From assembly GCA_963829055.1 (NCBI GenBank), contig CAWHHI010000012.1, forward strand, positions 288,001 through 352,000: a DNA stretch of 64,000 bases, written 5' to 3'. Of this stretch, positions 1 to 64,000 are shown in pieces. Position 1 is the first letter of the stretch; every line of letters begins with the position of its first letter. The notes below the pieces were generated by a model, which saw nothing but the letters and a program-made list of their open reading frames with translations, had not been told where the DNA came from and did not search any database. This stretch comes from an uncultured Gemmatimonadaceae bacterium. Its GTDB lineage: Bacteria > Gemmatimonadota > Gemmatimonadetes > Gemmatimonadales > Gemmatimonadaceae. The translations under genes were made by a program, and so were the position numbers.

Positions 1-235
1 GCAGCCCGCGAAAGGCAACGGTGTAGACGATCGTGCCGATGACCAGCAGGAACACACCGAGCGTCGACGCGATGTCGGCGATCAGGCTGCGAGCGTAACG
101 CATGCGCACGAACGCCACCGCGGCGCCGACCACGACGAACATGAACGCGAGCGTGGCGTACAGGCGCGACGGGTCGTACGCTGCCCCCGGCTCCTGGAAC
201 GCGGCCGCGACCAGCGCGGCGACGGGCATGGTCAC
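1..235 (-). CDS. Hypothetical membrane protein, 5' part only (runs off the window)
   Basis: Manual translation after the ubiD stop: MTMPVAALVAAAFQEPGAAYDPSRLYATLAFMFVVVGAAVAFVRMRYARSLIADIASTLGVFLLVIGTIVYTVAFRGL..., two hydrophobic segments. Confidence 0.6.
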   Translation of the reverse strand, partial: MTMPVAALVAAAFQEPGAAYDPSRLYATLAFMFVVVGAAVAFVRMRYARSLIADIASTLGVFLLVIGTIVYTVAFRGL

Positions 236-239
236 GCGG

Positions 240-1724
240 TCACCGGCGAGACCCGATGCCCAACTGCCCCCAGATGCCGTCAACGGTCGCGCGCGTCGTC
301 TCGTCCATCTCGATCACCTTCGGCCAGTTGCGGGTGAACCCTTCCTCGGGCCATTTACGCGTCGCGTCGATCCCCATCTTCGAGCCGTACGTGAATGCTC
401 GGCTCGAGTGATCGAGGACGTCGACAGGGCCCATCGTGAACCGCGTATCGCGCTCGGGGTCGATGTTGTTGAGCGCGACCCACCACGCCTCCTGCGGGTT
501 CCGCACGTTCACTTCCTTGTCGACGATCACGAGCACCTTCGCGAGCGACATCAGTCCTTGCCCCCACATGGCGTTCATCACCTTGTAGGCCTGGCCGGGA
601 TACTGCTTGTCGATCGAGACGAACACGAGATTGTGGAAGATGCCCTCCGCCGGCATGTGATAGTCGACGATCTCCGGGATCGTCAGCTTCAGCAGCGGGA
701 GGAAAATGCGCTCCGTTGCGTGTCCGAGATAGAAGTCCTCCATCGGTGGGCGGCCGACGATCGTAGACGAATACACCGGATTTCGCCGCATGGTGATCGC
801 GGTGATGTGGACTTGTGGGTAGAGATCAGCCTCGGAGTAGAAGCCGGTGTGGTCGCCGAAGGGTCCCTCCGTGACGAGCGGCTCGCGCGGATCGATGTAT
901 CCCTCCAGCACGAACTCCGCTTCCGCGGGCACCTCGAGATCACACGTGACCGCCTTCGCCAGCTGCACTGGCGCGCTGCGGAGAAAGCCGGCGAACAGGA
1001 ACTCGTCGACCGTCGGCGGCAGCGGTGCCGACGCCGAGTAGATGGACGCGGGATCGGCGCCGATCGCAATGCAGACGGGCATCGTTTCTCCACGCTCGGC
1101 CATCTCGCGCCAGTGCGCCGCGCCGACCTTGTGTCGCTGCCAGTGCATCGCGATGGTGCGTGGGCCGAGCACCTGCACGCGATACATGCCGACGTTCCGA
1201 ATGCCGCGCTTCGGATCGCGGGAGATCACCATGGGCAGCGTGATGTACGGCCCTCCATCCTCCGGCCAGCATGTCATGACCGGGATCTTGCGCAGATCCA
1301 CCTGATTGCCCTGCCAGATCACTTCCTGGCACGGCGGCGATCCCCCTTTCATTCGGGGAGGAAAGCGAGCCACCTCGAGCAGCCGGGGCACGAGCGACAG
1401 CTTGGCCACGAGACCATTCGGCACCTTGAGGTCCATGAGCTGCGTGATCCGCGCGCCGATGGCATCGAGATCGGTCACGCCGAGTGCGAGCGACATGCGC
1501 CGCATCGACCCGAACAGGTTGATGGCCACCGGGAAAGCCGAACGTGTCCCGTCATCGAGCACCACGTGTTCGAACAGCAGCGCCGGGCCGCCGCCCGGCA
1601 TTTTCATTGCGCGGTCGGAAATCTCGCACATCTCGAGGCGGGCGGCGACTGGATGCCTAACGCGTACGAGCTCGCCGATCCCTTCGATGGCGGCGATGAA
1701 GTCGGAGAGCGAATCGAGGCTCAT
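240..1724 (-). CDS. ubiD: UbiD-family (prFMN-dependent) decarboxylase, menaquinone-biosynthesis type
   Basis: EGPFGDHTGFY, GRPPMED, N-V-G-M-Y-R and GSKMGIDATRK motifs; start placed at MSLDSLSDF. Confidence 0.92.
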   Translation of the reverse strand: MSLDSLSDFIAAIEGIGELVRVRHPVAARLEMCEISDRAMKMPGGGPALLFEHVVLDDGTRSAFPVAINLFGSMRRMSLALGVTDLDAIGARITQLMDLKVPNGLVAKLSLVPRLLEVARFPPRMKGGSPPCQEVIWQGNQVDLRKIPVMTCWPEDGGPYITLPMVISRDPKRGIRNVGMYRVQVLGPRTIAMHWQRHKVGAAHWREMAERGETMPVCIAIGADPASIYSASAPLPPTVDEFLFAGFLRSAPVQLAKAVTCDLEVPAEAEFVLEGYIDPREPLVTEGPFGDHTGFYSEADLYPQVHITAITMRRNPVYSSTIVGRPPMEDFYLGHATERIFLPLLKLTIPEIVDYHMPAEGIFHNLVFVSIDKQYPGQAYKVMNAMWGQGLMSLAKVLVIVDKEVNVRNPQEAWWVALNNIDPERDTRFTMGPVDVLDHSSRAFTYGSKMGIDATRKWPEEGFTRNWPKVIEMDETTRATVDGIWGQLGIGSRR

Positions 1725-1752
1725 GTGGTCCGGGGACAGCGGTGAGCAGTCG

Positions 1753-2523
1753 CTACGATTTCGCATTGCGAGATAATGGTTTGTCGCCGGAGTGAATCGC
1801 CGCCACGCCGAGCGTCAACGATTCCCAGCGCACGTCGACGAAGCCGGCGTCGCGCATGGCCCCCGCAAGCGCTTCCTGCACCGGAAACCTGGCCACGGAT
1901 TCGGGAAGGTAGCGATACGCGGTGCGATGCCCGCTCACCACGCGGCCCACAGCCGGGAGCACGGCGTGGAAATACGCGTGGTACGCGCCCCGAACGATGG
2001 TCGAGCGCGGCGTCGAGAACTCGAGAATGACGAAGCGGCCGCCCGGCTCGAGAACCCGGTACACCTCTGACAGCGCGTCCGTCAGCGTGGCGACGTTGCG
2101 GATGCCGAACGCGACGATCGCGCCAGCGACGCTGTCACCGGCCAGCGGCAATTCCACGGCGTCAGCCGTAACGGGCGCCACGAGAACGCGAGGGGCCTTC
2201 GCCAGACCGGCGCGGAGCATGGGCTCGGCGAAGTCGGTTCCGAGCACCAGGCCTCGAAAGCCGCGGGTTCGTGACAGCTCCGCGGCGACATCCAGCGTGC
2301 CGGCGCAGAGGTCGACGAACACGCCGCCTGGCCGCCGAGTAGGATCGAGGATGGCAATCGCCCGACGCCGCCAGCGCCGGTCGATATTGAAGCTGAGCAG
2401 ATGGTTCAGCAGATCGTAGCGCGGCGCAATCTCCGAGAAGATGCGACGCACGTACGCGCGCTTCTCGGCACCACCGGCCGCAGCGGCGCGTGCTTCGGTC
2501 GTCTCGAGATCTATTGGTGGCAT
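1753..2523 (-). CDS. ubiE: Ubiquinone/menaquinone C-methyltransferase (UbiE/MenG)
   Basis: IAPRYDLLNHLLSF, DLCAGT, AFGIRNV, RVLEPGG, AYRYLPES motifs. Confidence 0.92.
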   Translation of the reverse strand: MPPIDLETTEARAAAAGGAEKRAYVRRIFSEIAPRYDLLNHLLSFNIDRRWRRRAIAILDPTRRPGGVFVDLCAGTLDVAAELSRTRGFRGLVLGTDFAEPMLRAGLAKAPRVLVAPVTADAVELPLAGDSVAGAIVAFGIRNVATLTDALSEVYRVLEPGGRFVILEFSTPRSTIVRGAYHAYFHAVLPAVGRVVSGHRTAYRYLPESVARFPVQEALAGAMRDAGFVDVRWESLTLGVAAIHSGDKPLSRNAKS

Positions 2524-2676
2524 TCGCTCGAAAGGTGGACGGCCACGCAAGGCCAATCAAGCGCCGTTGTCACGCAGTCGTCACCCCGCACGCTGGATTG
2601 GCGGACCAAGCATAAGTAGCTTCCTCGAATCGCCGGCGACGCTTCGACCTCTCGGGCTGCCGCCGTCGTCCCCTGC

Positions 2677-3285
2677 ATGGCGCCATCACTCGACTTAGCG
2701 ACTCTCCCGGATGCCGACGTCGTCACGCTCGCCCAGCAAGGGCGGGAGGCGGCGTTCCGGGAGCTTCTCCGTCGATACGAGCGTCCGGTTTTCTCCCTGA
2801 TTTTCCGTATGGTTCGTGACCGCGAGATCTCCGAGGATCTCGCGCAGGACACCTTCATCAAGGTGTTGAACCATATCGACCGGTACCGGCCGGAGTTCAA
2901 GCTCTCGAGCTGGCTGTTCAAGATCGCCAACAACGTCGCCATCGATTACCTGCGGAAGCGGCAGCTGGATACGGTCAGCATCGACGGGTCGCCGCACGCG
3001 TCCACCGCCTCCGAGGTCGAGGCGACGTCGTTCGACCTCGCCGCGCGCCAGGAGTCGGCGCTGGACGAGATGGAAGCGCGCGAGCTCGGGACCGCGATCG
3101 AGAGAGCCATCGCTCGGCTCCGGCCTGAGTACCGTTCGTGCATCATGCTCCGCCACGTGGAAGGCCGTTCGTACGAAGAGATTGCCGCGACGCTCGATCT
3201 GCCACTTGGCACCGTGAAGACCTACATCCATCGCGCACGCCACGAACTGCGAGAGGCGCTCGAGCACGTAAAGGGATCCGGGTAG
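2677..3285 (+). CDS. ECF sigma-70 factor, SigW-like
   Basis: Region 2 DLAQDTFIK...SSWLFKIANN; region 4 SYEEIAATLDLPLGTVKTYIHRAR. Confidence 0.93.
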   Translation: MAPSLDLATLPDADVVTLAQQGREAAFRELLRRYERPVFSLIFRMVRDREISEDLAQDTFIKVLNHIDRYRPEFKLSSWLFKIANNVAIDYLRKRQLDTVSIDGSPHASTASEVEATSFDLAARQESALDEMEARELGTAIERAIARLRPEYRSCIMLRHVEGRSYEEIAATLDLPLGTVKTYIHRARHELREALEHVKGSG

Positions 3286-3303
3286 CTGTGTCGCCGATCA
3301 CCC

Positions 3304-3330
3304 TGAAACCTCGTCACTTACCCGCCCGTA
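3304..3330 (+). promoter_or_regulatory. Putative ECF (SigW-type) promoter upstream of the anti-sigma gene
   Basis: TGAAAC-N17-CGTA, followed by GGAGG (3341-3345) and GTG start at 3350. Confidence 0.55.
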
Positions 3331-3349
3331 CGGCCCGGCTGGAGGATTT

Positions 3350-3934
3350 GTGAAACACAGGCACCTACTTCCCGACGAAATCGATCAGCTCCTCGACGGC
3401 GAGGCCGGATTCGGCCTCGCGCCGCTGCATGCGCACGTCGAGAGCTGTGCCGAATGTCGCGCCGAGCTGGCTGAGGCCCGACAAGTAGTGAGCGCGCTCG
3501 AGCGATTGCCTCACCTTGCCCCGTCACCGCACTTCAGCGACCGGGTAATGTCGCAGGTCCAGGTCTTCGAGCCCTGGCACGTCTCCGCCGCCGATAGCGC
3601 CAGGCGCTGGCTTCCAGCCTCCCGGTCGGCTCGTGCGATCGGCCTGGCGGCGGCCTCCGTGGTCGCGCTGGTGGTCTCGATTGGGGCGGTCTGGATGGCG
3701 GTCCGGTTGGACGCCTTCCTGTTCTTCTTCGATCTGGCGGGTCAGCGTGCTCGCGCCGCGATGTTCGACTCGGTGGGCGGTGCCATCGCGAACACGTTCG
3801 GCGCGACCGCGGTCGATGCGCTTCGAGCCGGCGGGATGACCGCTGCGCTCGGGGTTACCGGATTCCTCGCATTGGTCATTCTGGCGGCGTTCGGCCTTCG
3901 GGCGCTCGTCGCTACCCGCCGCCGTCGGACCTGA
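3350..3934 (+). CDS. Zinc-binding anti-sigma factor (ZAS) with transmembrane helices
   Basis: HVESCAEC (HxxxCxxC) motif, hydrophobic C-terminal helices, directly after the ECF sigma gene. Confidence 0.85.
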   Translation: MKHRHLLPDEIDQLLDGEAGFGLAPLHAHVESCAECRAELAEARQVVSALERLPHLAPSPHFSDRVMSQVQVFEPWHVSAADSARRWLPASRSARAIGLAAASVVALVVSIGAVWMAVRLDAFLFFFDLAGQRARAAMFDSVGGAIANTFGATAVDALRAGGMTAALGVTGFLALVILAAFGLRALVATRRRRT

Positions 3935-3936
3935 CA

Positions 3937-5157
3937 ATGCGTGCAGCGATTCTGGCGCTGATCCTCGCGGTCCCTCGGGTGCCGCTGATGGCTCAGCAGG
4001 CCAAGGCCATCCCGGCTCCGCCAGCGAGCCCGACACCCGCGTCTGCGCCAGCGCAGTCTGCCACCGCCGCCACGTCAGCGCCGCGAGTCGTCGAGGCGCC
4101 TGGACCCCAGGCGCAGCCTCTCTCGGCAGCGGCTATCGATTCACTGCGTGAGTTGGTGAACAAGGCCCGCAGGGATCCGGACGTCGGGGCGTTGCCCGGG
4201 AACGATGACGTTGCGATGGGAGGCCGAACCATTGCCGCGAACACCCAAGCTGCCGGCCCCATCGCCGTCGCTGGTGGGCCGCTGCACGTGTTCGGCACCA
4301 TCAACGGCGATGCGATGGCGATCGGCAGCGACGTGATCATTCACCCCGGTGGCCGCATCACGGGCAACGCCGTGTCCGCGTTAGGCAAGGTGACGCTGCT
4401 GGCGGGCGGAACCGTCGACGGCGAGATGCGCCAGCTGGCGGGCCCGTTGGGCAGGGTGTCCACGGCGACCGCGGTCGCCGCGAGTCCGATGACCGCGACA
4501 CGGAACGCACTGGCGCTGTCGTCGAGCTGGTTGGTCATCCTCGTGCTCATCGGCATTGGCGTCCTCGTGTTCGCCGGCAACTATCTCGAAGGTGTCGTCG
4601 AGTCCCTCGAGGGCCGGTTCGGGCGATCGTTCTGGGCGGGCATCGCCGCACAGCTCGCGCTCGCGCCCGCGCTCGCGCTACTCGTCGTTGCGCTTGCCGT
4701 CACGATACTCGGCGTTCTCCTCATTCCGTTCGCGATCGTCGCGTTCATTCTCGCGGTCGCGGGCCTCGTCACGCTCGGGTTCCTGGCCGTGGCCTGTATC
4801 ACGGGCGAGTCGATCTCGCCAGGTGCGAGCAAGAAGTACCACGCGCGCGGCGCAGCGTTACGCGGATTGGTGGTCGGCGTGACGCTGTACATGGGCCTCT
4901 GGGTTCTGGCGTCCGCATTCGCGTGGGCGCCGATGATCGAGACTGTGCTCCGCGGAGTCGCCGTGGCGATCACATGGGTCGCCGCAACCGCCGGTCTCGG
5001 CGCCGCGGTGCTCTCGCGCGGTGGCACCCGGCGTTCGCTCTCGGTGCCCGAGGTACTCGCGCCAGTAAACGACGTGCCTTGGCAGACGCCAACTCCGGTC
5101 ACAGGCGTCGTCGCGGCGCGCCGGCCAACGCCATCGTCGACGGCCCGCGAGCGATGA
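3937..5157 (+). CDS. Membrane protein with N-terminal bactofilin-like beta-helix repeats
   Basis: Signal peptide, G-x-I/V-x-G-D/N repeats (GTINGDA, GRITGNA, GTVDGEM), several C-terminal TM segments. Confidence 0.7.
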   Translation: MRAAILALILAVPRVPLMAQQAKAIPAPPASPTPASAPAQSATAATSAPRVVEAPGPQAQPLSAAAIDSLRELVNKARRDPDVGALPGNDDVAMGGRTIAANTQAAGPIAVAGGPLHVFGTINGDAMAIGSDVIIHPGGRITGNAVSALGKVTLLAGGTVDGEMRQLAGPLGRVSTATAVAASPMTATRNALALSSSWLVILVLIGIGVLVFAGNYLEGVVESLEGRFGRSFWAGIAAQLALAPALALLVVALAVTILGVLLIPFAIVAFILAVAGLVTLGFLAVACITGESISPGASKKYHARGAALRGLVVGVTLYMGLWVLASAFAWAPMIETVLRGVAVAITWVAATAGLGAAVLSRGGTRRSLSVPEVLAPVNDVPWQTPTPVTGVVAARRPTPSSTARER

Positions 5158-6009
5158 GGCTGCGCTCGCCGTGTTTCGCCGGCGTCGTGCTCGGGACGTT
5201 CGTCGGCGCTCTCCCCGTTGCCGCTCAGAACTGGCGCACACTGGATGTCTCGCGCCAGCTCGCGGACTCGACGGCCGCGGCGGTTCGCGTCGTGTATGGC
5301 ACGGGAACGTTCGGCCTTCGCGGCACGGCGAGCCCTCTGCTGTATCACATGCAGCTGCGCTATGACCGCGAACGCACGAAGCCGCGCCACACGTTCAACC
5401 CTTCGACTCGGGAACTGCAGATCGGCGTCGACAAATCCGATATGCGATTCACCGGTCGTGGTGACGAATGAGCAGGCGCACCTGCAGCTCGAGCTCTCGC
5501 GCACGACGCCAATGGATCTATCGCTCGATCTGGGTGCCGTCGAAGCCGATCTCGATCTCACCGGGTTACGCCTGTCGCGCTTCCACATCGAGTCGGGCGC
5601 GAGCGACGGAAAAATCCGCTTCGACTCGCTGAACGCGACGCGCATGAGCGCGCTCGACGTCTCGCTCGGCGCAGCCAGCTTTCGCGCTGAACGGCTCGCG
5701 AACGCGAACACGCCGTCGATTCGCGTCGACGCGGGAGTGGGCAACGTCGAGCTCGACATGAGCGGCCAGTGGACGCAGGATGTCGAGCTCCGTGTCGAGG
5801 TCGCGCTGGGATTCGTGACGATCCACGTGCCGGCCGACGTTGGCGTGCGTGTAACGCTGGAGAAGACGTTCGCGTCGTTCGACCACGAAGGCCTCGTCGA
5901 GCGCGACGGCGCCTGGGTGTCGCGCAACTGGGAAACCGCCCCTCACAAGCTGCGGGTATCAGCCGAGACCGTCTTCGGAAAGCTGAGCATCGACAGGACT
6001 GGTCGATAA
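5154..6009 (+). CDS. Secreted LiaF/DUF2154 (toast-rack) type protein, frameshifted near 5465
   Basis: ATGA overlap with upstream gene; N-terminal frame MRLRSPCFAG...FTGRGDE continues in another frame with LDLGAVEADLDLTGL, VDAGVGNVELDMSG repeats. Confidence 0.65.
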
Positions 6010-6072
6010 AGCCAGACCGCCACGCGCGCACACCGTTTGCCCTTGGTACGCTCCACACGCTTGGAGCGGCAC

Positions 6073-7029
6073 ATGGTGGTGATGGGGTACAAGGTCCAGC
6101 CTCTCGTGAAAAGGGCGCTCACGGAGATCATGGATGACAACCTGCTCGGGCTCTCGGCGCAGACAGCGTACTACTTCTTTTTCTCGCTGTTCCCGATGCT
6201 CCTGTTCGTCGCTCCGCTGCTGAGCCTCGTCGGGAACAAGCAGGAAACGTTCGGCCTCCTCGCCGGACAACTCCAACAAGTAGTGCCGAGCGAGGGCTGG
6301 TCGCTCATCGGTGGCGTGATCACCGACGTCGTGTACGCGAAGAATGCCCCTGGCCTCATGTCCGTGGGCGCGCTACTCGCGATCTGGGCTGGCTCCAACG
6401 TTTTCAGCGCGTTGATCGACGCGTTGAACGCTGCGTACGACGTCAAGGACACGCGCCCGTGGTGGAAGAAGAAGCTGATCGCGATGGCAAGTGTGCTCGT
6501 CACCGGCCTCATCCTGCTCGTGGCGACCGTACTGATTCTCGGCGGTGATACTCTGGCGGACTTCGTCGCCGACCGACTCGCGTTCGGGGCGACGGCGCGC
6601 GCTGCGTGGACGTACCTGCAGATGCCGATCGCGTTCGCGATGCTCGTGGCGATCGCGGCACTCTCGTATTACTTCCTGCCGAACCTCCGCCAGAGCAAGC
6701 GGCAGGTACTCGTTGGTGCCGTCTTCACGACCATGGCCTGGGCGGTCGTAACGTTCGCGTTCCGTGCCTACGTGACGAATTTCGCGAACTACAACGCCAC
6801 CTACGGCGCCATCGGTGGGGTGATCGTTCTCCTCACGTGGATGTACTTCTCGATGCTGGTGTTTCTGATCGGCGGCGAGATCAACGCCGAGCTGCATCAA
6901 GGCACGGGGGCGGTGGCGTCTCGACCGGGGTTGATGTACGGCGGCCGTATCGAAACCGGGACAGCGGCGGGCGTATCGTCCGTGGAACGCGTGGAGCGCG
7001 TCGAGCCGTTAGGCGCGCGGCGGACGTAG
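6073..7029 (+). CDS. YihY/virulence factor BrkB family membrane protein
   Basis: SAQTAYYFFFSLFP, ALNAAYDV, YNATYGAIGGVIVLLTWMY, GGEINA motifs; GGAG RBS before ATG 6073. Confidence 0.92.
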   Translation: MVVMGYKVQPLVKRALTEIMDDNLLGLSAQTAYYFFFSLFPMLLFVAPLLSLVGNKQETFGLLAGQLQQVVPSEGWSLIGGVITDVVYAKNAPGLMSVGALLAIWAGSNVFSALIDALNAAYDVKDTRPWWKKKLIAMASVLVTGLILLVATVLILGGDTLADFVADRLAFGATARAAWTYLQMPIAFAMLVAIAALSYYFLPNLRQSKRQVLVGAVFTTMAWAVVTFAFRAYVTNFANYNATYGAIGGVIVLLTWMYFSMLVFLIGGEINAELHQGTGAVASRPGLMYGGRIETGTAAGVSSVERVERVEPLGARRT

Positions 7030-7764
7030 CACGACAGGAGTGCCGCGCGCGATGACCAGAGCGCGCGCGGCACTCCCGTCACGCTGCGCCACCTCGACGA
7101 ACCCGCTCGACCCCACGAGCGCCACCAGCTGTCCGACGGGCGTGTCCGCGTATGTCCTCATGATCGGCAGCACGCGACCACTGATCTCGACGCTTCCGCC
7201 TCGCGGCGCGATGAGATTACTGATCGCGTTTCCGAAGCGATCGATCGCGATCACTTCGCCGATGACCGACCCGTTGTCGCCTCGACGTGCTTCGGGTGTT
7301 CGACGAATCACCGGATCGAGGCACGCGGCACCGAGCGTGTCGATCGACATGCCGCCGACGAGACTCGCGGCCGCAGGCGCAAAGACATCACGCCCGTGAA
7401 ACGTGGGAGCGGCGAGTGCCGGCACGCGTAACGACACGGCGCGGGATCCACCCGCGAGCAGTGACGGGCTGAGAACACCGTTGTCGGGACCGACGAGGAA
7501 ACGGCCTTCGCTGCTCACCGCGAGCGCAGCACGTGCCGACCCGACACCGGGGTCGACGACCACGACGTGCACCGTTCCCGCTGGAAATCGGCGCCAGTAC
7601 CGCGCGACCGCGAGGCGCGCCGTCTCGATGTCCTGGGGCGGAATGTCGTGCGAGAGGTCGACCACTACGGCATCCGGTGCCGTCGATGCGAGTACGCCCT
7701 TGATCTCGGCGACATAGCCGTCGGCGGTGCCGAAGTCGGTGAGAAGCGTGATGGTCGGCCGCAT
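7009..7764 (-). CDS. SAM hydroxide adenosyltransferase (DUF62, chlorinase/fluorinase superfamily)
   Basis: ITLLTDFG, VVDPGVGS, GPDNG, TFHGRDVFAP, IDRFGN motifs. Confidence 0.9.
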   Translation of the reverse strand: MRPTITLLTDFGTADGYVAEIKGVLASTAPDAVVVDLSHDIPPQDIETARLAVARYWRRFPAGTVHVVVVDPGVGSARAALAVSSEGRFLVGPDNGVLSPSLLAGGSRAVSLRVPALAAPTFHGRDVFAPAAASLVGGMSIDTLGAACLDPVIRRTPEARRGDNGSVIGEVIAIDRFGNAISNLIAPRGGSVEISGRVLPIMRTYADTPVGQLVALVGSSGFVEVAQRDGSAARALVIARGTPVVLRPPRA

Positions 7765-7767
7765 GCG

Positions 7768-9210
7768 CTACACGGATTTGCGCTTCCAGCCGCCGGCGCG
7801 CCAGAGGGCAATCATCGCCACGCCGCGCGCCGCCGCCGTCAGCGAGATGGTCCACCAGATACCGTCGACGCCCCAGCGTTCCGCCGCCCACCATGCAAGG
7901 GGAATGCGCAACACCGTGAGCGTCGTCGATGTCAGCATGGGCGGAATGGTGTGGCCTGCCCCGCCAAGCGCGCCCTCCAGCACTATCTCGGCGCATACCG
8001 TGAGATCAGCGATCGCGCCGATGCGCAGGTAGCGGGCGGCGACGTCGACGACTGCGGGGTCCGACGTGAAGAGCCCAGCCAGCTGTGCCGGAATGAGCAG
8101 CGCCGCCACGGCCGCGACACAGGCCGGGCCAGTCGCGTACCCCAGGGTGACCCATCCTGCTCGCTCGGCGCGATCTGGCCGCCCCGCGCCCAGGTTCTGG
8201 CCGACGATCGCGGCGGCAGCCGCGCCGAAGCCGACACCAATCGTGTACAACCAGCTCTCTACGCGGTGTCCCAGACCTAACGCGGCAAGCGCTGGGGTTC
8301 CGAACTGCGTGGTGGTGCGCGTCAGGGCGACGTAAATGAGCGAGAACATGATGCCTGTCAGCGCCGTGGGCAGCCCGACGCGCGCGATCGATGCGATCGT
8401 CGGCCAGGTCACTCGTCGTACGCGCATCAACCCGCGCTGAGCGAGGATCACAACGCCGGCAATGAAGGCGCCACTGCGCGTCAGGAGCAACGCGATCGCG
8501 GCGCCGGCGATCCCGAGCTTCGGCGCGCCCCACAGGCCGAGGATCAACACCGGGTCGAGCGTCAGCGTGCACAGCGTGGACACGAGCAGCAACACGAACG
8601 GCGTGCGCGTGTCGCCCGACGCCCGGAACGCGGCGTCGACGGCGAAGTAGCCGTAGATGAGCGGCGCGCCCATCAAGTAGATCCTGAGGTAGTCGCGCCC
8701 GAGCGCCGTAACCTCTGGCGGCGTCTGCATGACGGCGAACAGACGTTCCACGTTCAGGGCACCCACGATGCCGATCACCGCGCCTAACGCGACCGAGAAA
8801 ACCACGGCCTCGCCCACGATGCGCGCCGCTTCCGCTGGCCGACGCTCGCCGTGCCGGCGCGCCGCGACCGCCGTCAGTCCCACACTCACCATCTCGGCGA
8901 GTGCTATGACCATCCAGATCCAGAACACTGCCGTGGACACGGCCGCGAGACCGCTCGCACCGATTCGAGTGCCAACCCAGAAGGCGTCGACAGAGGCGAA
9001 CACCGTCATCAGCACGTTCGACGCGACCGCCGGCAAGGCGAGACGGCGGATCACGACGGCCAGCGGATCTCGCACGACGCTCGACGCAGCCGCGGGACCG
9101 TTCAGCGAGACGGTCGCGGCGCCATCGTGAGCCTCGAACGGCAACGCGGCCGACGGAGTCATCTCCGGCGGCCGCGCGACTTCATCCTGTCGAAGCTCGC
9201 GCCTCGTCAC
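7768..9210 (-). CDS. MATE family efflux transporter
   Basis: About 12 TM segments; RASGDTRTP, LGIAGAAIA, VGQNLGAG motifs. Confidence 0.92.
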   Translation of the reverse strand: MTRRELRQDEVARPPEMTPSAALPFEAHDGAATVSLNGPAAASSVVRDPLAVVIRRLALPAVASNVLMTVFASVDAFWVGTRIGASGLAAVSTAVFWIWMVIALAEMVSVGLTAVAARRHGERRPAEAARIVGEAVVFSVALGAVIGIVGALNVERLFAVMQTPPEVTALGRDYLRIYLMGAPLIYGYFAVDAAFRASGDTRTPFVLLLVSTLCTLTLDPVLILGLWGAPKLGIAGAAIALLLTRSGAFIAGVVILAQRGLMRVRRVTWPTIASIARVGLPTALTGIMFSLIYVALTRTTTQFGTPALAALGLGHRVESWLYTIGVGFGAAAAAIVGQNLGAGRPDRAERAGWVTLGYATGPACVAAVAALLIPAQLAGLFTSDPAVVDVAARYLRIGAIADLTVCAEIVLEGALGGAGHTIPPMLTSTTLTVLRIPLAWWAAERWGVDGIWWTISLTAAARGVAMIALWRAGGWKRKSV

Positions 9211-10343
9211 CGCTCGGCAGTCGCTACCAGCGCCGCTGCAACACGCTCGGCCAGTGCCCGGAGCGCTCGAGAGGCCGAGGATTCCGGCTCGGCAACGATG
9301 ATCGGCGTACCGCGATCTCCACCTTCGTGCACGCGTGGATCCAGCGGAATCTCGCCGAGCAGCGGAAGCTCCAACTCATCCGCCAGCCGCTTCCCGCCGC
9401 CAGTGCCGAAGATCGCAGTCGGCTTACCACAGTGAGGACACTCGAACCAGCTCATGTTCTCGACGATCCCCAGCACGGGAACATTCACGCGCTGGAACAT
9501 CTTCGCGCCGCGGAGCGCGTCGCCCGTCGAGACGTCCTGCGGCGTGGTCACGATGATCGCGCCATGGACGTGCGTCGCCTGAACGAGCGAGAGTTGTGCG
9601 TCACCGGTGCCTGGTGGCATGTCGACCAGGAAGTAGTCGAGCTGTCCCCATGCCACATCACGCAGGAACTGCGTGACGATCTTCATGACGATGGGACCGC
9701 GCCAGATGGCCGGCTGATCCCGCTCGATGAGAAAACCCAGGCTGATCAGCTTCACCCCGTGCGCTTCCAGGGGGATGATCTTTTCGTCGACGACGGGTGG
9801 CGGTGCGTTCACGCCCATCATACGGGGCACGTTAGGCCCGTAGACATCCGCGTCCATGAGGCCGACGCGCGCTCCCGTAGCCGCGAGGGCGACCGCGAGA
9901 TTGGTCGCCACAGTCGACTTGCCGACGCCGCCCTTGCCGCTCGACACCGCGATGATGCGTCCGAGCGCCGGGTACGAAACAGGCGTGGGCGCCGACGGGC
10001 GCGGCGCAGCAGCAGGCGCCGCGTTCATGACGGGAAGCGCACGCGCCGACGGCGCCGCAGGCGGCGGCGCGTGCTTCGCGGCGGGGCGGGCGTTCGATTC
10101 GGACGCGTCCTTCACGTCGACGAGCACGTCGACGACGCCGTCGACACTGGCAATCGCCTCGCGAACGTCTCGCACGAGCGTGGCCGGATCGCTCGGCGAC
10201 AGGAGCATCGTTAGGCGTACCTTGCCGGTCGTGGTCGTCGCGATGTCGCGGACCATCTCGGCAACCAGCACATTGAGCCCGGTACGCGGGTTGATCACCG
10301 TCGCGAGCGCGTTGGCGATCCCTTCCTGAAGGGTCTGACTCAT
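9207..10343 (-). CDS. apbC: Mrp/NBP35 (ApbC) Fe-S cluster carrier ATPase
   Basis: SGKGGVGKST, DADVYGP, DMPPGTGD, ENMS..CPHC. Confidence 0.93.
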   Translation of the reverse strand: MSQTLQEGIANALATVINPRTGLNVLVAEMVRDIATTTTGKVRLTMLLSPSDPATLVRDVREAIASVDGVVDVLVDVKDASESNARPAAKHAPPPAAPSARALPVMNAAPAAAPRPSAPTPVSYPALGRIIAVSSGKGGVGKSTVATNLAVALAATGARVGLMDADVYGPNVPRMMGVNAPPPVVDEKIIPLEAHGVKLISLGFLIERDQPAIWRGPIVMKIVTQFLRDVAWGQLDYFLVDMPPGTGDAQLSLVQATHVHGAIIVTTPQDVSTGDALRGAKMFQRVNVPVLGIVENMSWFECPHCGKPTAIFGTGGGKRLADELELPLLGEIPLDPRVHEGGDRGTPIIVAEPESSASRALRALAERVAAALVATAER

Positions 10344-10350
10344 CGAGCGA

Positions 10351-10611
10351 TCACGTCTGGATCCTGCGCACGTCTTTCACCTCAGGTACCCGCGCGCGCA
10401 GATGAGCGCCGATCCCCTCCATCATGTTGGCCGCCGACAGGTCGCAGTCGGGGCAGTCTCCTTCCACACGCAGCGCGGCGGTTCCCGTGTGCTCCTCGAA
10501 CTGTACCAGCTCGATCGTTGCTTCCATGTGGAGCAGCGCGCGAATCTCGCCCAGCGTCTCTCGTATGCGATCGTCGACGTCGTTGTCTCCGCGAGTACCC
10601 CGCGTGAACAT
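10351..10611 (-). CDS. NifU-like C-terminal domain protein
   Basis: GDCPDC (CxxC) in a NifU_C-like context, adjacent to Mrp. Confidence 0.75.
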   Translation of the reverse strand: MFTRGTRGDNDVDDRIRETLGEIRALLHMEATIELVQFEEHTGTAALRVEGDCPDCDLSAANMMEGIGAHLRARVPEVKDVRRIQT

Positions 10612-11660
10612 CAGACGAGCACCTCCTTCATCGTCGGACCGGCGTTGGATACGAAGGCACGTGCTGCCGAAATTACTCGCAGGCGCACGTCCTCCATGGT
10701 ACCGGGAATCAGCGCGCCCGCGGCCTTCGCGTGCCCGCCCCCACCGAACGTTCGTGCAAACCGGTTCACGTCGACATCCCCGGTACTCCGAAACGACACC
10801 TTGACCTTGCCGTAGCCCAGATCGCGGAAGAACAGCGCGAGGCGCGTGCCGGAAATGGAGCGCGGGTGCTCGACGATGCCCTCGAGATCCTCAGAGCTCA
10901 CATCGTAGCGATCGAGCGCATCGGCAGGGACGGAGATCCAGGCAATGCCGTAGTCGCGATCGACCTCGAGCGTACTCAGAGCGTCACGCAGGAGCGCCAG
11001 GCGGCCGGGCGAGACGGACGCGTAGATGCGCCGGTACATCTCCTCCGGGTCCACGCCTGCGGCAAGGAGTTGCCCGGCGATCGCATGCGCGCGCGGCGTC
11101 GTGTTGCTGAAGCGAAAGCCACCGGTGTCGGTGAGAATCGCGCAGTAGAGCGCCGTCGCGATCGGCTCGCTGAGCTCGAGGCCAAGCACAGACGCGAAAT
11201 CGAAGACCAGTTCGCCCGTGGCACACGCCGTCGTGTCGGAGACCATGATGTCTCCGGCCGGCTCGTCCGTGGTGATGTGGTGATCGATGACGAGCCGAGG
11301 CACGTCGAGCTTGCGGACCGCGTCGGCGAGGCCACCGAGCCGCTTCACGTCACTCACGTCGAGCACGATCAGCGCGTCGAGCGGAGTGAGTGCGGCCGTG
11401 CCCTTGGCCGTATGGTCGACGAGGTCGTCGCCGAGCAGGAAGGAGAACGTCGCCGGCCACGGAGTCGGGTTCACGATGCGGGACTCGATCCCCATCTGGC
11501 GAAGCAGCCGAGAGAGGCCGGCAACCGAGCCGCACGCGTCGCCGTCGGCATTCATGTGCGTCGATAGCACCACGCGCTGGCCTGCCTTCAGCTCGGCGGC
11601 GAGACGTTCGATCGCGACTTGACGCTGCGCTGGAGGTTTGATGAGATCGGAGGGATGCAC
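10611..11660 (-). CDS. nrnA: DHH/DHHA1 phosphoesterase (NrnA-like oligoribonuclease/pAp phosphatase)
   Basis: HMNADGD, IDHH, TDTGGF, VSFRS, GGGHAKAAG motifs. Confidence 0.9.
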   Translation of the reverse strand: MHPSDLIKPPAQRQVAIERLAAELKAGQRVVLSTHMNADGDACGSVAGLSRLLRQMGIESRIVNPTPWPATFSFLLGDDLVDHTAKGTAALTPLDALIVLDVSDVKRLGGLADAVRKLDVPRLVIDHHITTDEPAGDIMVSDTTACATGELVFDFASVLGLELSEPIATALYCAILTDTGGFRFSNTTPRAHAIAGQLLAAGVDPEEMYRRIYASVSPGRLALLRDALSTLEVDRDYGIAWISVPADALDRYDVSSEDLEGIVEHPRSISGTRLALFFRDLGYGKVKVSFRSTGDVDVNRFARTFGGGGHAKAAGALIPGTMEDVRLRVISAARAFVSNAGPTMKEVLV

Positions 11661-11674
11661 GATCAGCGTTCGGG

Positions 11675-11710
11675 AAAAAAAGCGAAGCGGCGCCTCACGT
11701 GAGGCGCCGC
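11675..11710 (-). terminator. Rho-independent terminator after the amino-acid permease
   Basis: Minus strand GCGGCGCCTC-ACGT-GAGGCGCCGC followed by TTCGCTTTTTTT. Confidence 0.75.
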
Positions 11711-11768
11711 CACAAAACATAACCCCTACGGGCGGCCGGTGCTTGCAGCACCGGCCCTGAAATACCCC

Positions 11769-13316
11769 CTACGGAGCCCGAGCGTCGACAATGTCGCGGC
11801 GCCCTGCGATCGAATGCGCCCGACCGTAGCCGAAGTAGATCGCGAGGCCGATCACGAGCCAGATGATGAGCCGATACCAGGTATCGGTCGGAAGGCCGTA
11901 CATCATGTAGCCGCAGATCAGAATGGCGAGCACCGGCACGACGGGAACCATTGGCGTGCGGAACGGCCGATGGAGATCCGGCGAACGGTACCGTAGCACG
12001 AGGATGCCCGCGCTCACGATCACGAAGGCGAGCAACGTTCCGATCGCGACGAGCTCACCGAGCAAGCCGATCGGGAACAATCCCGCGATGCACATCGCGA
12101 CTGTACCGGTGATGATCGTCGCGAGCCACGGCGTGCGGTACTTCGGATGCACGGACGAGAACACCTTCGGAAGCAGTCCGTCACGCGCCATCGAGTAGAA
12201 GATGCGCGGCTGGCCGAGGAGCATGACGAGCACGACGGACGCGAGTCCGGCAATGGCGCCGATGTTGATGAGGTACGTCAACCAGCGCAGCGACGGCCCG
12301 GCCTTCTCGATCGCCACGAACACCGGGTGCGGAACGTTGAGCTCCTGGTAAGGCGCCAGGCCGGTCATGACGAGCGCCATCAGGATGTAGAGCACCGTGC
12401 AGATGGCGAGCGAGCCGAGAATGCCGATCGGCAGATCGCGTTGCGGATTCTTCGCTTCCTGCGCGGCGGTCGATACCGCGTCGAACCCGATGTAGGCAAA
12501 GAAAATCACACCTGCACCGCGGAGGATTCCGCTCCACCCGTAGCTCCCGAACGTCCCCGTGTTGGCCGGAATGAACGGGTGCCAGTTCGCCGAGTTCACG
12601 TAGAAGAAGCCGAAGCCGATCACGAGGAGAACGATCGCGATCTTGACGAAGACGACGATGTTGTTGAACCGCGCGGATTCCTGGATACCGATGACGAGCA
12701 GCACGGTGAGAATGGCCACGAGCGCCATCGCCGGGATGTTGAGAAACCCATGGAACTGCGAGTACTTCGTCAGGTCGCAGGTACCGGCGGTGATCAGTGC
12801 GTTGTTCGCAGGGTCGACACAAAGCACCGACCGCACGAGCGTGTGGGTTCCTTCCACACCGAACGGTGCCGAGGTGAACTGCCGCGGGATGTGAATCCCG
12901 ATCTGCCCCATGAATTCGGTGAAGTATCCTGACCAGCCGACCGCGACGGTCGACGCGGCGAACAGGTACTCGAGGATGAGGTCCCAGCCGATGATCCAGG
13001 CGATGAACTCGCCGAGGGTCGCGTAGCCGTAGGTGTACGCGCTGCCGGCGATCGGAATCATCGAGGCGAACTCCGCGTAGCAGAGCCCCGCGAAGACGCA
13101 TCCCAACCCGGCGAGCACGAACGACAGGACGATCGCCGGCCCTGCGTATTGGGCTGCGGCGGTGCCCGTCAGAACGAAAATACCGGCCCCGATAATGGCG
13201 CCGATGCCGAGTAGGGTGAGGTTGAGTGCTCCGAGCGAGCGTTTGAGGGAATGCTCCCCCTCAACGGTTGCTTCGCTCTGAAGGCGCTCGACGCTCTTCA
13301 AGGACCATAAGCCCAT
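11769..13316 (-). CDS. APC-family amino acid permease
   Basis: GIGAIIGAGIF, YAEFASMIPIAGSAYTY, FFAYIGFDAVST, RPFRTP. Confidence 0.95.
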   Translation of the reverse strand: MGLWSLKSVERLQSEATVEGEHSLKRSLGALNLTLLGIGAIIGAGIFVLTGTAAAQYAGPAIVLSFVLAGLGCVFAGLCYAEFASMIPIAGSAYTYGYATLGEFIAWIIGWDLILEYLFAASTVAVGWSGYFTEFMGQIGIHIPRQFTSAPFGVEGTHTLVRSVLCVDPANNALITAGTCDLTKYSQFHGFLNIPAMALVAILTVLLVIGIQESARFNNIVVFVKIAIVLLVIGFGFFYVNSANWHPFIPANTGTFGSYGWSGILRGAGVIFFAYIGFDAVSTAAQEAKNPQRDLPIGILGSLAICTVLYILMALVMTGLAPYQELNVPHPVFVAIEKAGPSLRWLTYLINIGAIAGLASVVLVMLLGQPRIFYSMARDGLLPKVFSSVHPKYRTPWLATIITGTVAMCIAGLFPIGLLGELVAIGTLLAFVIVSAGILVLRYRSPDLHRPFRTPMVPVVPVLAILICGYMMYGLPTDTWYRLIIWLVIGLAIYFGYGRAHSIAGRRDIVDARAP

Positions 13317-13458
13317 GCGCTGTTCTCCGCGATCGGTTATTCCGTGAGCCGGCTATAGACAACTACAGCCGAAGATGACCTCAAAACCGCGCGGGAAGGT
13401 GGGAGGCGGTTGCGAGTGTTGTCAAGGCAACCGACACGGCTCGGACAGACGTCAGAGA

Positions 13459-13544
13459 CGGGACGGGAACGGGACTGGGGAAGCACCCTCGGGAGCCTCC
13501 GTACGAGAGCACCCGAGGGTGAGTCCCGTCCCATCCCAGTCCCG
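13459..13544. repeat. Intergenic hairpin with GGGAC-type repeat arms and a CACCCTCGGG/CCCGAGGGTG core
   Basis: CGGGACGGGAACGGGACTGGGG ... AGTCCCGTCCCATCCCAGTCCCG, immediately after the guaB stop. Confidence 0.65.
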
Positions 13545-15623
<2,079 letters not shown>

Positions 15624-15627
<4 letters not shown>

Positions 15628-16040
15628 GACCGTGCCTCCCCTGTCGGCGGTGGAGGCGCGTCCGGCGGTTGCTGGATCTGCGGCGCCGGAGGCGCCGGCG
15701 TGGCCCCATCACTCACAGCACCCGAAGGGGCGATGAGGCTGTTGGCCGCGCCGACTACGTCATTCGCAACAGACTTGCCAGCGGCCGCGACGCCGCTGAG
15801 CACGCCCATCGCCTTGTTCATGAGATTCATCGTCTCGGAGATCGTCGCCGCCGAGACGCGGCCGGCGCGGAGCTTGTCCTCGACCGTTTCAGCGAAGCGC
15901 TGCAGGACGTTCGTGGATGGATTCTGCCGCTCCGCATACTTCGATTCCAGGAACTCGACGAAGTCGAGCACCTGGTACGCGCGCTCATCCGAGATGGTAT
16001 CGAGCTTTCGCAGGATGCGGTCGCGCAGGAATTGATTCAT
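15624..16040 (-). CDS. Hypothetical protein (N-terminus resembles DUF2281-like VLDFVEFL motif)
   Basis: Overlapping/abutting both neighbours; helical N-terminus, Pro-rich tail. Confidence 0.75.
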
Positions 16041-16043
16041 CGA

Positions 16044-17096
16044 TCAGCCTCGCCATCGGACCCGTCTTCCGCGGGCGTCGATGTGAACATACGAGGCACC
16101 ACCCTTGTTGTAGAGGCCCATCCCGCCAACCAGGTCGGGATGCTCACGCTCCACGACCTCGACGGCCTTCGCGACGAGGCGCGTGTCGGAGAACGTCAGC
16201 TTGCCGTCGCCGTTGCTGTCGATGGCGACGTCGGCCGCGTCACCATACTGGTGGCGGCTGTCGCGCGCCGCGCGCTTGACGCGCCGATTGTGAATCGGGG
16301 TGCGAAATCCGGAATGCACGTCCAGCGCGAACCGCGCGTCGTCGCCCTTGCCGCTCAGCCGACCGATCTCCGCCACCACGAGCTCGATCTTGTCGAGCAA
16401 CCGCGCGTCGAGCGCTGCATAACGCGGCCAGCTTTCCTGGTTGTCGTGGGTCACGAAATCCGACAGACGCAGGTGCTTCGTGATAGGCAGGTCGAGCACG
16501 TCCTCACCGATCTCGACGAAACCCGGCGGGGCTGGCTCCTCGGTGCGCGCGCCAAGGCGTTCGGCGACGTAGGTCCCGATACGGTAGCCATTGAGCGTGC
16601 TGCCGAGCTTGGCCGAAAAGGGCACCATCACCGACAGGGCGGGTCCATCGACGAGGACACGTTCGGTCCCCTTCATCAAGGCAAGCCGGTAGAAGCCGGG
16701 CTTTTGCGGGGCCTCGAAGCGCGCCTCGAGCGGCCGCGTCGATTCGCGCGCGAGAGCCTGCACGGCGCCCGTATCGGCGAACGGAATCCACGCATAGGCG
16801 AGGTCGGCTGGGTCACCTCTGAGCTCGACAGGATACGTTAGCTGATCGCCCGGAAGTGCAAACAATACGCGGACTTCGCCACTGAGCCCGAAAGCATTAC
16901 GTGAGGCGAACGCGAGTGGCCCGAGGCTATCGCCGATCGCGATGTCGCCCCGGCTCTCGATGAACTGGCGCGGCGGCTCGTAGAACTGCACCACGCCTAG
17001 CGCGGCGGAACCGAACACCGCGAGGGACGCGAGACGGGACGCGACCCGCTGCGTACGACGGTTGGACGGATTGCCCGGCGAGGCGTCGACGCTCAC
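16044..17096 (-). CDS. Peptidase M15A-type (D-Ala-D-Ala carboxypeptidase family) zinc metallopeptidase, paralogue 2
   Basis: SGFRTPIHN, SRHQYGDAAD, YVHIDARG LAS-type motifs; N-terminal hydrophobic anchor. Confidence 0.85.
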   Translation of the reverse strand: MSVDASPGNPSNRRTQRVASRLASLAVFGSAALGVVQFYEPPRQFIESRGDIAIGDSLGPLAFASRNAFGLSGEVRVLFALPGDQLTYPVELRGDPADLAYAWIPFADTGAVQALARESTRPLEARFEAPQKPGFYRLALMKGTERVLVDGPALSVMVPFSAKLGSTLNGYRIGTYVAERLGARTEEPAPPGFVEIGEDVLDLPITKHLRLSDFVTHDNQESWPRYAALDARLLDKIELVVAEIGRLSGKGDDARFALDVHSGFRTPIHNRRVKRAARDSRHQYGDAADVAIDSNGDGKLTFSDTRLVAKAVEVVEREHPDLVGGMGLYNKGGASYVHIDARGRRVRWRG

Positions 17097-18058
17097 GATC
17101 GGCCCCAGCGTGCTCGTGCTCCGCGCGTATCGACGTGCGCGAATGGGCCGTGCGCCCGGGTGGCACGGTAGACCGAGGCACCGCCCACAAGCTCCGGGTG
17201 AGCGCGTTCAACCCTCTCGACCGCCTGGAGGATCACGCGTGCGTCGCGAGAGTCGACTCGGCGATCATGATTGAGGTCATCCATGCGGCCGTTGCCGTCG
17301 TTGTCGACGAACACGTCCGCAGCATCGCCAAACTGGTGGCGGCTGTCCCGTGCGCGACCGCCGCGCCCAACGCCTTGCGCGTTGTACTGCGGTGTCCGGA
17401 AGCCAGACATCACGACCATGTGCTCGACGCGCACGCCGTGTCCAGCGAGGTCGTCGATCACGAGCTCGAGCTTGTCCACCAGCGTTTCACGAAGCACGAG
17501 GTACTTCGGCCACACGTTCTCCTGGTCGTGGGTCAGGAAGTCGCGGAGGCGGAAGTGCTCGGACACGAACGTGTCCTGGTTTTGAGGCGTCACCTCGATG
17601 AAGCCCTCGGGGTTTTCGTACGCCTCGGTTCGATTGCGCCGACGCTCGGAGGGCCAGAACCCGACTCGATAGTCACCGACGGTTCCGCCAGCCTTGGACG
17701 CGAACGGAATCAACGAGATGAACGCGAACGGGCGACCCATGATGTCTTCGGCCGCCTGATACACGCCGGGGCGCGCCTCATCGGGCGCGTTGCCAAAGAG
17801 CCGCTCGAGAATCGGAAGCGCGAACACGTGCGTCGAGCTGAACAGGCGGAAGCGGAGCTTCCCGCTGCGACCGAACAGAGAGTCCGGCACAACGACGTGG
17901 ACGGTCGTCGTGTTCGCGACCGCCGCGCCCGGCAGTGCTGGAGCCCTCACAGGCAGGCCGGCGTGTGCCATGCCCGCCGCGGGGAGCAGCGAAGCAAGCC
18001 CCACGGAGCAGCTCACCATCACGCGCCAGCCCAGCACGCGCAGACGTTTTTGGTACAT
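17093..18058 (-). CDS. Peptidase M15A-type zinc metallopeptidase, paralogue 1
   Basis: SGFRTPQYN, SRHQFGDAAD, FAHVDTRG; signal peptide; RBS AGGGAGGAG before ATG 18058. Confidence 0.85.
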   Translation of the reverse strand: MYQKRLRVLGWRVMVSCSVGLASLLPAAGMAHAGLPVRAPALPGAAVANTTTVHVVVPDSLFGRSGKLRFRLFSSTHVFALPILERLFGNAPDEARPGVYQAAEDIMGRPFAFISLIPFASKAGGTVGDYRVGFWPSERRRNRTEAYENPEGFIEVTPQNQDTFVSEHFRLRDFLTHDQENVWPKYLVLRETLVDKLELVIDDLAGHGVRVEHMVVMSGFRTPQYNAQGVGRGGRARDSRHQFGDAADVFVDNDGNGRMDDLNHDRRVDSRDARVILQAVERVERAHPELVGGASVYRATRAHGPFAHVDTRGARARWGRS

Positions 18059-18064
18059 GAACTC

Positions 18065-18152
18065 CTCCCTGGTAACCAGACTGGCGGCGCCGAAGCGTCG
18101 TCTCACGGCTTTGCGTATCGGCGTTCCCTGCCGAGTTGCCCTTTGCAAGGAG
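18065..18152 (-). ncRNA. Cyclic di-GMP-I (GEMM) riboswitch
   Basis: Minus strand CUCCUUG-CAAAGGGCAAC-UCGGC-AG-GGAA-C-GCCGA-UACGCAAAGCC...GGUUAC-CAGGGAG: conserved GGGCAA, GNRA loop, CGCAAAGCC and GGUUACC elements with Vc2-like spacing. Confidence 0.8.
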
Positions 18153-18259
18153 CCTCCGCAGCCGTGCGGAGGAACTGTAACGTTGCTAATTCTATAAGGT
18201 TGAAGCTATTCGCACACCCCAAAAATCGCCCGATCACCGCACCACAGCTAACTCAGCAG

Positions 18260-19123
18260 TCAGTATATGTACACCGGCGTGCCGACCGGGACCATCTGAT
18301 ACAGCGTCTCAATGTCCTCGTTTCTCAGGCGGACGCAGCCATGACTCACTGAACTGCCGATACTTGATGGTACGTCCGTGCCGTGGAGGGCGTAACCGTC
18401 CCCTAGGTTCAGGCGGTTGGTACCCAAGACTCCACTGTACTTCCGCTGCGTCGTTCCGAAGGGCGGAATGATGATGTTCTTGTTCGCTACGATCTCCCGC
18501 CCTTCGGCGACATCGAACGGGATCTCCTGGCCATCCGCCGCCTTCCGCACGACCTCGTTTCCTTCGACGGTGATCGCTGACCCATCTGGCAACTTGATCG
18601 GCTGCCCGCGTACGAGATGCACGAGGCCCAGGCTCTTCTTCTTCGCCATCTCCACGTAGTGCCAGTCAGGCGGCACCCAGGTCGGCTCCGTCTCCTTACT
18701 CTCGACGACCAGCCGCCCCCGAGGGGTTTCGAATTTCCATTTGTTTCCGCCGCCCTTCGCCAATACCTTCCCGCTCCCTGTCGCGACCTGCGTCGTGAAC
18801 AGAATCTGGTCACCGCGTTTGTACCACAAACGGTGATCCGCGATGCTGACGACGATGTACGGCAAGCTGTCGGCCGGTGCCGATTCCGTGCTGTCAACGA
18901 GGATCTTCTTCAGAGTATCGGTCGATGCACCGATCCGGTGCTTGATCCCGTCCAGCACATCGAGATTGTCATTGAAGACCATCCGTGAGACATCGCGCTC
19001 GTAGCGCGCGTTTACCGTCGACCTGAACAGGTACGCGCTCGCACCCGCAACGAGCACTACCAGGCCGATGAGGATCCAGGCTGCCCGCCCGCCGCTCACG
19101 AAGAATCCACCTCGCTCAGACAT
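18260..19123 (-). CDS. L,D-transpeptidase (YkuD family), membrane anchored
   Basis: VATG, TPRG, YALHGT...SHGCVRL catalytic motif, N-terminal TM. Confidence 0.92.
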   Translation of the reverse strand: MSERGGFFVSGGRAAWILIGLVVLVAGASAYLFRSTVNARYERDVSRMVFNDNLDVLDGIKHRIGASTDTLKKILVDSTESAPADSLPYIVVSIADHRLWYKRGDQILFTTQVATGSGKVLAKGGGNKWKFETPRGRLVVESKETEPTWVPPDWHYVEMAKKKSLGLVHLVRGQPIKLPDGSAITVEGNEVVRKAADGQEIPFDVAEGREIVANKNIIIPPFGTTQRKYSGVLGTNRLNLGDGYALHGTDVPSSIGSSVSHGCVRLRNEDIETLYQMVPVGTPVYIY

Positions 19124-19153
19124 TCCTGCCTCGTTTCCCGTTCGAGACGCCGA

Positions 19154-19861
19154 TCAATACAGATATACCGTCATGCCCGGGGACAGGTTCGGCGCGATAG
19201 CGCGCAGATCCTGCGTACGGGCGCGAATCGCTCCTGGCAGCACATAGGAAGAATCGCTCAATGGGCCGCCTGTCGGGTGGCTGTAGATCACTGCGCCACC
19301 CGACAGCACGATAGCACCGGCCCCCAGGGCGCCCGCAATCGCGCGGTCTTCCGGTACCGGCATCCCGCGATCGACGTACACCCACTTGGGGACTTCCCAC
19401 TTGTCCTTCGCGGTCAGCACTCGCTCGACAGTCCTCGATCCGCGCGGCGCAACAATCTTGAGGGTGTCGGCCGCCGCGCCAACGCTTTTTTCCGGACCGA
19501 CATCGACCGGCATTTCACGAAGCAGCGCTCCTTCGCGCTCGAGGTACATGACCCCACTGTCGACCGCGACCGACAGGTGGAGGTCCTTGTCCAGATTTGC
19601 CTGCCGGCGCATCAGCTCGAGCGTGACCCGCATGCGATTCTCTTCCGCGGCGACGACCATGTCGGCCTTCCGCCGCTCCTGATCCGTCATGCCGGTGCGG
19701 AGCCTCGTGGTTTCCCGCGAGTACCTAACGCGTTGATAGATCAACCAGCCGTCGATCGCCAGCATCGACATGAGCAGCACCAACAGAACGGAGATGATTC
19801 CAGGATAGGCGAGCCGAAACTCGCGCCAGCTTTGGCGGCGGCGTTCTACAGGCGGCGTCAC
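19154..19861 (-). CDS. Membrane-anchored YkuD-fold protein lacking the catalytic His/Cys
   Basis: Parallels its neighbour (VDVG, APRG, WEVPKWVY, GALG, GMTVYLY) but has LPGAIRA in place of SHGCVRL. Confidence 0.7.
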   Translation of the reverse strand: MTPPVERRRQSWREFRLAYPGIISVLLVLLMSMLAIDGWLIYQRVRYSRETTRLRTGMTDQERRKADMVVAAEENRMRVTLELMRRQANLDKDLHLSVAVDSGVMYLEREGALLREMPVDVGPEKSVGAAADTLKIVAPRGSRTVERVLTAKDKWEVPKWVYVDRGMPVPEDRAIAGALGAGAIVLSGGAVIYSHPTGGPLSDSSYVLPGAIRARTQDLRAIAPNLSPGMTVYLY

Positions 19862-21096
19862 TTGCGCGGGGTGATGGACAGGAGATCCAGAATCGGTACG
19901 CCGACGAGCTCACTCTTCCCGGTGCGAACACGGGCCGTGATCATCGCCTGCGTGAGCTCGGGCATCGCGTTCGCGCTCGACATGAGTGACGCCGGGACGA
20001 CAAGGTAGAGGAGCGCGTTCTCCTCGTTAGGGCCGCGCGCGAGCAAATACACCTCGTCCGGCGCGAGATCGCGGCGGAGCACGTCGGCCTTCTGCTTCGC
20101 GAGCACCTGCACGTTCCACCGCACGACCTTGCCGCGGCTTCCCTGTGGGTCGGCGCGAAGATCCGCTGCGCTCGTGCCCGTGCGCACCGCCGTATCCGCT
20201 GGCACGAGGTCGCGCTCCTGAACCCACCCCTCCAGCCGGACCCGAACCCACCCTCGCTCACGCGCGAGTGGAACGAGCGTGGTGCCCTGCGCGACCGTGG
20301 CGAGCGGACGGGCGTCGGGCGCGGCGCGCAGGGCGATGTTCGACGTTGGAACGAGCGTCGAATCCGACAGCGGTGATGACGATGACTTGGTGGCAGCTGC
20401 GGACTTGGTGACGGCAACGGCAGTCGGCGCGGAGGTCGCGGCCAGCCGAGCTTTCGGCTCGGGCGCATTGCCGCGTGCGGCCGACGGCTCCGCCGGCTTC
20501 TTCACCGCTGCCTTGCTCGTTGGCGACGATGCCACCTCGCCCCCGCTCGCCTTGCGAGACGAAGCGGCAGTGCTCGCGGCGGGTCGGCGCGACGGCGACG
20601 ATGCGCGCGCGACGTCCGCCGCAGATGCTCGATCGAGCGCGGACTGCAATACCCAACCCTCGCGCGAGATGCGCACCCAGCCTGTCGGCGCCTCTCCCGT
20701 GCGGACCACCACGGACGTGCCCGCGTCGAGCGACGCTACGCTGCGGGCCGACGTCGCACCACGCGACCGCACGACGGCGCTCCGACTTCCCACCCGGGTC
20801 GACGAAGCGCGGCGGTCTGGCGAGAGACGCGTCCGTTCGACGAACCCATCGATGGACACTTTGGCATAGGCACCACGCGTTTCGAGAACGCGGACCGACA
20901 AGCCCGGGTGGACGCTTCCGACTGCAGCACCCTTTGGCGACCCGAGGACTGCGGTCGGCGTGCTGACGACCCTCGATTGTGCCCGCGCCGACGTGGTGAG
21001 CACGACGGCAAGCGCGGCTGCCGCGCCAACTTGGCGCGCAACGCGAGACACAAAACGAGACATGGGTGTAGAAGGGCGCATCGCTGGTTGGTCCAT
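19858..21096 (-). CDS. Secreted SH3-like domain protein
   Basis: Signal peptide; SH3b-like segments (GWVRISREGWV, LRAAPD...GWVRVRLEGWV) separated by an Ala/Ser/Pro linker. Confidence 0.75.
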   Translation of the reverse strand: MDQPAMRPSTPMSRFVSRVARQVGAAAALAVVLTTSARAQSRVVSTPTAVLGSPKGAAVGSVHPGLSVRVLETRGAYAKVSIDGFVERTRLSPDRRASSTRVGSRSAVVRSRGATSARSVASLDAGTSVVVRTGEAPTGWVRISREGWVLQSALDRASAADVARASSPSRRPAASTAASSRKASGGEVASSPTSKAAVKKPAEPSAARGNAPEPKARLAATSAPTAVAVTKSAAATKSSSSPLSDSTLVPTSNIALRAAPDARPLATVAQGTTLVPLARERGWVRVRLEGWVQERDLVPADTAVRTGTSAADLRADPQGSRGKVVRWNVQVLAKQKADVLRRDLAPDEVYLLARGPNEENALLYLVVPASLMSSANAMPELTQAMITARVRTGKSELVGVPILDLLSITPRK

Positions 21097-21187
21097 GTGT
21101 GCCCGAATACATTCAACCGGAACTGGCGACCGCCGAGCGCGGCGCGCACAAATCTTCCGGCAAACGTAATTCAGAACAAGCGTACGA

Positions 21188-22738
21188 ATGGCGAACGATG
21201 AACACCGACCCGTCGTCCTCGTGGTGCTCGATGGGTGGGGGTACCGCGAGGCTCAGGAAGGCAACGCAATTCGAATGGCGCACGTGCCCACGTGGGACCG
21301 ACTCTGGTCACGCGCGCCGCGGACGCTCCTGGACGCGTCGGGACTAGCCGTTGGACTGCCGGAAGGCCAGATGGGAAACAGTGAGGTCGGGCATCTGAAC
21401 CTGGGTGCCGGACGTGTGGTGATGCAGGATCTCGTTCGCATCGACCTCGCCATCCGCGACGGCTCCTTCTTCGCGCTCCCGGCATTCACCAACGTCTGCG
21501 CCCACGTTCGAAGGACGGGCGGAACGCTGCACCTGATGGGGCTCCTGGGCGACGGCGGCGTGCATGCGGTCGACCGCCATCTGTTCGCGCTATTCGATCT
21601 GGTCGAACGCGAGCGTGTACCGCGGGCGGCACTCCACGCGCTTCTCGACGGACGCGACACGCTGCCGAAGTCGGCGCTGGGGTACATGGAGCAGACGATC
21701 GCGCGCGCCGCTGGAAGAGTCGTGGTGGGGAGCCTCGGCGGCCGCTACTACGGCATGGATCGCGACAAGCGATGGGAGCGCACGCAGCTCTGGTATGACG
21801 CGGCGGTCCTCGGTGTCGGACCCCAGGTGCAGGACCCCGTGGCGGCAATCCGTGATGCGTACGATCGAGGGGAGACGGACGAGTTCATCAAGCCAGTCGT
21901 TGTCGCGAACGACGGCTCGCCGATCGCACCGTTCCGCGACGGCGACGCACTCATCTGCTTCAACTACCGATCGGACCGCATGCGTCAGATGGTGCGCGCG
22001 CTCACCGACGACGCCTTCAGCGGCTTCCCGAGCCGGCATCCGAAGATCCCAGTGGCGACGATGACGTCGTACGACCAGACGCTCAACGTCCCAGTCGCGT
22101 TCCCGCCGCAGTCCATGGCGCGCATCGTTGCCGAAACGCTGGCCGAGCACGGACGGACGTCATTGCGGACCGCGGAGACGGAGAAGTACGCGCACGTGAC
22201 CTACTTCTTCAACGGCGGCGTCGAGATCCCGTATGCGGGGGAAGAACGCATTCTGGTGCCGAGTCAGAAGGTCGCGACGTACGATCTCGCGCCGGAGATG
22301 AGCGCGCACGGCATCACGGACGTCCTGTGCAACGCGATCGACACGCGATCGCACGACTTCGTGCTGTGCAACTACGCGAACGGTGACATGGTCGGCCACA
22401 CGGGATCCATTCCCGCGACGCTCAAGGCAGTGGAGACGGTGGATGCGTGCCTAACGCGCATCGTCGCCGCGGCGGAGCGCACGGGCGCGCGACTGCTCAT
22501 CACCGCGGACCACGGCAACTGTGAGCAGATGATCGACCCGGCGACGGGGGGCCCGCATACAGCACACACGACGAATCCGGTGCCCTTCCTCGTTGTCGAT
22601 CCCGGTGGCGGCAACGAGGAGCTGCGTAGCGGCGGAGCGCTGTGCGACGTTGGACCAACGATTCTCCGGATGCTGGGTATCGACCAGCCGGATGAAATGA
22701 CAGGCACTTCCCTCAGACCTTCCGGAGTGAGCGCGTGA
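21188..22738 (+). CDS. gpmI: 2,3-bisphosphoglycerate-independent phosphoglycerate mutase
   Basis: VLDGWG, MGNSEVGH, DGRD, AETEKYAHVT, DMVGHTG, TADHGN. Confidence 0.97.
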   Translation: MANDEHRPVVLVVLDGWGYREAQEGNAIRMAHVPTWDRLWSRAPRTLLDASGLAVGLPEGQMGNSEVGHLNLGAGRVVMQDLVRIDLAIRDGSFFALPAFTNVCAHVRRTGGTLHLMGLLGDGGVHAVDRHLFALFDLVERERVPRAALHALLDGRDTLPKSALGYMEQTIARAAGRVVVGSLGGRYYGMDRDKRWERTQLWYDAAVLGVGPQVQDPVAAIRDAYDRGETDEFIKPVVVANDGSPIAPFRDGDALICFNYRSDRMRQMVRALTDDAFSGFPSRHPKIPVATMTSYDQTLNVPVAFPPQSMARIVAETLAEHGRTSLRTAETEKYAHVTYFFNGGVEIPYAGEERILVPSQKVATYDLAPEMSAHGITDVLCNAIDTRSHDFVLCNYANGDMVGHTGSIPATLKAVETVDACLTRIVAAAERTGARLLITADHGNCEQMIDPATGGPHTAHTTNPVPFLVVDPGGGNEELRSGGALCDVGPTILRMLGIDQPDEMTGTSLRPSGVSA

Positions 22739-23448
22739 ACGTTCGGATGTGGGTGAAAACGGCAACAACGCTCGTCTGCTCTGCGATCGCGGGGCCGCTG
22801 GCGGCGCAGCAGGTGGTGGGACATGCGCCGCAGGCCAGCCCGTTTATCGATCTCGAGTACAAGCAGGAATTGTCTCTCTTCGGCGGTCATTACAACGCCG
22901 GCAAGGACGCTGTCGGTGTCGCGCCGCAGGACGGACCGATGGTCGGCCTGCGGTACGACCTCCGGCTCGGAGGTCCCGCGTCGCTGACAACCCGTTTCGC
23001 GTACGTGTCGTCCGAGCGAACCATCATCGACCCGCGTCGTCCAGCCGCGATACGGGTCGTGGAGGAGAACGCCTCGTGGCCGATCTACCTCGCGGAAGTC
23101 GGCATCTCCGTCAACCTCACCGGGCAGCGCAGCTACCGCCGATTCGTTCCGTTCCTGAACGGTGGGGCAGGTGTCGCTACCGACTTCAAGGGTGGCGCGG
23201 ATGTCGGCGCATGGAGCTTCGGCACCCCGTTTGCATTTTCGTTCGGCGGCGGAATGAAATGGGTGCCCACCGGTAACCTCCAGGCGCGGCTCGACCTCTC
23301 GGATCATCTCTATCAGATCAAGTATCCGAATTCGTACTACCAAACCGCGAGCGACGGGACGAGCGTGCTGAGGCCGAACGCCGCGAAGAGCGACTGGACG
23401 AACAACTTCGGGTTCGCGCTCGGGATATCGTACCTGTTCTTCCGCTAG
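22735..23448 (+). CDS. Outer-membrane beta-barrel protein
   Basis: Signal peptide, amphipathic strands, C-terminal GISYLFFR. Confidence 0.7.
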   Translation: MNVRMWVKTATTLVCSAIAGPLAAQQVVGHAPQASPFIDLEYKQELSLFGGHYNAGKDAVGVAPQDGPMVGLRYDLRLGGPASLTTRFAYVSSERTIIDPRRPAAIRVVEENASWPIYLAEVGISVNLTGQRSYRRFVPFLNGGAGVATDFKGGADVGAWSFGTPFAFSFGGGMKWVPTGNLQARLDLSDHLYQIKYPNSYYQTASDGTSVLRPNAAKSDWTNNFGFALGISYLFFR

Positions 23449-23501
23449 CGGCGCCGCCCGACCGGGCCGCCGTGCACGAAATTGCCACGGCGAGGTGAGT
23501 G

Positions 23502-24017
23502 ATGGCGCATGACTTCGAAGACATCGATGACATCGACGACCTGAGCGACGACGAGCTGCGGCGGCTCGTCCGCGATCGCCTGACGGAGCACCGAGCGCTC
23601 GATGTTCGCGACATCTCGATCGTCGTTCGCGATGGTGTCGTCGCGCTGAATGGACGCGTGGGCACCGAGGGCGAGCGGCGCGTCGCGGAGCACGTGCTCA
23701 CGGACGTCGTCGGCATCGAAACGGTGCACAACAATCTCGTGGTGGACTCACTCCGCAGAGCGGAGAGTCCCGAAGCGGTCGACGATCATCTCGCTGACGA
23801 GGAGGAGCACTCCGGCCTGCTCCTCGGCGACCGCGCAGTGCCACTGAGCCCGGAGGCCGAGCACCTGGAGGAGGATGTCGACGCGCGCCTGTACGGGACA
23901 ACCGACGTGGGGAACGCGATAGAGGAAGGCACGGCGTGGATCCCGCCGACGTCGCCCACACAGGAAGGCATAGAAGGCAGTGACGCGTCGTCCGCGGACT
24001 ACGGCGAGGATCACTGA
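23502..24017 (+). CDS. BON domain protein with acidic tail
   Basis: VRDGVVALNGRV...VVGIETVHNNLVV BON pattern. Confidence 0.85.
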   Translation: MAHDFEDIDDIDDLSDDELRRLVRDRLTEHRALDVRDISIVVRDGVVALNGRVGTEGERRVAEHVLTDVVGIETVHNNLVVDSLRRAESPEAVDDHLADEEEHSGLLLGDRAVPLSPEAEHLEEDVDARLYGTTDVGNAIEEGTAWIPPTSPTQEGIEGSDASSADYGEDH

Positions 24018-24033
24018 GCAAGCAGGTACACCG

Positions 24034-24062
24034 AGCGGCGCGTCGAGGACGCGCCGCTTTCA
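24034..24062 (+). terminator. Probable terminator after the BON gene
   Basis: AGCGGCGCGTC-GAG-GACGCGCCGCT followed by a short T run. Confidence 0.55.
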
Positions 24063-24115
24063 CATCCGCGCGGCGCTACTTGCCTTGGCGTGAGCCGCCG
24101 GGAGATTTCGATCGC

Positions 24116-25543
24116 ATGAGCGATACAACCATTGCCGGCGAGACAAGCGACTCGACGGCGGACGATCGATTGGACGCCGTCGAAGAGAGCGCGGTATGGC
24201 TCGAGCTCAACGGCTCACCCGCGGTCACGTGGATGTGTACGCCCGAGCGACTCGACGAACTGGTGGTGGGGTGGCTGTTTGGCGAGGGCTACATCGACAA
24301 CCAGGCCGAGATCGTGCGCATGCGACCCTGTGCGTCGGAGCTCGGATTCTGGGTCGAGGTGCCGCTCGACAAGTACGACACCGTGGAGCGCGCGGAGCGA
24401 CGCCGAGTACTCGCGTCAGGCTGCGGCGCTGTGACGACGATTCTCGGATCCATGAGCGATGTGCCACGCCGACGCACGCCGAACCCCGAGTTCGACACGC
24501 CGACGCTTCGCCGGCTGTTCAAGGATCTCTTCGCGCGCGGTGAGCGTTACAAGGAGACGGGAGGCATTCACGCCGCCGCGCTGACCGACGGCGCGACGCT
24601 GCTCTATCACGCCGAGGACATCGGCCGGCATAACGCGGTCGACAAGGTGATCGGTGCGGCGGTGCTCGACGGCCGTTCACCGGAAGACCTGACGCTGCTC
24701 GTCACGGGCCGCATTTCGGGAGAGCTGGCCTTCAAAGCGGCGCGCGCGCGTATCGCGACAGTCGCGACGCCGTCGATCCCGTCGACGATCGCGGTGGACA
24801 TCGCGAAGGCCGCGCGCATGACGCTCGTTGGACGGGCGGTGAGTGGGCGACCGCAAATCCACGCGGAATCGGGAATCGGGAATCGGGAATCGGGACCGGT
24901 CCGAATCGGGATCGACGTGAGAGTCACCGGTGCCATCCTCGCTGGTGGGCTCTCGACTCGTTATGGCGGATTGCCGAAAGGGCTCGAGCGCGTGCGCGGC
25001 GTCAGGATCATCGACCGCGTCCGAGCGGCGCTCGAGCCCGTGGTCGACGATCTGCTCATCATCGCCAATGATGAACGCGCGGCGGACTGGCTTCCCGGCA
25101 TTCGCTGCGAGCAGGATGTGCTGCGGAACGTCGGCAGCGTCGCCGGGATTCACGCGGCGCTCGTCCACGCGGCGTCGCCGGTGCTCGCGGTCGCGTGGGA
25201 CATGCCGTTCGTGCCAACCCCGCTGCTTCGCGCGCTGCGCGATGCTGGCGAGAATGCGGACGCCGCTGTGCCCGAGAGCGATTCGCGCCGCGGGCTCGAG
25301 CCGCTGTGCGCCTACTACACGCCGGCATGCGTCGTGGCGATCGAACGACGCATCGCGGCCGACGACCGACGCGTGATCGCGTTCTACGACGACGTCAGGG
25401 TCGTTCGAGTGCCGGCGACGGAGGTTGCACGGTTCGGGGACCCCGCCCTTCTCTTCATGAACGTCAACACGCCCGAGGAGCGCATCCTCGCGGAGGCACA
25501 TGGCGCGTCCACCGATGGTGGCCGTGATCGGCAAGAAGCATAG
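24116..25543 (+). CDS. fdhD: FdhD sulfurtransferase fused in frame to MobA (Moco guanylyltransferase; own GTG at 24917)
   Basis: SGCG, TGGIHAA, EDIGRHNAVDK (FdhD); GAILAGG...K, WDMPFV, LEPLCAYY, FMNVNTPEE (MobA). Confidence 0.85.
   Translation: MSDTTIAGETSDSTADDRLDAVEESAVWLELNGSPAVTWMCTPERLDELVVGWLFGEGYIDNQAEIVRMRPCASELGFWVEVPLDKYDTVERAERRRVLASGCGAVTTILGSMSDVPRRRTPNPEFDTPTLRRLFKDLFARGERYKETGGIHAAALTDGATLLYHAEDIGRHNAVDKVIGAAVLDGRSPEDLTLLVTGRISGELAFKAARARIATVATPSIPSTIAVDIAKAARMTLVGRAVSGRPQIHAESGIGNRESGPVRIGIDVRVTGAILAGGLSTRYGGLPKGLERVRGVRIIDRVRAALEPVVDDLLIIANDERAADWLPGIRCEQDVLRNVGSVAGIHAALVHAASPVLAVAWDMPFVPTPLLRALRDAGENADAAVPESDSRRGLEPLCAYYTPACVVAIERRIAADDRRVIAFYDDVRVVRVPATEVARFGDPALLFMNVNTPEERILAEAHGASTDGGRDRQEA
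24865..24892 (+). repeat. Tandem heptamer (GGAATCG)x4 at the fdhD/mobA junction
   Basis: Read directly from the sequence. Confidence 0.9.
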
Positions 25544-26036
25544 CGGTAAGACAACGCTGACCGTGCGCCTCTGCGCGGAGCTGCACCGACGCGGTCATCG
25601 CGTCATGACGATCAAGCACGGGTCCCACACGTTCAACATCGACCCGTCGACCACCGACACGTATCGCCACTACCACGAGGGGCAGGTCGAGCGGGTGGCG
25701 ATGGCGGCGCCAGACAAGTTCGCGCTGATCGTGCGGTGGGGCGAGGAGCAAGGGCCGGAGGAGATCGCGGCTCGTCACATGAGCGATGCCGACATCGTCG
25801 TCTGCGAGGGCTTCAAGCGGTCACGGCTCCCAAAGATCGAGATCTACCGTCACGCTGCCCACGCCACGCCGCTGTTCGACCCCACGATGGCGGCGCCTGG
25901 CGACTATGTTGCGATCGTCACTGACGCCCCGCTCCCGGCCGCGGGTGTCCCCGTGATCCGACTCGATGACGAAGCATGGCTCGACGCCCTTGCCGACCTC
26001 GTGGAGCGACGCATCATGAAAGCCGATCCGGTATGA
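25500..26036 (+). CDS. mobB: Molybdopterin-guanine dinucleotide biosynthesis protein B
   Basis: GKKHSGKTT, IKH, EGFK..LPKIE. Confidence 0.92.
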   Translation: MARPPMVAVIGKKHSGKTTLTVRLCAELHRRGHRVMTIKHGSHTFNIDPSTTDTYRHYHEGQVERVAMAAPDKFALIVRWGEEQGPEEIAARHMSDADIVVCEGFKRSRLPKIEIYRHAAHATPLFDPTMAAPGDYVAIVTDAPLPAAGVPVIRLDDEAWLDALADLVERRIMKADPV

Positions 26037-27649
26037 CCAGGCATGGCGCTCATCACCCTCGAAGAGGTCTCGACATGATGCGAACGGAGTCGTCGAGGCA
26101 GCTTCGATCGCGGGTCGTGCACCGCCGTCCCGGCCACACTCGGCGGGCCGTGGCAGCGACGTTAGGCGTGCTCGGCGCGGTCGGCTGTGCATCTGCCCGC
26201 GGTCGCTCCGGCGGATCACCTGGCACACGAGCCGAATTACGCCACGCGATCGACTCCATGGTGGCGCAGCCCAAGTTCAGCAACGCTCACTGGGGAATCC
26301 TGATCGTGGACCCGGAGCGTGGCGACACGCTCTATTCGCATAACGCGGGCAAGCTGTTCATGCCGGCGTCGAACCAGAAGATCGTCACGGGCTCGGTAGC
26401 GCTCACGCTTCTCGGCCCGGACTACCAGTTCAACACGGTGTACTCCGCGCGCGGGCCGATCGAAGGTGGCGTGCTGCGGGGCGACCTCGTCGTAGAAGGT
26501 CGCGGAGACCCGTCGATGAGCGATCACATGCGGGGCGACGTGATGCAGGCGCTCCGCACCGTGCCCGACTCGCTTCGAGCGCACGACGTACGCTACGTGT
26601 CGGGCAGGCTGCAACGCGGCGGCGACGCGTTTCCGGACGCGTGGCACGGCTTCGGCTGGGCGTGGGATGACTTCGATTTCGGATATTCCGCCGGCGTCGA
26701 TGAACTGTTCTTCAACGAAGGCATGTTCACCATCACGGTGCGAGGCGGTCAGCGGGAGGGCGCGCGAGCCACCGTTACGGTGAAGCCGGACATTGGATAC
26801 CCGTCGCTGCGATCGTTCGTGACGACGGTCCGTCGCCCGGACTCCACGCGAGGGCCGGACGGAATGATGGGGCTTCCGCGAATGCGATCGCCGAACGCAT
26901 CCGCGGATAGCGCGAGCGGCGTCGTCACGCTCAGCGGGCAGATCGCCATCGGCGATTCGGCAACCGTCGAGGTAGCGTACCGGGACCCGGGACTCGCGTA
27001 TCTGTATGCGCTGCGCCGCACGCTTGCCGACCAGGCGCTCACGGTCGAGGGCGGGCTCGACCCGCGGCCGGGTCGCGATACCACCGCGAAGCTGGACACG
27101 CTCTTCGTGATGAAGTCGCCGCCACTCCGTGAGATTCTGCCGGCGCTCGAGAAGCCATCGCAGAATCAGATCGCCGAGATCCTCTACAAGACCCTCGGCC
27201 TGGAGCGGGCGGGTGTCGGCACGGCCGATAGCGGACGCGCCGTGATCGAACGGCAGCTCACGAGCTGGGGCATTGCGCCGACCTCATTCGCGGTTCGCGA
27301 TGGCAGCGGCCTCTCGCGTCACGACTACATCGCGCCCGACGCCGTGGTCCGTGTCCTGGATGCGATGCGTCGCAGTCCCAACTTCGCGGTGTTCCGCGAC
27401 GCGCTGCCGCTCGCAGGGGTGGACGGCACCATCGCGAATCGAATGCGGGGCACCGCGGCGGCCGGGAACGTGCACGCCAAGACAGGGTTCGTGGACAAGG
27501 CCCGGTCGCTGTCAGGGTACGTCACGACTGCGAACGGTCGGATCCTGATCTTCAGCCTCCTGTGCAACAACTGGACGACGCCGCAACGCGACGTAGACCA
27601 GGTCGCCGACGCGATCGCTGTTCGCCTCGCCGGCCTCTCCGGGCGCTGA
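26033..27649 (+). CDS. dacB: D-Ala-D-Ala carboxypeptidase/endopeptidase (PBP4, S13), probable lipoprotein; start uncertain
   Basis: PASNQK (SxxK), SQN (SxN), DGSGLSR, AKTG; lipobox-like GAVGC. Confidence 0.92.
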   Translation: MTRHGAHHPRRGLDMMRTESSRQLRSRVVHRRPGHTRRAVAATLGVLGAVGCASARGRSGGSPGTRAELRHAIDSMVAQPKFSNAHWGILIVDPERGDTLYSHNAGKLFMPASNQKIVTGSVALTLLGPDYQFNTVYSARGPIEGGVLRGDLVVEGRGDPSMSDHMRGDVMQALRTVPDSLRAHDVRYVSGRLQRGGDAFPDAWHGFGWAWDDFDFGYSAGVDELFFNEGMFTITVRGGQREGARATVTVKPDIGYPSLRSFVTTVRRPDSTRGPDGMMGLPRMRSPNASADSASGVVTLSGQIAIGDSATVEVAYRDPGLAYLYALRRTLADQALTVEGGLDPRPGRDTTAKLDTLFVMKSPPLREILPALEKPSQNQIAEILYKTLGLERAGVGTADSGRAVIERQLTSWGIAPTSFAVRDGSGLSRHDYIAPDAVVRVLDAMRRSPNFAVFRDALPLAGVDGTIANRMRGTAAAGNVHAKTGFVDKARSLSGYVTTANGRILIFSLLCNNWTTPQRDVDQVADAIAVRLAGLSGR

Positions 27650-27654
27650 CGCCA

Positions 27655-28905
27655 ATGCAGACCGTGGCGGAAGCAAGCGGCCGGATTCTCCAGCACATCA
27701 CTCGGCTCGGGGTCGAGCGCGTCCCGCTCCTGGACTCGTTAGGCCGCGTGCTCGCGGAGCAGGTGCGCGCGCCGATGACGCTGCCGGCATGGGCCAACTC
27801 GGCCATGGACGGCTACGCCGTGCGCGCCGTAGACATCGATGGTGTCACGCCCGAGCGGCCCGTTCGCCTGCGCGTGCTCGAGACCGTCGCCGCCGGCGGC
27901 TTCGCGACGCAGCCGGTGGCCGCTGGCAGCGCCATCCGCATCATGACTGGCGCGCCGCTTCCCGAGGCCGCGGATACCGTCGTGCGCGTGGAAGACACGG
28001 ACGGCGGTACTGAAACCGTGGTCGTTCGCGACGCGCGGGATGCACGCCGCAACGTGCGTCCCCGCGGCGAAGACTTCGAGGAAGGCGACCTCCTGCTGGA
28101 TGTGGGCGCGGCGTTGGGCGCCGCTCAGATCGGGATTCTCGCGTCCGTCGGACGATCATCCGCGGACGTCTTCCGCCGACCGCGCGTCGCCATCCTCGGC
28201 TCCGGTGACGAGCTCGTCGACGTCGACCGGTTCCACGAAGTGCTCGCCGGCCGCAAGATCATCTCGTCCAACGGCTACACGCTGCAGGCGCTCGTGCGTG
28301 ACGCCGGCGGAGTTCCCGTGCACCTCGGCGTGGCGGCGGACGATCCGGCATCGTTGCGGGACCATCTCCAACGCGCGATCGGGTGCGATCTCCTGATCAC
28401 GTCCGCCGGCGTGTCCGTCGGCGAGTTCGACTACACGCGCGACGTGATCTCGGCGTTAGGCGCCGAGATGAAGTTCTGGCGCGTGCGCATGCGTCCGGGT
28501 GCCCCGCTGGGGTTCGGCCTGCTCGGCACCATGCCGTGGATCGGTCTGCCGGGAAATCCTGTGTCGGCGATGGTCACGTTCGAGCTGTTCGTGCGGCCCG
28601 TCATCCGTCGCATGCTCGGACACACGAGGCTGTTCCGACGACCGGTGTCTGTCGTCCTCGAGGAGCGCGTCACGATTGGCGCACGACTGACGCACTTCCT
28701 CCGCGCCATCGTGAGCACGCGCGATGACGGAACGGCGACGGCTCGGCTCACGGGGCCGCAGGGTTCGGGAATCCTGACGTCGATGTCCCTCGCGAACGCG
28801 TTGCTCGTCGTCCCCGAGGACCGCCCCGTTGTAGAAGCTGGAGAGATGCTGCACGCGTTGCCGCTGGGCGACACCGCCGGCCTAACGACGCAGTTCGCAC
28901 TCTGA
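27655..28905 (+). CDS. moeA: Molybdopterin molybdenumtransferase
   Basis: SAMDGYA, IMTGA, SGDEL, SAGVSVG, LPGNPVS. Confidence 0.95.
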   Translation: MQTVAEASGRILQHITRLGVERVPLLDSLGRVLAEQVRAPMTLPAWANSAMDGYAVRAVDIDGVTPERPVRLRVLETVAAGGFATQPVAAGSAIRIMTGAPLPEAADTVVRVEDTDGGTETVVVRDARDARRNVRPRGEDFEEGDLLLDVGAALGAAQIGILASVGRSSADVFRRPRVAILGSGDELVDVDRFHEVLAGRKIISSNGYTLQALVRDAGGVPVHLGVAADDPASLRDHLQRAIGCDLLITSAGVSVGEFDYTRDVISALGAEMKFWRVRMRPGAPLGFGLLGTMPWIGLPGNPVSAMVTFELFVRPVIRRMLGHTRLFRRPVSVVLEERVTIGARLTHFLRAIVSTRDDGTATARLTGPQGSGILTSMSLANALLVVPEDRPVVEAGEMLHALPLGDTAGLTTQFAL

Positions 28906-29615
28906 TGATATCGCTGGAAGCACCCGCTCTGTCGCCGGAACAGGCCGCCGTCGTGCAGCAGACGCTCGACGACCTGAACACGCAGTTCGACGTCGTTCAG
29001 ACCGACATCCGCATCGGGCCGCGCGTGGTCACCTTGCACCATCCGCGGGACGCCGACGACCTCATCGACGAGGCTGCGTTCGCGATCGATGAGCGACTCC
29101 CGTACTGGGCGGACGTCTGGCCGTCCGCACGTGTGCTCGCGGAACGATTGCTGACGACGCGCGTGGACGAACGACGGTTGCTGGAGATCGGGTGCGGCTC
29201 GGGGCTCGTGTCGGTTGCGGCCGCGATCGCCGGGTTCGACGTCACGTCGACCGACTACTACGACGAAGCGCTCCGGTTCACGGCGCTGAACGTCCTCGTG
29301 AACACGGGCGTCCTCATCGACACGCGCGCTGCCGACTGGCGACGATTCCCGCACGACATCGGACGATTCGATCTCGTCGTCGCGTCGGATGTCCTGTACG
29401 AGCCAGAGCACGCATCGCTCGTGGCCGCGGTGATCGACCGAACGCTGACAGCGCGCGGCTCCGCGATGATCGCGGACCCCGGTCGGCTCGCCGCGCCTCA
29501 GTTCGTGGAGCAGTGCAAGGAACGCGGGATGCCTGCGGCAATCGTGGACCGGATTCCGTTCGAGGAAGGCGAGATCAGGCAGACCATCGACATCTACGAA
29601 GTGCGACGGCGGTAG
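28905..29615 (+). CDS. Class I SAM-dependent methyltransferase (lysine-MT/Methyltransf_16-like)
   Basis: PYWADVWPSA, LEIGCGSG, ASDVLY, DPGR. Confidence 0.85.
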   Translation: MISLEAPALSPEQAAVVQQTLDDLNTQFDVVQTDIRIGPRVVTLHHPRDADDLIDEAAFAIDERLPYWADVWPSARVLAERLLTTRVDERRLLEIGCGSGLVSVAAAIAGFDVTSTDYYDEALRFTALNVLVNTGVLIDTRAADWRRFPHDIGRFDLVVASDVLYEPEHASLVAAVIDRTLTARGSAMIADPGRLAAPQFVEQCKERGMPAAIVDRIPFEEGEIRQTIDIYEVRRR

Positions 29616-29797
29616 CTGGTCCCTGGAAGTTTGGAATGAAGATCACCGTCTCGAGACAACGGCCTGCATAACGCGGCTCCCGGCATTACCGGCACCCCGG
29701 CTGAGGCGTCCAACCACGAGAGGCTTCGCGCGCCGAATCGGGTCCGGCCGGGCCCTGTGGACAATCGGCGAATTCGTTCCCAGTCAATCCGTTCCGC

Positions 29798-30412
29798 GTG
29801 GCGGTGAACTTCAAGTACGGCGCCGAGGCCTTCGCGATGGCCGGCATCGCATATGGTCTGATCAAGTGGGTTGGCCGCAACGTGCGGTCGCTCCTCTCGG
29901 ACGCACGCCGCGAGGAGGGCCGCATCGCAGCCCTCGCCGCCGACATTCCCGCCGTAGCCGGCGACGCGCTCGTTCGACGGGGCATCGTGTCGGCCGATGA
30001 CTTTCAACGCATGACGCCGCGTGAGCGCGGGTTCCTGCTCGCGTCCATGCGACTGCCGGCGGGTGAGAGTGTCGCGGAAGAAGGTGCGACGAAGCGCACC
30101 ACGCCCCTGCCTGGCACTAGCGCGGGCGCGAGCACCACCACAACCACAACGACGACGCGCCGCTCGGCCCCAACGCCGACGCGCCTGCACCTCATCACGC
30201 CGTCGCGACCGCCGCTCGGCGTCGCGGTTCACTGCCCCGGCTGCGGCGCGCTACTCGATCGCGACACGCTGCAGCGGCTTGGAGCGACCACGTGTCAGCG
30301 GTGCAAGCGGCCGATCTCCGCGCACATCCAGCGCGACCGCCTAACGGTGATCGTCGAGGCGACGCCGGAAGAGGCCGAGCATCGTCGTCGCGTGGACGGG
30401 AGTCATTCGTAG
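29798..30412 (+). CDS. Hypothetical protein with N-terminal TM and C-terminal Zn-ribbon
   Basis: CPGC...CQRC, Thr-rich linker. Confidence 0.55.
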   Translation: MAVNFKYGAEAFAMAGIAYGLIKWVGRNVRSLLSDARREEGRIAALAADIPAVAGDALVRRGIVSADDFQRMTPRERGFLLASMRLPAGESVAEEGATKRTTPLPGTSAGASTTTTTTTTRRSAPTPTRLHLITPSRPPLGVAVHCPGCGALLDRDTLQRLGATTCQRCKRPISAHIQRDRLTVIVEATPEEAEHRRRVDGSHS

Positions 30413-30455
30413 CGTCACGCGGACCTGACGGCGAGATACAGCGTCTGGAACGGCA

Positions 30456-30514
30456 CCTCTACCGGGACGCCAAGGATTCTCTCGACTGCGCGGCTGCCGC
30501 TCGCTCGGAATGAC
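30456..30514. repeat. Partial GTCATTCCGAGCG-family palindromic element
   Basis: CCTCTACC...GATTCTCTCGACTGCG...CGCTCGGAATGAC resembles the 3' half of the 53654-53815 element. Confidence 0.65.
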
Positions 30515-30521
30515 ATCGGTG

Positions 30522-32591
30522 TCAGCTCGAGAGCTGGCCGGCGACGACCTCGGCGATGTCGTACACGGGAACGTCGGAGCCGACCGACTTCGCGCCATCC
30601 GAGATCATCGTCATGCAGAACGGGCAGGCAACGGCGAGGGCGTCCGCACCAGTCGCGAGTAGCTCCTCGGTACGTTCGACGTTGATCCGCTTCCCTTCTT
30701 TTTCTTCCATCCACATGCGCCCGCCGCCGGCGCCGCAGCACAGGCCACGGCTACGATTACGTGGCGGCTCGGCAATGGTCACGACGGGAAGCGCTCGCTT
30801 GAGCGTCTCGCGCGGCGCGTCGTAGACGTCGTTATAGCGACCGAGGTAGCAGCTGTCGTGGTACGCCACCACGAGCTGCTTGCCGTTGTCCGTGCGGAGC
30901 GGCACCAGCTCCTGCTGCAGCAGTCGCTCGATGTAGGTCGAGTGGTGGATGACCTCGTAGTTGCCACCGAGCTGCGGGTACTCGTTGCCCATCTGGTGGA
31001 AGCAGTGTGGGCACGTCGTGACGATCGTCGTGACCTGGTAGCGATCCAGTGTCTCGATGGTCTGCCGCGCGAGCATCTGATACAGGTACTCGTTACCCAT
31101 CCGTCGCGCGGGATCACCGTTGCACGACTCTTCCTGACCGAGGATCGCGAAGCGGATGTTCGCCGCGTTGAGGATGCGCGCGAACGCGACGGCAATCTTC
31201 TTCGCGCGATCGTCGAACGATCCCATGCAGCCCACCCAGAACAGGACGTCGGGACGCTCGCCGCGCTCCGCGAACTCGGCCATCGTCGTCACCCCGAGGC
31301 CGTCGGCCCAGCGTCCACGGTCCGCGGGTTGGAACTTCCATGGCGCGCCATTCCGCTCGAGCGCTTCGAAGGCGGGCTGTATCTCCTCGGGAAATCGGGA
31401 TTCCGTGAGAACGAGATTGCGACGTAGCTGGTTGATGACATCGAGCTGATCGATCGAGACGGGACATTCCGTAACGCACGCGCGGCACGACGTACACGCC
31501 CACAGCTCGTCTTCCGTGATGTAGTTATCCAGAAGTCGATTCGACGTGAGCTCGCTGAGCGTCGTTGCTCCAGCGTCGGCACCTTCGCCGGCGGCGAGCG
31601 CAGGGGCGACCACTTCCGAGCGATCGCCGACGAGCAGCGGCGCAAGCTCCAACGTCCGCTGGCGAACGTTCACCACGATCTTGCGTGGGCTCAGCGGCTT
31701 GCCGGTAATGTTCGCGGGGCACGCCGCCGTGCAGCGGCCGCACTCGGTGCACGAGTACCCGTCGAGCAGATTCTTCCACGTCAGATCCTTCACGTCCGAC
31801 GCGCCGAACTGCTCGACCTCCGCCTCGAGGTCCATGGGGCGCATCACGCCGACCTGGCCAGGGCCGCTCGTGTTCGAGAAGTACGTGTTAGGCAGCGACG
31901 TGATGACGTGCAGGTGCTTCGAGTACGGCAGATAGTTCAGGAACACGAGCAGAAGCACGGCATGCATCCACCAGCTCACGCGAGCGATCGGCGATGCGAT
32001 GTCGACCGGCACGCCGGCGAAGATCGCCGAGAGCACACCGGAGATCGGCTGGAACGCTACCGAGTGCCGAACCTCGACGACGCGCTCGAAGGTCGCGGTC
32101 ACGAGCAGGGTGACCATGAGCGCCGCGATCATCGACAGAATGAACACGGCGTCACCGGAGTGCACCTTGTCTCCCTGAAGGCGCTTCGGCTTGATGACGA
32201 GGCGTCGATAGAGCAGCACGGCGACGGCGGCGAGCACGAGCCCGGCGAACAACTCCTGCGAGAGCAGGAAGAGATTGTAGAGCGGCGCGGGCAGGATGCG
32301 CTCGAACCCAAACGCGGGGAACACGCCGCGCGCGAGGATCTCGGCCGAGCCGAGCGTGAGAACGACGAAGCCCCAGAACACCGACGCGTGGAGCGCGCCG
32401 GCGAACGGATCACGGAGGATCTTGGACTGCCCGATCCCGATGACGAGGACGTTGCGAAGCCGCGTCCAGGGATGGTCGACTCGATTCTCGTCGAGTCCGG
32501 TGCGGAGGTATTGCGTGAGTCGTTGCGCGTTGAACGAGAAGAATCCGAGCGCGCCGACGAGAACGAACAGGAAGACGACGTTCTGGGTCAT
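30522..32591 (-). CDS. Membrane-bound Fe-S oxidoreductase (FadF/HdrD-like)
   Basis: N-terminal TMs; CTECGRC...CP, CTSCRAC...CP; CCG domains (YHDSCYLGR, CCGAGGG, ACPFC). Confidence 0.92.
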   Translation of the reverse strand: MTQNVVFLFVLVGALGFFSFNAQRLTQYLRTGLDENRVDHPWTRLRNVLVIGIGQSKILRDPFAGALHASVFWGFVVLTLGSAEILARGVFPAFGFERILPAPLYNLFLLSQELFAGLVLAAVAVLLYRRLVIKPKRLQGDKVHSGDAVFILSMIAALMVTLLVTATFERVVEVRHSVAFQPISGVLSAIFAGVPVDIASPIARVSWWMHAVLLLVFLNYLPYSKHLHVITSLPNTYFSNTSGPGQVGVMRPMDLEAEVEQFGASDVKDLTWKNLLDGYSCTECGRCTAACPANITGKPLSPRKIVVNVRQRTLELAPLLVGDRSEVVAPALAAGEGADAGATTLSELTSNRLLDNYITEDELWACTSCRACVTECPVSIDQLDVINQLRRNLVLTESRFPEEIQPAFEALERNGAPWKFQPADRGRWADGLGVTTMAEFAERGERPDVLFWVGCMGSFDDRAKKIAVAFARILNAANIRFAILGQEESCNGDPARRMGNEYLYQMLARQTIETLDRYQVTTIVTTCPHCFHQMGNEYPQLGGNYEVIHHSTYIERLLQQELVPLRTDNGKQLVVAYHDSCYLGRYNDVYDAPRETLKRALPVVTIAEPPRNRSRGLCCGAGGGRMWMEEKEGKRINVERTEELLATGADALAVACPFCMTMISDGAKSVGSDVPVYDIAEVVAGQLSS

Positions 32592-32606
32592 GGGCAGAAC
32601 GTAATC

Positions 32607-32765
32607 GGGACTGGGGACTGGGGACTAGGGACTGGGGAACTGCGGCTGGTAGCTGGTCGCTCGTGCTGGTCGCTGGTCGAAACGCAAGAACCCTCGGGAC
32701 GGCACGCTCTGCGAGCGCTGCATCCCGAGGGTTTCCCAGTCCCCAGTCCCTAGTCCCCAGTCCCC
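32607..32765. repeat. Inverted GGGGACT heptamer arrays enclosing a terminator-like hairpin
   Basis: GGGACTGGGGACTGGGGACTAGGGACTGGGG ... AACCCTCGGGA...TCCCGAGGGTT ... CCCAGTCCCCAGTCCCTAGTCCCCAGTCCCC. Confidence 0.8.
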
Positions 32766-32767
32766 GC

Positions 32768-33407
32768 TTAGAAGCCGATCTTGAAGCCCGCAGTCAGGCC
32801 CCAGTTGTGGGCCTTGGTGTCCTTCAGCTCTACGTTGCCGAAATCCGACCAGTCGAGCGACGTCACGTAGTCCTTCGCCATCACGCGAATGCCAAGCTTG
32901 CCAAGTTGCCAGTCGACGCCGGCGCCGTAGTTGAACGCGGCGTTCGTGGAGCTGTTCGACGCGATGTCGTTGTTATCGCTCGAGTAGCGGATCGCACCTG
33001 CACCAGCCTGCACGAATGGCGAGATGCCGTTCGTCGCATTCGCCTTGAGTGGAAGACGAAGCTGCAGGTCGCCGTCGTACAGCCACACGCCGACGTCGTT
33101 CGAGGTTCAGGTCCTGGCCGTTCCCGAAGTAATTCTCGAACGTGAACTTCGAGCTCGAGTAGCCGAAGTTGCCGACGAGTGAGACGAAGCGGCCGAGATC
33201 GAGCTGTGCCTGTGCGCCGTACAGCGCGCCGTTCTCATTCGAGAACTCGACGTTGTTTCCCGACTCGAAGTAGTCGCCGAAGTTCATGTAGCCGACGTAC
33301 GGCGCAATGCTGAAGATCGCCGGCTTGTTCGAGAACGTGGACTGCTGCGCAGCCACCGGTGCCGCCACGGCTCCAAGTGCGAGTACTCCAACGACAAGAC
33401 GTTTCAT
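32768..33407 (-). CDS. Outer-membrane beta-barrel protein, frameshifted near 33100
   Basis: Signal peptide MKRLVVGVLALGAVAAPVAA; PFVQAGAGA, FNYGAGVDW, terminal GFKIGF, split over two frames. Confidence 0.75.
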
Positions 33408-33597
33408 ATGGCCCTCTCCCTACTTCATGGTTGAGATCGATGCGCCGCAACCGCGGCTGCATAACGAGTGACCATGACTAATACAAGCAACGTGCCGCCA
33501 ATCAGAGGAATGATTGACGGCACGTTAGGAACATCTTTACACGTCCGGTGTAGTCTCGCGACTTCGCGGCGCTAGCAGCGCGTCAGAACGCCCGGGG

Positions 33598-34587
33598 TCA
33601 GTGCGAAGCTTTTGCGTCCTTCACCGCGGCCGTGAGGGCAGGCACGATCTCCAGCACGTCTCCGACAATGCCGTAGTCCGCGATCTTGAAAATCGGTGCC
33701 TCACGATCCTTGTTGATCGCGACAATGGTTTTCGACGTGCGCATTCCGGCGAGATGCTGAATCGCTCCGGAAATGCCGACGGCGACATACAGATTCGGAC
33801 TCACCTGCCGGCCCGTCTGTCCAATCTGATCGCTGTGCGGACGCCACCCATCGTCGGTGACCGCGCGCGTCGCGCCGACCGCCGCGTTGCCGAACGCCGC
33901 CGCGAGATCCTCGACCAGCTTGAAGTTCTCCGCAGCGCGAAGACCACGTCCACCACTGACGATGATCGGCGCGTCGCCGAGATCGAGCTTCGACGTGTTG
34001 CCCGCGAGCGTCTCGGTGACTTTGACCTTCGACGCCGAAGGATCGCCGCTCGGCGTCGCGGTCTCGACACGTGGCGTTCGCGCTGCGTCGGCAACGGTCA
34101 CCGCACCGGGCCGCATGGAGATGACGGCCGGTGTTGCCGAGAGTGTGACGGTGGCGATCACCTTGCCGGTGTTCACCGGGTGTGTGCCGACGACCTTGTC
34201 GCCGGTGAGCGAGACCGTGATCAGGTCCGACGCCAGCGGCACGCCGAGCTTCGCCGCGACGCGAGGCGCGAGGTCCCTGCCCTGCGCGGACGCCACGAAC
34301 GTCACCGCGCGATAGCCGCCACTCTTCACGCGCTCGGCGATGAATGTCGCCAGCGCTTCGGGATTGTAGTTGGTGAGCGCTGGATGCTCGAGCGCGATCA
34401 CGACGTCAGCCCCTGCACCGCCTAACGCGCCAGCCTTGCCTGCAATCCCCGCGGCGCCAGCAACCACCGCGTGGACTTCCCCGCCGGCGGCGTCGGCGAG
34501 CGCACGCGCCACGCTCACCGCCTCGTAGGCGATTTTCCGGATCTCACCACCGCGCGTTTCCGCGAACGCGAGAACAGAGGTAGCCAT
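33598..34587 (-). CDS. etfA: Electron transfer flavoprotein alpha subunit
   Basis: VSGGRG, QIGQTG, GISGAIQHLAGM, INKD. Confidence 0.96.
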   Translation of the reverse strand: MATSVLAFAETRGGEIRKIAYEAVSVARALADAAGGEVHAVVAGAAGIAGKAGALGGAGADVVIALEHPALTNYNPEALATFIAERVKSGGYRAVTFVASAQGRDLAPRVAAKLGVPLASDLITVSLTGDKVVGTHPVNTGKVIATVTLSATPAVISMRPGAVTVADAARTPRVETATPSGDPSASKVKVTETLAGNTSKLDLGDAPIIVSGGRGLRAAENFKLVEDLAAAFGNAAVGATRAVTDDGWRPHSDQIGQTGRQVSPNLYVAVGISGAIQHLAGMRTSKTIVAINKDREAPIFKIADYGIVGDVLEIVPALTAAVKDAKASH

Positions 34588-35339
34588 CAGAGTACTTTCG
34601 CCTCGGTCTGTAGCAGTCGGACCAGCTCGGGTACCGCGGCGACTCCCTCGCCGATGATCCGCCCAGCGGGCCGCTCAGGAGGTAGCGCCATGGTCGTGAC
34701 GGTCATGCGAACGTCGCCGACCTGTGCGGGCTTCACTTCGAGCGGCTTCTTCTTCGCCGCCATGATGCCCTTGAGCGACGGGTACCGTGGACGGGCGACG
34801 CCTTCGTCGATCGTGACCACGGCCGGCAGTGGGAACTCCAGCATCTCCGCCGCACCTTCGAGCTCGCGACGCGCCGTTCCCTTGCCGCCGGCCACGTCCA
34901 GCTTCGACGCGGCAGCCACGCACGGAAGGTTCAACAACTCCGCCGTCATCGGCCCGACCGCCCCATTCGACGAGTCGATGGACATCTTGCCGAACAGGAT
35001 CAGGTCGTATCCGCCTCCCTGCAACTCGGCCGCGAGCGCTCGGGCGATCGCAAAGTTGTCGAAGGGAATGCTGTCGACCTTCAGGTGAACGGCTCGCGCG
35101 GCGCCCATGCTCAGCGCCTTGCGGAGGGTCTCCTGCGCGGCGTCGGGCCCAAGGCTCAGGACGACGACCTCGCCGGTGCCAAGTTTTTCGGTCATCTGAA
35201 GCGCCGCTTCGACGGCATAGCCGTCGAAGTCGCTGATGTCCCACTTGAGCCCGGTTTCGTCGACGCCGGTGCCGCTCGACGCAATCTTGAAGCGCACGTC
35301 CATTTCGGGCACGCGCTTGATACAGACGGCAATCTTCAC
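34587..35339 (-). CDS. etfB: Electron transfer flavoprotein beta subunit
   Basis: CIKRVP, ALSMGA, PRYPSLKGIMAAKKK. Confidence 0.96.
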   Translation of the reverse strand: MKIAVCIKRVPEMDVRFKIASSGTGVDETGLKWDISDFDGYAVEAALQMTEKLGTGEVVVLSLGPDAAQETLRKALSMGAARAVHLKVDSIPFDNFAIARALAAELQGGGYDLILFGKMSIDSSNGAVGPMTAELLNLPCVAAASKLDVAGGKGTARRELEGAAEMLEFPLPAVVTIDEGVARPRYPSLKGIMAAKKKPLEVKPAQVGDVRMTVTTMALPPERPAGRIIGEGVAAVPELVRLLQTEAKVL

Positions 35340-35418
35340 CGTCGAACCTCGCTTGTGAAGGATTTCACAAGAAAAGGTAGGCGGACCACCCGACGGCGTC
35401 CAGCGCCATATCGGTGCT

Positions 35419-35782
35419 TCACGGAGCGGTGATGTCCGGCGTGCCGCCGATGCCCGCCACGAGAGACCCGAACGTGTGTGAGCGGGGGCCGGTCGTGTAT
35501 TCCTGGCTGCGCTTGGTGACAGCGTACGCGAAGACCAGCGGCCCCAGGCGAACCCCCGCGGATCCGTGCGATCCGGCCCAGCGAGCTCCGCGATCGGGTC
35601 GCCCAGGGGTGCGACATGTTGATTCCCATGCGCAGGTCCGCGCCGGCCTCAGCGTTCGTGAGCACGTTGCCTAACGAGGCCCGCGCCGACGATCGCGTCG
35701 ATGATCGCACGCCGCGGACGGTGCCCGAGAAGAGCAACCACGCTGCCGTGCATCGACGATGACCGCCAGGTTCAGAAGCCAT
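35419..35782 (-). pseudogene. Truncated, frameshifted remnant of an LpxR-family paralogue
   Basis: SLGNVLTNAEAGADLRMGINMSHPW and AVTKRSQEYTTGPRSHTFGSL match SLGNILTEGETGFQSRVGVNLSNPW and AVTRSREYGTGPSGHAYSTL of the adjacent gene. Confidence 0.7.
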
Positions 35783-35851
35783 GCCTTTACGACCGGGCCA
35801 TGAACGGTCGTGTCCGGAATCGACGCGATGCCCTACCCTGTGCCGAGCCGC

Positions 35852-36946
35852 TCAATGAGCGCGCGCAGGAACCTCGTAGCTCACGAACAGTGTGCTATAC
35901 GCGTGTCCTGACGGCCCCGTGCCGTACTCTCGGCTGCGCGTGACCGCGCGCCATTCCGCGACGAGGCCGCGCACGCGCCCGCCAATACCCACGGAGTACT
36001 CGCCAACAAACGGCGTGCGGTCAACCCGTCGCGCGGCGCCGACCGTGTTCCCATCCAGCGTGATGTTGCGCGCGACGGCTTCGACGCGCGCGCCGCCATG
36101 GAGGTAGATCTCGAAGGGCGCGCGGGAACGCCAGCCGCTGGTCCACCACGGATTCGAGAGATTCACGCCGACCCGCGATTGAAAGCCGGTCTCGCCCTCG
36201 GTGAGAATGTTGCCCAGCGACACGCCGATGTGCGGAACGAAGTCGGCAATGGCGTTGCCGGACGCGGTCCGCGCCGTAAAGCGGTGCGTATTTCTCGCCG
36301 TGAGCACGACACCGGGTTCGAAGCCAATCTGAGTGTCCCACCCGACGGGCTCGCGCGAGTACACGCCGGTCAATTTGTGCGCGGTGCGCTGCGCGAACTC
36401 GCCGAACGCCGGCCGCCCGGTGACACCAAGCTCCAGGCCTACGGTGCGGAGCGATCGCTCGGACGCGATGCGCGCCTCCGCGCCGGCGTACAACCATGCG
36501 GCGTACGGGCGTTCGTTCTGCCAGTCGGGGACGACCCCCGGTTCGTGACCCGGCTTCGGCGTGTACATGTCCTGACCGATCGACAGCGCCGTCGTTAGGC
36601 AGCGCATGTCAGGCGTCTCGGCGCCGTCGCACGGTGAGCGGCGCTTCGCGAAGCGCTTGCCCCACCACGGGGCGCCGGCGATCTCGATCACGACCTGATC
36701 GCCGTTCGTGTATTCCTTGTCGGGGCGGTCCGTGATGGAGCGCCAGAAGTTGAACGCGTCGTTGTCCGCACGCACGCTCATGCGCCACGGCCGCTGCACG
36801 CCCGCACGCTGCGTTGGCAACGAGGCGGTGGGCTGCTGCGCGCTGGCCTGGGACGTCGGCGGCGCAAGCAGTGTCGCCACCACCGTCGAAGCCAGCACGC
36901 CAGCGACCTTCATCGCCCGCGCAAGCCGCACGCGGACAGGAGACAT
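35852..36946 (-). CDS. Lipid A 3'-O-deacylase LpxR family (DUF2219) outer-membrane protein
   Basis: DND, DKEYTNG, GQDMYTP, RPYAAWLY, GWDTQI, NITLDGN motifs; signal peptide. Confidence 0.85.
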   Translation of the reverse strand: MSPVRVRLARAMKVAGVLASTVVATLLAPPTSQASAQQPTASLPTQRAGVQRPWRMSVRADNDAFNFWRSITDRPDKEYTNGDQVVIEIAGAPWWGKRFAKRRSPCDGAETPDMRCLTTALSIGQDMYTPKPGHEPGVVPDWQNERPYAAWLYAGAEARIASERSLRTVGLELGVTGRPAFGEFAQRTAHKLTGVYSREPVGWDTQIGFEPGVVLTARNTHRFTARTASGNAIADFVPHIGVSLGNILTEGETGFQSRVGVNLSNPWWTSGWRSRAPFEIYLHGGARVEAVARNITLDGNTVGAARRVDRTPFVGEYSVGIGGRVRGLVAEWRAVTRSREYGTGPSGHAYSTLFVSYEVPARAH

Positions 36947-37008
36947 CAGCAGACGCGATTCGGCGCGAGCGTCGACATCCAACGCGACGAGCGAGTCGTG
37001 CCCGTTCG

Positions 37009-38190
37009 TCAGTTGAACGCGTTGATGCCCGTCACCGCCTGACCGAGGATCAGCGTGTGTACGTCGTGCGTCCCCTCGTACGTGTACACGCTCTCGAGAT
37101 TCGCCATGTGACGCATCGACGCGTACTCGGCCAGAATGCCATTCGCGCCCAGTAGCCGTCGCGCCTCGCGCGCGATGTCCGTCGCCATGTTGACGTTGTT
37201 CCGCTTCGCGAGTGACACCTGCTGCGGCGTCATCGTGCCGCGGTCCTTGAGGCGGCCCAGGTGGAGCGACACGAGCTGCGCCTTCACGATCTCCGTGACC
37301 ATGTCGGCGAGGCGCGCTTGCTGGATCTGGAACCCGGCGAGCGGTTTGTCGAACATCACGCGGTTCCGCGCGTACGAGAGCGACTCCTCGTAACACGCCA
37401 TCGCGGCGCCGATCGCTCCCCACGAGATGCCATACCGTGCCTGCGTGAGGCACATGAGGGGGCTCTTGAGGCCGCCCGACTTCGGGAGGATCGCATCGGC
37501 GGGAACGCATACGTCCTGAAAGACGAGCTCACTGGTGTCCGAGGCACGGAGTGACAGCTTGCCCTTCTGATCCTTGGCCGTGAACCCGGGCGTGTTCGTC
37601 GGGATGACGAAGCCGCGGATGGACTTGTCGGACTTGTCGTCGTTCGTCTTCGCCCAGACGACGGCGACCTGCGCCTGGGATCCGTTGGTGATCCACATCT
37701 TGCCGCCATTGATGATCCACGTCCCATCGCTCTGCTCGCGGGCCATGGTGATCATGCCGGACGGGTTGGATCCGTAGTCCGGTTCCGTGAGGCCGAAGCA
37801 TCCGATCACTTCACCCTTCGCCATCGCGGGCAGCAGGCGGCGCTTCTGCTCCTCGCTGCCGAACGCATAGATCGGGTACATCACGAGCGCGCCCTGGACT
37901 GACGCGAACGACCGGATGCCGGAGTCGCCGCGCTCGAGCTCCTGCATGATGAGCCCGTACGAGACGTTATTGAGCCCCGCGCAGCCGTATTCCTCGGGCA
38001 GATTGGCGCCGAGGACGCCGAGCGCGGCCATCTCGGGAATGAGCTCTTTCGGGAACCGACCGTCGACGTAGCACTTGCCGATGATCGGGAGGACGCGTTC
38101 GTCGACGAACTGTCGGACGCTGTCGCGGACGGCGCGCTCCTCTTCGGCGAGCACGGTGTCGATATCGTAGAAATCGATTGGAGATGGCAT
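37009..38190 (-). CDS. Acyl-CoA dehydrogenase, glutaryl-CoA dehydrogenase-like
   Basis: CFGLTEPDYGSNP, KMWITNG, LGANGI, TYEGTHDVH. Confidence 0.92.
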   Translation of the reverse strand: MPSPIDFYDIDTVLAEEERAVRDSVRQFVDERVLPIIGKCYVDGRFPKELIPEMAALGVLGANLPEEYGCAGLNNVSYGLIMQELERGDSGIRSFASVQGALVMYPIYAFGSEEQKRRLLPAMAKGEVIGCFGLTEPDYGSNPSGMITMAREQSDGTWIINGGKMWITNGSQAQVAVVWAKTNDDKSDKSIRGFVIPTNTPGFTAKDQKGKLSLRASDTSELVFQDVCVPADAILPKSGGLKSPLMCLTQARYGISWGAIGAAMACYEESLSYARNRVMFDKPLAGFQIQQARLADMVTEIVKAQLVSLHLGRLKDRGTMTPQQVSLAKRNNVNMATDIAREARRLLGANGILAEYASMRHMANLESVYTYEGTHDVHTLILGQAVTGINAFN

Positions 38191-38234
38191 AGGCGGGAAA
38201 ACTTAACGAGCGGAGTCCGATCGGGCATTACAGA

Positions 38235-38654
38235 TCATCGCGCGGGGGCCGGTGGGAACTGCGATTCGGCGGATGTGCTACTGGGACCGACCGGATCCGG
38301 CTTTGCATTCAGGCATTATCGTGCCGGGCCGGTGGGAACTACGATTTTGCGGATGACACGGAAAACGGCCGGATACGGCTTTGCATCGACGCTGGCTCTC
38401 GCCGGACCTTGATTGAATGAATGGGAACAGCCGCTCGGGAGACTCCTGCGTCCCGAGCGGCCGTTCCCAAGAGATCCGGCTCGTTGCGTGAGGAGCCGGA
38501 TCTACCGAGCGGCATCCTGCTTCTTCCGCGTCATCCGCGGAATCGCCGTTCCCACCGGCCGCGGGCGCAACGATGCCTGAATGCAGAGCCGTATCCGGTA
38601 GTCTCGCAGTACAGATCCGCCAAATCGTAGTTCCCACCGGGCCCGGCGCGATGA
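38235..38654. repeat. About 420-bp imperfect palindromic element with tandem ~80-bp units in each arm
   Basis: GGCCGGTGGGAACTRCGATTYKGCGGAT at ~38247 and ~38327; reverse complements at ~38533 and ~38615; two internal hairpins. Confidence 0.8.
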
Positions 38655-38672
38655 ACTGGACCGACGATCGTG

Positions 38673-39455
38673 TCACTCCTCGCGCGCGGCCTTGAGCGAC
38701 AGGTGCTGCGCCGCCGCGGGGGCGTTCTTCTCGCGCGGCAGATCGCGGCGCGAACGCACCGGTGTAACGGTTCGGCGCGCGGAGGGGGCGACGCCGACTT
38801 CGCGCGCTTTCGCACGGAACACGCGGCCGTGATCGATCGGGTGGCCGGTCTCGTCCTGCCACTGGTGCACCATCTCGTGCAGCAGCGTGTGCAGGGCCTC
38901 CTCCCACCCGTGACGGCGGATGTGTCGGCGACTCACGACGATCTCGGACGGCTCGCCCGAAGCGGACGCCGACATGTAGTGACCGAGTCGCGCGCGCATG
39001 CGGCGGGAGACGCGCACCGTAATGGCCTTGAGCGCGCCATCGAAGTGGCGATCGTTGTACCGGCGATGCCACTGCGTCAGACGCTTCGTGAGCGGCGCGT
39101 CATCGGGGTGCGCCGCGTCTGGCCTCCGAATTCTCGGCGACCGCGCGATGGGATGCGCGAGGATGCGACGCCGCGCGAGTCGCCGTGCCGCCGGCGTGCG
39201 TCCGTTCACGAACATCACGATCGACGCGAGCACCTCGTTCGGCGCCGTGAGGTACCCCTGATGCACGCGCAGCTCGCGCCCGCGATAGCTCACCATGACC
39301 GCGCGATTCCGCGTCAGGCGGCAGCGGTCGATGTCGGTGAGTCCCATCCCCTTGAGCCGCACGAGCAGCTCGGACGCCGTCCGCGGCGCCGTGTCGAACG
39401 CGAGCTGCAGTTGGTCCTGCGACCGTGCAAACAACTTGCCTAACGATCGAAGCAC
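38673..39455 (-). CDS. SprT-like zinc metalloprotease
   Basis: TLLHEMVHQW...HGRVF; NDRHFDG; start uncertain. Confidence 0.85.
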   Translation of the reverse strand: MLRSLGKLFARSQDQLQLAFDTAPRTASELLVRLKGMGLTDIDRCRLTRNRAVMVSYRGRELRVHQGYLTAPNEVLASIVMFVNGRTPAARRLARRRILAHPIARSPRIRRPDAAHPDDAPLTKRLTQWHRRYNDRHFDGALKAITVRVSRRMRARLGHYMSASASGEPSEIVVSRRHIRRHGWEEALHTLLHEMVHQWQDETGHPIDHGRVFRAKAREVGVAPSARRTVTPVRSRRDLPREKNAPAAAQHLSLKAAREE

Positions 39456-40282
39456 CGTGAGGGTCCTGGTGTGAAAGTCCGCTCGGCCGCCGACCACACG
39501 AGCGTCGCGACCTCAATCGTCTGTTCTCGAATCGTAATGACGTTTGCCGACGACGGGCGGCCACCTCGCGATCTGCTGGAGACGGTACCGGCCGTAGAAA
39601 TCACCGTGCCCTTCTGTGTGTGCTCGATGAAGTGGACCGCTTCCTGATGGTCGTGTCCACAGAGCACGAGGTCCACACCCATCTGCGCGAAGGCACCGAG
39701 CACCTTGCGCGTATCCTTGAGTCCGTGTCGACCGGAGAGCTCTCCCTTCACCGGGTTGTGATGCATCACGATGACACGCGCCGCGTCGGCTGGTGAGCCT
39801 TCGAACTCCTCGCGCGCGCGATCGATCTGCGAGCGCTTGAGCGCGCCGATGATCGAGATGTCCCGCACGCGCCACGTGAGTGTATGGCGAGTGACTCCCT
39901 GTGCAGTATTGAGGCCCACGAACGTCGCGCCGGGCACGCGCAGCACCGGCTCGAGATCTTCGGAGATGTATTGCCGATAGTTCTCGTACGGTCGGTCCTT
40001 GTCACCGATGCCGAGTGGGGCTTTCCACCACACGACGTCGTGGTTGCCGGGGATGACGATGGTCTTGCTCACGCGGTTCGCGTCGCGGATGAACGCCTGC
40101 GCGGCCACGAACTCGCCGGGGTGAGCACGCTGTGAGAGATCGCCCGAGATCGCCACGACGTCGAAGCGACGCTCCTGCACGATCGTCTCGATCGCGGCGA
40201 TCTGCTCCGGGATCGTCGGGCGCCCGAAATGCAGATCAGACACGTGAAACACCGTCAGCATTGTGCCACCTGCAGCTGTCAC
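39440..40282 (-). CDS. Metallophosphoesterase (CpdA/Icc-like)
   Basis: SDLH, GDL, GNHD, HH, GHDH motifs. Confidence 0.9.
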   Translation of the reverse strand: MTAAGGTMLTVFHVSDLHFGRPTIPEQIAAIETIVQERRFDVVAISGDLSQRAHPGEFVAAQAFIRDANRVSKTIVIPGNHDVVWWKAPLGIGDKDRPYENYRQYISEDLEPVLRVPGATFVGLNTAQGVTRHTLTWRVRDISIIGALKRSQIDRAREEFEGSPADAARVIVMHHNPVKGELSGRHGLKDTRKVLGAFAQMGVDLVLCGHDHQEAVHFIEHTQKGTVISTAGTVSSRSRGGRPSSANVITIREQTIEVATLVWSAAERTFTPGPSRCFDR

Positions 40283-41296
40283 GCGAGGCGGGCGATGATG
40301 GCGTCGGAGAATTGTGCGGTGGTCGCGGTGCCGCCCAGGTCGCGCGTGACGGTCTTTCGTTCGCGGATCACGCTCTCCATGGCGTCACGAATGCGGCGCG
40401 CGCGTGCGTGGTCCTCGAGGTGCTCGAGCATCAGGCACGCCGCGTAAATGAGTGCGCCCGGGTTCGCGACGCCCTTCCCCGCGATGTCCGGCGCCGTGCC
40501 GTGCACCGCCTCGAAGATCGCGGCGTTCTCACCGAGGTTGGCGCCTGGCGCGAGACCGAGTCCGCCGACGAGTCCCGAGATGAGATCGGAGAGGATGTCG
40601 CCGAACAGGTTCGTCGTCACGACGACGTCGAAGATCTCCGGCTTGATGACGAGCTGCATGGCCATCGCGTCGACGATGCGCTCGTCGTATTCCACGCGAC
40701 CGGCGAACTCTTTCGCGAGTGCTTGCCCGACTTCCCGAAAGAGGCCGCCGGTCATCTTCAGGATGTTCGCCTTGTGCACGAGCGTGACTTTCTTGCGGCC
40801 GTGCGCGACGCGCGTACTCGAACGCGTAACGAATGATGCGCTCCGAGCCGTAGCGCGTGACGACGGCGGTCGATTCGGCGGCGGCACGCGGATCGGGACC
40901 GATCGCGATGTAGTGCTCGATGCCGGAGTAGAGACCTTCCGTGTTCTCGCGGATGAGCACGATGTCGACGTTCTCGAATCGCCCGCCCGGAACGACGGAA
41001 CGCGCCGGACGTACGTTCGCGTACAGATCGAACGTGCGACGCAGCGCGACGTTGACCGACCGATAGCCACCGCCGACGGGCGTCTCGAGCGGGCCCTTCA
41101 GCGCGAGACCCGTGCGCTCGATCGACTCGATGGTCTCGTCAGGCATCGGATCATCGAACTTGTCGACGGCGGCCATGCCGGCGAGCCGTCGGTCCCATTC
41201 GAATTCGGCGCCCGCCGCTTCGAGAACGCGTACGGTCGCGTCGGTGATGTCAGGTCCGATGCCATCGCCGGGGATCAGCGTGCAGGGAACGCCCAT
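40279..41296 (-). CDS. icd: Isocitrate/isopropylmalate dehydrogenase family (NAD-dependent IDH-like), frameshifted near 40810
   Basis: PGDGIGP, KGPLETP, RENTEGLY in one frame; HKANILK, NLFGDILSD, FEAVHGTAPDIAG in another. Confidence 0.85.
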
Positions 41297-41308
41297 ATGT
41301 CGTTCAGC

Positions 41309-42019
41309 TCAGCGAGCGGGTGTGAAGAGATCGGCGACGCGACCGGCGAGACCAGCGGCGATCGCGGGTGAGAACGTGCGCGCGACGTCGCCGGAGACGT
41401 CGCCCATCCACGTGATCCTCGCGGCGCGCGTATCGACGACGACGAGCATGAAGGCGTCGCGCGACCGCCGCCGCTCGCGTCAGGCGCCAGCCGCATCTCG
41501 ACCGGCACGAACGCGTAGCGCGCGTTGAACAGGCCAGCGAACGCGCGCAGCTGCCCCGCGAGCGGCTCGGCGATGATCTTGTTGGGATCACGCTCGACGG
41601 GCGCGAGCGGGTCGACGCGCGATGGCGTACGGGTCCGACGCGTAGCCCGGGTTCCGCCGCGCCGCACGCGCGAGATCTGCCGGGAATGCCCACTTGCCCT
41701 TGAACGCGCGCTCACGAACGGCGAACGCGATCTCATCGTCGACGGTAGTCAGGTACGCGCGTTGGTCGCCGACGTGGCTGCTCCACTCGGGCACCGTGAA
41801 GCGAAGTGCCTGCAGCGGAAGCACGACCAGCGGCTCGGTGCGAGAGCGGCGCGAGAATGCCTCGCGTTGCGCCTGTGCGCCGCTGGAGACGGACGCTCGT
41901 GCGCTCGCGGTGGACCATGCGGTCGGTGCAGACGCAGCGGCCGCCGGAGTCGAGGCGGGGCGCGCACAGCTCCGCGACGAGCACGCGAGCAGGATGAGTC
42001 GGGAGAGTGAGGCAGTCAC
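41309..42019 (-). CDS. Hypothetical protein (possible lipoprotein), several frameshifts
   Basis: Coding-like segments across frames (LILLAC..., VDDEIAFAV, LAGQLRAFAGL, RITWMGDV). Confidence 0.5.
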
Positions 42020-42155
42020 AGTGGCGGATTGGTAGAGCAAAGGTAACCACGCTGAAGAAGACGCGGCACCGGTGCGTTGATCGCTGATCTTCCGGTTGAT
42101 TCCGCTCGGGCAGCGACCAATTTGGCGGCAACGATACCCCAGGGACGGCACGCGC

Positions 42156-44283
<2,128 letters not shown>

Positions 44284-44345
44284 CGCGAGCTGATGCGATG
44301 CAGCTCGCGCCGCGCAGACGTTCACAGTGCAGCTCAGCAGTACTC

Positions 44346-46742
44346 ATGCGATTGGTGCTCGATCGGCTCGCGTTCGGAGTGCCGCGTAGCGATCGCCGCG
44401 TGCAGCGCGTTAGGCGCCCAGTCCGCGGCGACCACGACGAGCGCGTTCGACTTCTCCATTCCGAGCATCATGCGCGGCCCCGAGCTCTACGGTCGCGAAC
44501 CGCAGCGCGTCCAGTGGAGCGCCGACAGCCAGTGGATCTACTTCCAGTGGAATCCCGCCGGGCACCGACTGGCGTGAGCCGGCGCACCTGTATCGCGTCC
44601 GTGCCGCCGGCGGCGCCGCTCCCGAGCGCGTGAGCGACGCGCAGGCGGACAGCGTCGGCGCCGCTGCTCGAGACCGGCGATCTCGCACGCGACAGGCGCT
44701 CGCGCGTCGTCTCGTCGCAGGGCGACCTGTACATCGTGTCGCTTCCCACCGGGCACCGTTCGTCGGCTCACGCAAACCGTCGCCGACGAGCGAGACCCAC
44801 ATTTCTCCGCCGACGGCCGTCGCGTCTTCTTCGTCCGCGACAACAACGTGTTCTCGATCGACCTCGATGGCGGGCTCGTTCGACAACTGACCGACGTCCG
44901 CGCCGGCCCTGCCCCGAAGGACTCGGCGAAGGCCACAAGGGCAGCGCGGCACGCTCGAGGCGCAGCAGCGCGAGCTGTTCGACGTCATTCGCGATCGCGT
45001 GCGTCAGGACAGCATTCGCGAGGCTGAAGCAGAAGGCGCGCGAAGCGTTGCGCGTGAAGCCGTTCTATCTCGGCACGAACGAGCGCATCGCGTCGCTGTC
45101 CGTGTCGCCGACGGCGAACGCGCTGCTGCTCGTGACGTCGGTGCAGGCGGACAAGGCCGCGCAGACGCGCGTGCCGAACTACGTCACGACGAGCGGCTAC
45201 ACCGAGGAGCTCACCGTCCGCACGAAGGTCGGCGACGCGCAGAGCGGCGGTCGCGTCGCCTACATGAAGTTGCCGAGCGGCGACCTCACGTGGCTGCAGG
45301 TGGTGCCGTCGGATACGACGCAGACCGCCATCGCAGGCGACGACGTTAGGCTGGACCGACGACGGCAGTGCCGCGCTCATCTTCGCCGAGGCGCGCGACT
45401 ACAAGGTCGCGGTACATCCACAGGCTGGACGCGGCGACGGGCAAGCTGCAGACGCTCGATGTCGCTGCGCGACAGCGCGTGGGTCGGCGGGCCGTGCTAC
45501 GGCTGCGGCGGCTGGTACGACGGCGGCAAGCGCCTCTGGTTCGTATCGGAAGCGGACGGCTACGCGCATCTCTACACAATGGACGCGACGGCGGCGATCG
45601 ACGCCAGCTCACCAGCGGCAAGTGGGAAGTAACGGCTGCCCAGCTCTCGCGCCGACGGACGCTCGTTCGAGATCCACACGAGCGAGGCGTCGCCGTTCGA
45701 GCAGCATTTCTATCGCATGCCGGTGACCGGTGGCGCGCGCGAGCGGCTCACGACGAGAGTCGGCGGCCACAACGTCGATCGTGTCGCCCGACGGGACGAT
45801 GCTCGCCGACGTCTTCTCGACGTCGAACGACCGCCGGAGCTGTTCGTGATGCGGAATCGCGCCGGCGCGATCGCCGACGCAGCTCACGACGTCGCCGTCC
45901 GCCGAGTGGCTCGCGTTCAACTGGATCGTGCCGGAGATCGTGATGGTCCCGGCGTCGGACGGCGTGCAGGTGCCGGCGCGCATCTATCGGCCGAAGGACA
46001 TGGGCGCACAGCCTAACGGCGCCGCCGTGATCTTCGTGCACGGCGCGGGATACCTGCACAACGTGCACAACTATTGGTCGACGTATTCGCGCGAGTACAT
46101 GTTCAACCAGTACCTCGCGTCGAAGGGCTACGTCGTGCTCGACCTCGACTATCGCGGCTCCGCGGGCTACGGCCGCGACTGGCGCACGGCGATCTACCGC
46201 TGGATGGGTGGGCGCGACCTGCAGGACCACGTCGACGGCTCGCGGTATCTGGCAGAAGGAGTTCGGCATCGATCCCGAGCGCATCGGCATCTACGGCGGC
46301 AGCTACGGCGGCTTCATCACGCTGATGGCGCTGTTCACGGAGCCGAAGCACTTCGGCGCCGGCGCCGGCCTGCGCAGCGTCACCGACTGGGCGCACTACA
46401 ACCATCGGTACACGGCGCGCATTCTCAACCAGCCGCAGGACGACACGCTCGCGTATCGCCGCTCGTCGCCGATCTACTTCGCGGAGGGGCTCGAGGATCC
46501 GCTGCTCATGGCGCACGGCATGGTCGACGTGAACGTGCACTTCCAGGACATCGTCCGGCTGACGCAGCGGCTGATCGAGCTCGGCAAGACAGGACTGGGA
46601 GCTCGCGCCGTATCCGGTCGAGGACCACGGCTTCGTGCGGCCGTCGTCGTGGACGGACGAGTATCGACGCATCTTCGAGCTGTTCGAGACGCACCTGGCT
46701 CGCCGTGGGCCTGGCGCTTCCGCGACGGGAGGAGCTCGCTGA
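44346..46742 (+). CDS. S9 family prolyl oligopeptidase/dipeptidyl-peptidase IV-like protein, multiple frameshifts
   Basis: [22 protein letters not shown] nucleophile motif, [13 protein letters not shown]. Confidence 0.85.
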
Positions 46743-46997
46743 TGCGTGACAGGGGAATAGCGTTAGGCAACCGCGCCGCTTGCTGCGGCGGGCGGAGTCA
46801 CCGAGGCCCTCGGATGGCTGGCCCGACTTCGACGCGTAGCGAACGTCGTGCGGACGATCGTCGGCGCGCCGGACTACGATCGGTACCTGACGCACATGGC
46901 TGCGCATCACCCGGGCTGCGACGTGGTATCGCGCGACGAGTTCATGAAGCAGCGACTCGAGAGCAGATACTCGCGACCTGGCTCGCGCTGCTGCTGA
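46742..46997 (+). CDS. YbdD/YjiX family small protein (CstA-associated), one frameshift
   Basis: Manual translation ...[56 protein letters not shown] and TGATG overlap. Confidence 0.85.
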
Positions 46998-47029
46998 CGG
47001 CGGCTCCATCGACGCCCTCATCCGTGGCG

Positions 47030-48295
47030 TCACGGCTCGGAAACCGGTAGTCGCGGTGACGCCGCGCTAGGCGTCAGCAGCCGGGCTCCGGTCGATAGCT
47101 GCGGCCGCACGGCCAGTAAGACAATCGCGGCCGCGACCGCCAACGCGGCGCCAAGGTCGAACGCCGCGGTCGGCCCGTAGCGATCCCACACGGCACCGAA
47201 CAGCAGCGACGCCGGCAGTGCGCCGATCCCGATCGCGAGATTGTACCAGCCAAACGCCGTTCCGCGGCGACGCTGCCCCACGAGATCCGCCACGAGAGCG
47301 CGTTCCGTTCCCTCGGTGAGGCCGAAGAAGATCCCGTAGGTCAGGAACAAGACCCACGCGTGCCACGTCGCCGTCGCACGTCCAAAGGCGAAGTACACCG
47401 CGGCGTAGACCGCCCAGCCGGCGAGAATCAATGGTTTGCGTCCCAGGCGATCGGACAGCGCACCGCCCGGCACGCTGGCGGCCGACTTCACGACGTGCAA
47501 TGCCGCCCAGAGGATCGGCACGAGCGCGACCGATACGCCGAGCTGGTTCGCGCGCAGGATGAGAAACGCGTCCGTGGAGTTGCCGAGCGTGAACAACAGG
47601 ACGGACGCGAAGAACGTCCAGAATGGACGGCCAAGCTCGGCCGCACCGGCTGCCGATACCTGCGGAGCGGCGGTTGGTTCCGAGGCCGGGACGTCCCGCG
47701 GCGTCTCGCGAACACCGGCGACCAGAACAATGACTGACAGCACCCCTGGTATCGCCGCGAGCAGGAAGACGGTTCGCAGTGGAATGTGCTCCCACTTGAG
47801 CAGGGCGAACGCGATGAGTGGACCCACCACTGCGCCCGCGTGATCCGCCGAGCGGTGAAAGCCGAAGGCGCGACCACGAATCGACGGGTGCACAGATTCA
47901 GCGATCAACGCGTCCCGGGGCGCGCCGCGCACGCCCTTCCCCACCCGATCCACGAGGCGGATAGCCAGAACCTGCGTTGCCGATTGCGCGATGCCGATCA
48001 ACGGCCTCGCCAGTGACGCGAGCGCGTATCCCGCCACGACGAGCGGCTTCCGCCGGCTCACACGATCCGACCACCAGCCACTCGCGAGCTTGAGAAGCGC
48101 GGACGTCGTCTCCGCCGCGCCTTCGATCGCGCCAACGGCCGAAGCACTCGCGCCAAGTACCGTCGTCAGGAAAATCGGCAGTAGCGGGTAGATGATCTCG
48201 CTCGACGCGTCGGTCAGGAACGAAACGGCGGCGAGCACGAGCACGTTGCGGCCGAGGCGCGGAATGCCGCCGGGCGTGGCGGATTGATCAGACAT
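47030..48295 (-). CDS. MFS transporter
   Basis: 12 [37 protein letters not shown]. Confidence 0.93.
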
Positions 48296-48353
48296 GACCA
48301 GAAGCTACGGTCGCGGCATCGTGTGCGCCCGGCGACGCCGGTTAGAATTACGC

Positions 48354-49559
48354 ATGCCCACGACGCGCGTGTCCGACTCCCCGACGACCCGCACGCACCG
48401 CGCTTTGACGGACGCGCATGCGCGGATCGCCGCGCGCGACGCCGCGATCATCCGCACGCAGATCGCCGTCTCGCAGATCGCCGCACCAACCGGCGACGAG
48501 GGGCTGCGTGCGGCGTGGGTGCAGGCGAAGCTTCGGTCGATGGGACTGCATGATGCGCACATTGATTCCGCCGGGAATGTCGTCGCGACGCGGTTCGGGC
48601 TGGCGCACACGCAACCGGTGCTCGTGTGTGCGCACCTCGACACCGTCTTCGCACGCGATGTCGCGCTCACGTTTCGTCAGGAGGGGGATCGCGTGACGGG
48701 TCCCGGCATTGGCGACAACGGTCGCGGGTTGGCGGCCATGCTCGCGATCGCCGAGGAGATGGACGGTCGCGGGTTGCGGACGCGGCGACCGATCGTGTTC
48801 GCGGCGACCACGGGTGAGGAAGGCGCGGGTGATCTTCGTGGCGCGAAGCACCTGTTCGCGCATCTATCCGACGAGCCGGCGGCCGCGATCGCGCTCGATG
48901 GCGCCGGCGACGAGCGCATCGTCCACAAGGCGCTCGGCTCGCGCCGTTATCACATTGCGTTTCGTGGTCCCGGCGGCCACAGCTGGGCGGCGTTCGGGAT
49001 ACCTAACGCGGTGCATGCGGCGGCATCGGCGGCGTCGATGCTGGCATCGCTTCCGTTGCCCAAGACGCCGCGCACGACGCTCTCGGTGAGCCGCATCGGT
49101 GGCGGCACGTCGATCAATTCGATCCCCGAGCAGGGCTGGCTCGAGGTGGATCTGCGATCGACGTCGGCGTCGGTGCTCGAGCGGTTCGATCGCGAGGTCC
49201 GGATCATCGTTCGTGCGGCGGCACAGCAGGAGAACGCGCGCCGCGCCACAGCGACGCCCCCGCTGGCGTACGACGTGATGGTGATCGGCGATCGACCGTC
49301 CGGCGAGATCTCCGCCGACCATCCGCTGGTGCTGAGCGCGATCGAGGCGACGCAGCTCATCGATCGTGAGCCTGAGCTGGCGGCGGCGTCTACCGACGCA
49401 AACGTGCCGATCGCGGCGGGAATTCCTGCGATCGCGATCGGTGCCGGCGGCCGCGGTGGCGACGCGCACACGGCCGGCGAGTGGTACCACAACATCGAGG
49501 GCACACTCGGCATCGCCCGCGCGATGACGATCCTCGCGACAGCGGCGGAGCTGGCCTAA
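48354..49559 (+). CDS. M20/M25/M40 metallopeptidase (peptidase T-like)
   Basis: AHLDTV, GDN, GEEG, GGHSW, STDAN, AHT..E. Confidence 0.9.
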   Translation: MPTTRVSDSPTTRTHRALTDAHARIAARDAAIIRTQIAVSQIAAPTGDEGLRAAWVQAKLRSMGLHDAHIDSAGNVVATRFGLAHTQPVLVCAHLDTVFARDVALTFRQEGDRVTGPGIGDNGRGLAAMLAIAEEMDGRGLRTRRPIVFAATTGEEGAGDLRGAKHLFAHLSDEPAAAIALDGAGDERIVHKALGSRRYHIAFRGPGGHSWAAFGIPNAVHAAASAASMLASLPLPKTPRTTLSVSRIGGGTSINSIPEQGWLEVDLRSTSASVLERFDREVRIIVRAAAQQENARRATATPPLAYDVMVIGDRPSGEISADHPLVLSAIEATQLIDREPELAAASTDANVPIAAGIPAIAIGAGGRGGDAHTAGEWYHNIEGTLGIARAMTILATAAELA

Positions 49560-49565
49560 CGCGGC

Positions 49566-49830
49566 GTCATCCCGAGCGCCAGCGCGAGGAGCGCACGACG
49601 AGCCTCGGGAGGTCATCGTGCCGGCTGGCGTTCTGCGACTCGACGGCGGAACGCAGAGCGCCTGACGCGCAGACGACGCAGAAAGATGAACAATTGCATG
49701 CCGTTTCTGCGAGGTCTGAGCGCTCAGAGCCGTCTGCGTTGCGTAGTGCCAGCCGCCTGGATCGAAATCGAGGCCGGCACTGCCGGCCCGATAACGGTCG
49801 AGAAGGTCCCTCGCTGGCGCTCGGGATGAC
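49566..49830. repeat. 265-bp MITE/REP-like element with terminal inverted repeats
   Basis: GTCATCCCGAGCGCCAGCG ... CGCTGGCGCTCGGGATGAC between convergent genes. Confidence 0.75.
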
Positions 49831-49835
49831 AGTGA

Positions 49836-50286
49836 TCACCCCTGCCTGAGCGCGCAGCCCCAGACGAACACGAACGCCGCCAGTACGAAGTGGAAGACGA
49901 TCGGGATGAGCACGCCGCGGCGCTCCGGACGCGCAAGCGCGTAGCGTATCGCCCGTACGACCATGCCGAGCGCGTACACGTAGCTCCCCCAGATCAGCCA
50001 CGCGCCAGCGACCGGCGATCCAACGCCTAACGGGACGAACTGTCCACGTCACCGACGATACGACCATCGTCATGAACACGACGAACGCGATCTGCGTCGG
50101 CAGCAGGTAGCGGTACGGCATGAGCCCGGAATACCACCGGGCCATTGGCGGCAGCCACTGTGGCGCTCTGGTCGCGACAACGATCTGGCCGACCACGCGC
50201 AGCACGAACAGCCCAAGCAGCACACCGAGGACGAGTGCACTGACGCGTGCGGGCAGCGTCAGCACGAGCGGTGGGTTCGGAAGCAC
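49836..50286 (-). CDS. Small membrane protein, frameshifted near 50035
   Basis: LFVLRVVGQ...WYSGLMPYRYLLPTQI, then in another frame WGSYVYALGMVVR...IPIVFHFVLAAF. Confidence 0.65.
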
Positions 50287-50316
50287 GCCCTGTCCGGTGG
50301 TACGGAGCGCTCGCGG

Positions 50317-51447
50317 CTACGCCGCGGGCCGGCCGGCTGACGTCGCCGCGATCCGCTCCGCCGCGAGTGCCGCGTCGCGCCGGATGTTGTACAGACCACC
50401 CGTGGCGTCGTACGTATGACCTACGAAGTAGAGGTGCGGCTGATCGGCGCTCGTCACGCGGTCTGTGCGGAGCGCGAATCCCTTGGCGTCCGTTCGAACC
50501 AGGCCGCCTAACGGGGAGAGCGCCGGCGTGAATCCCGTCGCGAAGATGACGTCGTCGAACGGCTCCTCGACGCCATCAGTGAAGCGGACGCCAGTCTCCG
50601 TGAACGACGCGACGCCCGGACGCATCGCGACGGCTCCCGCACGAATGGCATCGACCAGATGGAATCCGATGAGCGGGATCGAGTCCAGCACGCCGTGCGA
50701 TGGCCTTGGCAGCACGGGCTTCCCGCGCCGAAGTTCGGTGACCTTGCCCATGGCGCTGGCAATCGCGCGGCGCGCGCCAACGGGCAAGCCGCGCATCGCG
50801 AACGCGAGGTACTGGATCGGGATACCCGCGATCCGCAGAGGCACGACGTTCGCGCCCGAGCGCACTGCGACCGCGACGTGCGCGCCCGAGCGTGCCAGCT
50901 CGCTCGCGATCTCGCCGCCAGAGTTGCCCACACCGATCACGAGGACGCGACGGCCCTCGAAGCCAACCGGGTTGCGATACTCGACGCTGTGGCAAACGCG
51001 GCCACGGTAGCGTTCACGTCCTGGCACGCTCGGCGTACGCGGCGCGGCGACAATGCCGGTCGCCACGACGACATCGCGTGCAGCGATATCCGTCTTCGTC
51101 GTTCGCACGATCCATTCGTCGCCATGTCGGTCGACCGCGGTGACGGTCACGCCGGTCTCGACAGGCAGCTCGAGCACTTCCACGTAGCGATGCAGATACG
51201 CGACGAAGTCGCGACGGCTCGGGAAGATCGGCACGCGTCGGTCGAACGACATTCCTGGCAGCGTCGACAGGTGCTTGCCTGTATGCAACGTTAGGCTGTC
51301 GTAGAGGTGCATCCAGGTGTGGCCCGCTGATGTGCCACGCTCGAGCACCACATGCCCGATGCCACGTCTCCGCAACTCGGCCGACGTCGCCAGGCCGGCA
51401 GGGCCGCCACCCACCACGACCACTGGGTACCGCTCAGCGGTCGACAA
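50317..51447 (-). CDS. Flavin-containing monooxygenase (class B)
   Basis: GGGPAG FAD motif, VATG, HSVEY, GVGNSG NADPH motif, FATGF. Confidence 0.9.
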   Translation of the reverse strand: MSTAERYPVVVVGGGPAGLATSAELRRRGIGHVVLERGTSAGHTWMHLYDSLTLHTGKHLSTLPGMSFDRRVPIFPSRRDFVAYLHRYVEVLELPVETGVTVTAVDRHGDEWIVRTTKTDIAARDVVVATGIVAAPRTPSVPGRERYRGRVCHSVEYRNPVGFEGRRVLVIGVGNSGGEIASELARSGAHVAVAVRSGANVVPLRIAGIPIQYLAFAMRGLPVGARRAIASAMGKVTELRRGKPVLPRPSHGVLDSIPLIGFHLVDAIRAGAVAMRPGVASFTETGVRFTDGVEEPFDDVIFATGFTPALSPLGGLVRTDAKGFALRTDRVTSADQPHLYFVGHTYDATGGLYNIRRDAALAAERIAATSAGRPAA

Positions 51448-52102
51448 GCAGCATCCCGCCCCGGTAGAAGCAGTACAGCGCGGCCATCTGAACGACGTGA
51501 AAGAGGTCGTTGTGGTTGAAGTGCCGGTGCGGCGCGACGCGACGCGCCTGTATGACCGCCGCGACCACCGAGACAGCAACGCCGGCGATGAGCCAGGTAC
51601 TGCCGGGCAGGTGCCATCGCACCATCGCGTACACCGTCCCGGCGAGCAGAATCGCGAGCGCGCCGCCGTAGTCGGCGGCCGCGACGCGGAACTCCGGTCG
51701 ACGAGTCACGTTGATCCAGTAGACAACGAGCTTGAGTGCCGCGAAAACGAGGATCGCCGTGCGGGTGCTTCCGCGCGCGGCGAAGAATGCCACCGACGCC
51801 ACCGTACCGACGCCGATGAAGCCGGTCGCGTAGAGCGCCGCGCGCCACATCCGGTCGCGCCCAGCGGCATCGCTCCGCGGATCGAGGCCGTGTGCGACGG
51901 CGCCGAGAAACGCGGCGAGCGAGGTGGCGAGCAAGCCGCCCCCGAGTACGCTGGACGCCGCCACTCCCTGGGCGGCCCCATTCAGCGCGAGCCTGGCGGC
52001 GAGCACGAACGCAAACCCACCGAGGATGACATTCGTGAGCACCGTCATCGGTTCGGTGATGCCGTTCCACCGCGGCAGCGGGTCGGTGCCGACAGTGGTC
52101 AT
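51434..52102 (-). CDS. Multi-TM membrane protein with conserved His residues (DUF6962-like)
   Basis: EPMTVLTN, AVAHG, HFNHNDLFHVVQ. Confidence 0.7.
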   Translation of the reverse strand: MTTVGTDPLPRWNGITEPMTVLTNVILGGFAFVLAARLALNGAAQGVAASSVLGGGLLATSLAAFLGAVAHGLDPRSDAAGRDRMWRAALYATGFIGVGTVASVAFFAARGSTRTAILVFAALKLVVYWINVTRRPEFRVAAADYGGALAILLAGTVYAMVRWHLPGSTWLIAGVAVSVVAAVIQARRVAPHRHFNHNDLFHVVQMAALYCFYRGGMLLVDR

Positions 52103-52109
52103 GGTCGCC

Positions 52110-53556
52110 CTACGGCTCGAGAAGTGCGACGTGATGTCGGTACCATTCGCTCTGGAAACGCTCGTTAGGGTCGTAGTGCCGTTTGAGACGGAGGAACTCG
52201 GGAAACTCAGGGTAGCACCGCAGCAGCTGCGATCGCGTGGCGAACGTGTGATACGTCAGGAACCAACTGCCCTCACGACGCGCCGCCATCTCGATCAGGC
52301 GGCGGAACGCCGAGGCCGTGTGTTCGATGCCGTCCGCGGTGTGATGCGTGTGGAGATTGAAGATCGTACACGCGTACGGCTGCTTCGCCCACGCGAGAAA
52401 GCTCTCGGTATCCCGTTCGATGAGTCTGATCGTGCCGTAGATGCAGTCCACACGGTTCAGGCGGAAGTCATCCGCGGCCTCGGCGAGAAAATCGGGCAAC
52501 GACTCACGCGGCACGTACAGCTCACTGATGATCTCCGTGGCCGGACCAGACGCGTGTGATTCGTGATCGAGCCACGAGTGATAGTCGTCGATGTACGTGC
52601 TCAGTTGATGCGTATCTGACCAGTAGACCTGGCCGTTCGTGGCGAGATAGTGCCTGGTGTACGCATCCCACGCGCCCTGTTTGTCGAAGTGCGCGAGCCA
52701 CAGCAGCTTTTTCCAATCCGACGGCGACAGCGCGCGCTGTTGTTCGGGGATAGGTGTGTAGTTGGATACTGGGCGGTAGCACGAGAAGATGCCGCGTCTC
52801 AGGAAGTCGTCGGACGCGGGATCGAGCGCGAACTGGAAGTCCCCGAACTTGTATCCATCGGCGATGCGCTCATCGAACCGCGCGATCAGGCGTTCCGCTG
52901 TCTCGACCTCGACCGCGCGTCGCACCTTGTGCCTCGGCACGAGACGCACGGTCACAGTGTCGATGAAGCCGAACAGGCCGTATCCGCCGCACACGAGACG
53001 GAAGAGTTCCGGGTTCTCGCTACGGCTACACCGTCGACGCTCGCCACTGGCGTCAATGAGGGTGAGCGCTTCGACGTCGGCGACGAACGGACGCAGCGTC
53101 GAGGCCGCGGCCGTGCACGTTGGCACTCACGGCACCGCCGATGCTCAGGCGATCCGCGCCGGTCTGTTTCTGCTGGATTCCCCACTGTGCCTCGGCCCCG
53201 TTCTGACGTTCGACCAGCCAGTCGATGAGCTCGGGCCATTGCATGCCCGACTCGACCTCGATGAGGCCACGTTCGGCGTCGAAGTGTCGGACGCCACGGT
53301 ACGATTGGGTGTCGAGCAGGACCCCGCCCTGCGCGAATTGCTGCCCGCCCATAGCGTGGCGACCGCCGGCGACGCAGATGGTCCGGCCAGCCTCGCCTGC
53401 GGCGAGTATCGCGGCACGGGCGTCGTCCGCCGAGCGCACGGTGACGACGCGGTCGACGACGGTCGGGTTGAGGCGTGAGTGTACGTCGTTGACCACGACG
53501 CCCGACGGCGACGGCTCGTGGTAGGGCGGATCGACGCGGTTGGCTGCAGTAGGCAT
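52110..53556 (-). CDS. FAD-binding oxidoreductase (FAD_binding_4/DprE1-ALO-like), frameshifted near 53100
   Basis: GGRHAMGGQ, SIGGAVSANVHGRG, ENPELF...GGYGLFG, DPNERFQS. Confidence 0.85.
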
Positions 53557-53653
53557 TGGAGGTCCCTGAGGCCTGTTCCAGCTTCCGATTAGCTAGTTCG
53601 GAATCTGGACTCGCGGGCTCGTGTCCCCCATACGACGCTTTACGTAGACGGGC

Positions 53654-53815
53654 GTCATTACGAGGCGTTGTCATTCCGAGCGGAGGTCGTCGTCATTCCG
53701 AGCGAGCCGAGCGAGTCGAGGAATCGCGACCGTCCCGATAGAGGGGCCCCTCTACCCGGTATGATCGCGATTCCTCGACTGCGTCGCCCTCGGAACGCAT
53801 CCGCTCGGAGATGAC
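53654..53815. repeat. GTCATTCCGAGCG-family palindromic element with triplicated left end
   Basis: GTCATT(A/C)CGAG starts at 53654, 53670, 53692; internal GTCGAGGAATCGCGA/TCGCGATTCCTCGAC; ends CGCTCGGAGATGAC. Confidence 0.75.
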
Positions 53816-54801
53816 TACATCGCCCGTACCTCGGAGTCGTCACCCAGCGTCAACTCGCCATTGACGCCCTCGATCACCACCGAGTCGCCAATGAGCGAGT
53901 TCACCAGCTTCGAGCCCGTGATCTTCGTGCTCGAACCCACGAGCGTGTCCTTGAGCTCCGACTTCTCGATGACCGACCCGCGCCCGATCGACACGTTAGG
54001 ACCTATTCGCGCGCCTTTCAGCACCACGTCGTCCTCGATGTAGACGGGATCGATGATGGTCGAATCGCCGTCGGTCTTCGGCCGCCGCGCGTGGCCTTTC
54101 TCGAGCATCACGCGATTCGTCTCGAGCAGCGTGTCGATCTTCCCCGCGTCGTACCAGCCCTCGACGTCGATCACGCGGATCTTCGCGCCGTGGTCGATCA
54201 TGTACTGGAACGCGTCGGTGAGATAGTACTCGCCCTTGTTCTTGGGCTGCGTGAGCACCCAGTCGATGCCCTCGTAGAGCAGCTTCCAGTTCCGGATATA
54301 ATAGAGGCCGATGTTCGCGCGCTTGGAGATCGGCGTGCTCGGCTTCTCGACGATCTTCGTCATGTTGCCGTCGGCATCGGTGACGACGACGCCGAAGCGC
54401 TGATAGTCCTCGACTTCCTTGACCCAGATGATGCCGTCGGCGTCGATCGTCTTCGTGACCGACAGGTCCGCGTCGAAGATCGTGTCGACGAAGATGATCA
54501 GCACTGGCTGGTCGACGTGCTCACGCGCCAGCGCGATCGCGCCCGCCGTTCCGTCCTGCACCTTCTGCTCGATGAACACGCTCGGGATGTCGGCGAAGTT
54601 CGTCCGGGCATACTCCTCGACTTTCTCCTTGAGGTGCCCGGTGATGTAGACGATCTCCTCGACGTTGCCGAGTCGCCGCAGGTCGTCGAGGACGTACTCC
54701 ATCACCGGCTTGCCGGCGATCTTGAGCATCGGTTTCGGCGTGATGTGCGTGTGCGGGCGCAGGCGCGTGCCTTTGCCGGCGAGCGGAATGATCACCTTCA
54801 T
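53815..54801 (-). CDS. Sugar-phosphate nucleotidyltransferase with C-terminal beta-helix
   Basis: AGKGTRLRPHT..PKP, VEKP, GEYYLTDA, WYDAG. Confidence 0.92.
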   Translation of the reverse strand: MKVIIPLAGKGTRLRPHTHITPKPMLKIAGKPVMEYVLDDLRRLGNVEEIVYITGHLKEKVEEYARTNFADIPSVFIEQKVQDGTAGAIALAREHVDQPVLIIFVDTIFDADLSVTKTIDADGIIWVKEVEDYQRFGVVVTDADGNMTKIVEKPSTPISKRANIGLYYIRNWKLLYEGIDWVLTQPKNKGEYYLTDAFQYMIDHGAKIRVIDVEGWYDAGKIDTLLETNRVMLEKGHARRPKTDGDSTIIDPVYIEDDVVLKGARIGPNVSIGRGSVIEKSELKDTLVGSSTKITGSKLVNSLIGDSVVIEGVNGELTLGDDSEVRAM

Positions 54802-54811
54802 TGCGTGAGCC

Positions 54812-55185
54812 TCATGGTGCGCTGGTTCCCTCCCGTCCGTAGCGGTCTTTGAGTCGAACGACGTCGTCGAGCTCGGGCGTGCTCACTTCGAGCACGTCAC
54901 AGTCGGTGATCGCTTCCATGTAATGCACGGTGCCCGGCGTTATGCGGAAGGACTGGCCGGCCTCGAGCCGCATGTCGCGCAGTTCGCCGTCGACGCTTGA
55001 CCCAGTAGACGAGCTCGCCCGGACAGCAGATGCACGGTCTCGTCCTTCTGGTTGTGGTACTGCACCGACAGTGCCTGACCGGCGTTGATGTGCAGCATCT
55101 TCCCGCAATACCGGTCGGTGTGCGCCCAGATTGTTTCGTGTCCCCAGGGTTTGGGAACGTGTTTCACGTCGACGGGACCGGACAT
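54812..55185 (-). CDS. Cupin (mannose-6-phosphate isomerase-like), frameshifted near 55000-55025
   Basis: KPWG, LSVQYHNQKDET, PGTVH, EVSTPELDDVVRL.D.YGR. Confidence 0.85.
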
Positions 55186-55217
55186 GTGGGTCCGGGTAAA
55201 GTTGGGCGGAAATATAC

Positions 55218-55316
55218 GGGAACTGGGAACTGGGGACTGGGAATCAGAGGCTGCTTGCAGCGAGCTACGAGCGAGTAGCGCGCAGCCCGGTTCCCAGTCC
55301 CCGGTCCCCAGTCCCC
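55218..55316. repeat. Inverted GGGRACT heptamer arrays
   Basis: GGGAACTGGGAACTGGGGACTGGGAA ... TTCCCAGTCCCCGGTCCCCAGTCCCC between divergent genes. Confidence 0.75.
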
Positions 55317-55349
55317 GCAGTTGGCCTGCTTTCTGCCTGCTCAGGCCGC

Positions 55350-57135
55350 ATGATCCTCGCGCCGCGCTTCCTGCCACGCCTGGCAGCGACCGTCGGGCTG
55401 TTCACTCGCTACGGGCTCCGTGACTTCGCCCGGCAACAAGGGCTCATCGAGCTCTCGCCCGACGAAGCGGCTGGCCCGCGACGCCACCGAAGGCGACGGC
55501 GCCTCCAATCGCGCGGTCGCATTCCGCAAGCGACTCGTGGAGCTCGGACCCGCGTACGTGAAGCTCGGCCAGGTCCTCTCGACGCGCCCCGATCTCGTAC
55601 CCGAGGCGTACATCGAGCAGTTGCAGCAGCTGCAGGACGACGTCGCACCCGTACCGTTCGCCGAGATCGAGCAGGTCATCCACGACCAGATCGGCGGCCG
55701 GATCAGCAAGTTGTTCGCGACGTTCGACCACACGCCGCTCGCGTCGGCGAGCCTTGGGCAGGCGCATGCGGCGACGCTCCGCGACGGCCGAGCGGTCGTC
55801 GTGAAGGTGCAGCGGCCCGATATCCGGCCGATCCTCGCCGACGACATCGAGTTCTTCCGCGAGCTGGCCAAGTTCCTGTCCGCGCACCTTCGCGCTGGCG
55901 CCCGAGTCGACATGGTCGGCGTCGTACAGCAGCTCGAGCGCGCACTCGCCGACGAGTTGGACTACCGTGTGGAAGCACGCAACATGGCGCTGTTCCGCCG
56001 ATCCCTCGCCGAGTTTCCGCGACTGCTCGTGCCGAAAGTCGTCGAAGCGTACACGCGCGAGCGCGTCCTAACGAGTGAGCGCGTGCGCGGCGTGAAGGTC
56101 AACGAGATTCCACCGCTCGCTCGGCTCGACACGGATCTCTCGCGCCTCGCTGACGAGTTAGGCAAGGCGTACCTCAAGCAGATCGCGATCGACGGACATT
56201 TCCACGCCGACCCGCATCCGGGAAACATCTTCCTCGTCCTCTCCGCCGATGAGAACCCGCGCACGCCGGCGGACATCGTCGCCAACGAGCGACGGGTCGA
56301 GCAGCGCAACACCGAGTCGCCGCTCGCGAAGCTGGAGCAGGTCGCGCAGCGTGAGGCAGCGCCCGCGGCGCCTCCGGACGAGCCACGTCTCGCGATCATC
56401 GACTTCGGCATGACCGCTCGGCTCTCGCCGCCGATGCGCGATCGCATCGTTCGCCTGTTGTTCGCCATGGCCGAGAATCGTGGCGACGACGCCGGTGAGA
56501 CGCTGATCGAGATCGGCGAGCCGATCGCCGACTTCGACCGCACGGCGTTCATTCGCGAGATCGCGTCGCTCATCGCGCACAATCACGAGCGCGCCGTCGG
56601 CGACATGCACGCGGGCCGAGTGCTCTACGACGCGATCAGCATCGCGTATCAGCGCGGCCTCAGGCTTCCCGCCGAGCTCACACTGCTGGCCAAGACGCTG
56701 TTCAGCCTCGACGCGATCACGCGCGCCCTCGATCCGGCCTACAACCCCACCGAAGCCATCCGGTCGTACACGGCCGAGATCATCAACGACCGGGCGCGGC
56801 GTGACTTCTCCCCGGCGCGGCTCGCCCGCGCGGTCGCCCAGTCCACTGAGCTGATCAACGCGCTGCCGCATCGCCTCGATCTCATCACGCAGCACCTGGC
56901 GGCGAACGACATGAGTCTCAAGGTCGACGCGCCCGAGATGTCGACCGTGCTCAAGGGAATGCAGAAGATCGCCAACCGCATCTTCACCGGACTGGTACTC
57001 ACCGGGCTCCTGATCGCGAGTGGGCTCTTGATCAATCAGCGGCCGCGACTCGGCACCACCGGCTTTCTGCTTGCCGGGGGCATCGGGCTCTACATGGTGA
57101 TCTCGATACTCGTCTCCGATCGTCGGCGTGATTAG
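55350..57135 (+). CDS. ABC1/UbiB (AarF) atypical kinase, frameshifted near 55470
   Basis: LGPAYVKLGQ, ASASLGQ, VKVQRP, HADPHPGN, DFGM. Confidence 0.9.
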
Positions 57136-57187
57136 AGCCCGTTGACGACTGGGCAGGACCGCGGTTGGTCTCGCGAGTAACACGTCG

Positions 57188-57320
57188 TGAGTTGTCAGTC
57201 CTCGGTCATCAGGTTTCAGTCCCGCCTGGCGAACGGCTACGAACCGCCGTCGCTGCGACTCGCTGGTACTGACGACTCGACTGATGACTGATGACCGACG
57301 ACTGACGCACTGAGGACTCA
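57188..57320. repeat. Inverted ACTGAYG-type heptamer arrays
   Basis: TGTCAGTCCTCGGTCATCAG ... ACTGATGACTGATGACCGACGACTGACG..CTGAGGACTCA. Confidence 0.6.
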
Positions 57321-57589
57321 GGACGGGCGCGAACGTCGCATGCCTGTTCCGCGACCCGTTTCAGCTGTGACGTCCGCACTCAGTGGTTCCGACCTGAGCC
57401 GCGAACCGACACCCCGCCGCCGTCCAGCGTCGCCGCTACGTAGCGGCGGCGCAACCTCGCGAAGTGGCCTGCCCCGTATTGTGACGTTGGGGCTTGAGGG
57501 CAGACCGCCCCATCAAGCCTATTTCGTCTACGCCGCCCTTCATGTTCGGCGTTCCCGCGCCGCGCCTTCGCCCCGACCGCTTCCATCCG

Positions 57590-59999
57590 ATGCTCGATCA
57601 TCTGCGTTCCGATCTTCGCTCCGCCTTCCGGCGGCTCCGCTCGTCACCAGGGTACGCGACGGTCTCCGTCATCACGTTAGGCCTCGGGATCGGGGCCAGC
57701 ACGGCCATCTTCAGCGCCGTGGACGGCGTGCTGCTCAAGTCGCTGCCCTATCGCGACCCGTCGAGCCTCGTGCAGATCTCCGAGACGAATGTGCCGCGGA
57801 ATTTTCCGTCGTTCCCCGTGACACCGGCGAATCTCGCCGATTGGCGCACGCAGGCTCGCTCGTTCTCAGGACTCGCCGCATCGCGTCCGCGACGCGCGAT
57901 TCTGACAACGGCCAACGGCGAGCCGGAACGCGTGCCCGCAGCTGGCGTCAGCACGAACTACTTCCAGCTCCTCGGCGTCGGCACGCACATCGGGCGAACA
58001 TTCGTGGCGTCGGACAGCCTGCCGTCGGCCGAGCGGCCGGTGATCCTCGCGTACAGCTTCTGGCTGCGCCGCTTCGGCGCGGACTCGACACTCATCGGAA
58101 AGCCCATCACGCTCGACGGATCACCGTTCACGGTCATTGGCGTGCTCTCGCCGAGCGTGCGTACGTCGACGCAGTTGTGGACGCCCCTCACGCTACCGCC
58201 GCAGATCATCGCGGATCGGAACGCGCACATGCTCTCGGTTATCGCCCGCGTTGCACCCGGGCGATCGCTCGACGCGGTGCGCCGAGAAATGAGCGCCATC
58301 AGCACGCGGCTCGCTACCGACTACCCCGGCTCGAACAAGGATTGGACGGTCACGATCGTGCCGCTGCTCGACCAGATCGTCGGCAAGCTGCGCCCAGCGT
58401 TGATGGCGTTGATGGCCGCCGTCGTGTTCGTCCTGCTCATTGCCTGCGCGAACGTCGCGAACCTGACGCTCGCCCGCGGCTACGCACGCGCGCGAGAGAT
58501 CGCGGTCCGTGGCGCGCTCGGCGCTGGACGCCGCCGCATTGCCGCACAGATGCTGACAGAGAACGCCGTTATCGCGTTGTTAGGCGGCGCCGTCGGCGTT
58601 GGAATCGCCGCGCTCGGAGTGAAGCTGCTTCGCACGCTCGCACCGACGAATCTGCCGAGGGTCGACGAGATCGCGGTCGACGGACGCGCGCTCGCGTTCG
58701 GCCTGCTCGCCTCGCTCGGCACGGCGGTCGTCTTCGGACTGCTTCCCGCGCTGCAGGGCTCTCGGATGGACCTGTCCAACGCGCTCCGGGAGGAAGGCCG
58801 AGGCGCGTCGATGAGCCGGCGCGCGCGCCTCGTGCAGCGCACGCTGGTCGTCACGCAGATCGCGTTCGCGATGGTACTGCTCTCCGGCGCGACGCTGCTG
58901 TTCCGAAGCTTCGTCTCGCTCGCGAATCGACCGCTCGGATTCGACACCGCGCAGATCGCGACCGCGCAGCTCACGCTTCCGCGACGCGCGTACCCGCGTG
59001 AAGTCGATCAGGTGCGGTACGCGACGACGCTGCTCGAGCGGCTTCAGTCCGAGCGCGGCGTCGAGGCTGCGACGATCTCCGGTGGGATGCCAGGCGGAAA
59101 TTTCACGAATCTGTTCCTGCTCTCGGTCGTCGGGCGACCTGAGCCGGACCCGTCCAACCTCCCGGTCGCGCTCTTCATTCCCGCAACGCCTAACTACTTC
59201 AAGACGCTCGGCATGTCACTCAAGGCCGGCCGCGTTGTTCAGCGATCGGGACGACGCCAGCGCCCCTCCGGTCGCCATCGTCGACGAGCTGTTCGTGCGC
59301 CGCTACCTCGGCGCCGGTGACCCACTCACGCGTCGCGTTATGCTCGCCATCGATGATTCGATTCCCCGTCAGATCATCGGTGTGGTCGCGACAGTGAAGC
59401 AGAACGGCGTCGATGGCGATGAGCAGCCGGCCACCTACCTGCCCTTCGCCCAGGCGCCATCCGCCGACATGAGCGTGCTGGTGCGAGGTAGTGGTGGTGT
59501 CGCGCCACTCGGGGCGATCAAGAGCGTGACGCGCGCGGCAGACCCGGATGTGCCTGTGTATGACATCCAGTCGCTGTCGGATCGCGTGGCCATCGCCGTC
59601 GGGCCGACGCGCTTCTACACCGTGCTCGCGAGCGTCTTCGCGATCATCGCGGTGACGCTCGGTGCCATCGGCGTCTATGGTGTGCTCGCCGACACCGTCT
59701 CTCGCCGACGTCGCGAGCTCGGGATCCGCGTCGCGCTCGGGGCGGCGCCCAGGACGCTCGTTGGCGGCGTGCTCATGGACGGCGCTCGCCTCGCGGGTGT
59801 TGGCGTCGGCGTCGGACTGCTGGCGAGTGTGTGGACCGGCGGCGCGTTGCGGGCGCTACTCGTGGACGTCGGCGCGCGCGATCCGATCGCGCTTGGAGGG
59901 TCTGCCGTCATCTTCGCAGTGGTCGCGCTCGTCGCGTCGTTAGGCCCGGCGGCCCGGGCGGTTCGTGCCGATCCCATCGAGGCGCTCCGGGCGGACTGA
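57590..59999 (+). CDS. ABC transporter permease (ADOP/MacB-FtsX duplicated type), frameshifted near 59235
   Basis: TLGLGIGASTAIFS, LLIACANVANL, REIAVRGALGA, RELGIRVALGA, ADPIEALRAD. Confidence 0.9.
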
Positions 60000-60104
60000 G
60001 CCCGTCCAGAGCGGCGTCCGTCAACAGCGGCGGCCTCTTCCGCTGCGTGCAGCGCGGTTTCTTAACGCGTGTCGACCTCTGCCGTGAACCCAGTCCCGCT
60101 CAGC

Positions 60105-60980
60105 ATGCGTCTACGCACCGTTGCGACCATCGCGCTCGCTCTTCCGTCGTCCGCTCTCGCTCAGATCCGCGCCAGCGAGATCGGCACGATGTCGCAGATC
60201 ATTGACGGCACCAAGCTGACGATGGAATACTCTCGCCCACGCACGCGCGGCCGGGAGCCCCTCTTCGGCGGACGCGTGGTGCGATGGAACGAGGTGTGGA
60301 CGCCAGGCGCGAACTGGGCAACGACCCTCGAGACGAACAAACACTTCACGCTCAACGGCCGGCCGGTGCCGAAGGGCAAGTATTCCGTCTGGCTCATCGT
60401 GAAGCAGAACGCCGACTGGACCATGATTCTCGATCCGCGCGTGCGTCGATATCACGAGGACCCACCCGACTCGACCGGCGACCAGATCCGATTCCCGGTT
60501 CGCCCGACGACGGGCCCGTTCGCTGAGGTGCTGACGTGGTCGGTGCCGGCCGTGACGGCGACTGGCGGGACACTGGCGATGAACTGGGGCACCACCGCGA
60601 TCGCAATGGACGTGGCGGTCGAGCCGTCGTTCCGGACGACGATGGACGCAGCAGACGCGGCGCCGTTCCTCGGGCGCTACGACTACACGTCTCTGATTGC
60701 GCCGGACAGCGGGAAGCGGAGCGTACTGATCGTGACGTACGAGGACAGCACACTCAAGGGCCGCTGGGAGCCTAACGACCCGTACTTCCGGAAGTTCGCG
60801 CTGATCCGCATTGCGCCGAACTGGTTCGCGCCGGGCGTGTATGACGAGAACGGCCGGATCTACGAGGTCTACAAGCCCGAGATGACGTTCGAATTCACCG
60901 TCACGGCAGGCAAGGCTGTTTCAGTCGAAGAACGTGGTGAGGACGATAAGGTGGAAGCTACCGGCAAGCGGAAGCCGTAA
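60105..60980 (+). CDS. DUF2911 domain secreted protein
   Basis: YSRPRTRGR..FG, VWTPGAN, GKYSVW motifs; signal peptide. Confidence 0.85.
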   Translation: MRLRTVATIALALPSSALAQIRASEIGTMSQIIDGTKLTMEYSRPRTRGREPLFGGRVVRWNEVWTPGANWATTLETNKHFTLNGRPVPKGKYSVWLIVKQNADWTMILDPRVRRYHEDPPDSTGDQIRFPVRPTTGPFAEVLTWSVPAVTATGGTLAMNWGTTAIAMDVAVEPSFRTTMDAADAAPFLGRYDYTSLIAPDSGKRSVLIVTYEDSTLKGRWEPNDPYFRKFALIRIAPNWFAPGVYDENGRIYEVYKPEMTFEFTVTAGKAVSVEERGEDDKVEATGKRKP

Positions 60981-61031
60981 GTTCGATGCGACTACCGCCG
61001 TCCGCCTTCCTCCCTCCGCCTTCCGCGCCGC

Positions 61032-61580
61032 CTAGCGGCCGCTCCTCGCCAGCATGCGCGACCGCAGAATGCCGAGCCGGCGGCGCACGGAGCCGTCCAT
61101 CACGCGATCGCCAACCCGGACGATGATACCGCCCAGAATGTTCGGGTTGATGCGCACCTGCGGGACGACCGTCTTGCCTAACGTGTGACTCAGCTGGCGG
61201 GCGATCTCGGCCCGCTGCTCGTCATCGACGTCCCTGGCGAGCGTCACCTGCGCGTGGATCCGCCCCTCCACCTCATCCACCAAATCGCGATACTCGTTCG
61301 CGATGTCGGGGATGAGCATCTGGCGCCGATTCATCACCAGGCGCTGCAGGAACCGCAGGAACAGGCGCGGCGCACGATCCTCGTACGCCTTGGACAGCAC
61401 GGCGTTCTTCTCGTCGGCCGAGACCTGCGGGGCCTCGAGAAACCGGCGAAGGCGATCGTCGCGCTCCATCGCATTCGCGACGTCGTCGATCAGCCGACCC
61501 CAGGCCGGCAGGTCGTCCGCCTTCCGCGCCAGCATGAGCAGCGCCTCGGCATAGTTGCGCGCGATCGTTGCGTCGCGCAT
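61032..61580 (-). CDS. atpH: ATP synthase F1 subunit delta
   Basis: ARNYAEAL, ILGGIIVRVGDRVMDGS. Confidence 0.95.
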   Translation of the reverse strand: MRDATIARNYAEALLMLARKADDLPAWGRLIDDVANAMERDDRLRRFLEAPQVSADEKNAVLSKAYEDRAPRLFLRFLQRLVMNRRQMLIPDIANEYRDLVDEVEGRIHAQVTLARDVDDEQRAEIARQLSHTLGKTVVPQVRINPNILGGIIVRVGDRVMDGSVRRRLGILRSRMLARSGR

Positions 61581-62170
61581 CAGCCGTGGCCTCGCGCCGA
61601 CGTCGGCACGGTGGAGAGGAAGCTCTCGACGAGCTTGCGGTTCGTCTGATCGTCGAGGTTTCGCTCGATGACTCGTGAGGCGCCGGCGAGCGCGAGATCC
61701 ACGGCCTCGCGGCGCAGATCAGCAATGGCGCGCAGACGCTCGTTGTTGATCTCGACGCGAGCGCGCTCCAGCAATTCCTGCTGCTGGTGCTTCGTCTGCT
61801 CGAGCATGTCGCTGCGGAGCTTCTCACCCGTCGTGCGCCCCTCGGCGATCACGCGCTGCGCCTCGGCGCGTGCGGCCTCGAGTGCCTTGATCTGCTCGGC
61901 CAACTGACGTGCGGCCTCCTCGCGGTCCCGCTTCGCGCCCTGGATCGCTTCTTCGAGCGCGCGCTCGCGCGCTTCGACTGCGGCCGTCAACGGCCGAAAC
62001 GCAAAGCGCCGAAGTACAAAGAACAGAACGACGAAGATGATGAGCGTCCAGAACATCAGCCCCGTGTTGGGCGCGAGCAGGTTCACCGGCTCATGTCCCG
62101 CCGATTCCTGCGCGATGAGCGGGGTAGCGGCGGCGAGCGAACCGGCGGTTGCAGTCAGTAGAGAGCGCAT
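61580..62170 (-). CDS. atpF: ATP synthase F0 subunit b
   Basis: GLMFWTLIIF TM followed by coiled coil; operon position. Confidence 0.93.
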   Translation of the reverse strand: MRSLLTATAGSLAAATPLIAQESAGHEPVNLLAPNTGLMFWTLIIFVVLFFVLRRFAFRPLTAAVEARERALEEAIQGAKRDREEAARQLAEQIKALEAARAEAQRVIAEGRTTGEKLRSDMLEQTKHQQQELLERARVEINNERLRAIADLRREAVDLALAGASRVIERNLDDQTNRKLVESFLSTVPTSARGHG

Positions 62171-62264
62171 TGGTGACCGTGTATGAAGACTCGGGCTCGT
62201 CGGCCCATGCATGTGACGAAAAAGCATGCAGGCGCCTCTCCGGGGAGACGCCTGCATCAAACCG

Positions 62265-62537
62265 TTAGAGCTTGCCAGCGATCTGGAACGCGATGACAGC
62301 CGCGAACAGCGCGACGCCTTCGATGAGCGCCGCGAGAATCAGCGCCGCTGTCTGAATGCGGCCAGCCGCTTCCGGCTGACGCGCCATGCCTTCAACCGCC
62401 TGGCCGCCAATGCGACCGATACCGAGGCCCGCGCCGATGACGGCGAGACCAGCGCCCAGACCAGCGCCGATGAAGCCCAGTCCGCGGCTGTTGCTCGTCG
62501 CTTCCGCGGCAACCTGGAGCAAGGAGTACATGGTCAT
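62265..62537 (-). CDS. atpE: ATP synthase F0 subunit c
   Basis: GAGLGIG, ARQPE, ALIEG. Confidence 0.96.
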   Translation of the reverse strand: MTMYSLLQVAAEATSNSRGLGFIGAGLGAGLAVIGAGLGIGRIGGQAVEGMARQPEAAGRIQTAALILAALIEGVALFAAVIAFQIAGKL

Positions 62538-62694
62538 GAAATTCTCCGAACCGTTGAAATTCGAACTGCATTCAGCCCCGCGCCGTTAGGCGCTGCTCGT
62601 CCTCGAGGCCCGGGCCTCAACGAGCTTCTCCAGCCGCTCGGCTGGATACCACCCTCGCGCTGGAGCGCCTGGCTCACGAGGGTCGAACAGTGCG

Positions 62695-62766
62695 GTCATT
62701 CCGAGCGAGCGGAGCCGGGTGCCCACCGCCGGGTGGGCGCTCGAGGCATCGTTCGCTCGGAATGAC
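62695..62766. repeat. GTCATTCCGAGCG-family palindromic element in the atpB-atpE spacer
   Basis: GTCATTCCGAGCGA ... TCGCTCGGAATGAC. Confidence 0.8.
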
Positions 62767-62770
62767 AAAC

Positions 62771-63779
62771 TCAGTGGCCGCCCTCTCGAATAAGCCCGAT
62801 GAACACACTCGACAGGAGCGTGAAGATGTAGGCCTGCAGTAACGCCACGAAGAGCTCGAGCATCATGATGAGGACCGCCATGACGAACGGCGCGGTGGCG
62901 ACAAGCCAGCTGTTGAAGACGAAGATGAGTCCGATGAGCGCGAGCACGACGATGTGTCCAGCCGTCATATTCGCGAACAATCGGATCGCGAGCGCGAAGG
63001 GCTTCGTGAACTTGCTCAGTATTTCCACTGGCGTCATGATCACGAACATCGGAATGCGCATCAGCCAGCGGCAGTTCCTTGTTCCAGTAGAACACCGTAT
63101 TCAGATAGCCGACGCCTTGCGCCTTCATGCCCGCGATCTCGACGACGATGAACGTGATGATCGCGAGCGTCGCCGTAACAGAGATATTCCCGGTCGCGGT
63201 GGACAGGTACGGGATGAGTCCGAGCAGGTTCGCCGTGAGAATGAAGAAGAAGAGCGTCAGGCCGAATGGCACGAACGCGTTGCCATGATGGCCAACGTTA
63301 GGCAGGACAACCTCGTTCCGCAGATATAACACCATCGACTCGATTCCAGCAGCGAACCCTTTGGGGTGGCCTGTCTGCTGCGTGTGGCGCACGTGCGCTT
63401 GCGCTGAGCCCACGAGGACCAGCGTCGCGATGGTGGCCGCGAGCAGCAGCATCACGACGTGCTTGGTCGGCGAGAAGTTGACCTCGAACCGGCCAATCTG
63501 CACCGGATCCCACAGCGGTCCGCATTCGCCGTTCGCCGTGTGACGACCGAGGCAGACCTCCTTCGACCAATGCGAGTTCACCCACGGGAACTCCAGCTCG
63601 TAGGAATCCGTGATGTGCGGCGTGATGATGTCGACGGCTTCGGCAGTCGGCTCCTGCGCCGTCAACCGTGAGGTCGCGAGCACACTACCACCGAGCGCCA
63701 TGATCGCAGCGACCAGCAGGAAGCGGAGTCCGGAAGCGCGCCGAAGCGACGAGGCGAGGAGTCGGTCGAACGATCTCAT
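62771..63779 (-). CDS. atpB: ATP synthase F0 subunit a, frameshifted near 63062
   Basis: [36 protein letters not shown] across two frames. Confidence 0.93.
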
Positions 63780-63783
63780 GAAA

Positions 63784-64000
63784 TCAGCTCTGGAGGAGCA
63801 GCGGTTCGATCAGCGTCGAAATGAAGAAGAAGGCGGCCAGGCTGATGAGCGCGGCGCCTGATGGAAGTCCGAGTGCCTTCACGAACACGAGCGCGTACAC
63901 GCCGAGCACGGCAAAGCGCATGATCGCACCGATGCCATATCCCGCGATGACGTTCGTCTTGGCGGACAGCTTGATCACCGCGAACGTTAGCACTTGAACG
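63784..64000 (-). CDS. atpI: ATP synthase accessory protein I-like, 3' part
   Basis: Hydrophobic ORF immediately upstream of atpB, ending FFISTLIE. Confidence 0.6.
   Translation of the reverse strand, partial: VQVLTFAVIKLSAKTNVIAGYGIGAIMRFAVLGVYALVFVKALGLPSGAALISLAAFFFISTLIEPLLLQS

Follow-up and report, generated by a model that had tools for sequence, protein, structure and literature searches.

A repeated octamer in the window

The window is the whole stretch of DNA analyzed, 64,000 nucleotides long with a measured GC content of 66.0% (an earlier estimate had been ~68%), and its host is a soil Gemmatimonadaceae bacterium. Among genes such as gpmI, moeA/glp, etfA, and atpH, the window carries 31 copies of the octamer GCCTAACG (14 on the plus strand and 17 on the minus strand), and the hexamer CCTAAC/GTTAGG occurs 45 times (19 plus and 26 minus). 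A recount reproduced exactly the numbers and positions given in the initial annotation. Dinucleotide-shuffled versions of the window held a mean of 0.84 octamers and a maximum of 5, with none of 100 shuffles reaching 31. The sites are listed below; a consensus site is GCCTAACG, and a variant site has one changed end position.

1655..1662, +, consensus GCCTAACG, antisense in UbiD-family decarboxylase, Val-Arg frame
4379..4386, -, consensus, ORF 3937-5157, Leu-Gly frame (TTA-GGC)
7007..7014, -, consensus, GCC-TAA stop of SAM hydrolase-like ORF 7009-7764, also within yihY ORF
8275..8282, +, variant, position 1 = A
8782..8789, +, consensus, MATE transporter, Leu-Gly frame
9830..9837, -, consensus, Mrp/ApbC, Pro-Asn frame
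10209..10216, -, consensus, Mrp/ApbC, Leu-Thr frame
13556..13563, -, variant, position 8 = T
14375..14382, -, variant, position 1 = T, guaB region
19723..19730, +, variant, position 1 = A
20025..20032, -, variant, position 1 = C
22449..22456, +, consensus, gpmI, Leu-Thr frame
26160..26167, -, consensus, inside dacB-like ORF 25976-27649
27737..27744, -, consensus, moeA/glp, Leu-Gly frame
28454..28461, -, consensus, moeA/glp, Leu-Gly frame
28880..28887, +, consensus, moeA/glp, Leu-Thr frame
30339..30346, +, consensus, uncertain ORF 29798-30412
31886..31893, -, variant, position 8 = A
33523..33530, -, variant, position 1 = T
34420..34427, +, consensus, etfA, Leu-Gly frame
35669..35676, +, consensus, not in called genes
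36593..36600, -, consensus, Leu-Thr frame
39438..39445, +, consensus, ORF 38673-39497, Leu-Gly frame
43766..43773, -, consensus, inside cstA-like ORF 43080-44192
44408..44415, -, consensus, not in called genes, overlaps end of mechanical ORF 44410-44988
45344..45351, -, consensus, Val-Arg frame
46011..46018, +, consensus, not in called genes
46761..46768, -, consensus, ORF 46208-47050, Leu-Gly frame
49001..49008, +, variant, position 1 = A
49554..49561, +, consensus, GCC-TAA stop of ArgE/DapE-family ORF
50025..50032, +, consensus, not in called genes
50506..50513, +, consensus, flavin monooxygenase, Leu-Gly frame
51289..51296, -, consensus, flavin monooxygenase, Leu-Thr frame, also stop of ORF 51291-52070
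52163..52170, -, variant, position 1 = C
53994..54001, -, variant, position 1 = T
56066..56073, +, variant, position 1 = T
56156..56163, -, variant, position 8 = T
57675..57682, -, consensus, called ORF 57542-59320, Leu-Gly frame
58578..58585, -, variant, position 8 = A
59188..59195, +, variant, position 8 = T
59938..59945, -, consensus, inside ADOP-permease-like ORF 58998-59999
60770..60777, +, consensus, ORF 60069-60980, Pro-Asn frame
61176..61183, +, consensus, atpH, Leu-Gly frame
62584..62591, -, consensus, stop of atpB-like ORF 62586-63779
63296..63303, -, consensus, inside atpB-like ORF

The octamer is a genome-wide signal

The source genome (G000; 7.78 Mb) contains 5,004 octamers, 2,457 and 2,547 by strand, and all 20 of its 20 contigs carry the word at 478 to 802 per Mb; the signal is genome-wide, as the initial annotation had proposed, and not limited to one contig. 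The word lies on both strands about once per 1.5 kb, evenly spaced and almost unpolarised. The contig with the terminus has a somewhat lower site density (77 per 100 kb, versus 107 on C20).

Markov models predicted 102 (order 2), 258 (order 3), and 2,916 (order 4) octamers. Enrichment over fifth- and sixth-order models had also been anticipated; taken literally it was not observed (4,755 and 5,066 expected), but this null is circular: of the genome's 8,933 CTAA tetramers, 7,103 fall within CCTAAC. Masking the motif lowered the order-4 expectation to 66.5, which makes the enrichment 75-fold. A codon-aware null gave a consistent answer: called genes hold 3,230 octamers (1,491 sense and 1,739 antisense, an antisense preference of 54%), while five synonymous shufflings left 62 to 83 sense and 23 to 33 antisense copies, ~100 in all. 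TTA codons, suggested earlier for a test of concentration before GGC, had GGC or GGT next in 1,829 of 2,746 cases. The word occupies 58% of compatible Pro-Asn contexts and 22% of compatible Leu-Gly contexts. The word is a real, genome-wide DNA signal.

Sites arise by substitution and are conserved

Alignment gaps were present at only 3/280 and 0/233 aligned word sites; the word arises through substitution, in frame and without indels. It was shared with congeners in 68 of 132 site comparisons (the same sites being counted in up to five genomes), versus 14 to 19% for control 8-mers, and TTA was retained in 26/46 cases within the motif and 7/33 outside it. Sites are therefore conserved among congeners, against host codon preference. 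Thousands of evenly spaced copies held against codon habits point to a DNA-reading protein.

The word is thin or absent in foreign-looking DNA and around rRNA, and low-GC3 genes are also thin in it (0.59 versus ~1.0 per kb). Foreign-looking stretches of 31 to 48 kb have no sites, although the largest of these deserts are possibly chimeric rather than acquired. Single mismatches at positions 2, 4, 6, and 7 were not enriched in G000, and no AT-rich flanks surround the 7- to 8-bp word.

Neighboring sites repel each other

Sites repel each other over ~300 to 400 bp in all four orientations; the first four bins, which reach 400 bp, gave observed/expected ratios for site pairs of 0.34, 0.55, 0.79, and 0.93. 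Repulsion recurs in the KBS708 plasmid, G014, and G240 (three other genera) and in a phage, and it was absent for five control hexamers. After codon correction, Pro-Asn occupancy was 0.31 near another site and 0.71 at 500 to 1000 bp. Close pairs were depleted whatever their orientation, and no inverted word pairs were found in terminators. Neither 10.5-bp phasing nor periodic peaks up to 3 kb were detected, and the long-gap tail was barely cut (302 gaps of >4 kb versus ~364 expected). Short-range repulsion, like the lineage dialects and attC-core identity described below, is an addition to the initial annotation.

Taxonomic spread, dialects, and phages

The word is carried by ~90 of 294 family genomes and by 0 of 134 genomes outside the order. 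The trait is genus-level, and many sister genera are wholly without it. Lineage dialects surround an invariant AAC, giving the generalised word V-C-M-T-A-A-C-R with consensus GCCTAACG. One carrier, Gemmatirosa kalamazoonensis KBS708, is cultured; its 1.1-Mb plasmid 1 has 778 copies versus 20 for the control. In the literature searched, no earlier description of this signal was found.

Phages with Gemmatimonadales-like genes, one with an integrase-like match, also carry the word. In one phage fragment, 17 kb contain 31 octamers, ~1.4 times the density of the densest host surveyed. A phage fragment is also filled to one site per ~380 bp, with a spacing CV of 0.67. Four prophage-like portal loci in relatives had no word. 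Temperate Pasteurellaceae phages likewise carry the uptake word USS (PMC6776037).

The word matches the integron attC core

The word is the attC core (RYYYAAC/GTTRRRY, as defined in PMC3053210) of integrons in the same order. In the G027 array, R'' ends read GCCTAACG in 19/21 cases and R' ends read GTTAGGC in 19/21. Tolerated variants of the word were also found as attC ends in relatives, although the A-at-position-3 variant deviates from RYYYAAC. Unlike attC sites, the word is solitary, without partner, hairpin, or L box, and lies inside core genes with no fixed orientation, the two orientations being about equally frequent at gene starts and stops. Only ~3 to 4 attC-like sites occur among the ~5,600 heptamers of G000; hairpin-forming R''...R' pairs 57 to 141 bp apart do not characterize its sites, and no array was found at its intI, whereas attC sites lie downstream of genes in same-strand arrays near intI. 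The integron integrase does not track the word: IntI, frequent in the order (24/40 and 22/40), is absent or broken in motif-rich G004, G010, G014, G020, G131, and G401 and intact in many genomes without the word, and the IntI proteins of motif-rich and motif-poor groups do not cluster separately.

Alternative explanations

The exact match to attC ends of relatives raises the possibility that the sites are integrase scars, core heptamers left by cassette insertion at genomic attG sites and imprecise excision. The integrase is frequent in the order, and it is described as inserting cassettes genome-wide and as capable of imprecise excision (bioRxiv 10.1101/2022.09.11.507474). However, the attG consensus in that work is only GWT, sites that are in frame, indel-free, conserved, and mutually repelling are not expected of scars, attC-like sites are few, and IntI distribution and clustering do not follow the word; this origin is largely refuted and very unlikely. 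A site for a HIP1-like orphan DNA methyltransferase, or a phosphorothioate mark, appears more improbable still. BREX and type III enzymes typically modify an A within non-palindromic 6-mers, and the density of the word resembles that of HIP1. HIP1 and alternative HIPs are likewise octamers, enriched 15- to 300-fold, conserved against codon preference, and patchy across their phylum (PMC5861425), and HIP1 has lately been linked to transformation (PMC13756078). The Gemmatimonadales word differs in being non-palindromic. Methylation is disfavored because G. kalamazoonensis carries the word, while RGATCY, ATGCAC, and CCAGN7TCA are the sole motifs in its published PacBio methylome (PMC3974934). No cognate methyltransferase was found: PF01555 and PF02384 had no match in G000 (85.9% complete), C5 methyltransferases were absent in 4/4 motif-rich genomes searched, and D12 and MT-A70 families were covered only by a motif regex. 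DndC was absent in 5/5 motif-rich genomes searched. The methylation-coupled repair suggested earlier is accordingly disfavored. A Chi- or KOPS-like signal, read by a helicase-nuclease or a translocase, is scarcely credible. The word is a non-palindromic, octamer-sized, genome-wide signal that phages carry, but only 368 of 665 sites (55%) on the dif-bearing contig are leading strand, a share close to the 54% of genic copies that are antisense, and repulsion acts between opposite orientations too. Strong AddAB-like matches (PF12705) occurred in 3/24 motif-rich versus 13/30 motif-poor genomes, in a search that can miss weak matches. For AddAB and FtsK this reading is largely refuted, and its earlier rejection on polarity holds.

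Two further alternatives address the spacing. In a repair ratchet that works without methylation, the word would be recognized at a mismatch, on one strand, by a protein that nicks the opposite strand; this strand-specific protein might be related to the integron integrase or share its taste. Word-completing mutations would be fixed, and existing sites would direct repair within ~300 bp, suppressing new neighbors. No dialect alters AAC/GTT, the triplet acted on by integron integrase, the variants that are tolerated are cores of the attC type, and repulsion does not depend on orientation. In the HIP1 ratchet of Elhai, sites are predicted to accumulate until saturation, with suppression close to those already present (PMC4390886). 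Against this, no such nicking enzyme or methyltransferase was found, MutH was absent in 27/27 motif-rich genomes, and no one-step neighbor of the word was drained. There was no halo in 4-fold divergence near shared sites (0.51 to 0.56 within 600 bp and 0.50 beyond), a test of low power because divergence is near saturation. We regard the ratchet as rather unlikely. Also unlikely is selection for sites bound by a protein of chromosome maintenance or self-recognition (a nucleoid organizer, a repair loader, or a defense sensor sparing word-bearing DNA, whose mark phages would copy), with a benefit saturating within ~300 bp. Conservation against codon preference, saturating spacing, the phage fragment filled to one site per ~380 bp, and the lower density on the terminus contig favor such selection; the nearly uncut long-gap tail, the foreign-looking (possibly chimeric) stretches without the word, the many sister genera lacking it, the absence of phasing or periodic peaks, and the four word-free portal loci count against it.

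A candidate DNA-uptake signal

The reading we favor, with a probability of roughly 45%, is that the word may be a third DNA-uptake-type signal, spread via molecular drive. In many genera of the Gemmatimonadales, a sequence-specific protein, most likely part of the natural-transformation machinery, would read double-stranded V-C-M-T-A-A-C-R in either orientation. Word-bearing fragments would be preferentially taken up and recombined, such that word-creating point mutations would spread and word-destroying ones would be purged, a drive of the kind modelled for the DUS of Neisseria and the USS of Pasteurellaceae. Each site would serve a few hundred bases, and the little gained from a nearby second site would account for the spacing. 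That a protein reads the word is strongly indicated, and that the reading step is uptake moderately so; derivation of the reader's taste from integron cassette ends is speculative.

ComP is the receptor of Neisseriaceae DUS. Like DUS and USS, the word is short, non-palindromic, present on both strands at ~1 per kb, evenly distributed, formed through substitutions in coding DNA, variable in dialect, and present in associated phages. USS are likewise thin in foreign-looking DNA and rRNA surroundings (PMC7811141, PMC2817400). Competence genes are present: comEC in 39/40 genomes, comM in 60/60, dprA and PilQ-like genes in 5/5 motif-rich genomes, and pilins in 5/5. The uptake mechanism proposed earlier fits every genomic test run, but no receptor was found. 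Competence genes are equally common in genomes without the word, which counts against uptake, and neither pilins nor ComEA-like genes set genomes rich in the motif apart from those poor in it. The co-distributed competence pilin that had been suggested was likewise not seen among the pilin clusters of five genomes, none of which separates carriers (the ComP family lay outside this comparison). In the literature searched, no demonstration of competence in Gemmatimonadota was met. Beyond phylum, sequence, and attC identity, the word is unlike DUS/USS in its lack of AT-rich flanks and, counting against uptake, in its lack of terminator inverted pairs and of enriched core-position mismatches in G000; mismatched DUS/USS are enriched (PMC1939737). 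The repulsion range implies short recombining fragments, also a point against uptake, since Neisseria conversion tracts are ~0.6 to 1.7 kb (PMC2397512), and the density of the phage fragment with 31 octamers exceeds what passive drive easily gives.

It is possible, though doubtful, that a Gemmatimonadales DNA reader is tuned to the integron core, either as an uptake receptor fishing environmental cassettes or as an integrase-derived strand-nicking factor, with thousands of solitary attC cores in chromosome, megaplasmids, and phages as a side effect. Such a reader would join natural transformation, the cassettes of integrons, and a sequence drive acting genome-wide in one system not described before. 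The attC-core match bears on the reasons for the form of attC ends and on the route by which cassettes pass from cell to cell.

Two proteobacterial families are described as having sequence-specific uptake with genome-wide signals (PMC1939737, PMC7811141), and what HIP1 does is still under debate. If the uptake reading is correct, the molecular-drive model could be tested on a third case that is independent, free of methylation, and found in an abundant soil phylum, and the 300- to 400-bp range of repulsion would show over what length the process operates in soil. A direct test is feasible because the word is switched on and off between sister genera, has dialects, and occurs in a cultured carrier. 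The word can also serve as a marker for contig binning and phage-host assignment in Gemmatimonadales.

Abundance of the octamer and its use in genes

The initial annotation had counted about 31 copies of the octamer GCCTAACG (reverse complement CGTTAGGC) and about 45 of its hexamer core CCTAAC/GTTAGG in the window. Both counts were borne out, with 31 octamers (14 on the plus strand and 17 on the minus strand) and 45 hexamers (19 and 26, respectively); shuffled versions of the window contained a mean of 0.84 octamers and at most 5. Nor was the enrichment confined to one contig: in the host genome (G000; 7.78 Mb, assembly 85.9% complete), 5,004 octamers were spread over all 20 contigs at 478 to 802 per Mb. 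The octamer ranked first among 8-mers of this genome under Markov models of orders 1 to 3. The proposed check under 5th- and 6th-order models formally failed (4,755 and 5,066 expected; 5,004 observed). This null is circular, because 7,103 of the 8,933 CTAA tetramers in the genome sit in the motif, and a motif-masked null gave a 75-fold octamer excess.

Genes called by a simple purpose-built model on the frameshifted assembly (74% coding) contained 3,230 octamers, compared with ∼100 after synonymous shuffling. Only the four reading frames without a stop were used (Leu-Gly, 1,300; Pro-Asn, 895; Leu-Thr, 596; Val-Arg, 439). As had been suspected, TTA codons were concentrated before GGC, with 1,829 of 2,746 preceding GGC or GGT, and GCC-TAA made up 280 of 931 TAA stops. 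Twenty of the window's 31 sites lay within called genes, 2 overlapped stops, and 9 were outside called genes, several of these within annotated ORFs missed by the gene model.

Distribution among genomes

All six congeners carried 2,500 to 5,100 octamers. In a survey of the family that excluded 7 unpublished genomes, ∼90 of 294 genomes (hand count) reached at least 100 octamers per Mb. The trait was nearly all-or-none per genus, with one split genus (6 of 9 carriers, i.e., motif-rich genomes), and extended to two further families, in the first of them to a single genus. Outside the order, none of 134 genomes had the trait (one unpublished genome was excluded), and 77 loci from other phyla (∼1.2 Mb) held 8 copies. 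Unpublished genomes support none of the conclusions. Carriers were interspersed with noncarriers in a three-gene tree (recA/yraN/recX; 51 genomes), which is poorly resolved and from which origins of the trait were not counted. For the phosphoglycerate mutase of the window, the top three among the 80 matches listed were from Gemmatimonadaceae, Gemmatimonas, and Gemmatimonadetes (68, 67, and 63%). These were the 3 Gemmatimonadota in that listing, and they place the host in this phylum, presumably in Gemmatimonadaceae. Of the 24 sequencing runs listed, 14 (rhizosphere, soil, and one freshwater-sediment metagenome) contained no fewer than half of the words in the window. A different word, CTATTA/TAATAG, was weakly iterated in G008, a relative without the octamer (L033 to L035; 11 copies in 60 kb versus 0.4 expected).

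Origin and anatomy of the sites

Codon alignments with relatives rarely placed a gap opposite a host-genome site (3 of 280 and 0 of 233 comparisons); the relatives often encoded the same residues there with ordinary codons. Congeners (76 to 80% nucleotide identity) had the site in common in 68 of 132 comparisons, which are not independent (58 exact), versus 14 to 19% for control 8-mers. Rare codons were retained between congeners within the motif (TTA, 26 of 46; AGG, 14 of 21; CTA, 13 of 19) more often than the same codons outside it (7 of 33, 7 of 102, and 11 of 94, respectively). Few site positions were common to other motif-rich genera (G014, 4 of 38; G240, 6 of 32; G304, 2 of 45). Together, these comparisons indicate that sites arise by point change, persist, and are replaced on the timescale that separates genera. 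A low-power test found no divergence halo near sites.

Four variants, named by base and octamer position, were enriched in the host genome: A1 (29-fold), C1 (15-fold), A3 (17-fold), and A8 (23-fold). Variants at positions 2, 4, 6, and 7 stayed at background, and enrichment at position 5 was 2-fold at most. The dinucleotide GA almost never directly followed the octamer (6 of 4,609 scored sites). Scoring of the flanks revealed no extended motif past weak preferences at −1, +1, and +2 and no AT-rich flanks. Tolerances formed dialects: G000 and G014 tolerated changes at positions 1 and 3; plasmid 1 of the cultured carrier Gemmatirosa kalamazoonensis KBS708 was strict except for C at position 4 (54 versus 9); and G240 tolerated changes at positions 2, 4, and 8 and allowed GA. 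AAC was invariant in all four. A core that stays fixed while the tolerances around it evolve would be expected if a protein reads the word.

Strand and spacing

Orientation relative to the replication axis was slightly biased, with 368 of 665 octamers on the leading strand around dif on contig C16, and polarity of the Chi/KOPS type was absent, as the initial annotation had held. This share is about equal to the 54% antisense share in genes. The dif-like site (C16:560797-560825) lies at the GC-skew switch, with an Xer gene ∼19 kb away; it lacks the word, and a dif/Xer reading was unsupported.

Close octamer pairs were depleted in all four orientations (71 gaps below 100 bp versus 316 expected in G000). 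The pair correlation climbed from 0.28 to ∼1 by ∼350 bp without later peaks, and five control hexamers had no such short-range hole. Enriched variants were repelled by consensus sites; nonenriched variants mostly were not. The hole recurred in the G. kalamazoonensis plasmid (400 kb analyzed), in G014 and G240 (240 kb each), and in one 17-kb phage, with fitted ranges of ∼280 to 510 bp; the data did not discriminate between four curve shapes. Repulsion outlasted correction for coding opportunity: occupancy within 100 bp of another site was 54 of 176 for Pro-Asn and 64 of 865 for Leu-Gly, versus 416 of 589 and 540 of 1,371, respectively, at 500 to 1,000 bp, and both dropped again past 1 kb. Between congeners, lineage-specific sites did not avoid shared sites in a small sample (6 of 51 versus 6.1 expected), and compensatory turnover was unsupported (7 of 64 versus 8.0 expected). 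None of six triplets inspected as clusters that might flag a reader gene was informative.

What the data show is a signal that is conserved, made by substitution, and indifferent to orientation, with a value that levels off over a few hundred bases. Long gaps are tolerated in G000 and half of the genome or more is probably beyond the reach of any site, so each site matters little. Drive or weak selection would fit better than an essential role.

Phages

Three viral scans were run, with flanks obtained for 80 of at least 119 matches in the first. Most matches were chance pairs or integron arrays, and the few motif-rich phage contigs were chosen after the fact. IMGVR_UViG_3300049057_000028 (L356), which codes for portal, terminase, and capsid, had 35 heptamers and 43 hexamers evenly spaced in 17 kb, in the dialect of G000 and G014. 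Among 251 genomes of the order, 3 had relatives of its portal, at four short loci that lack the word. IMGVR_UViG_3300019458_000055 (39 heptamers in 44 kb) and IMGVR_UViG_3300037483_000275 (28 heptamers in 57 kb; weak integrase match) had homologues in G000 at 41 to 45%. Motif-rich phages presumably have Gemmatimonadales hosts, and the word may help to assign phages to hosts.

Methylation and other candidate systems

Methylation had been among the functions proposed for the word and is very unlikely. PacBio methylome detection is poor for m5C. No C5 methyltransferase was found in the four carriers searched and no N6/N4 family in G000. KBS708 plasmid 1 holds 778 copies in 1.106 Mb (20 for the control), and the PacBio methylome of this strain names three other motifs and not the word (PMC3974934), although the deposited data could hold unlisted modifications. 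DndC (not found in 5 of 5 carriers) and MutH (not found in 27 of 27) did not separate carriers, and neither did ComEA or comM. As for the suggested competence pilin, none of the pilin clusters compared across 5 genomes separated carriers from noncarriers.

Strong AddAB-like matches were present in 3 of 24 carriers versus 13 of 30 noncarriers in a 60-genome panel whose kin are not independent; together with the missing polarity, their rarity in carriers rules against a Chi/KOPS reading. AddAB-like pairs were scarcer in motif-rich genomes also within one genus. Membership in HIP1 was rejected on a defining test; HIP1 was compared from parts of PMC5861425 and PMC13756078, and attG from part of bioRxiv 10.1101/2022.09.11.507474. 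Palindromic REP-like repeats of the GTCATTCCGAG...CTCGGAATGAC type lie in the window at 30504, 49566-49830, 53670-53702, and 62695-62766. Their arms have 1,152 matches across G000 but hardly occur in other carriers, in the stretches of a congener and of other genera that were examined, and they showed no tight link to the octamer.

Relation to integron attC sites

In G027, a relative in which the octamer is not enriched, attC sites arrayed on one strand open with the octamer. This cassette array (L047-L048; C95:1-24000) contains at least 21 attC sites of 88 to 103 bp in two subfamilies, after 3 of 24 regex matches were set aside as spurious or partial; 19 of 21 begin with GCCTAACG, and 19 of 21 finish with GTTAGGC. 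These ends match the attC core RYYYAAC/GTTRRRY given in the accessible part of PMC3053210, and attC ends of other relatives include A1, A3, A8, and T2 variants. The word was rejected as attC sites proper on a defining test, since copies in G000 are solitary, and the genome has ∼3 to 4 attC-like sites. Integron integrase scored above the family cutoff in 24 of 40 and 22 of 40 genomes, carriers and noncarriers alike, and neither the IntI tree nor IntI residues separated the two.

The G000 integrase (C20:208008-208943; L168) is degenerate: it sits on a long branch, its catalytic-region motifs are altered, and a cassette array is missing; C4:2850-3239 (L167) is a lone N-terminal integrase fragment. 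Near-perfect, motif-bounded palindromes of 52 to 55 bp at C18:97494-97548 and C20:163143-163194 resemble collapsed attC sites.

An exact match of 7 to 8 bases to the order's own attC end, spotted after the fact, is unlikely to be due to chance. A causal link between word and attC end has slightly better than even odds; a categorically new link of the word to integrons is doubtful. In Vibrio cholerae, chromosomal integrons receive cassettes through transformation (PMC12614218, in part), and by analogy an uptake receptor for cassette ends would be plausible.

What maintains the word

By analogy, the word behaves most like an uptake sequence, and our best reading, at a probability of roughly 45%, is biased uptake with recombination: word-bearing DNA would be preferentially taken up and then recombined, and the word would spread by drive. 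Such a pattern is produced by this process according to the portions consulted of the DUS/USS literature on Neisseriaceae and Pasteurellaceae (PMC7811141, PMC2817400, PMC1939737, PMC2397512, and PMC6776037), and competence genes are present in carriers. Against uptake, no receptor was found among the pilins and ComEA compared, octamer pairs in terminators and a mismatch cloud around the word are absent, and the repulsion range is short. Saturation is likewise predicted by Elhai's repair ratchet, which requires a strand mark, according to the part of PMC4390886 available; a methylation-free version of it is unlikely to have made the word. That the sites are selected for binding or self-marking is about equally unlikely. 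In a literature search of partial coverage, supplements excluded, no published description of GCCTAACG/CGTTAGGC as a word, methylation motif, Gemmatimonad oligonucleotide, or attC core was found.

Other features of the window and host genome

The Rfam scan of the window returned a riboswitch only. It is listed below with apparently split or cut genes (frameshifts that are probably long-read assembly errors) and with motif-free stretches near contig ends of G000, which carry apparently foreign, housekeeping-like genes and are likely chimeric joins or contamination.

Window 18068-18150, minus strand: c-di-GMP-I riboswitch (40.3 bits; gathering score, 35), at the start of ORF 17093-18148
Window 40279-41371: isocitrate dehydrogenase, frameshifted
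Window 42096-44192: cstA, frameshifted
Window 55420-57135: ubiB, frameshifted
C6:6854-55038: motif-free stretch
C11:7377-44055: motif-free stretch
C6:591809-623330: motif-free stretch

The two 16S genes of G000 (L001 and L002) differ at several positions and by small indels, reflecting either sequencing error or true variation.
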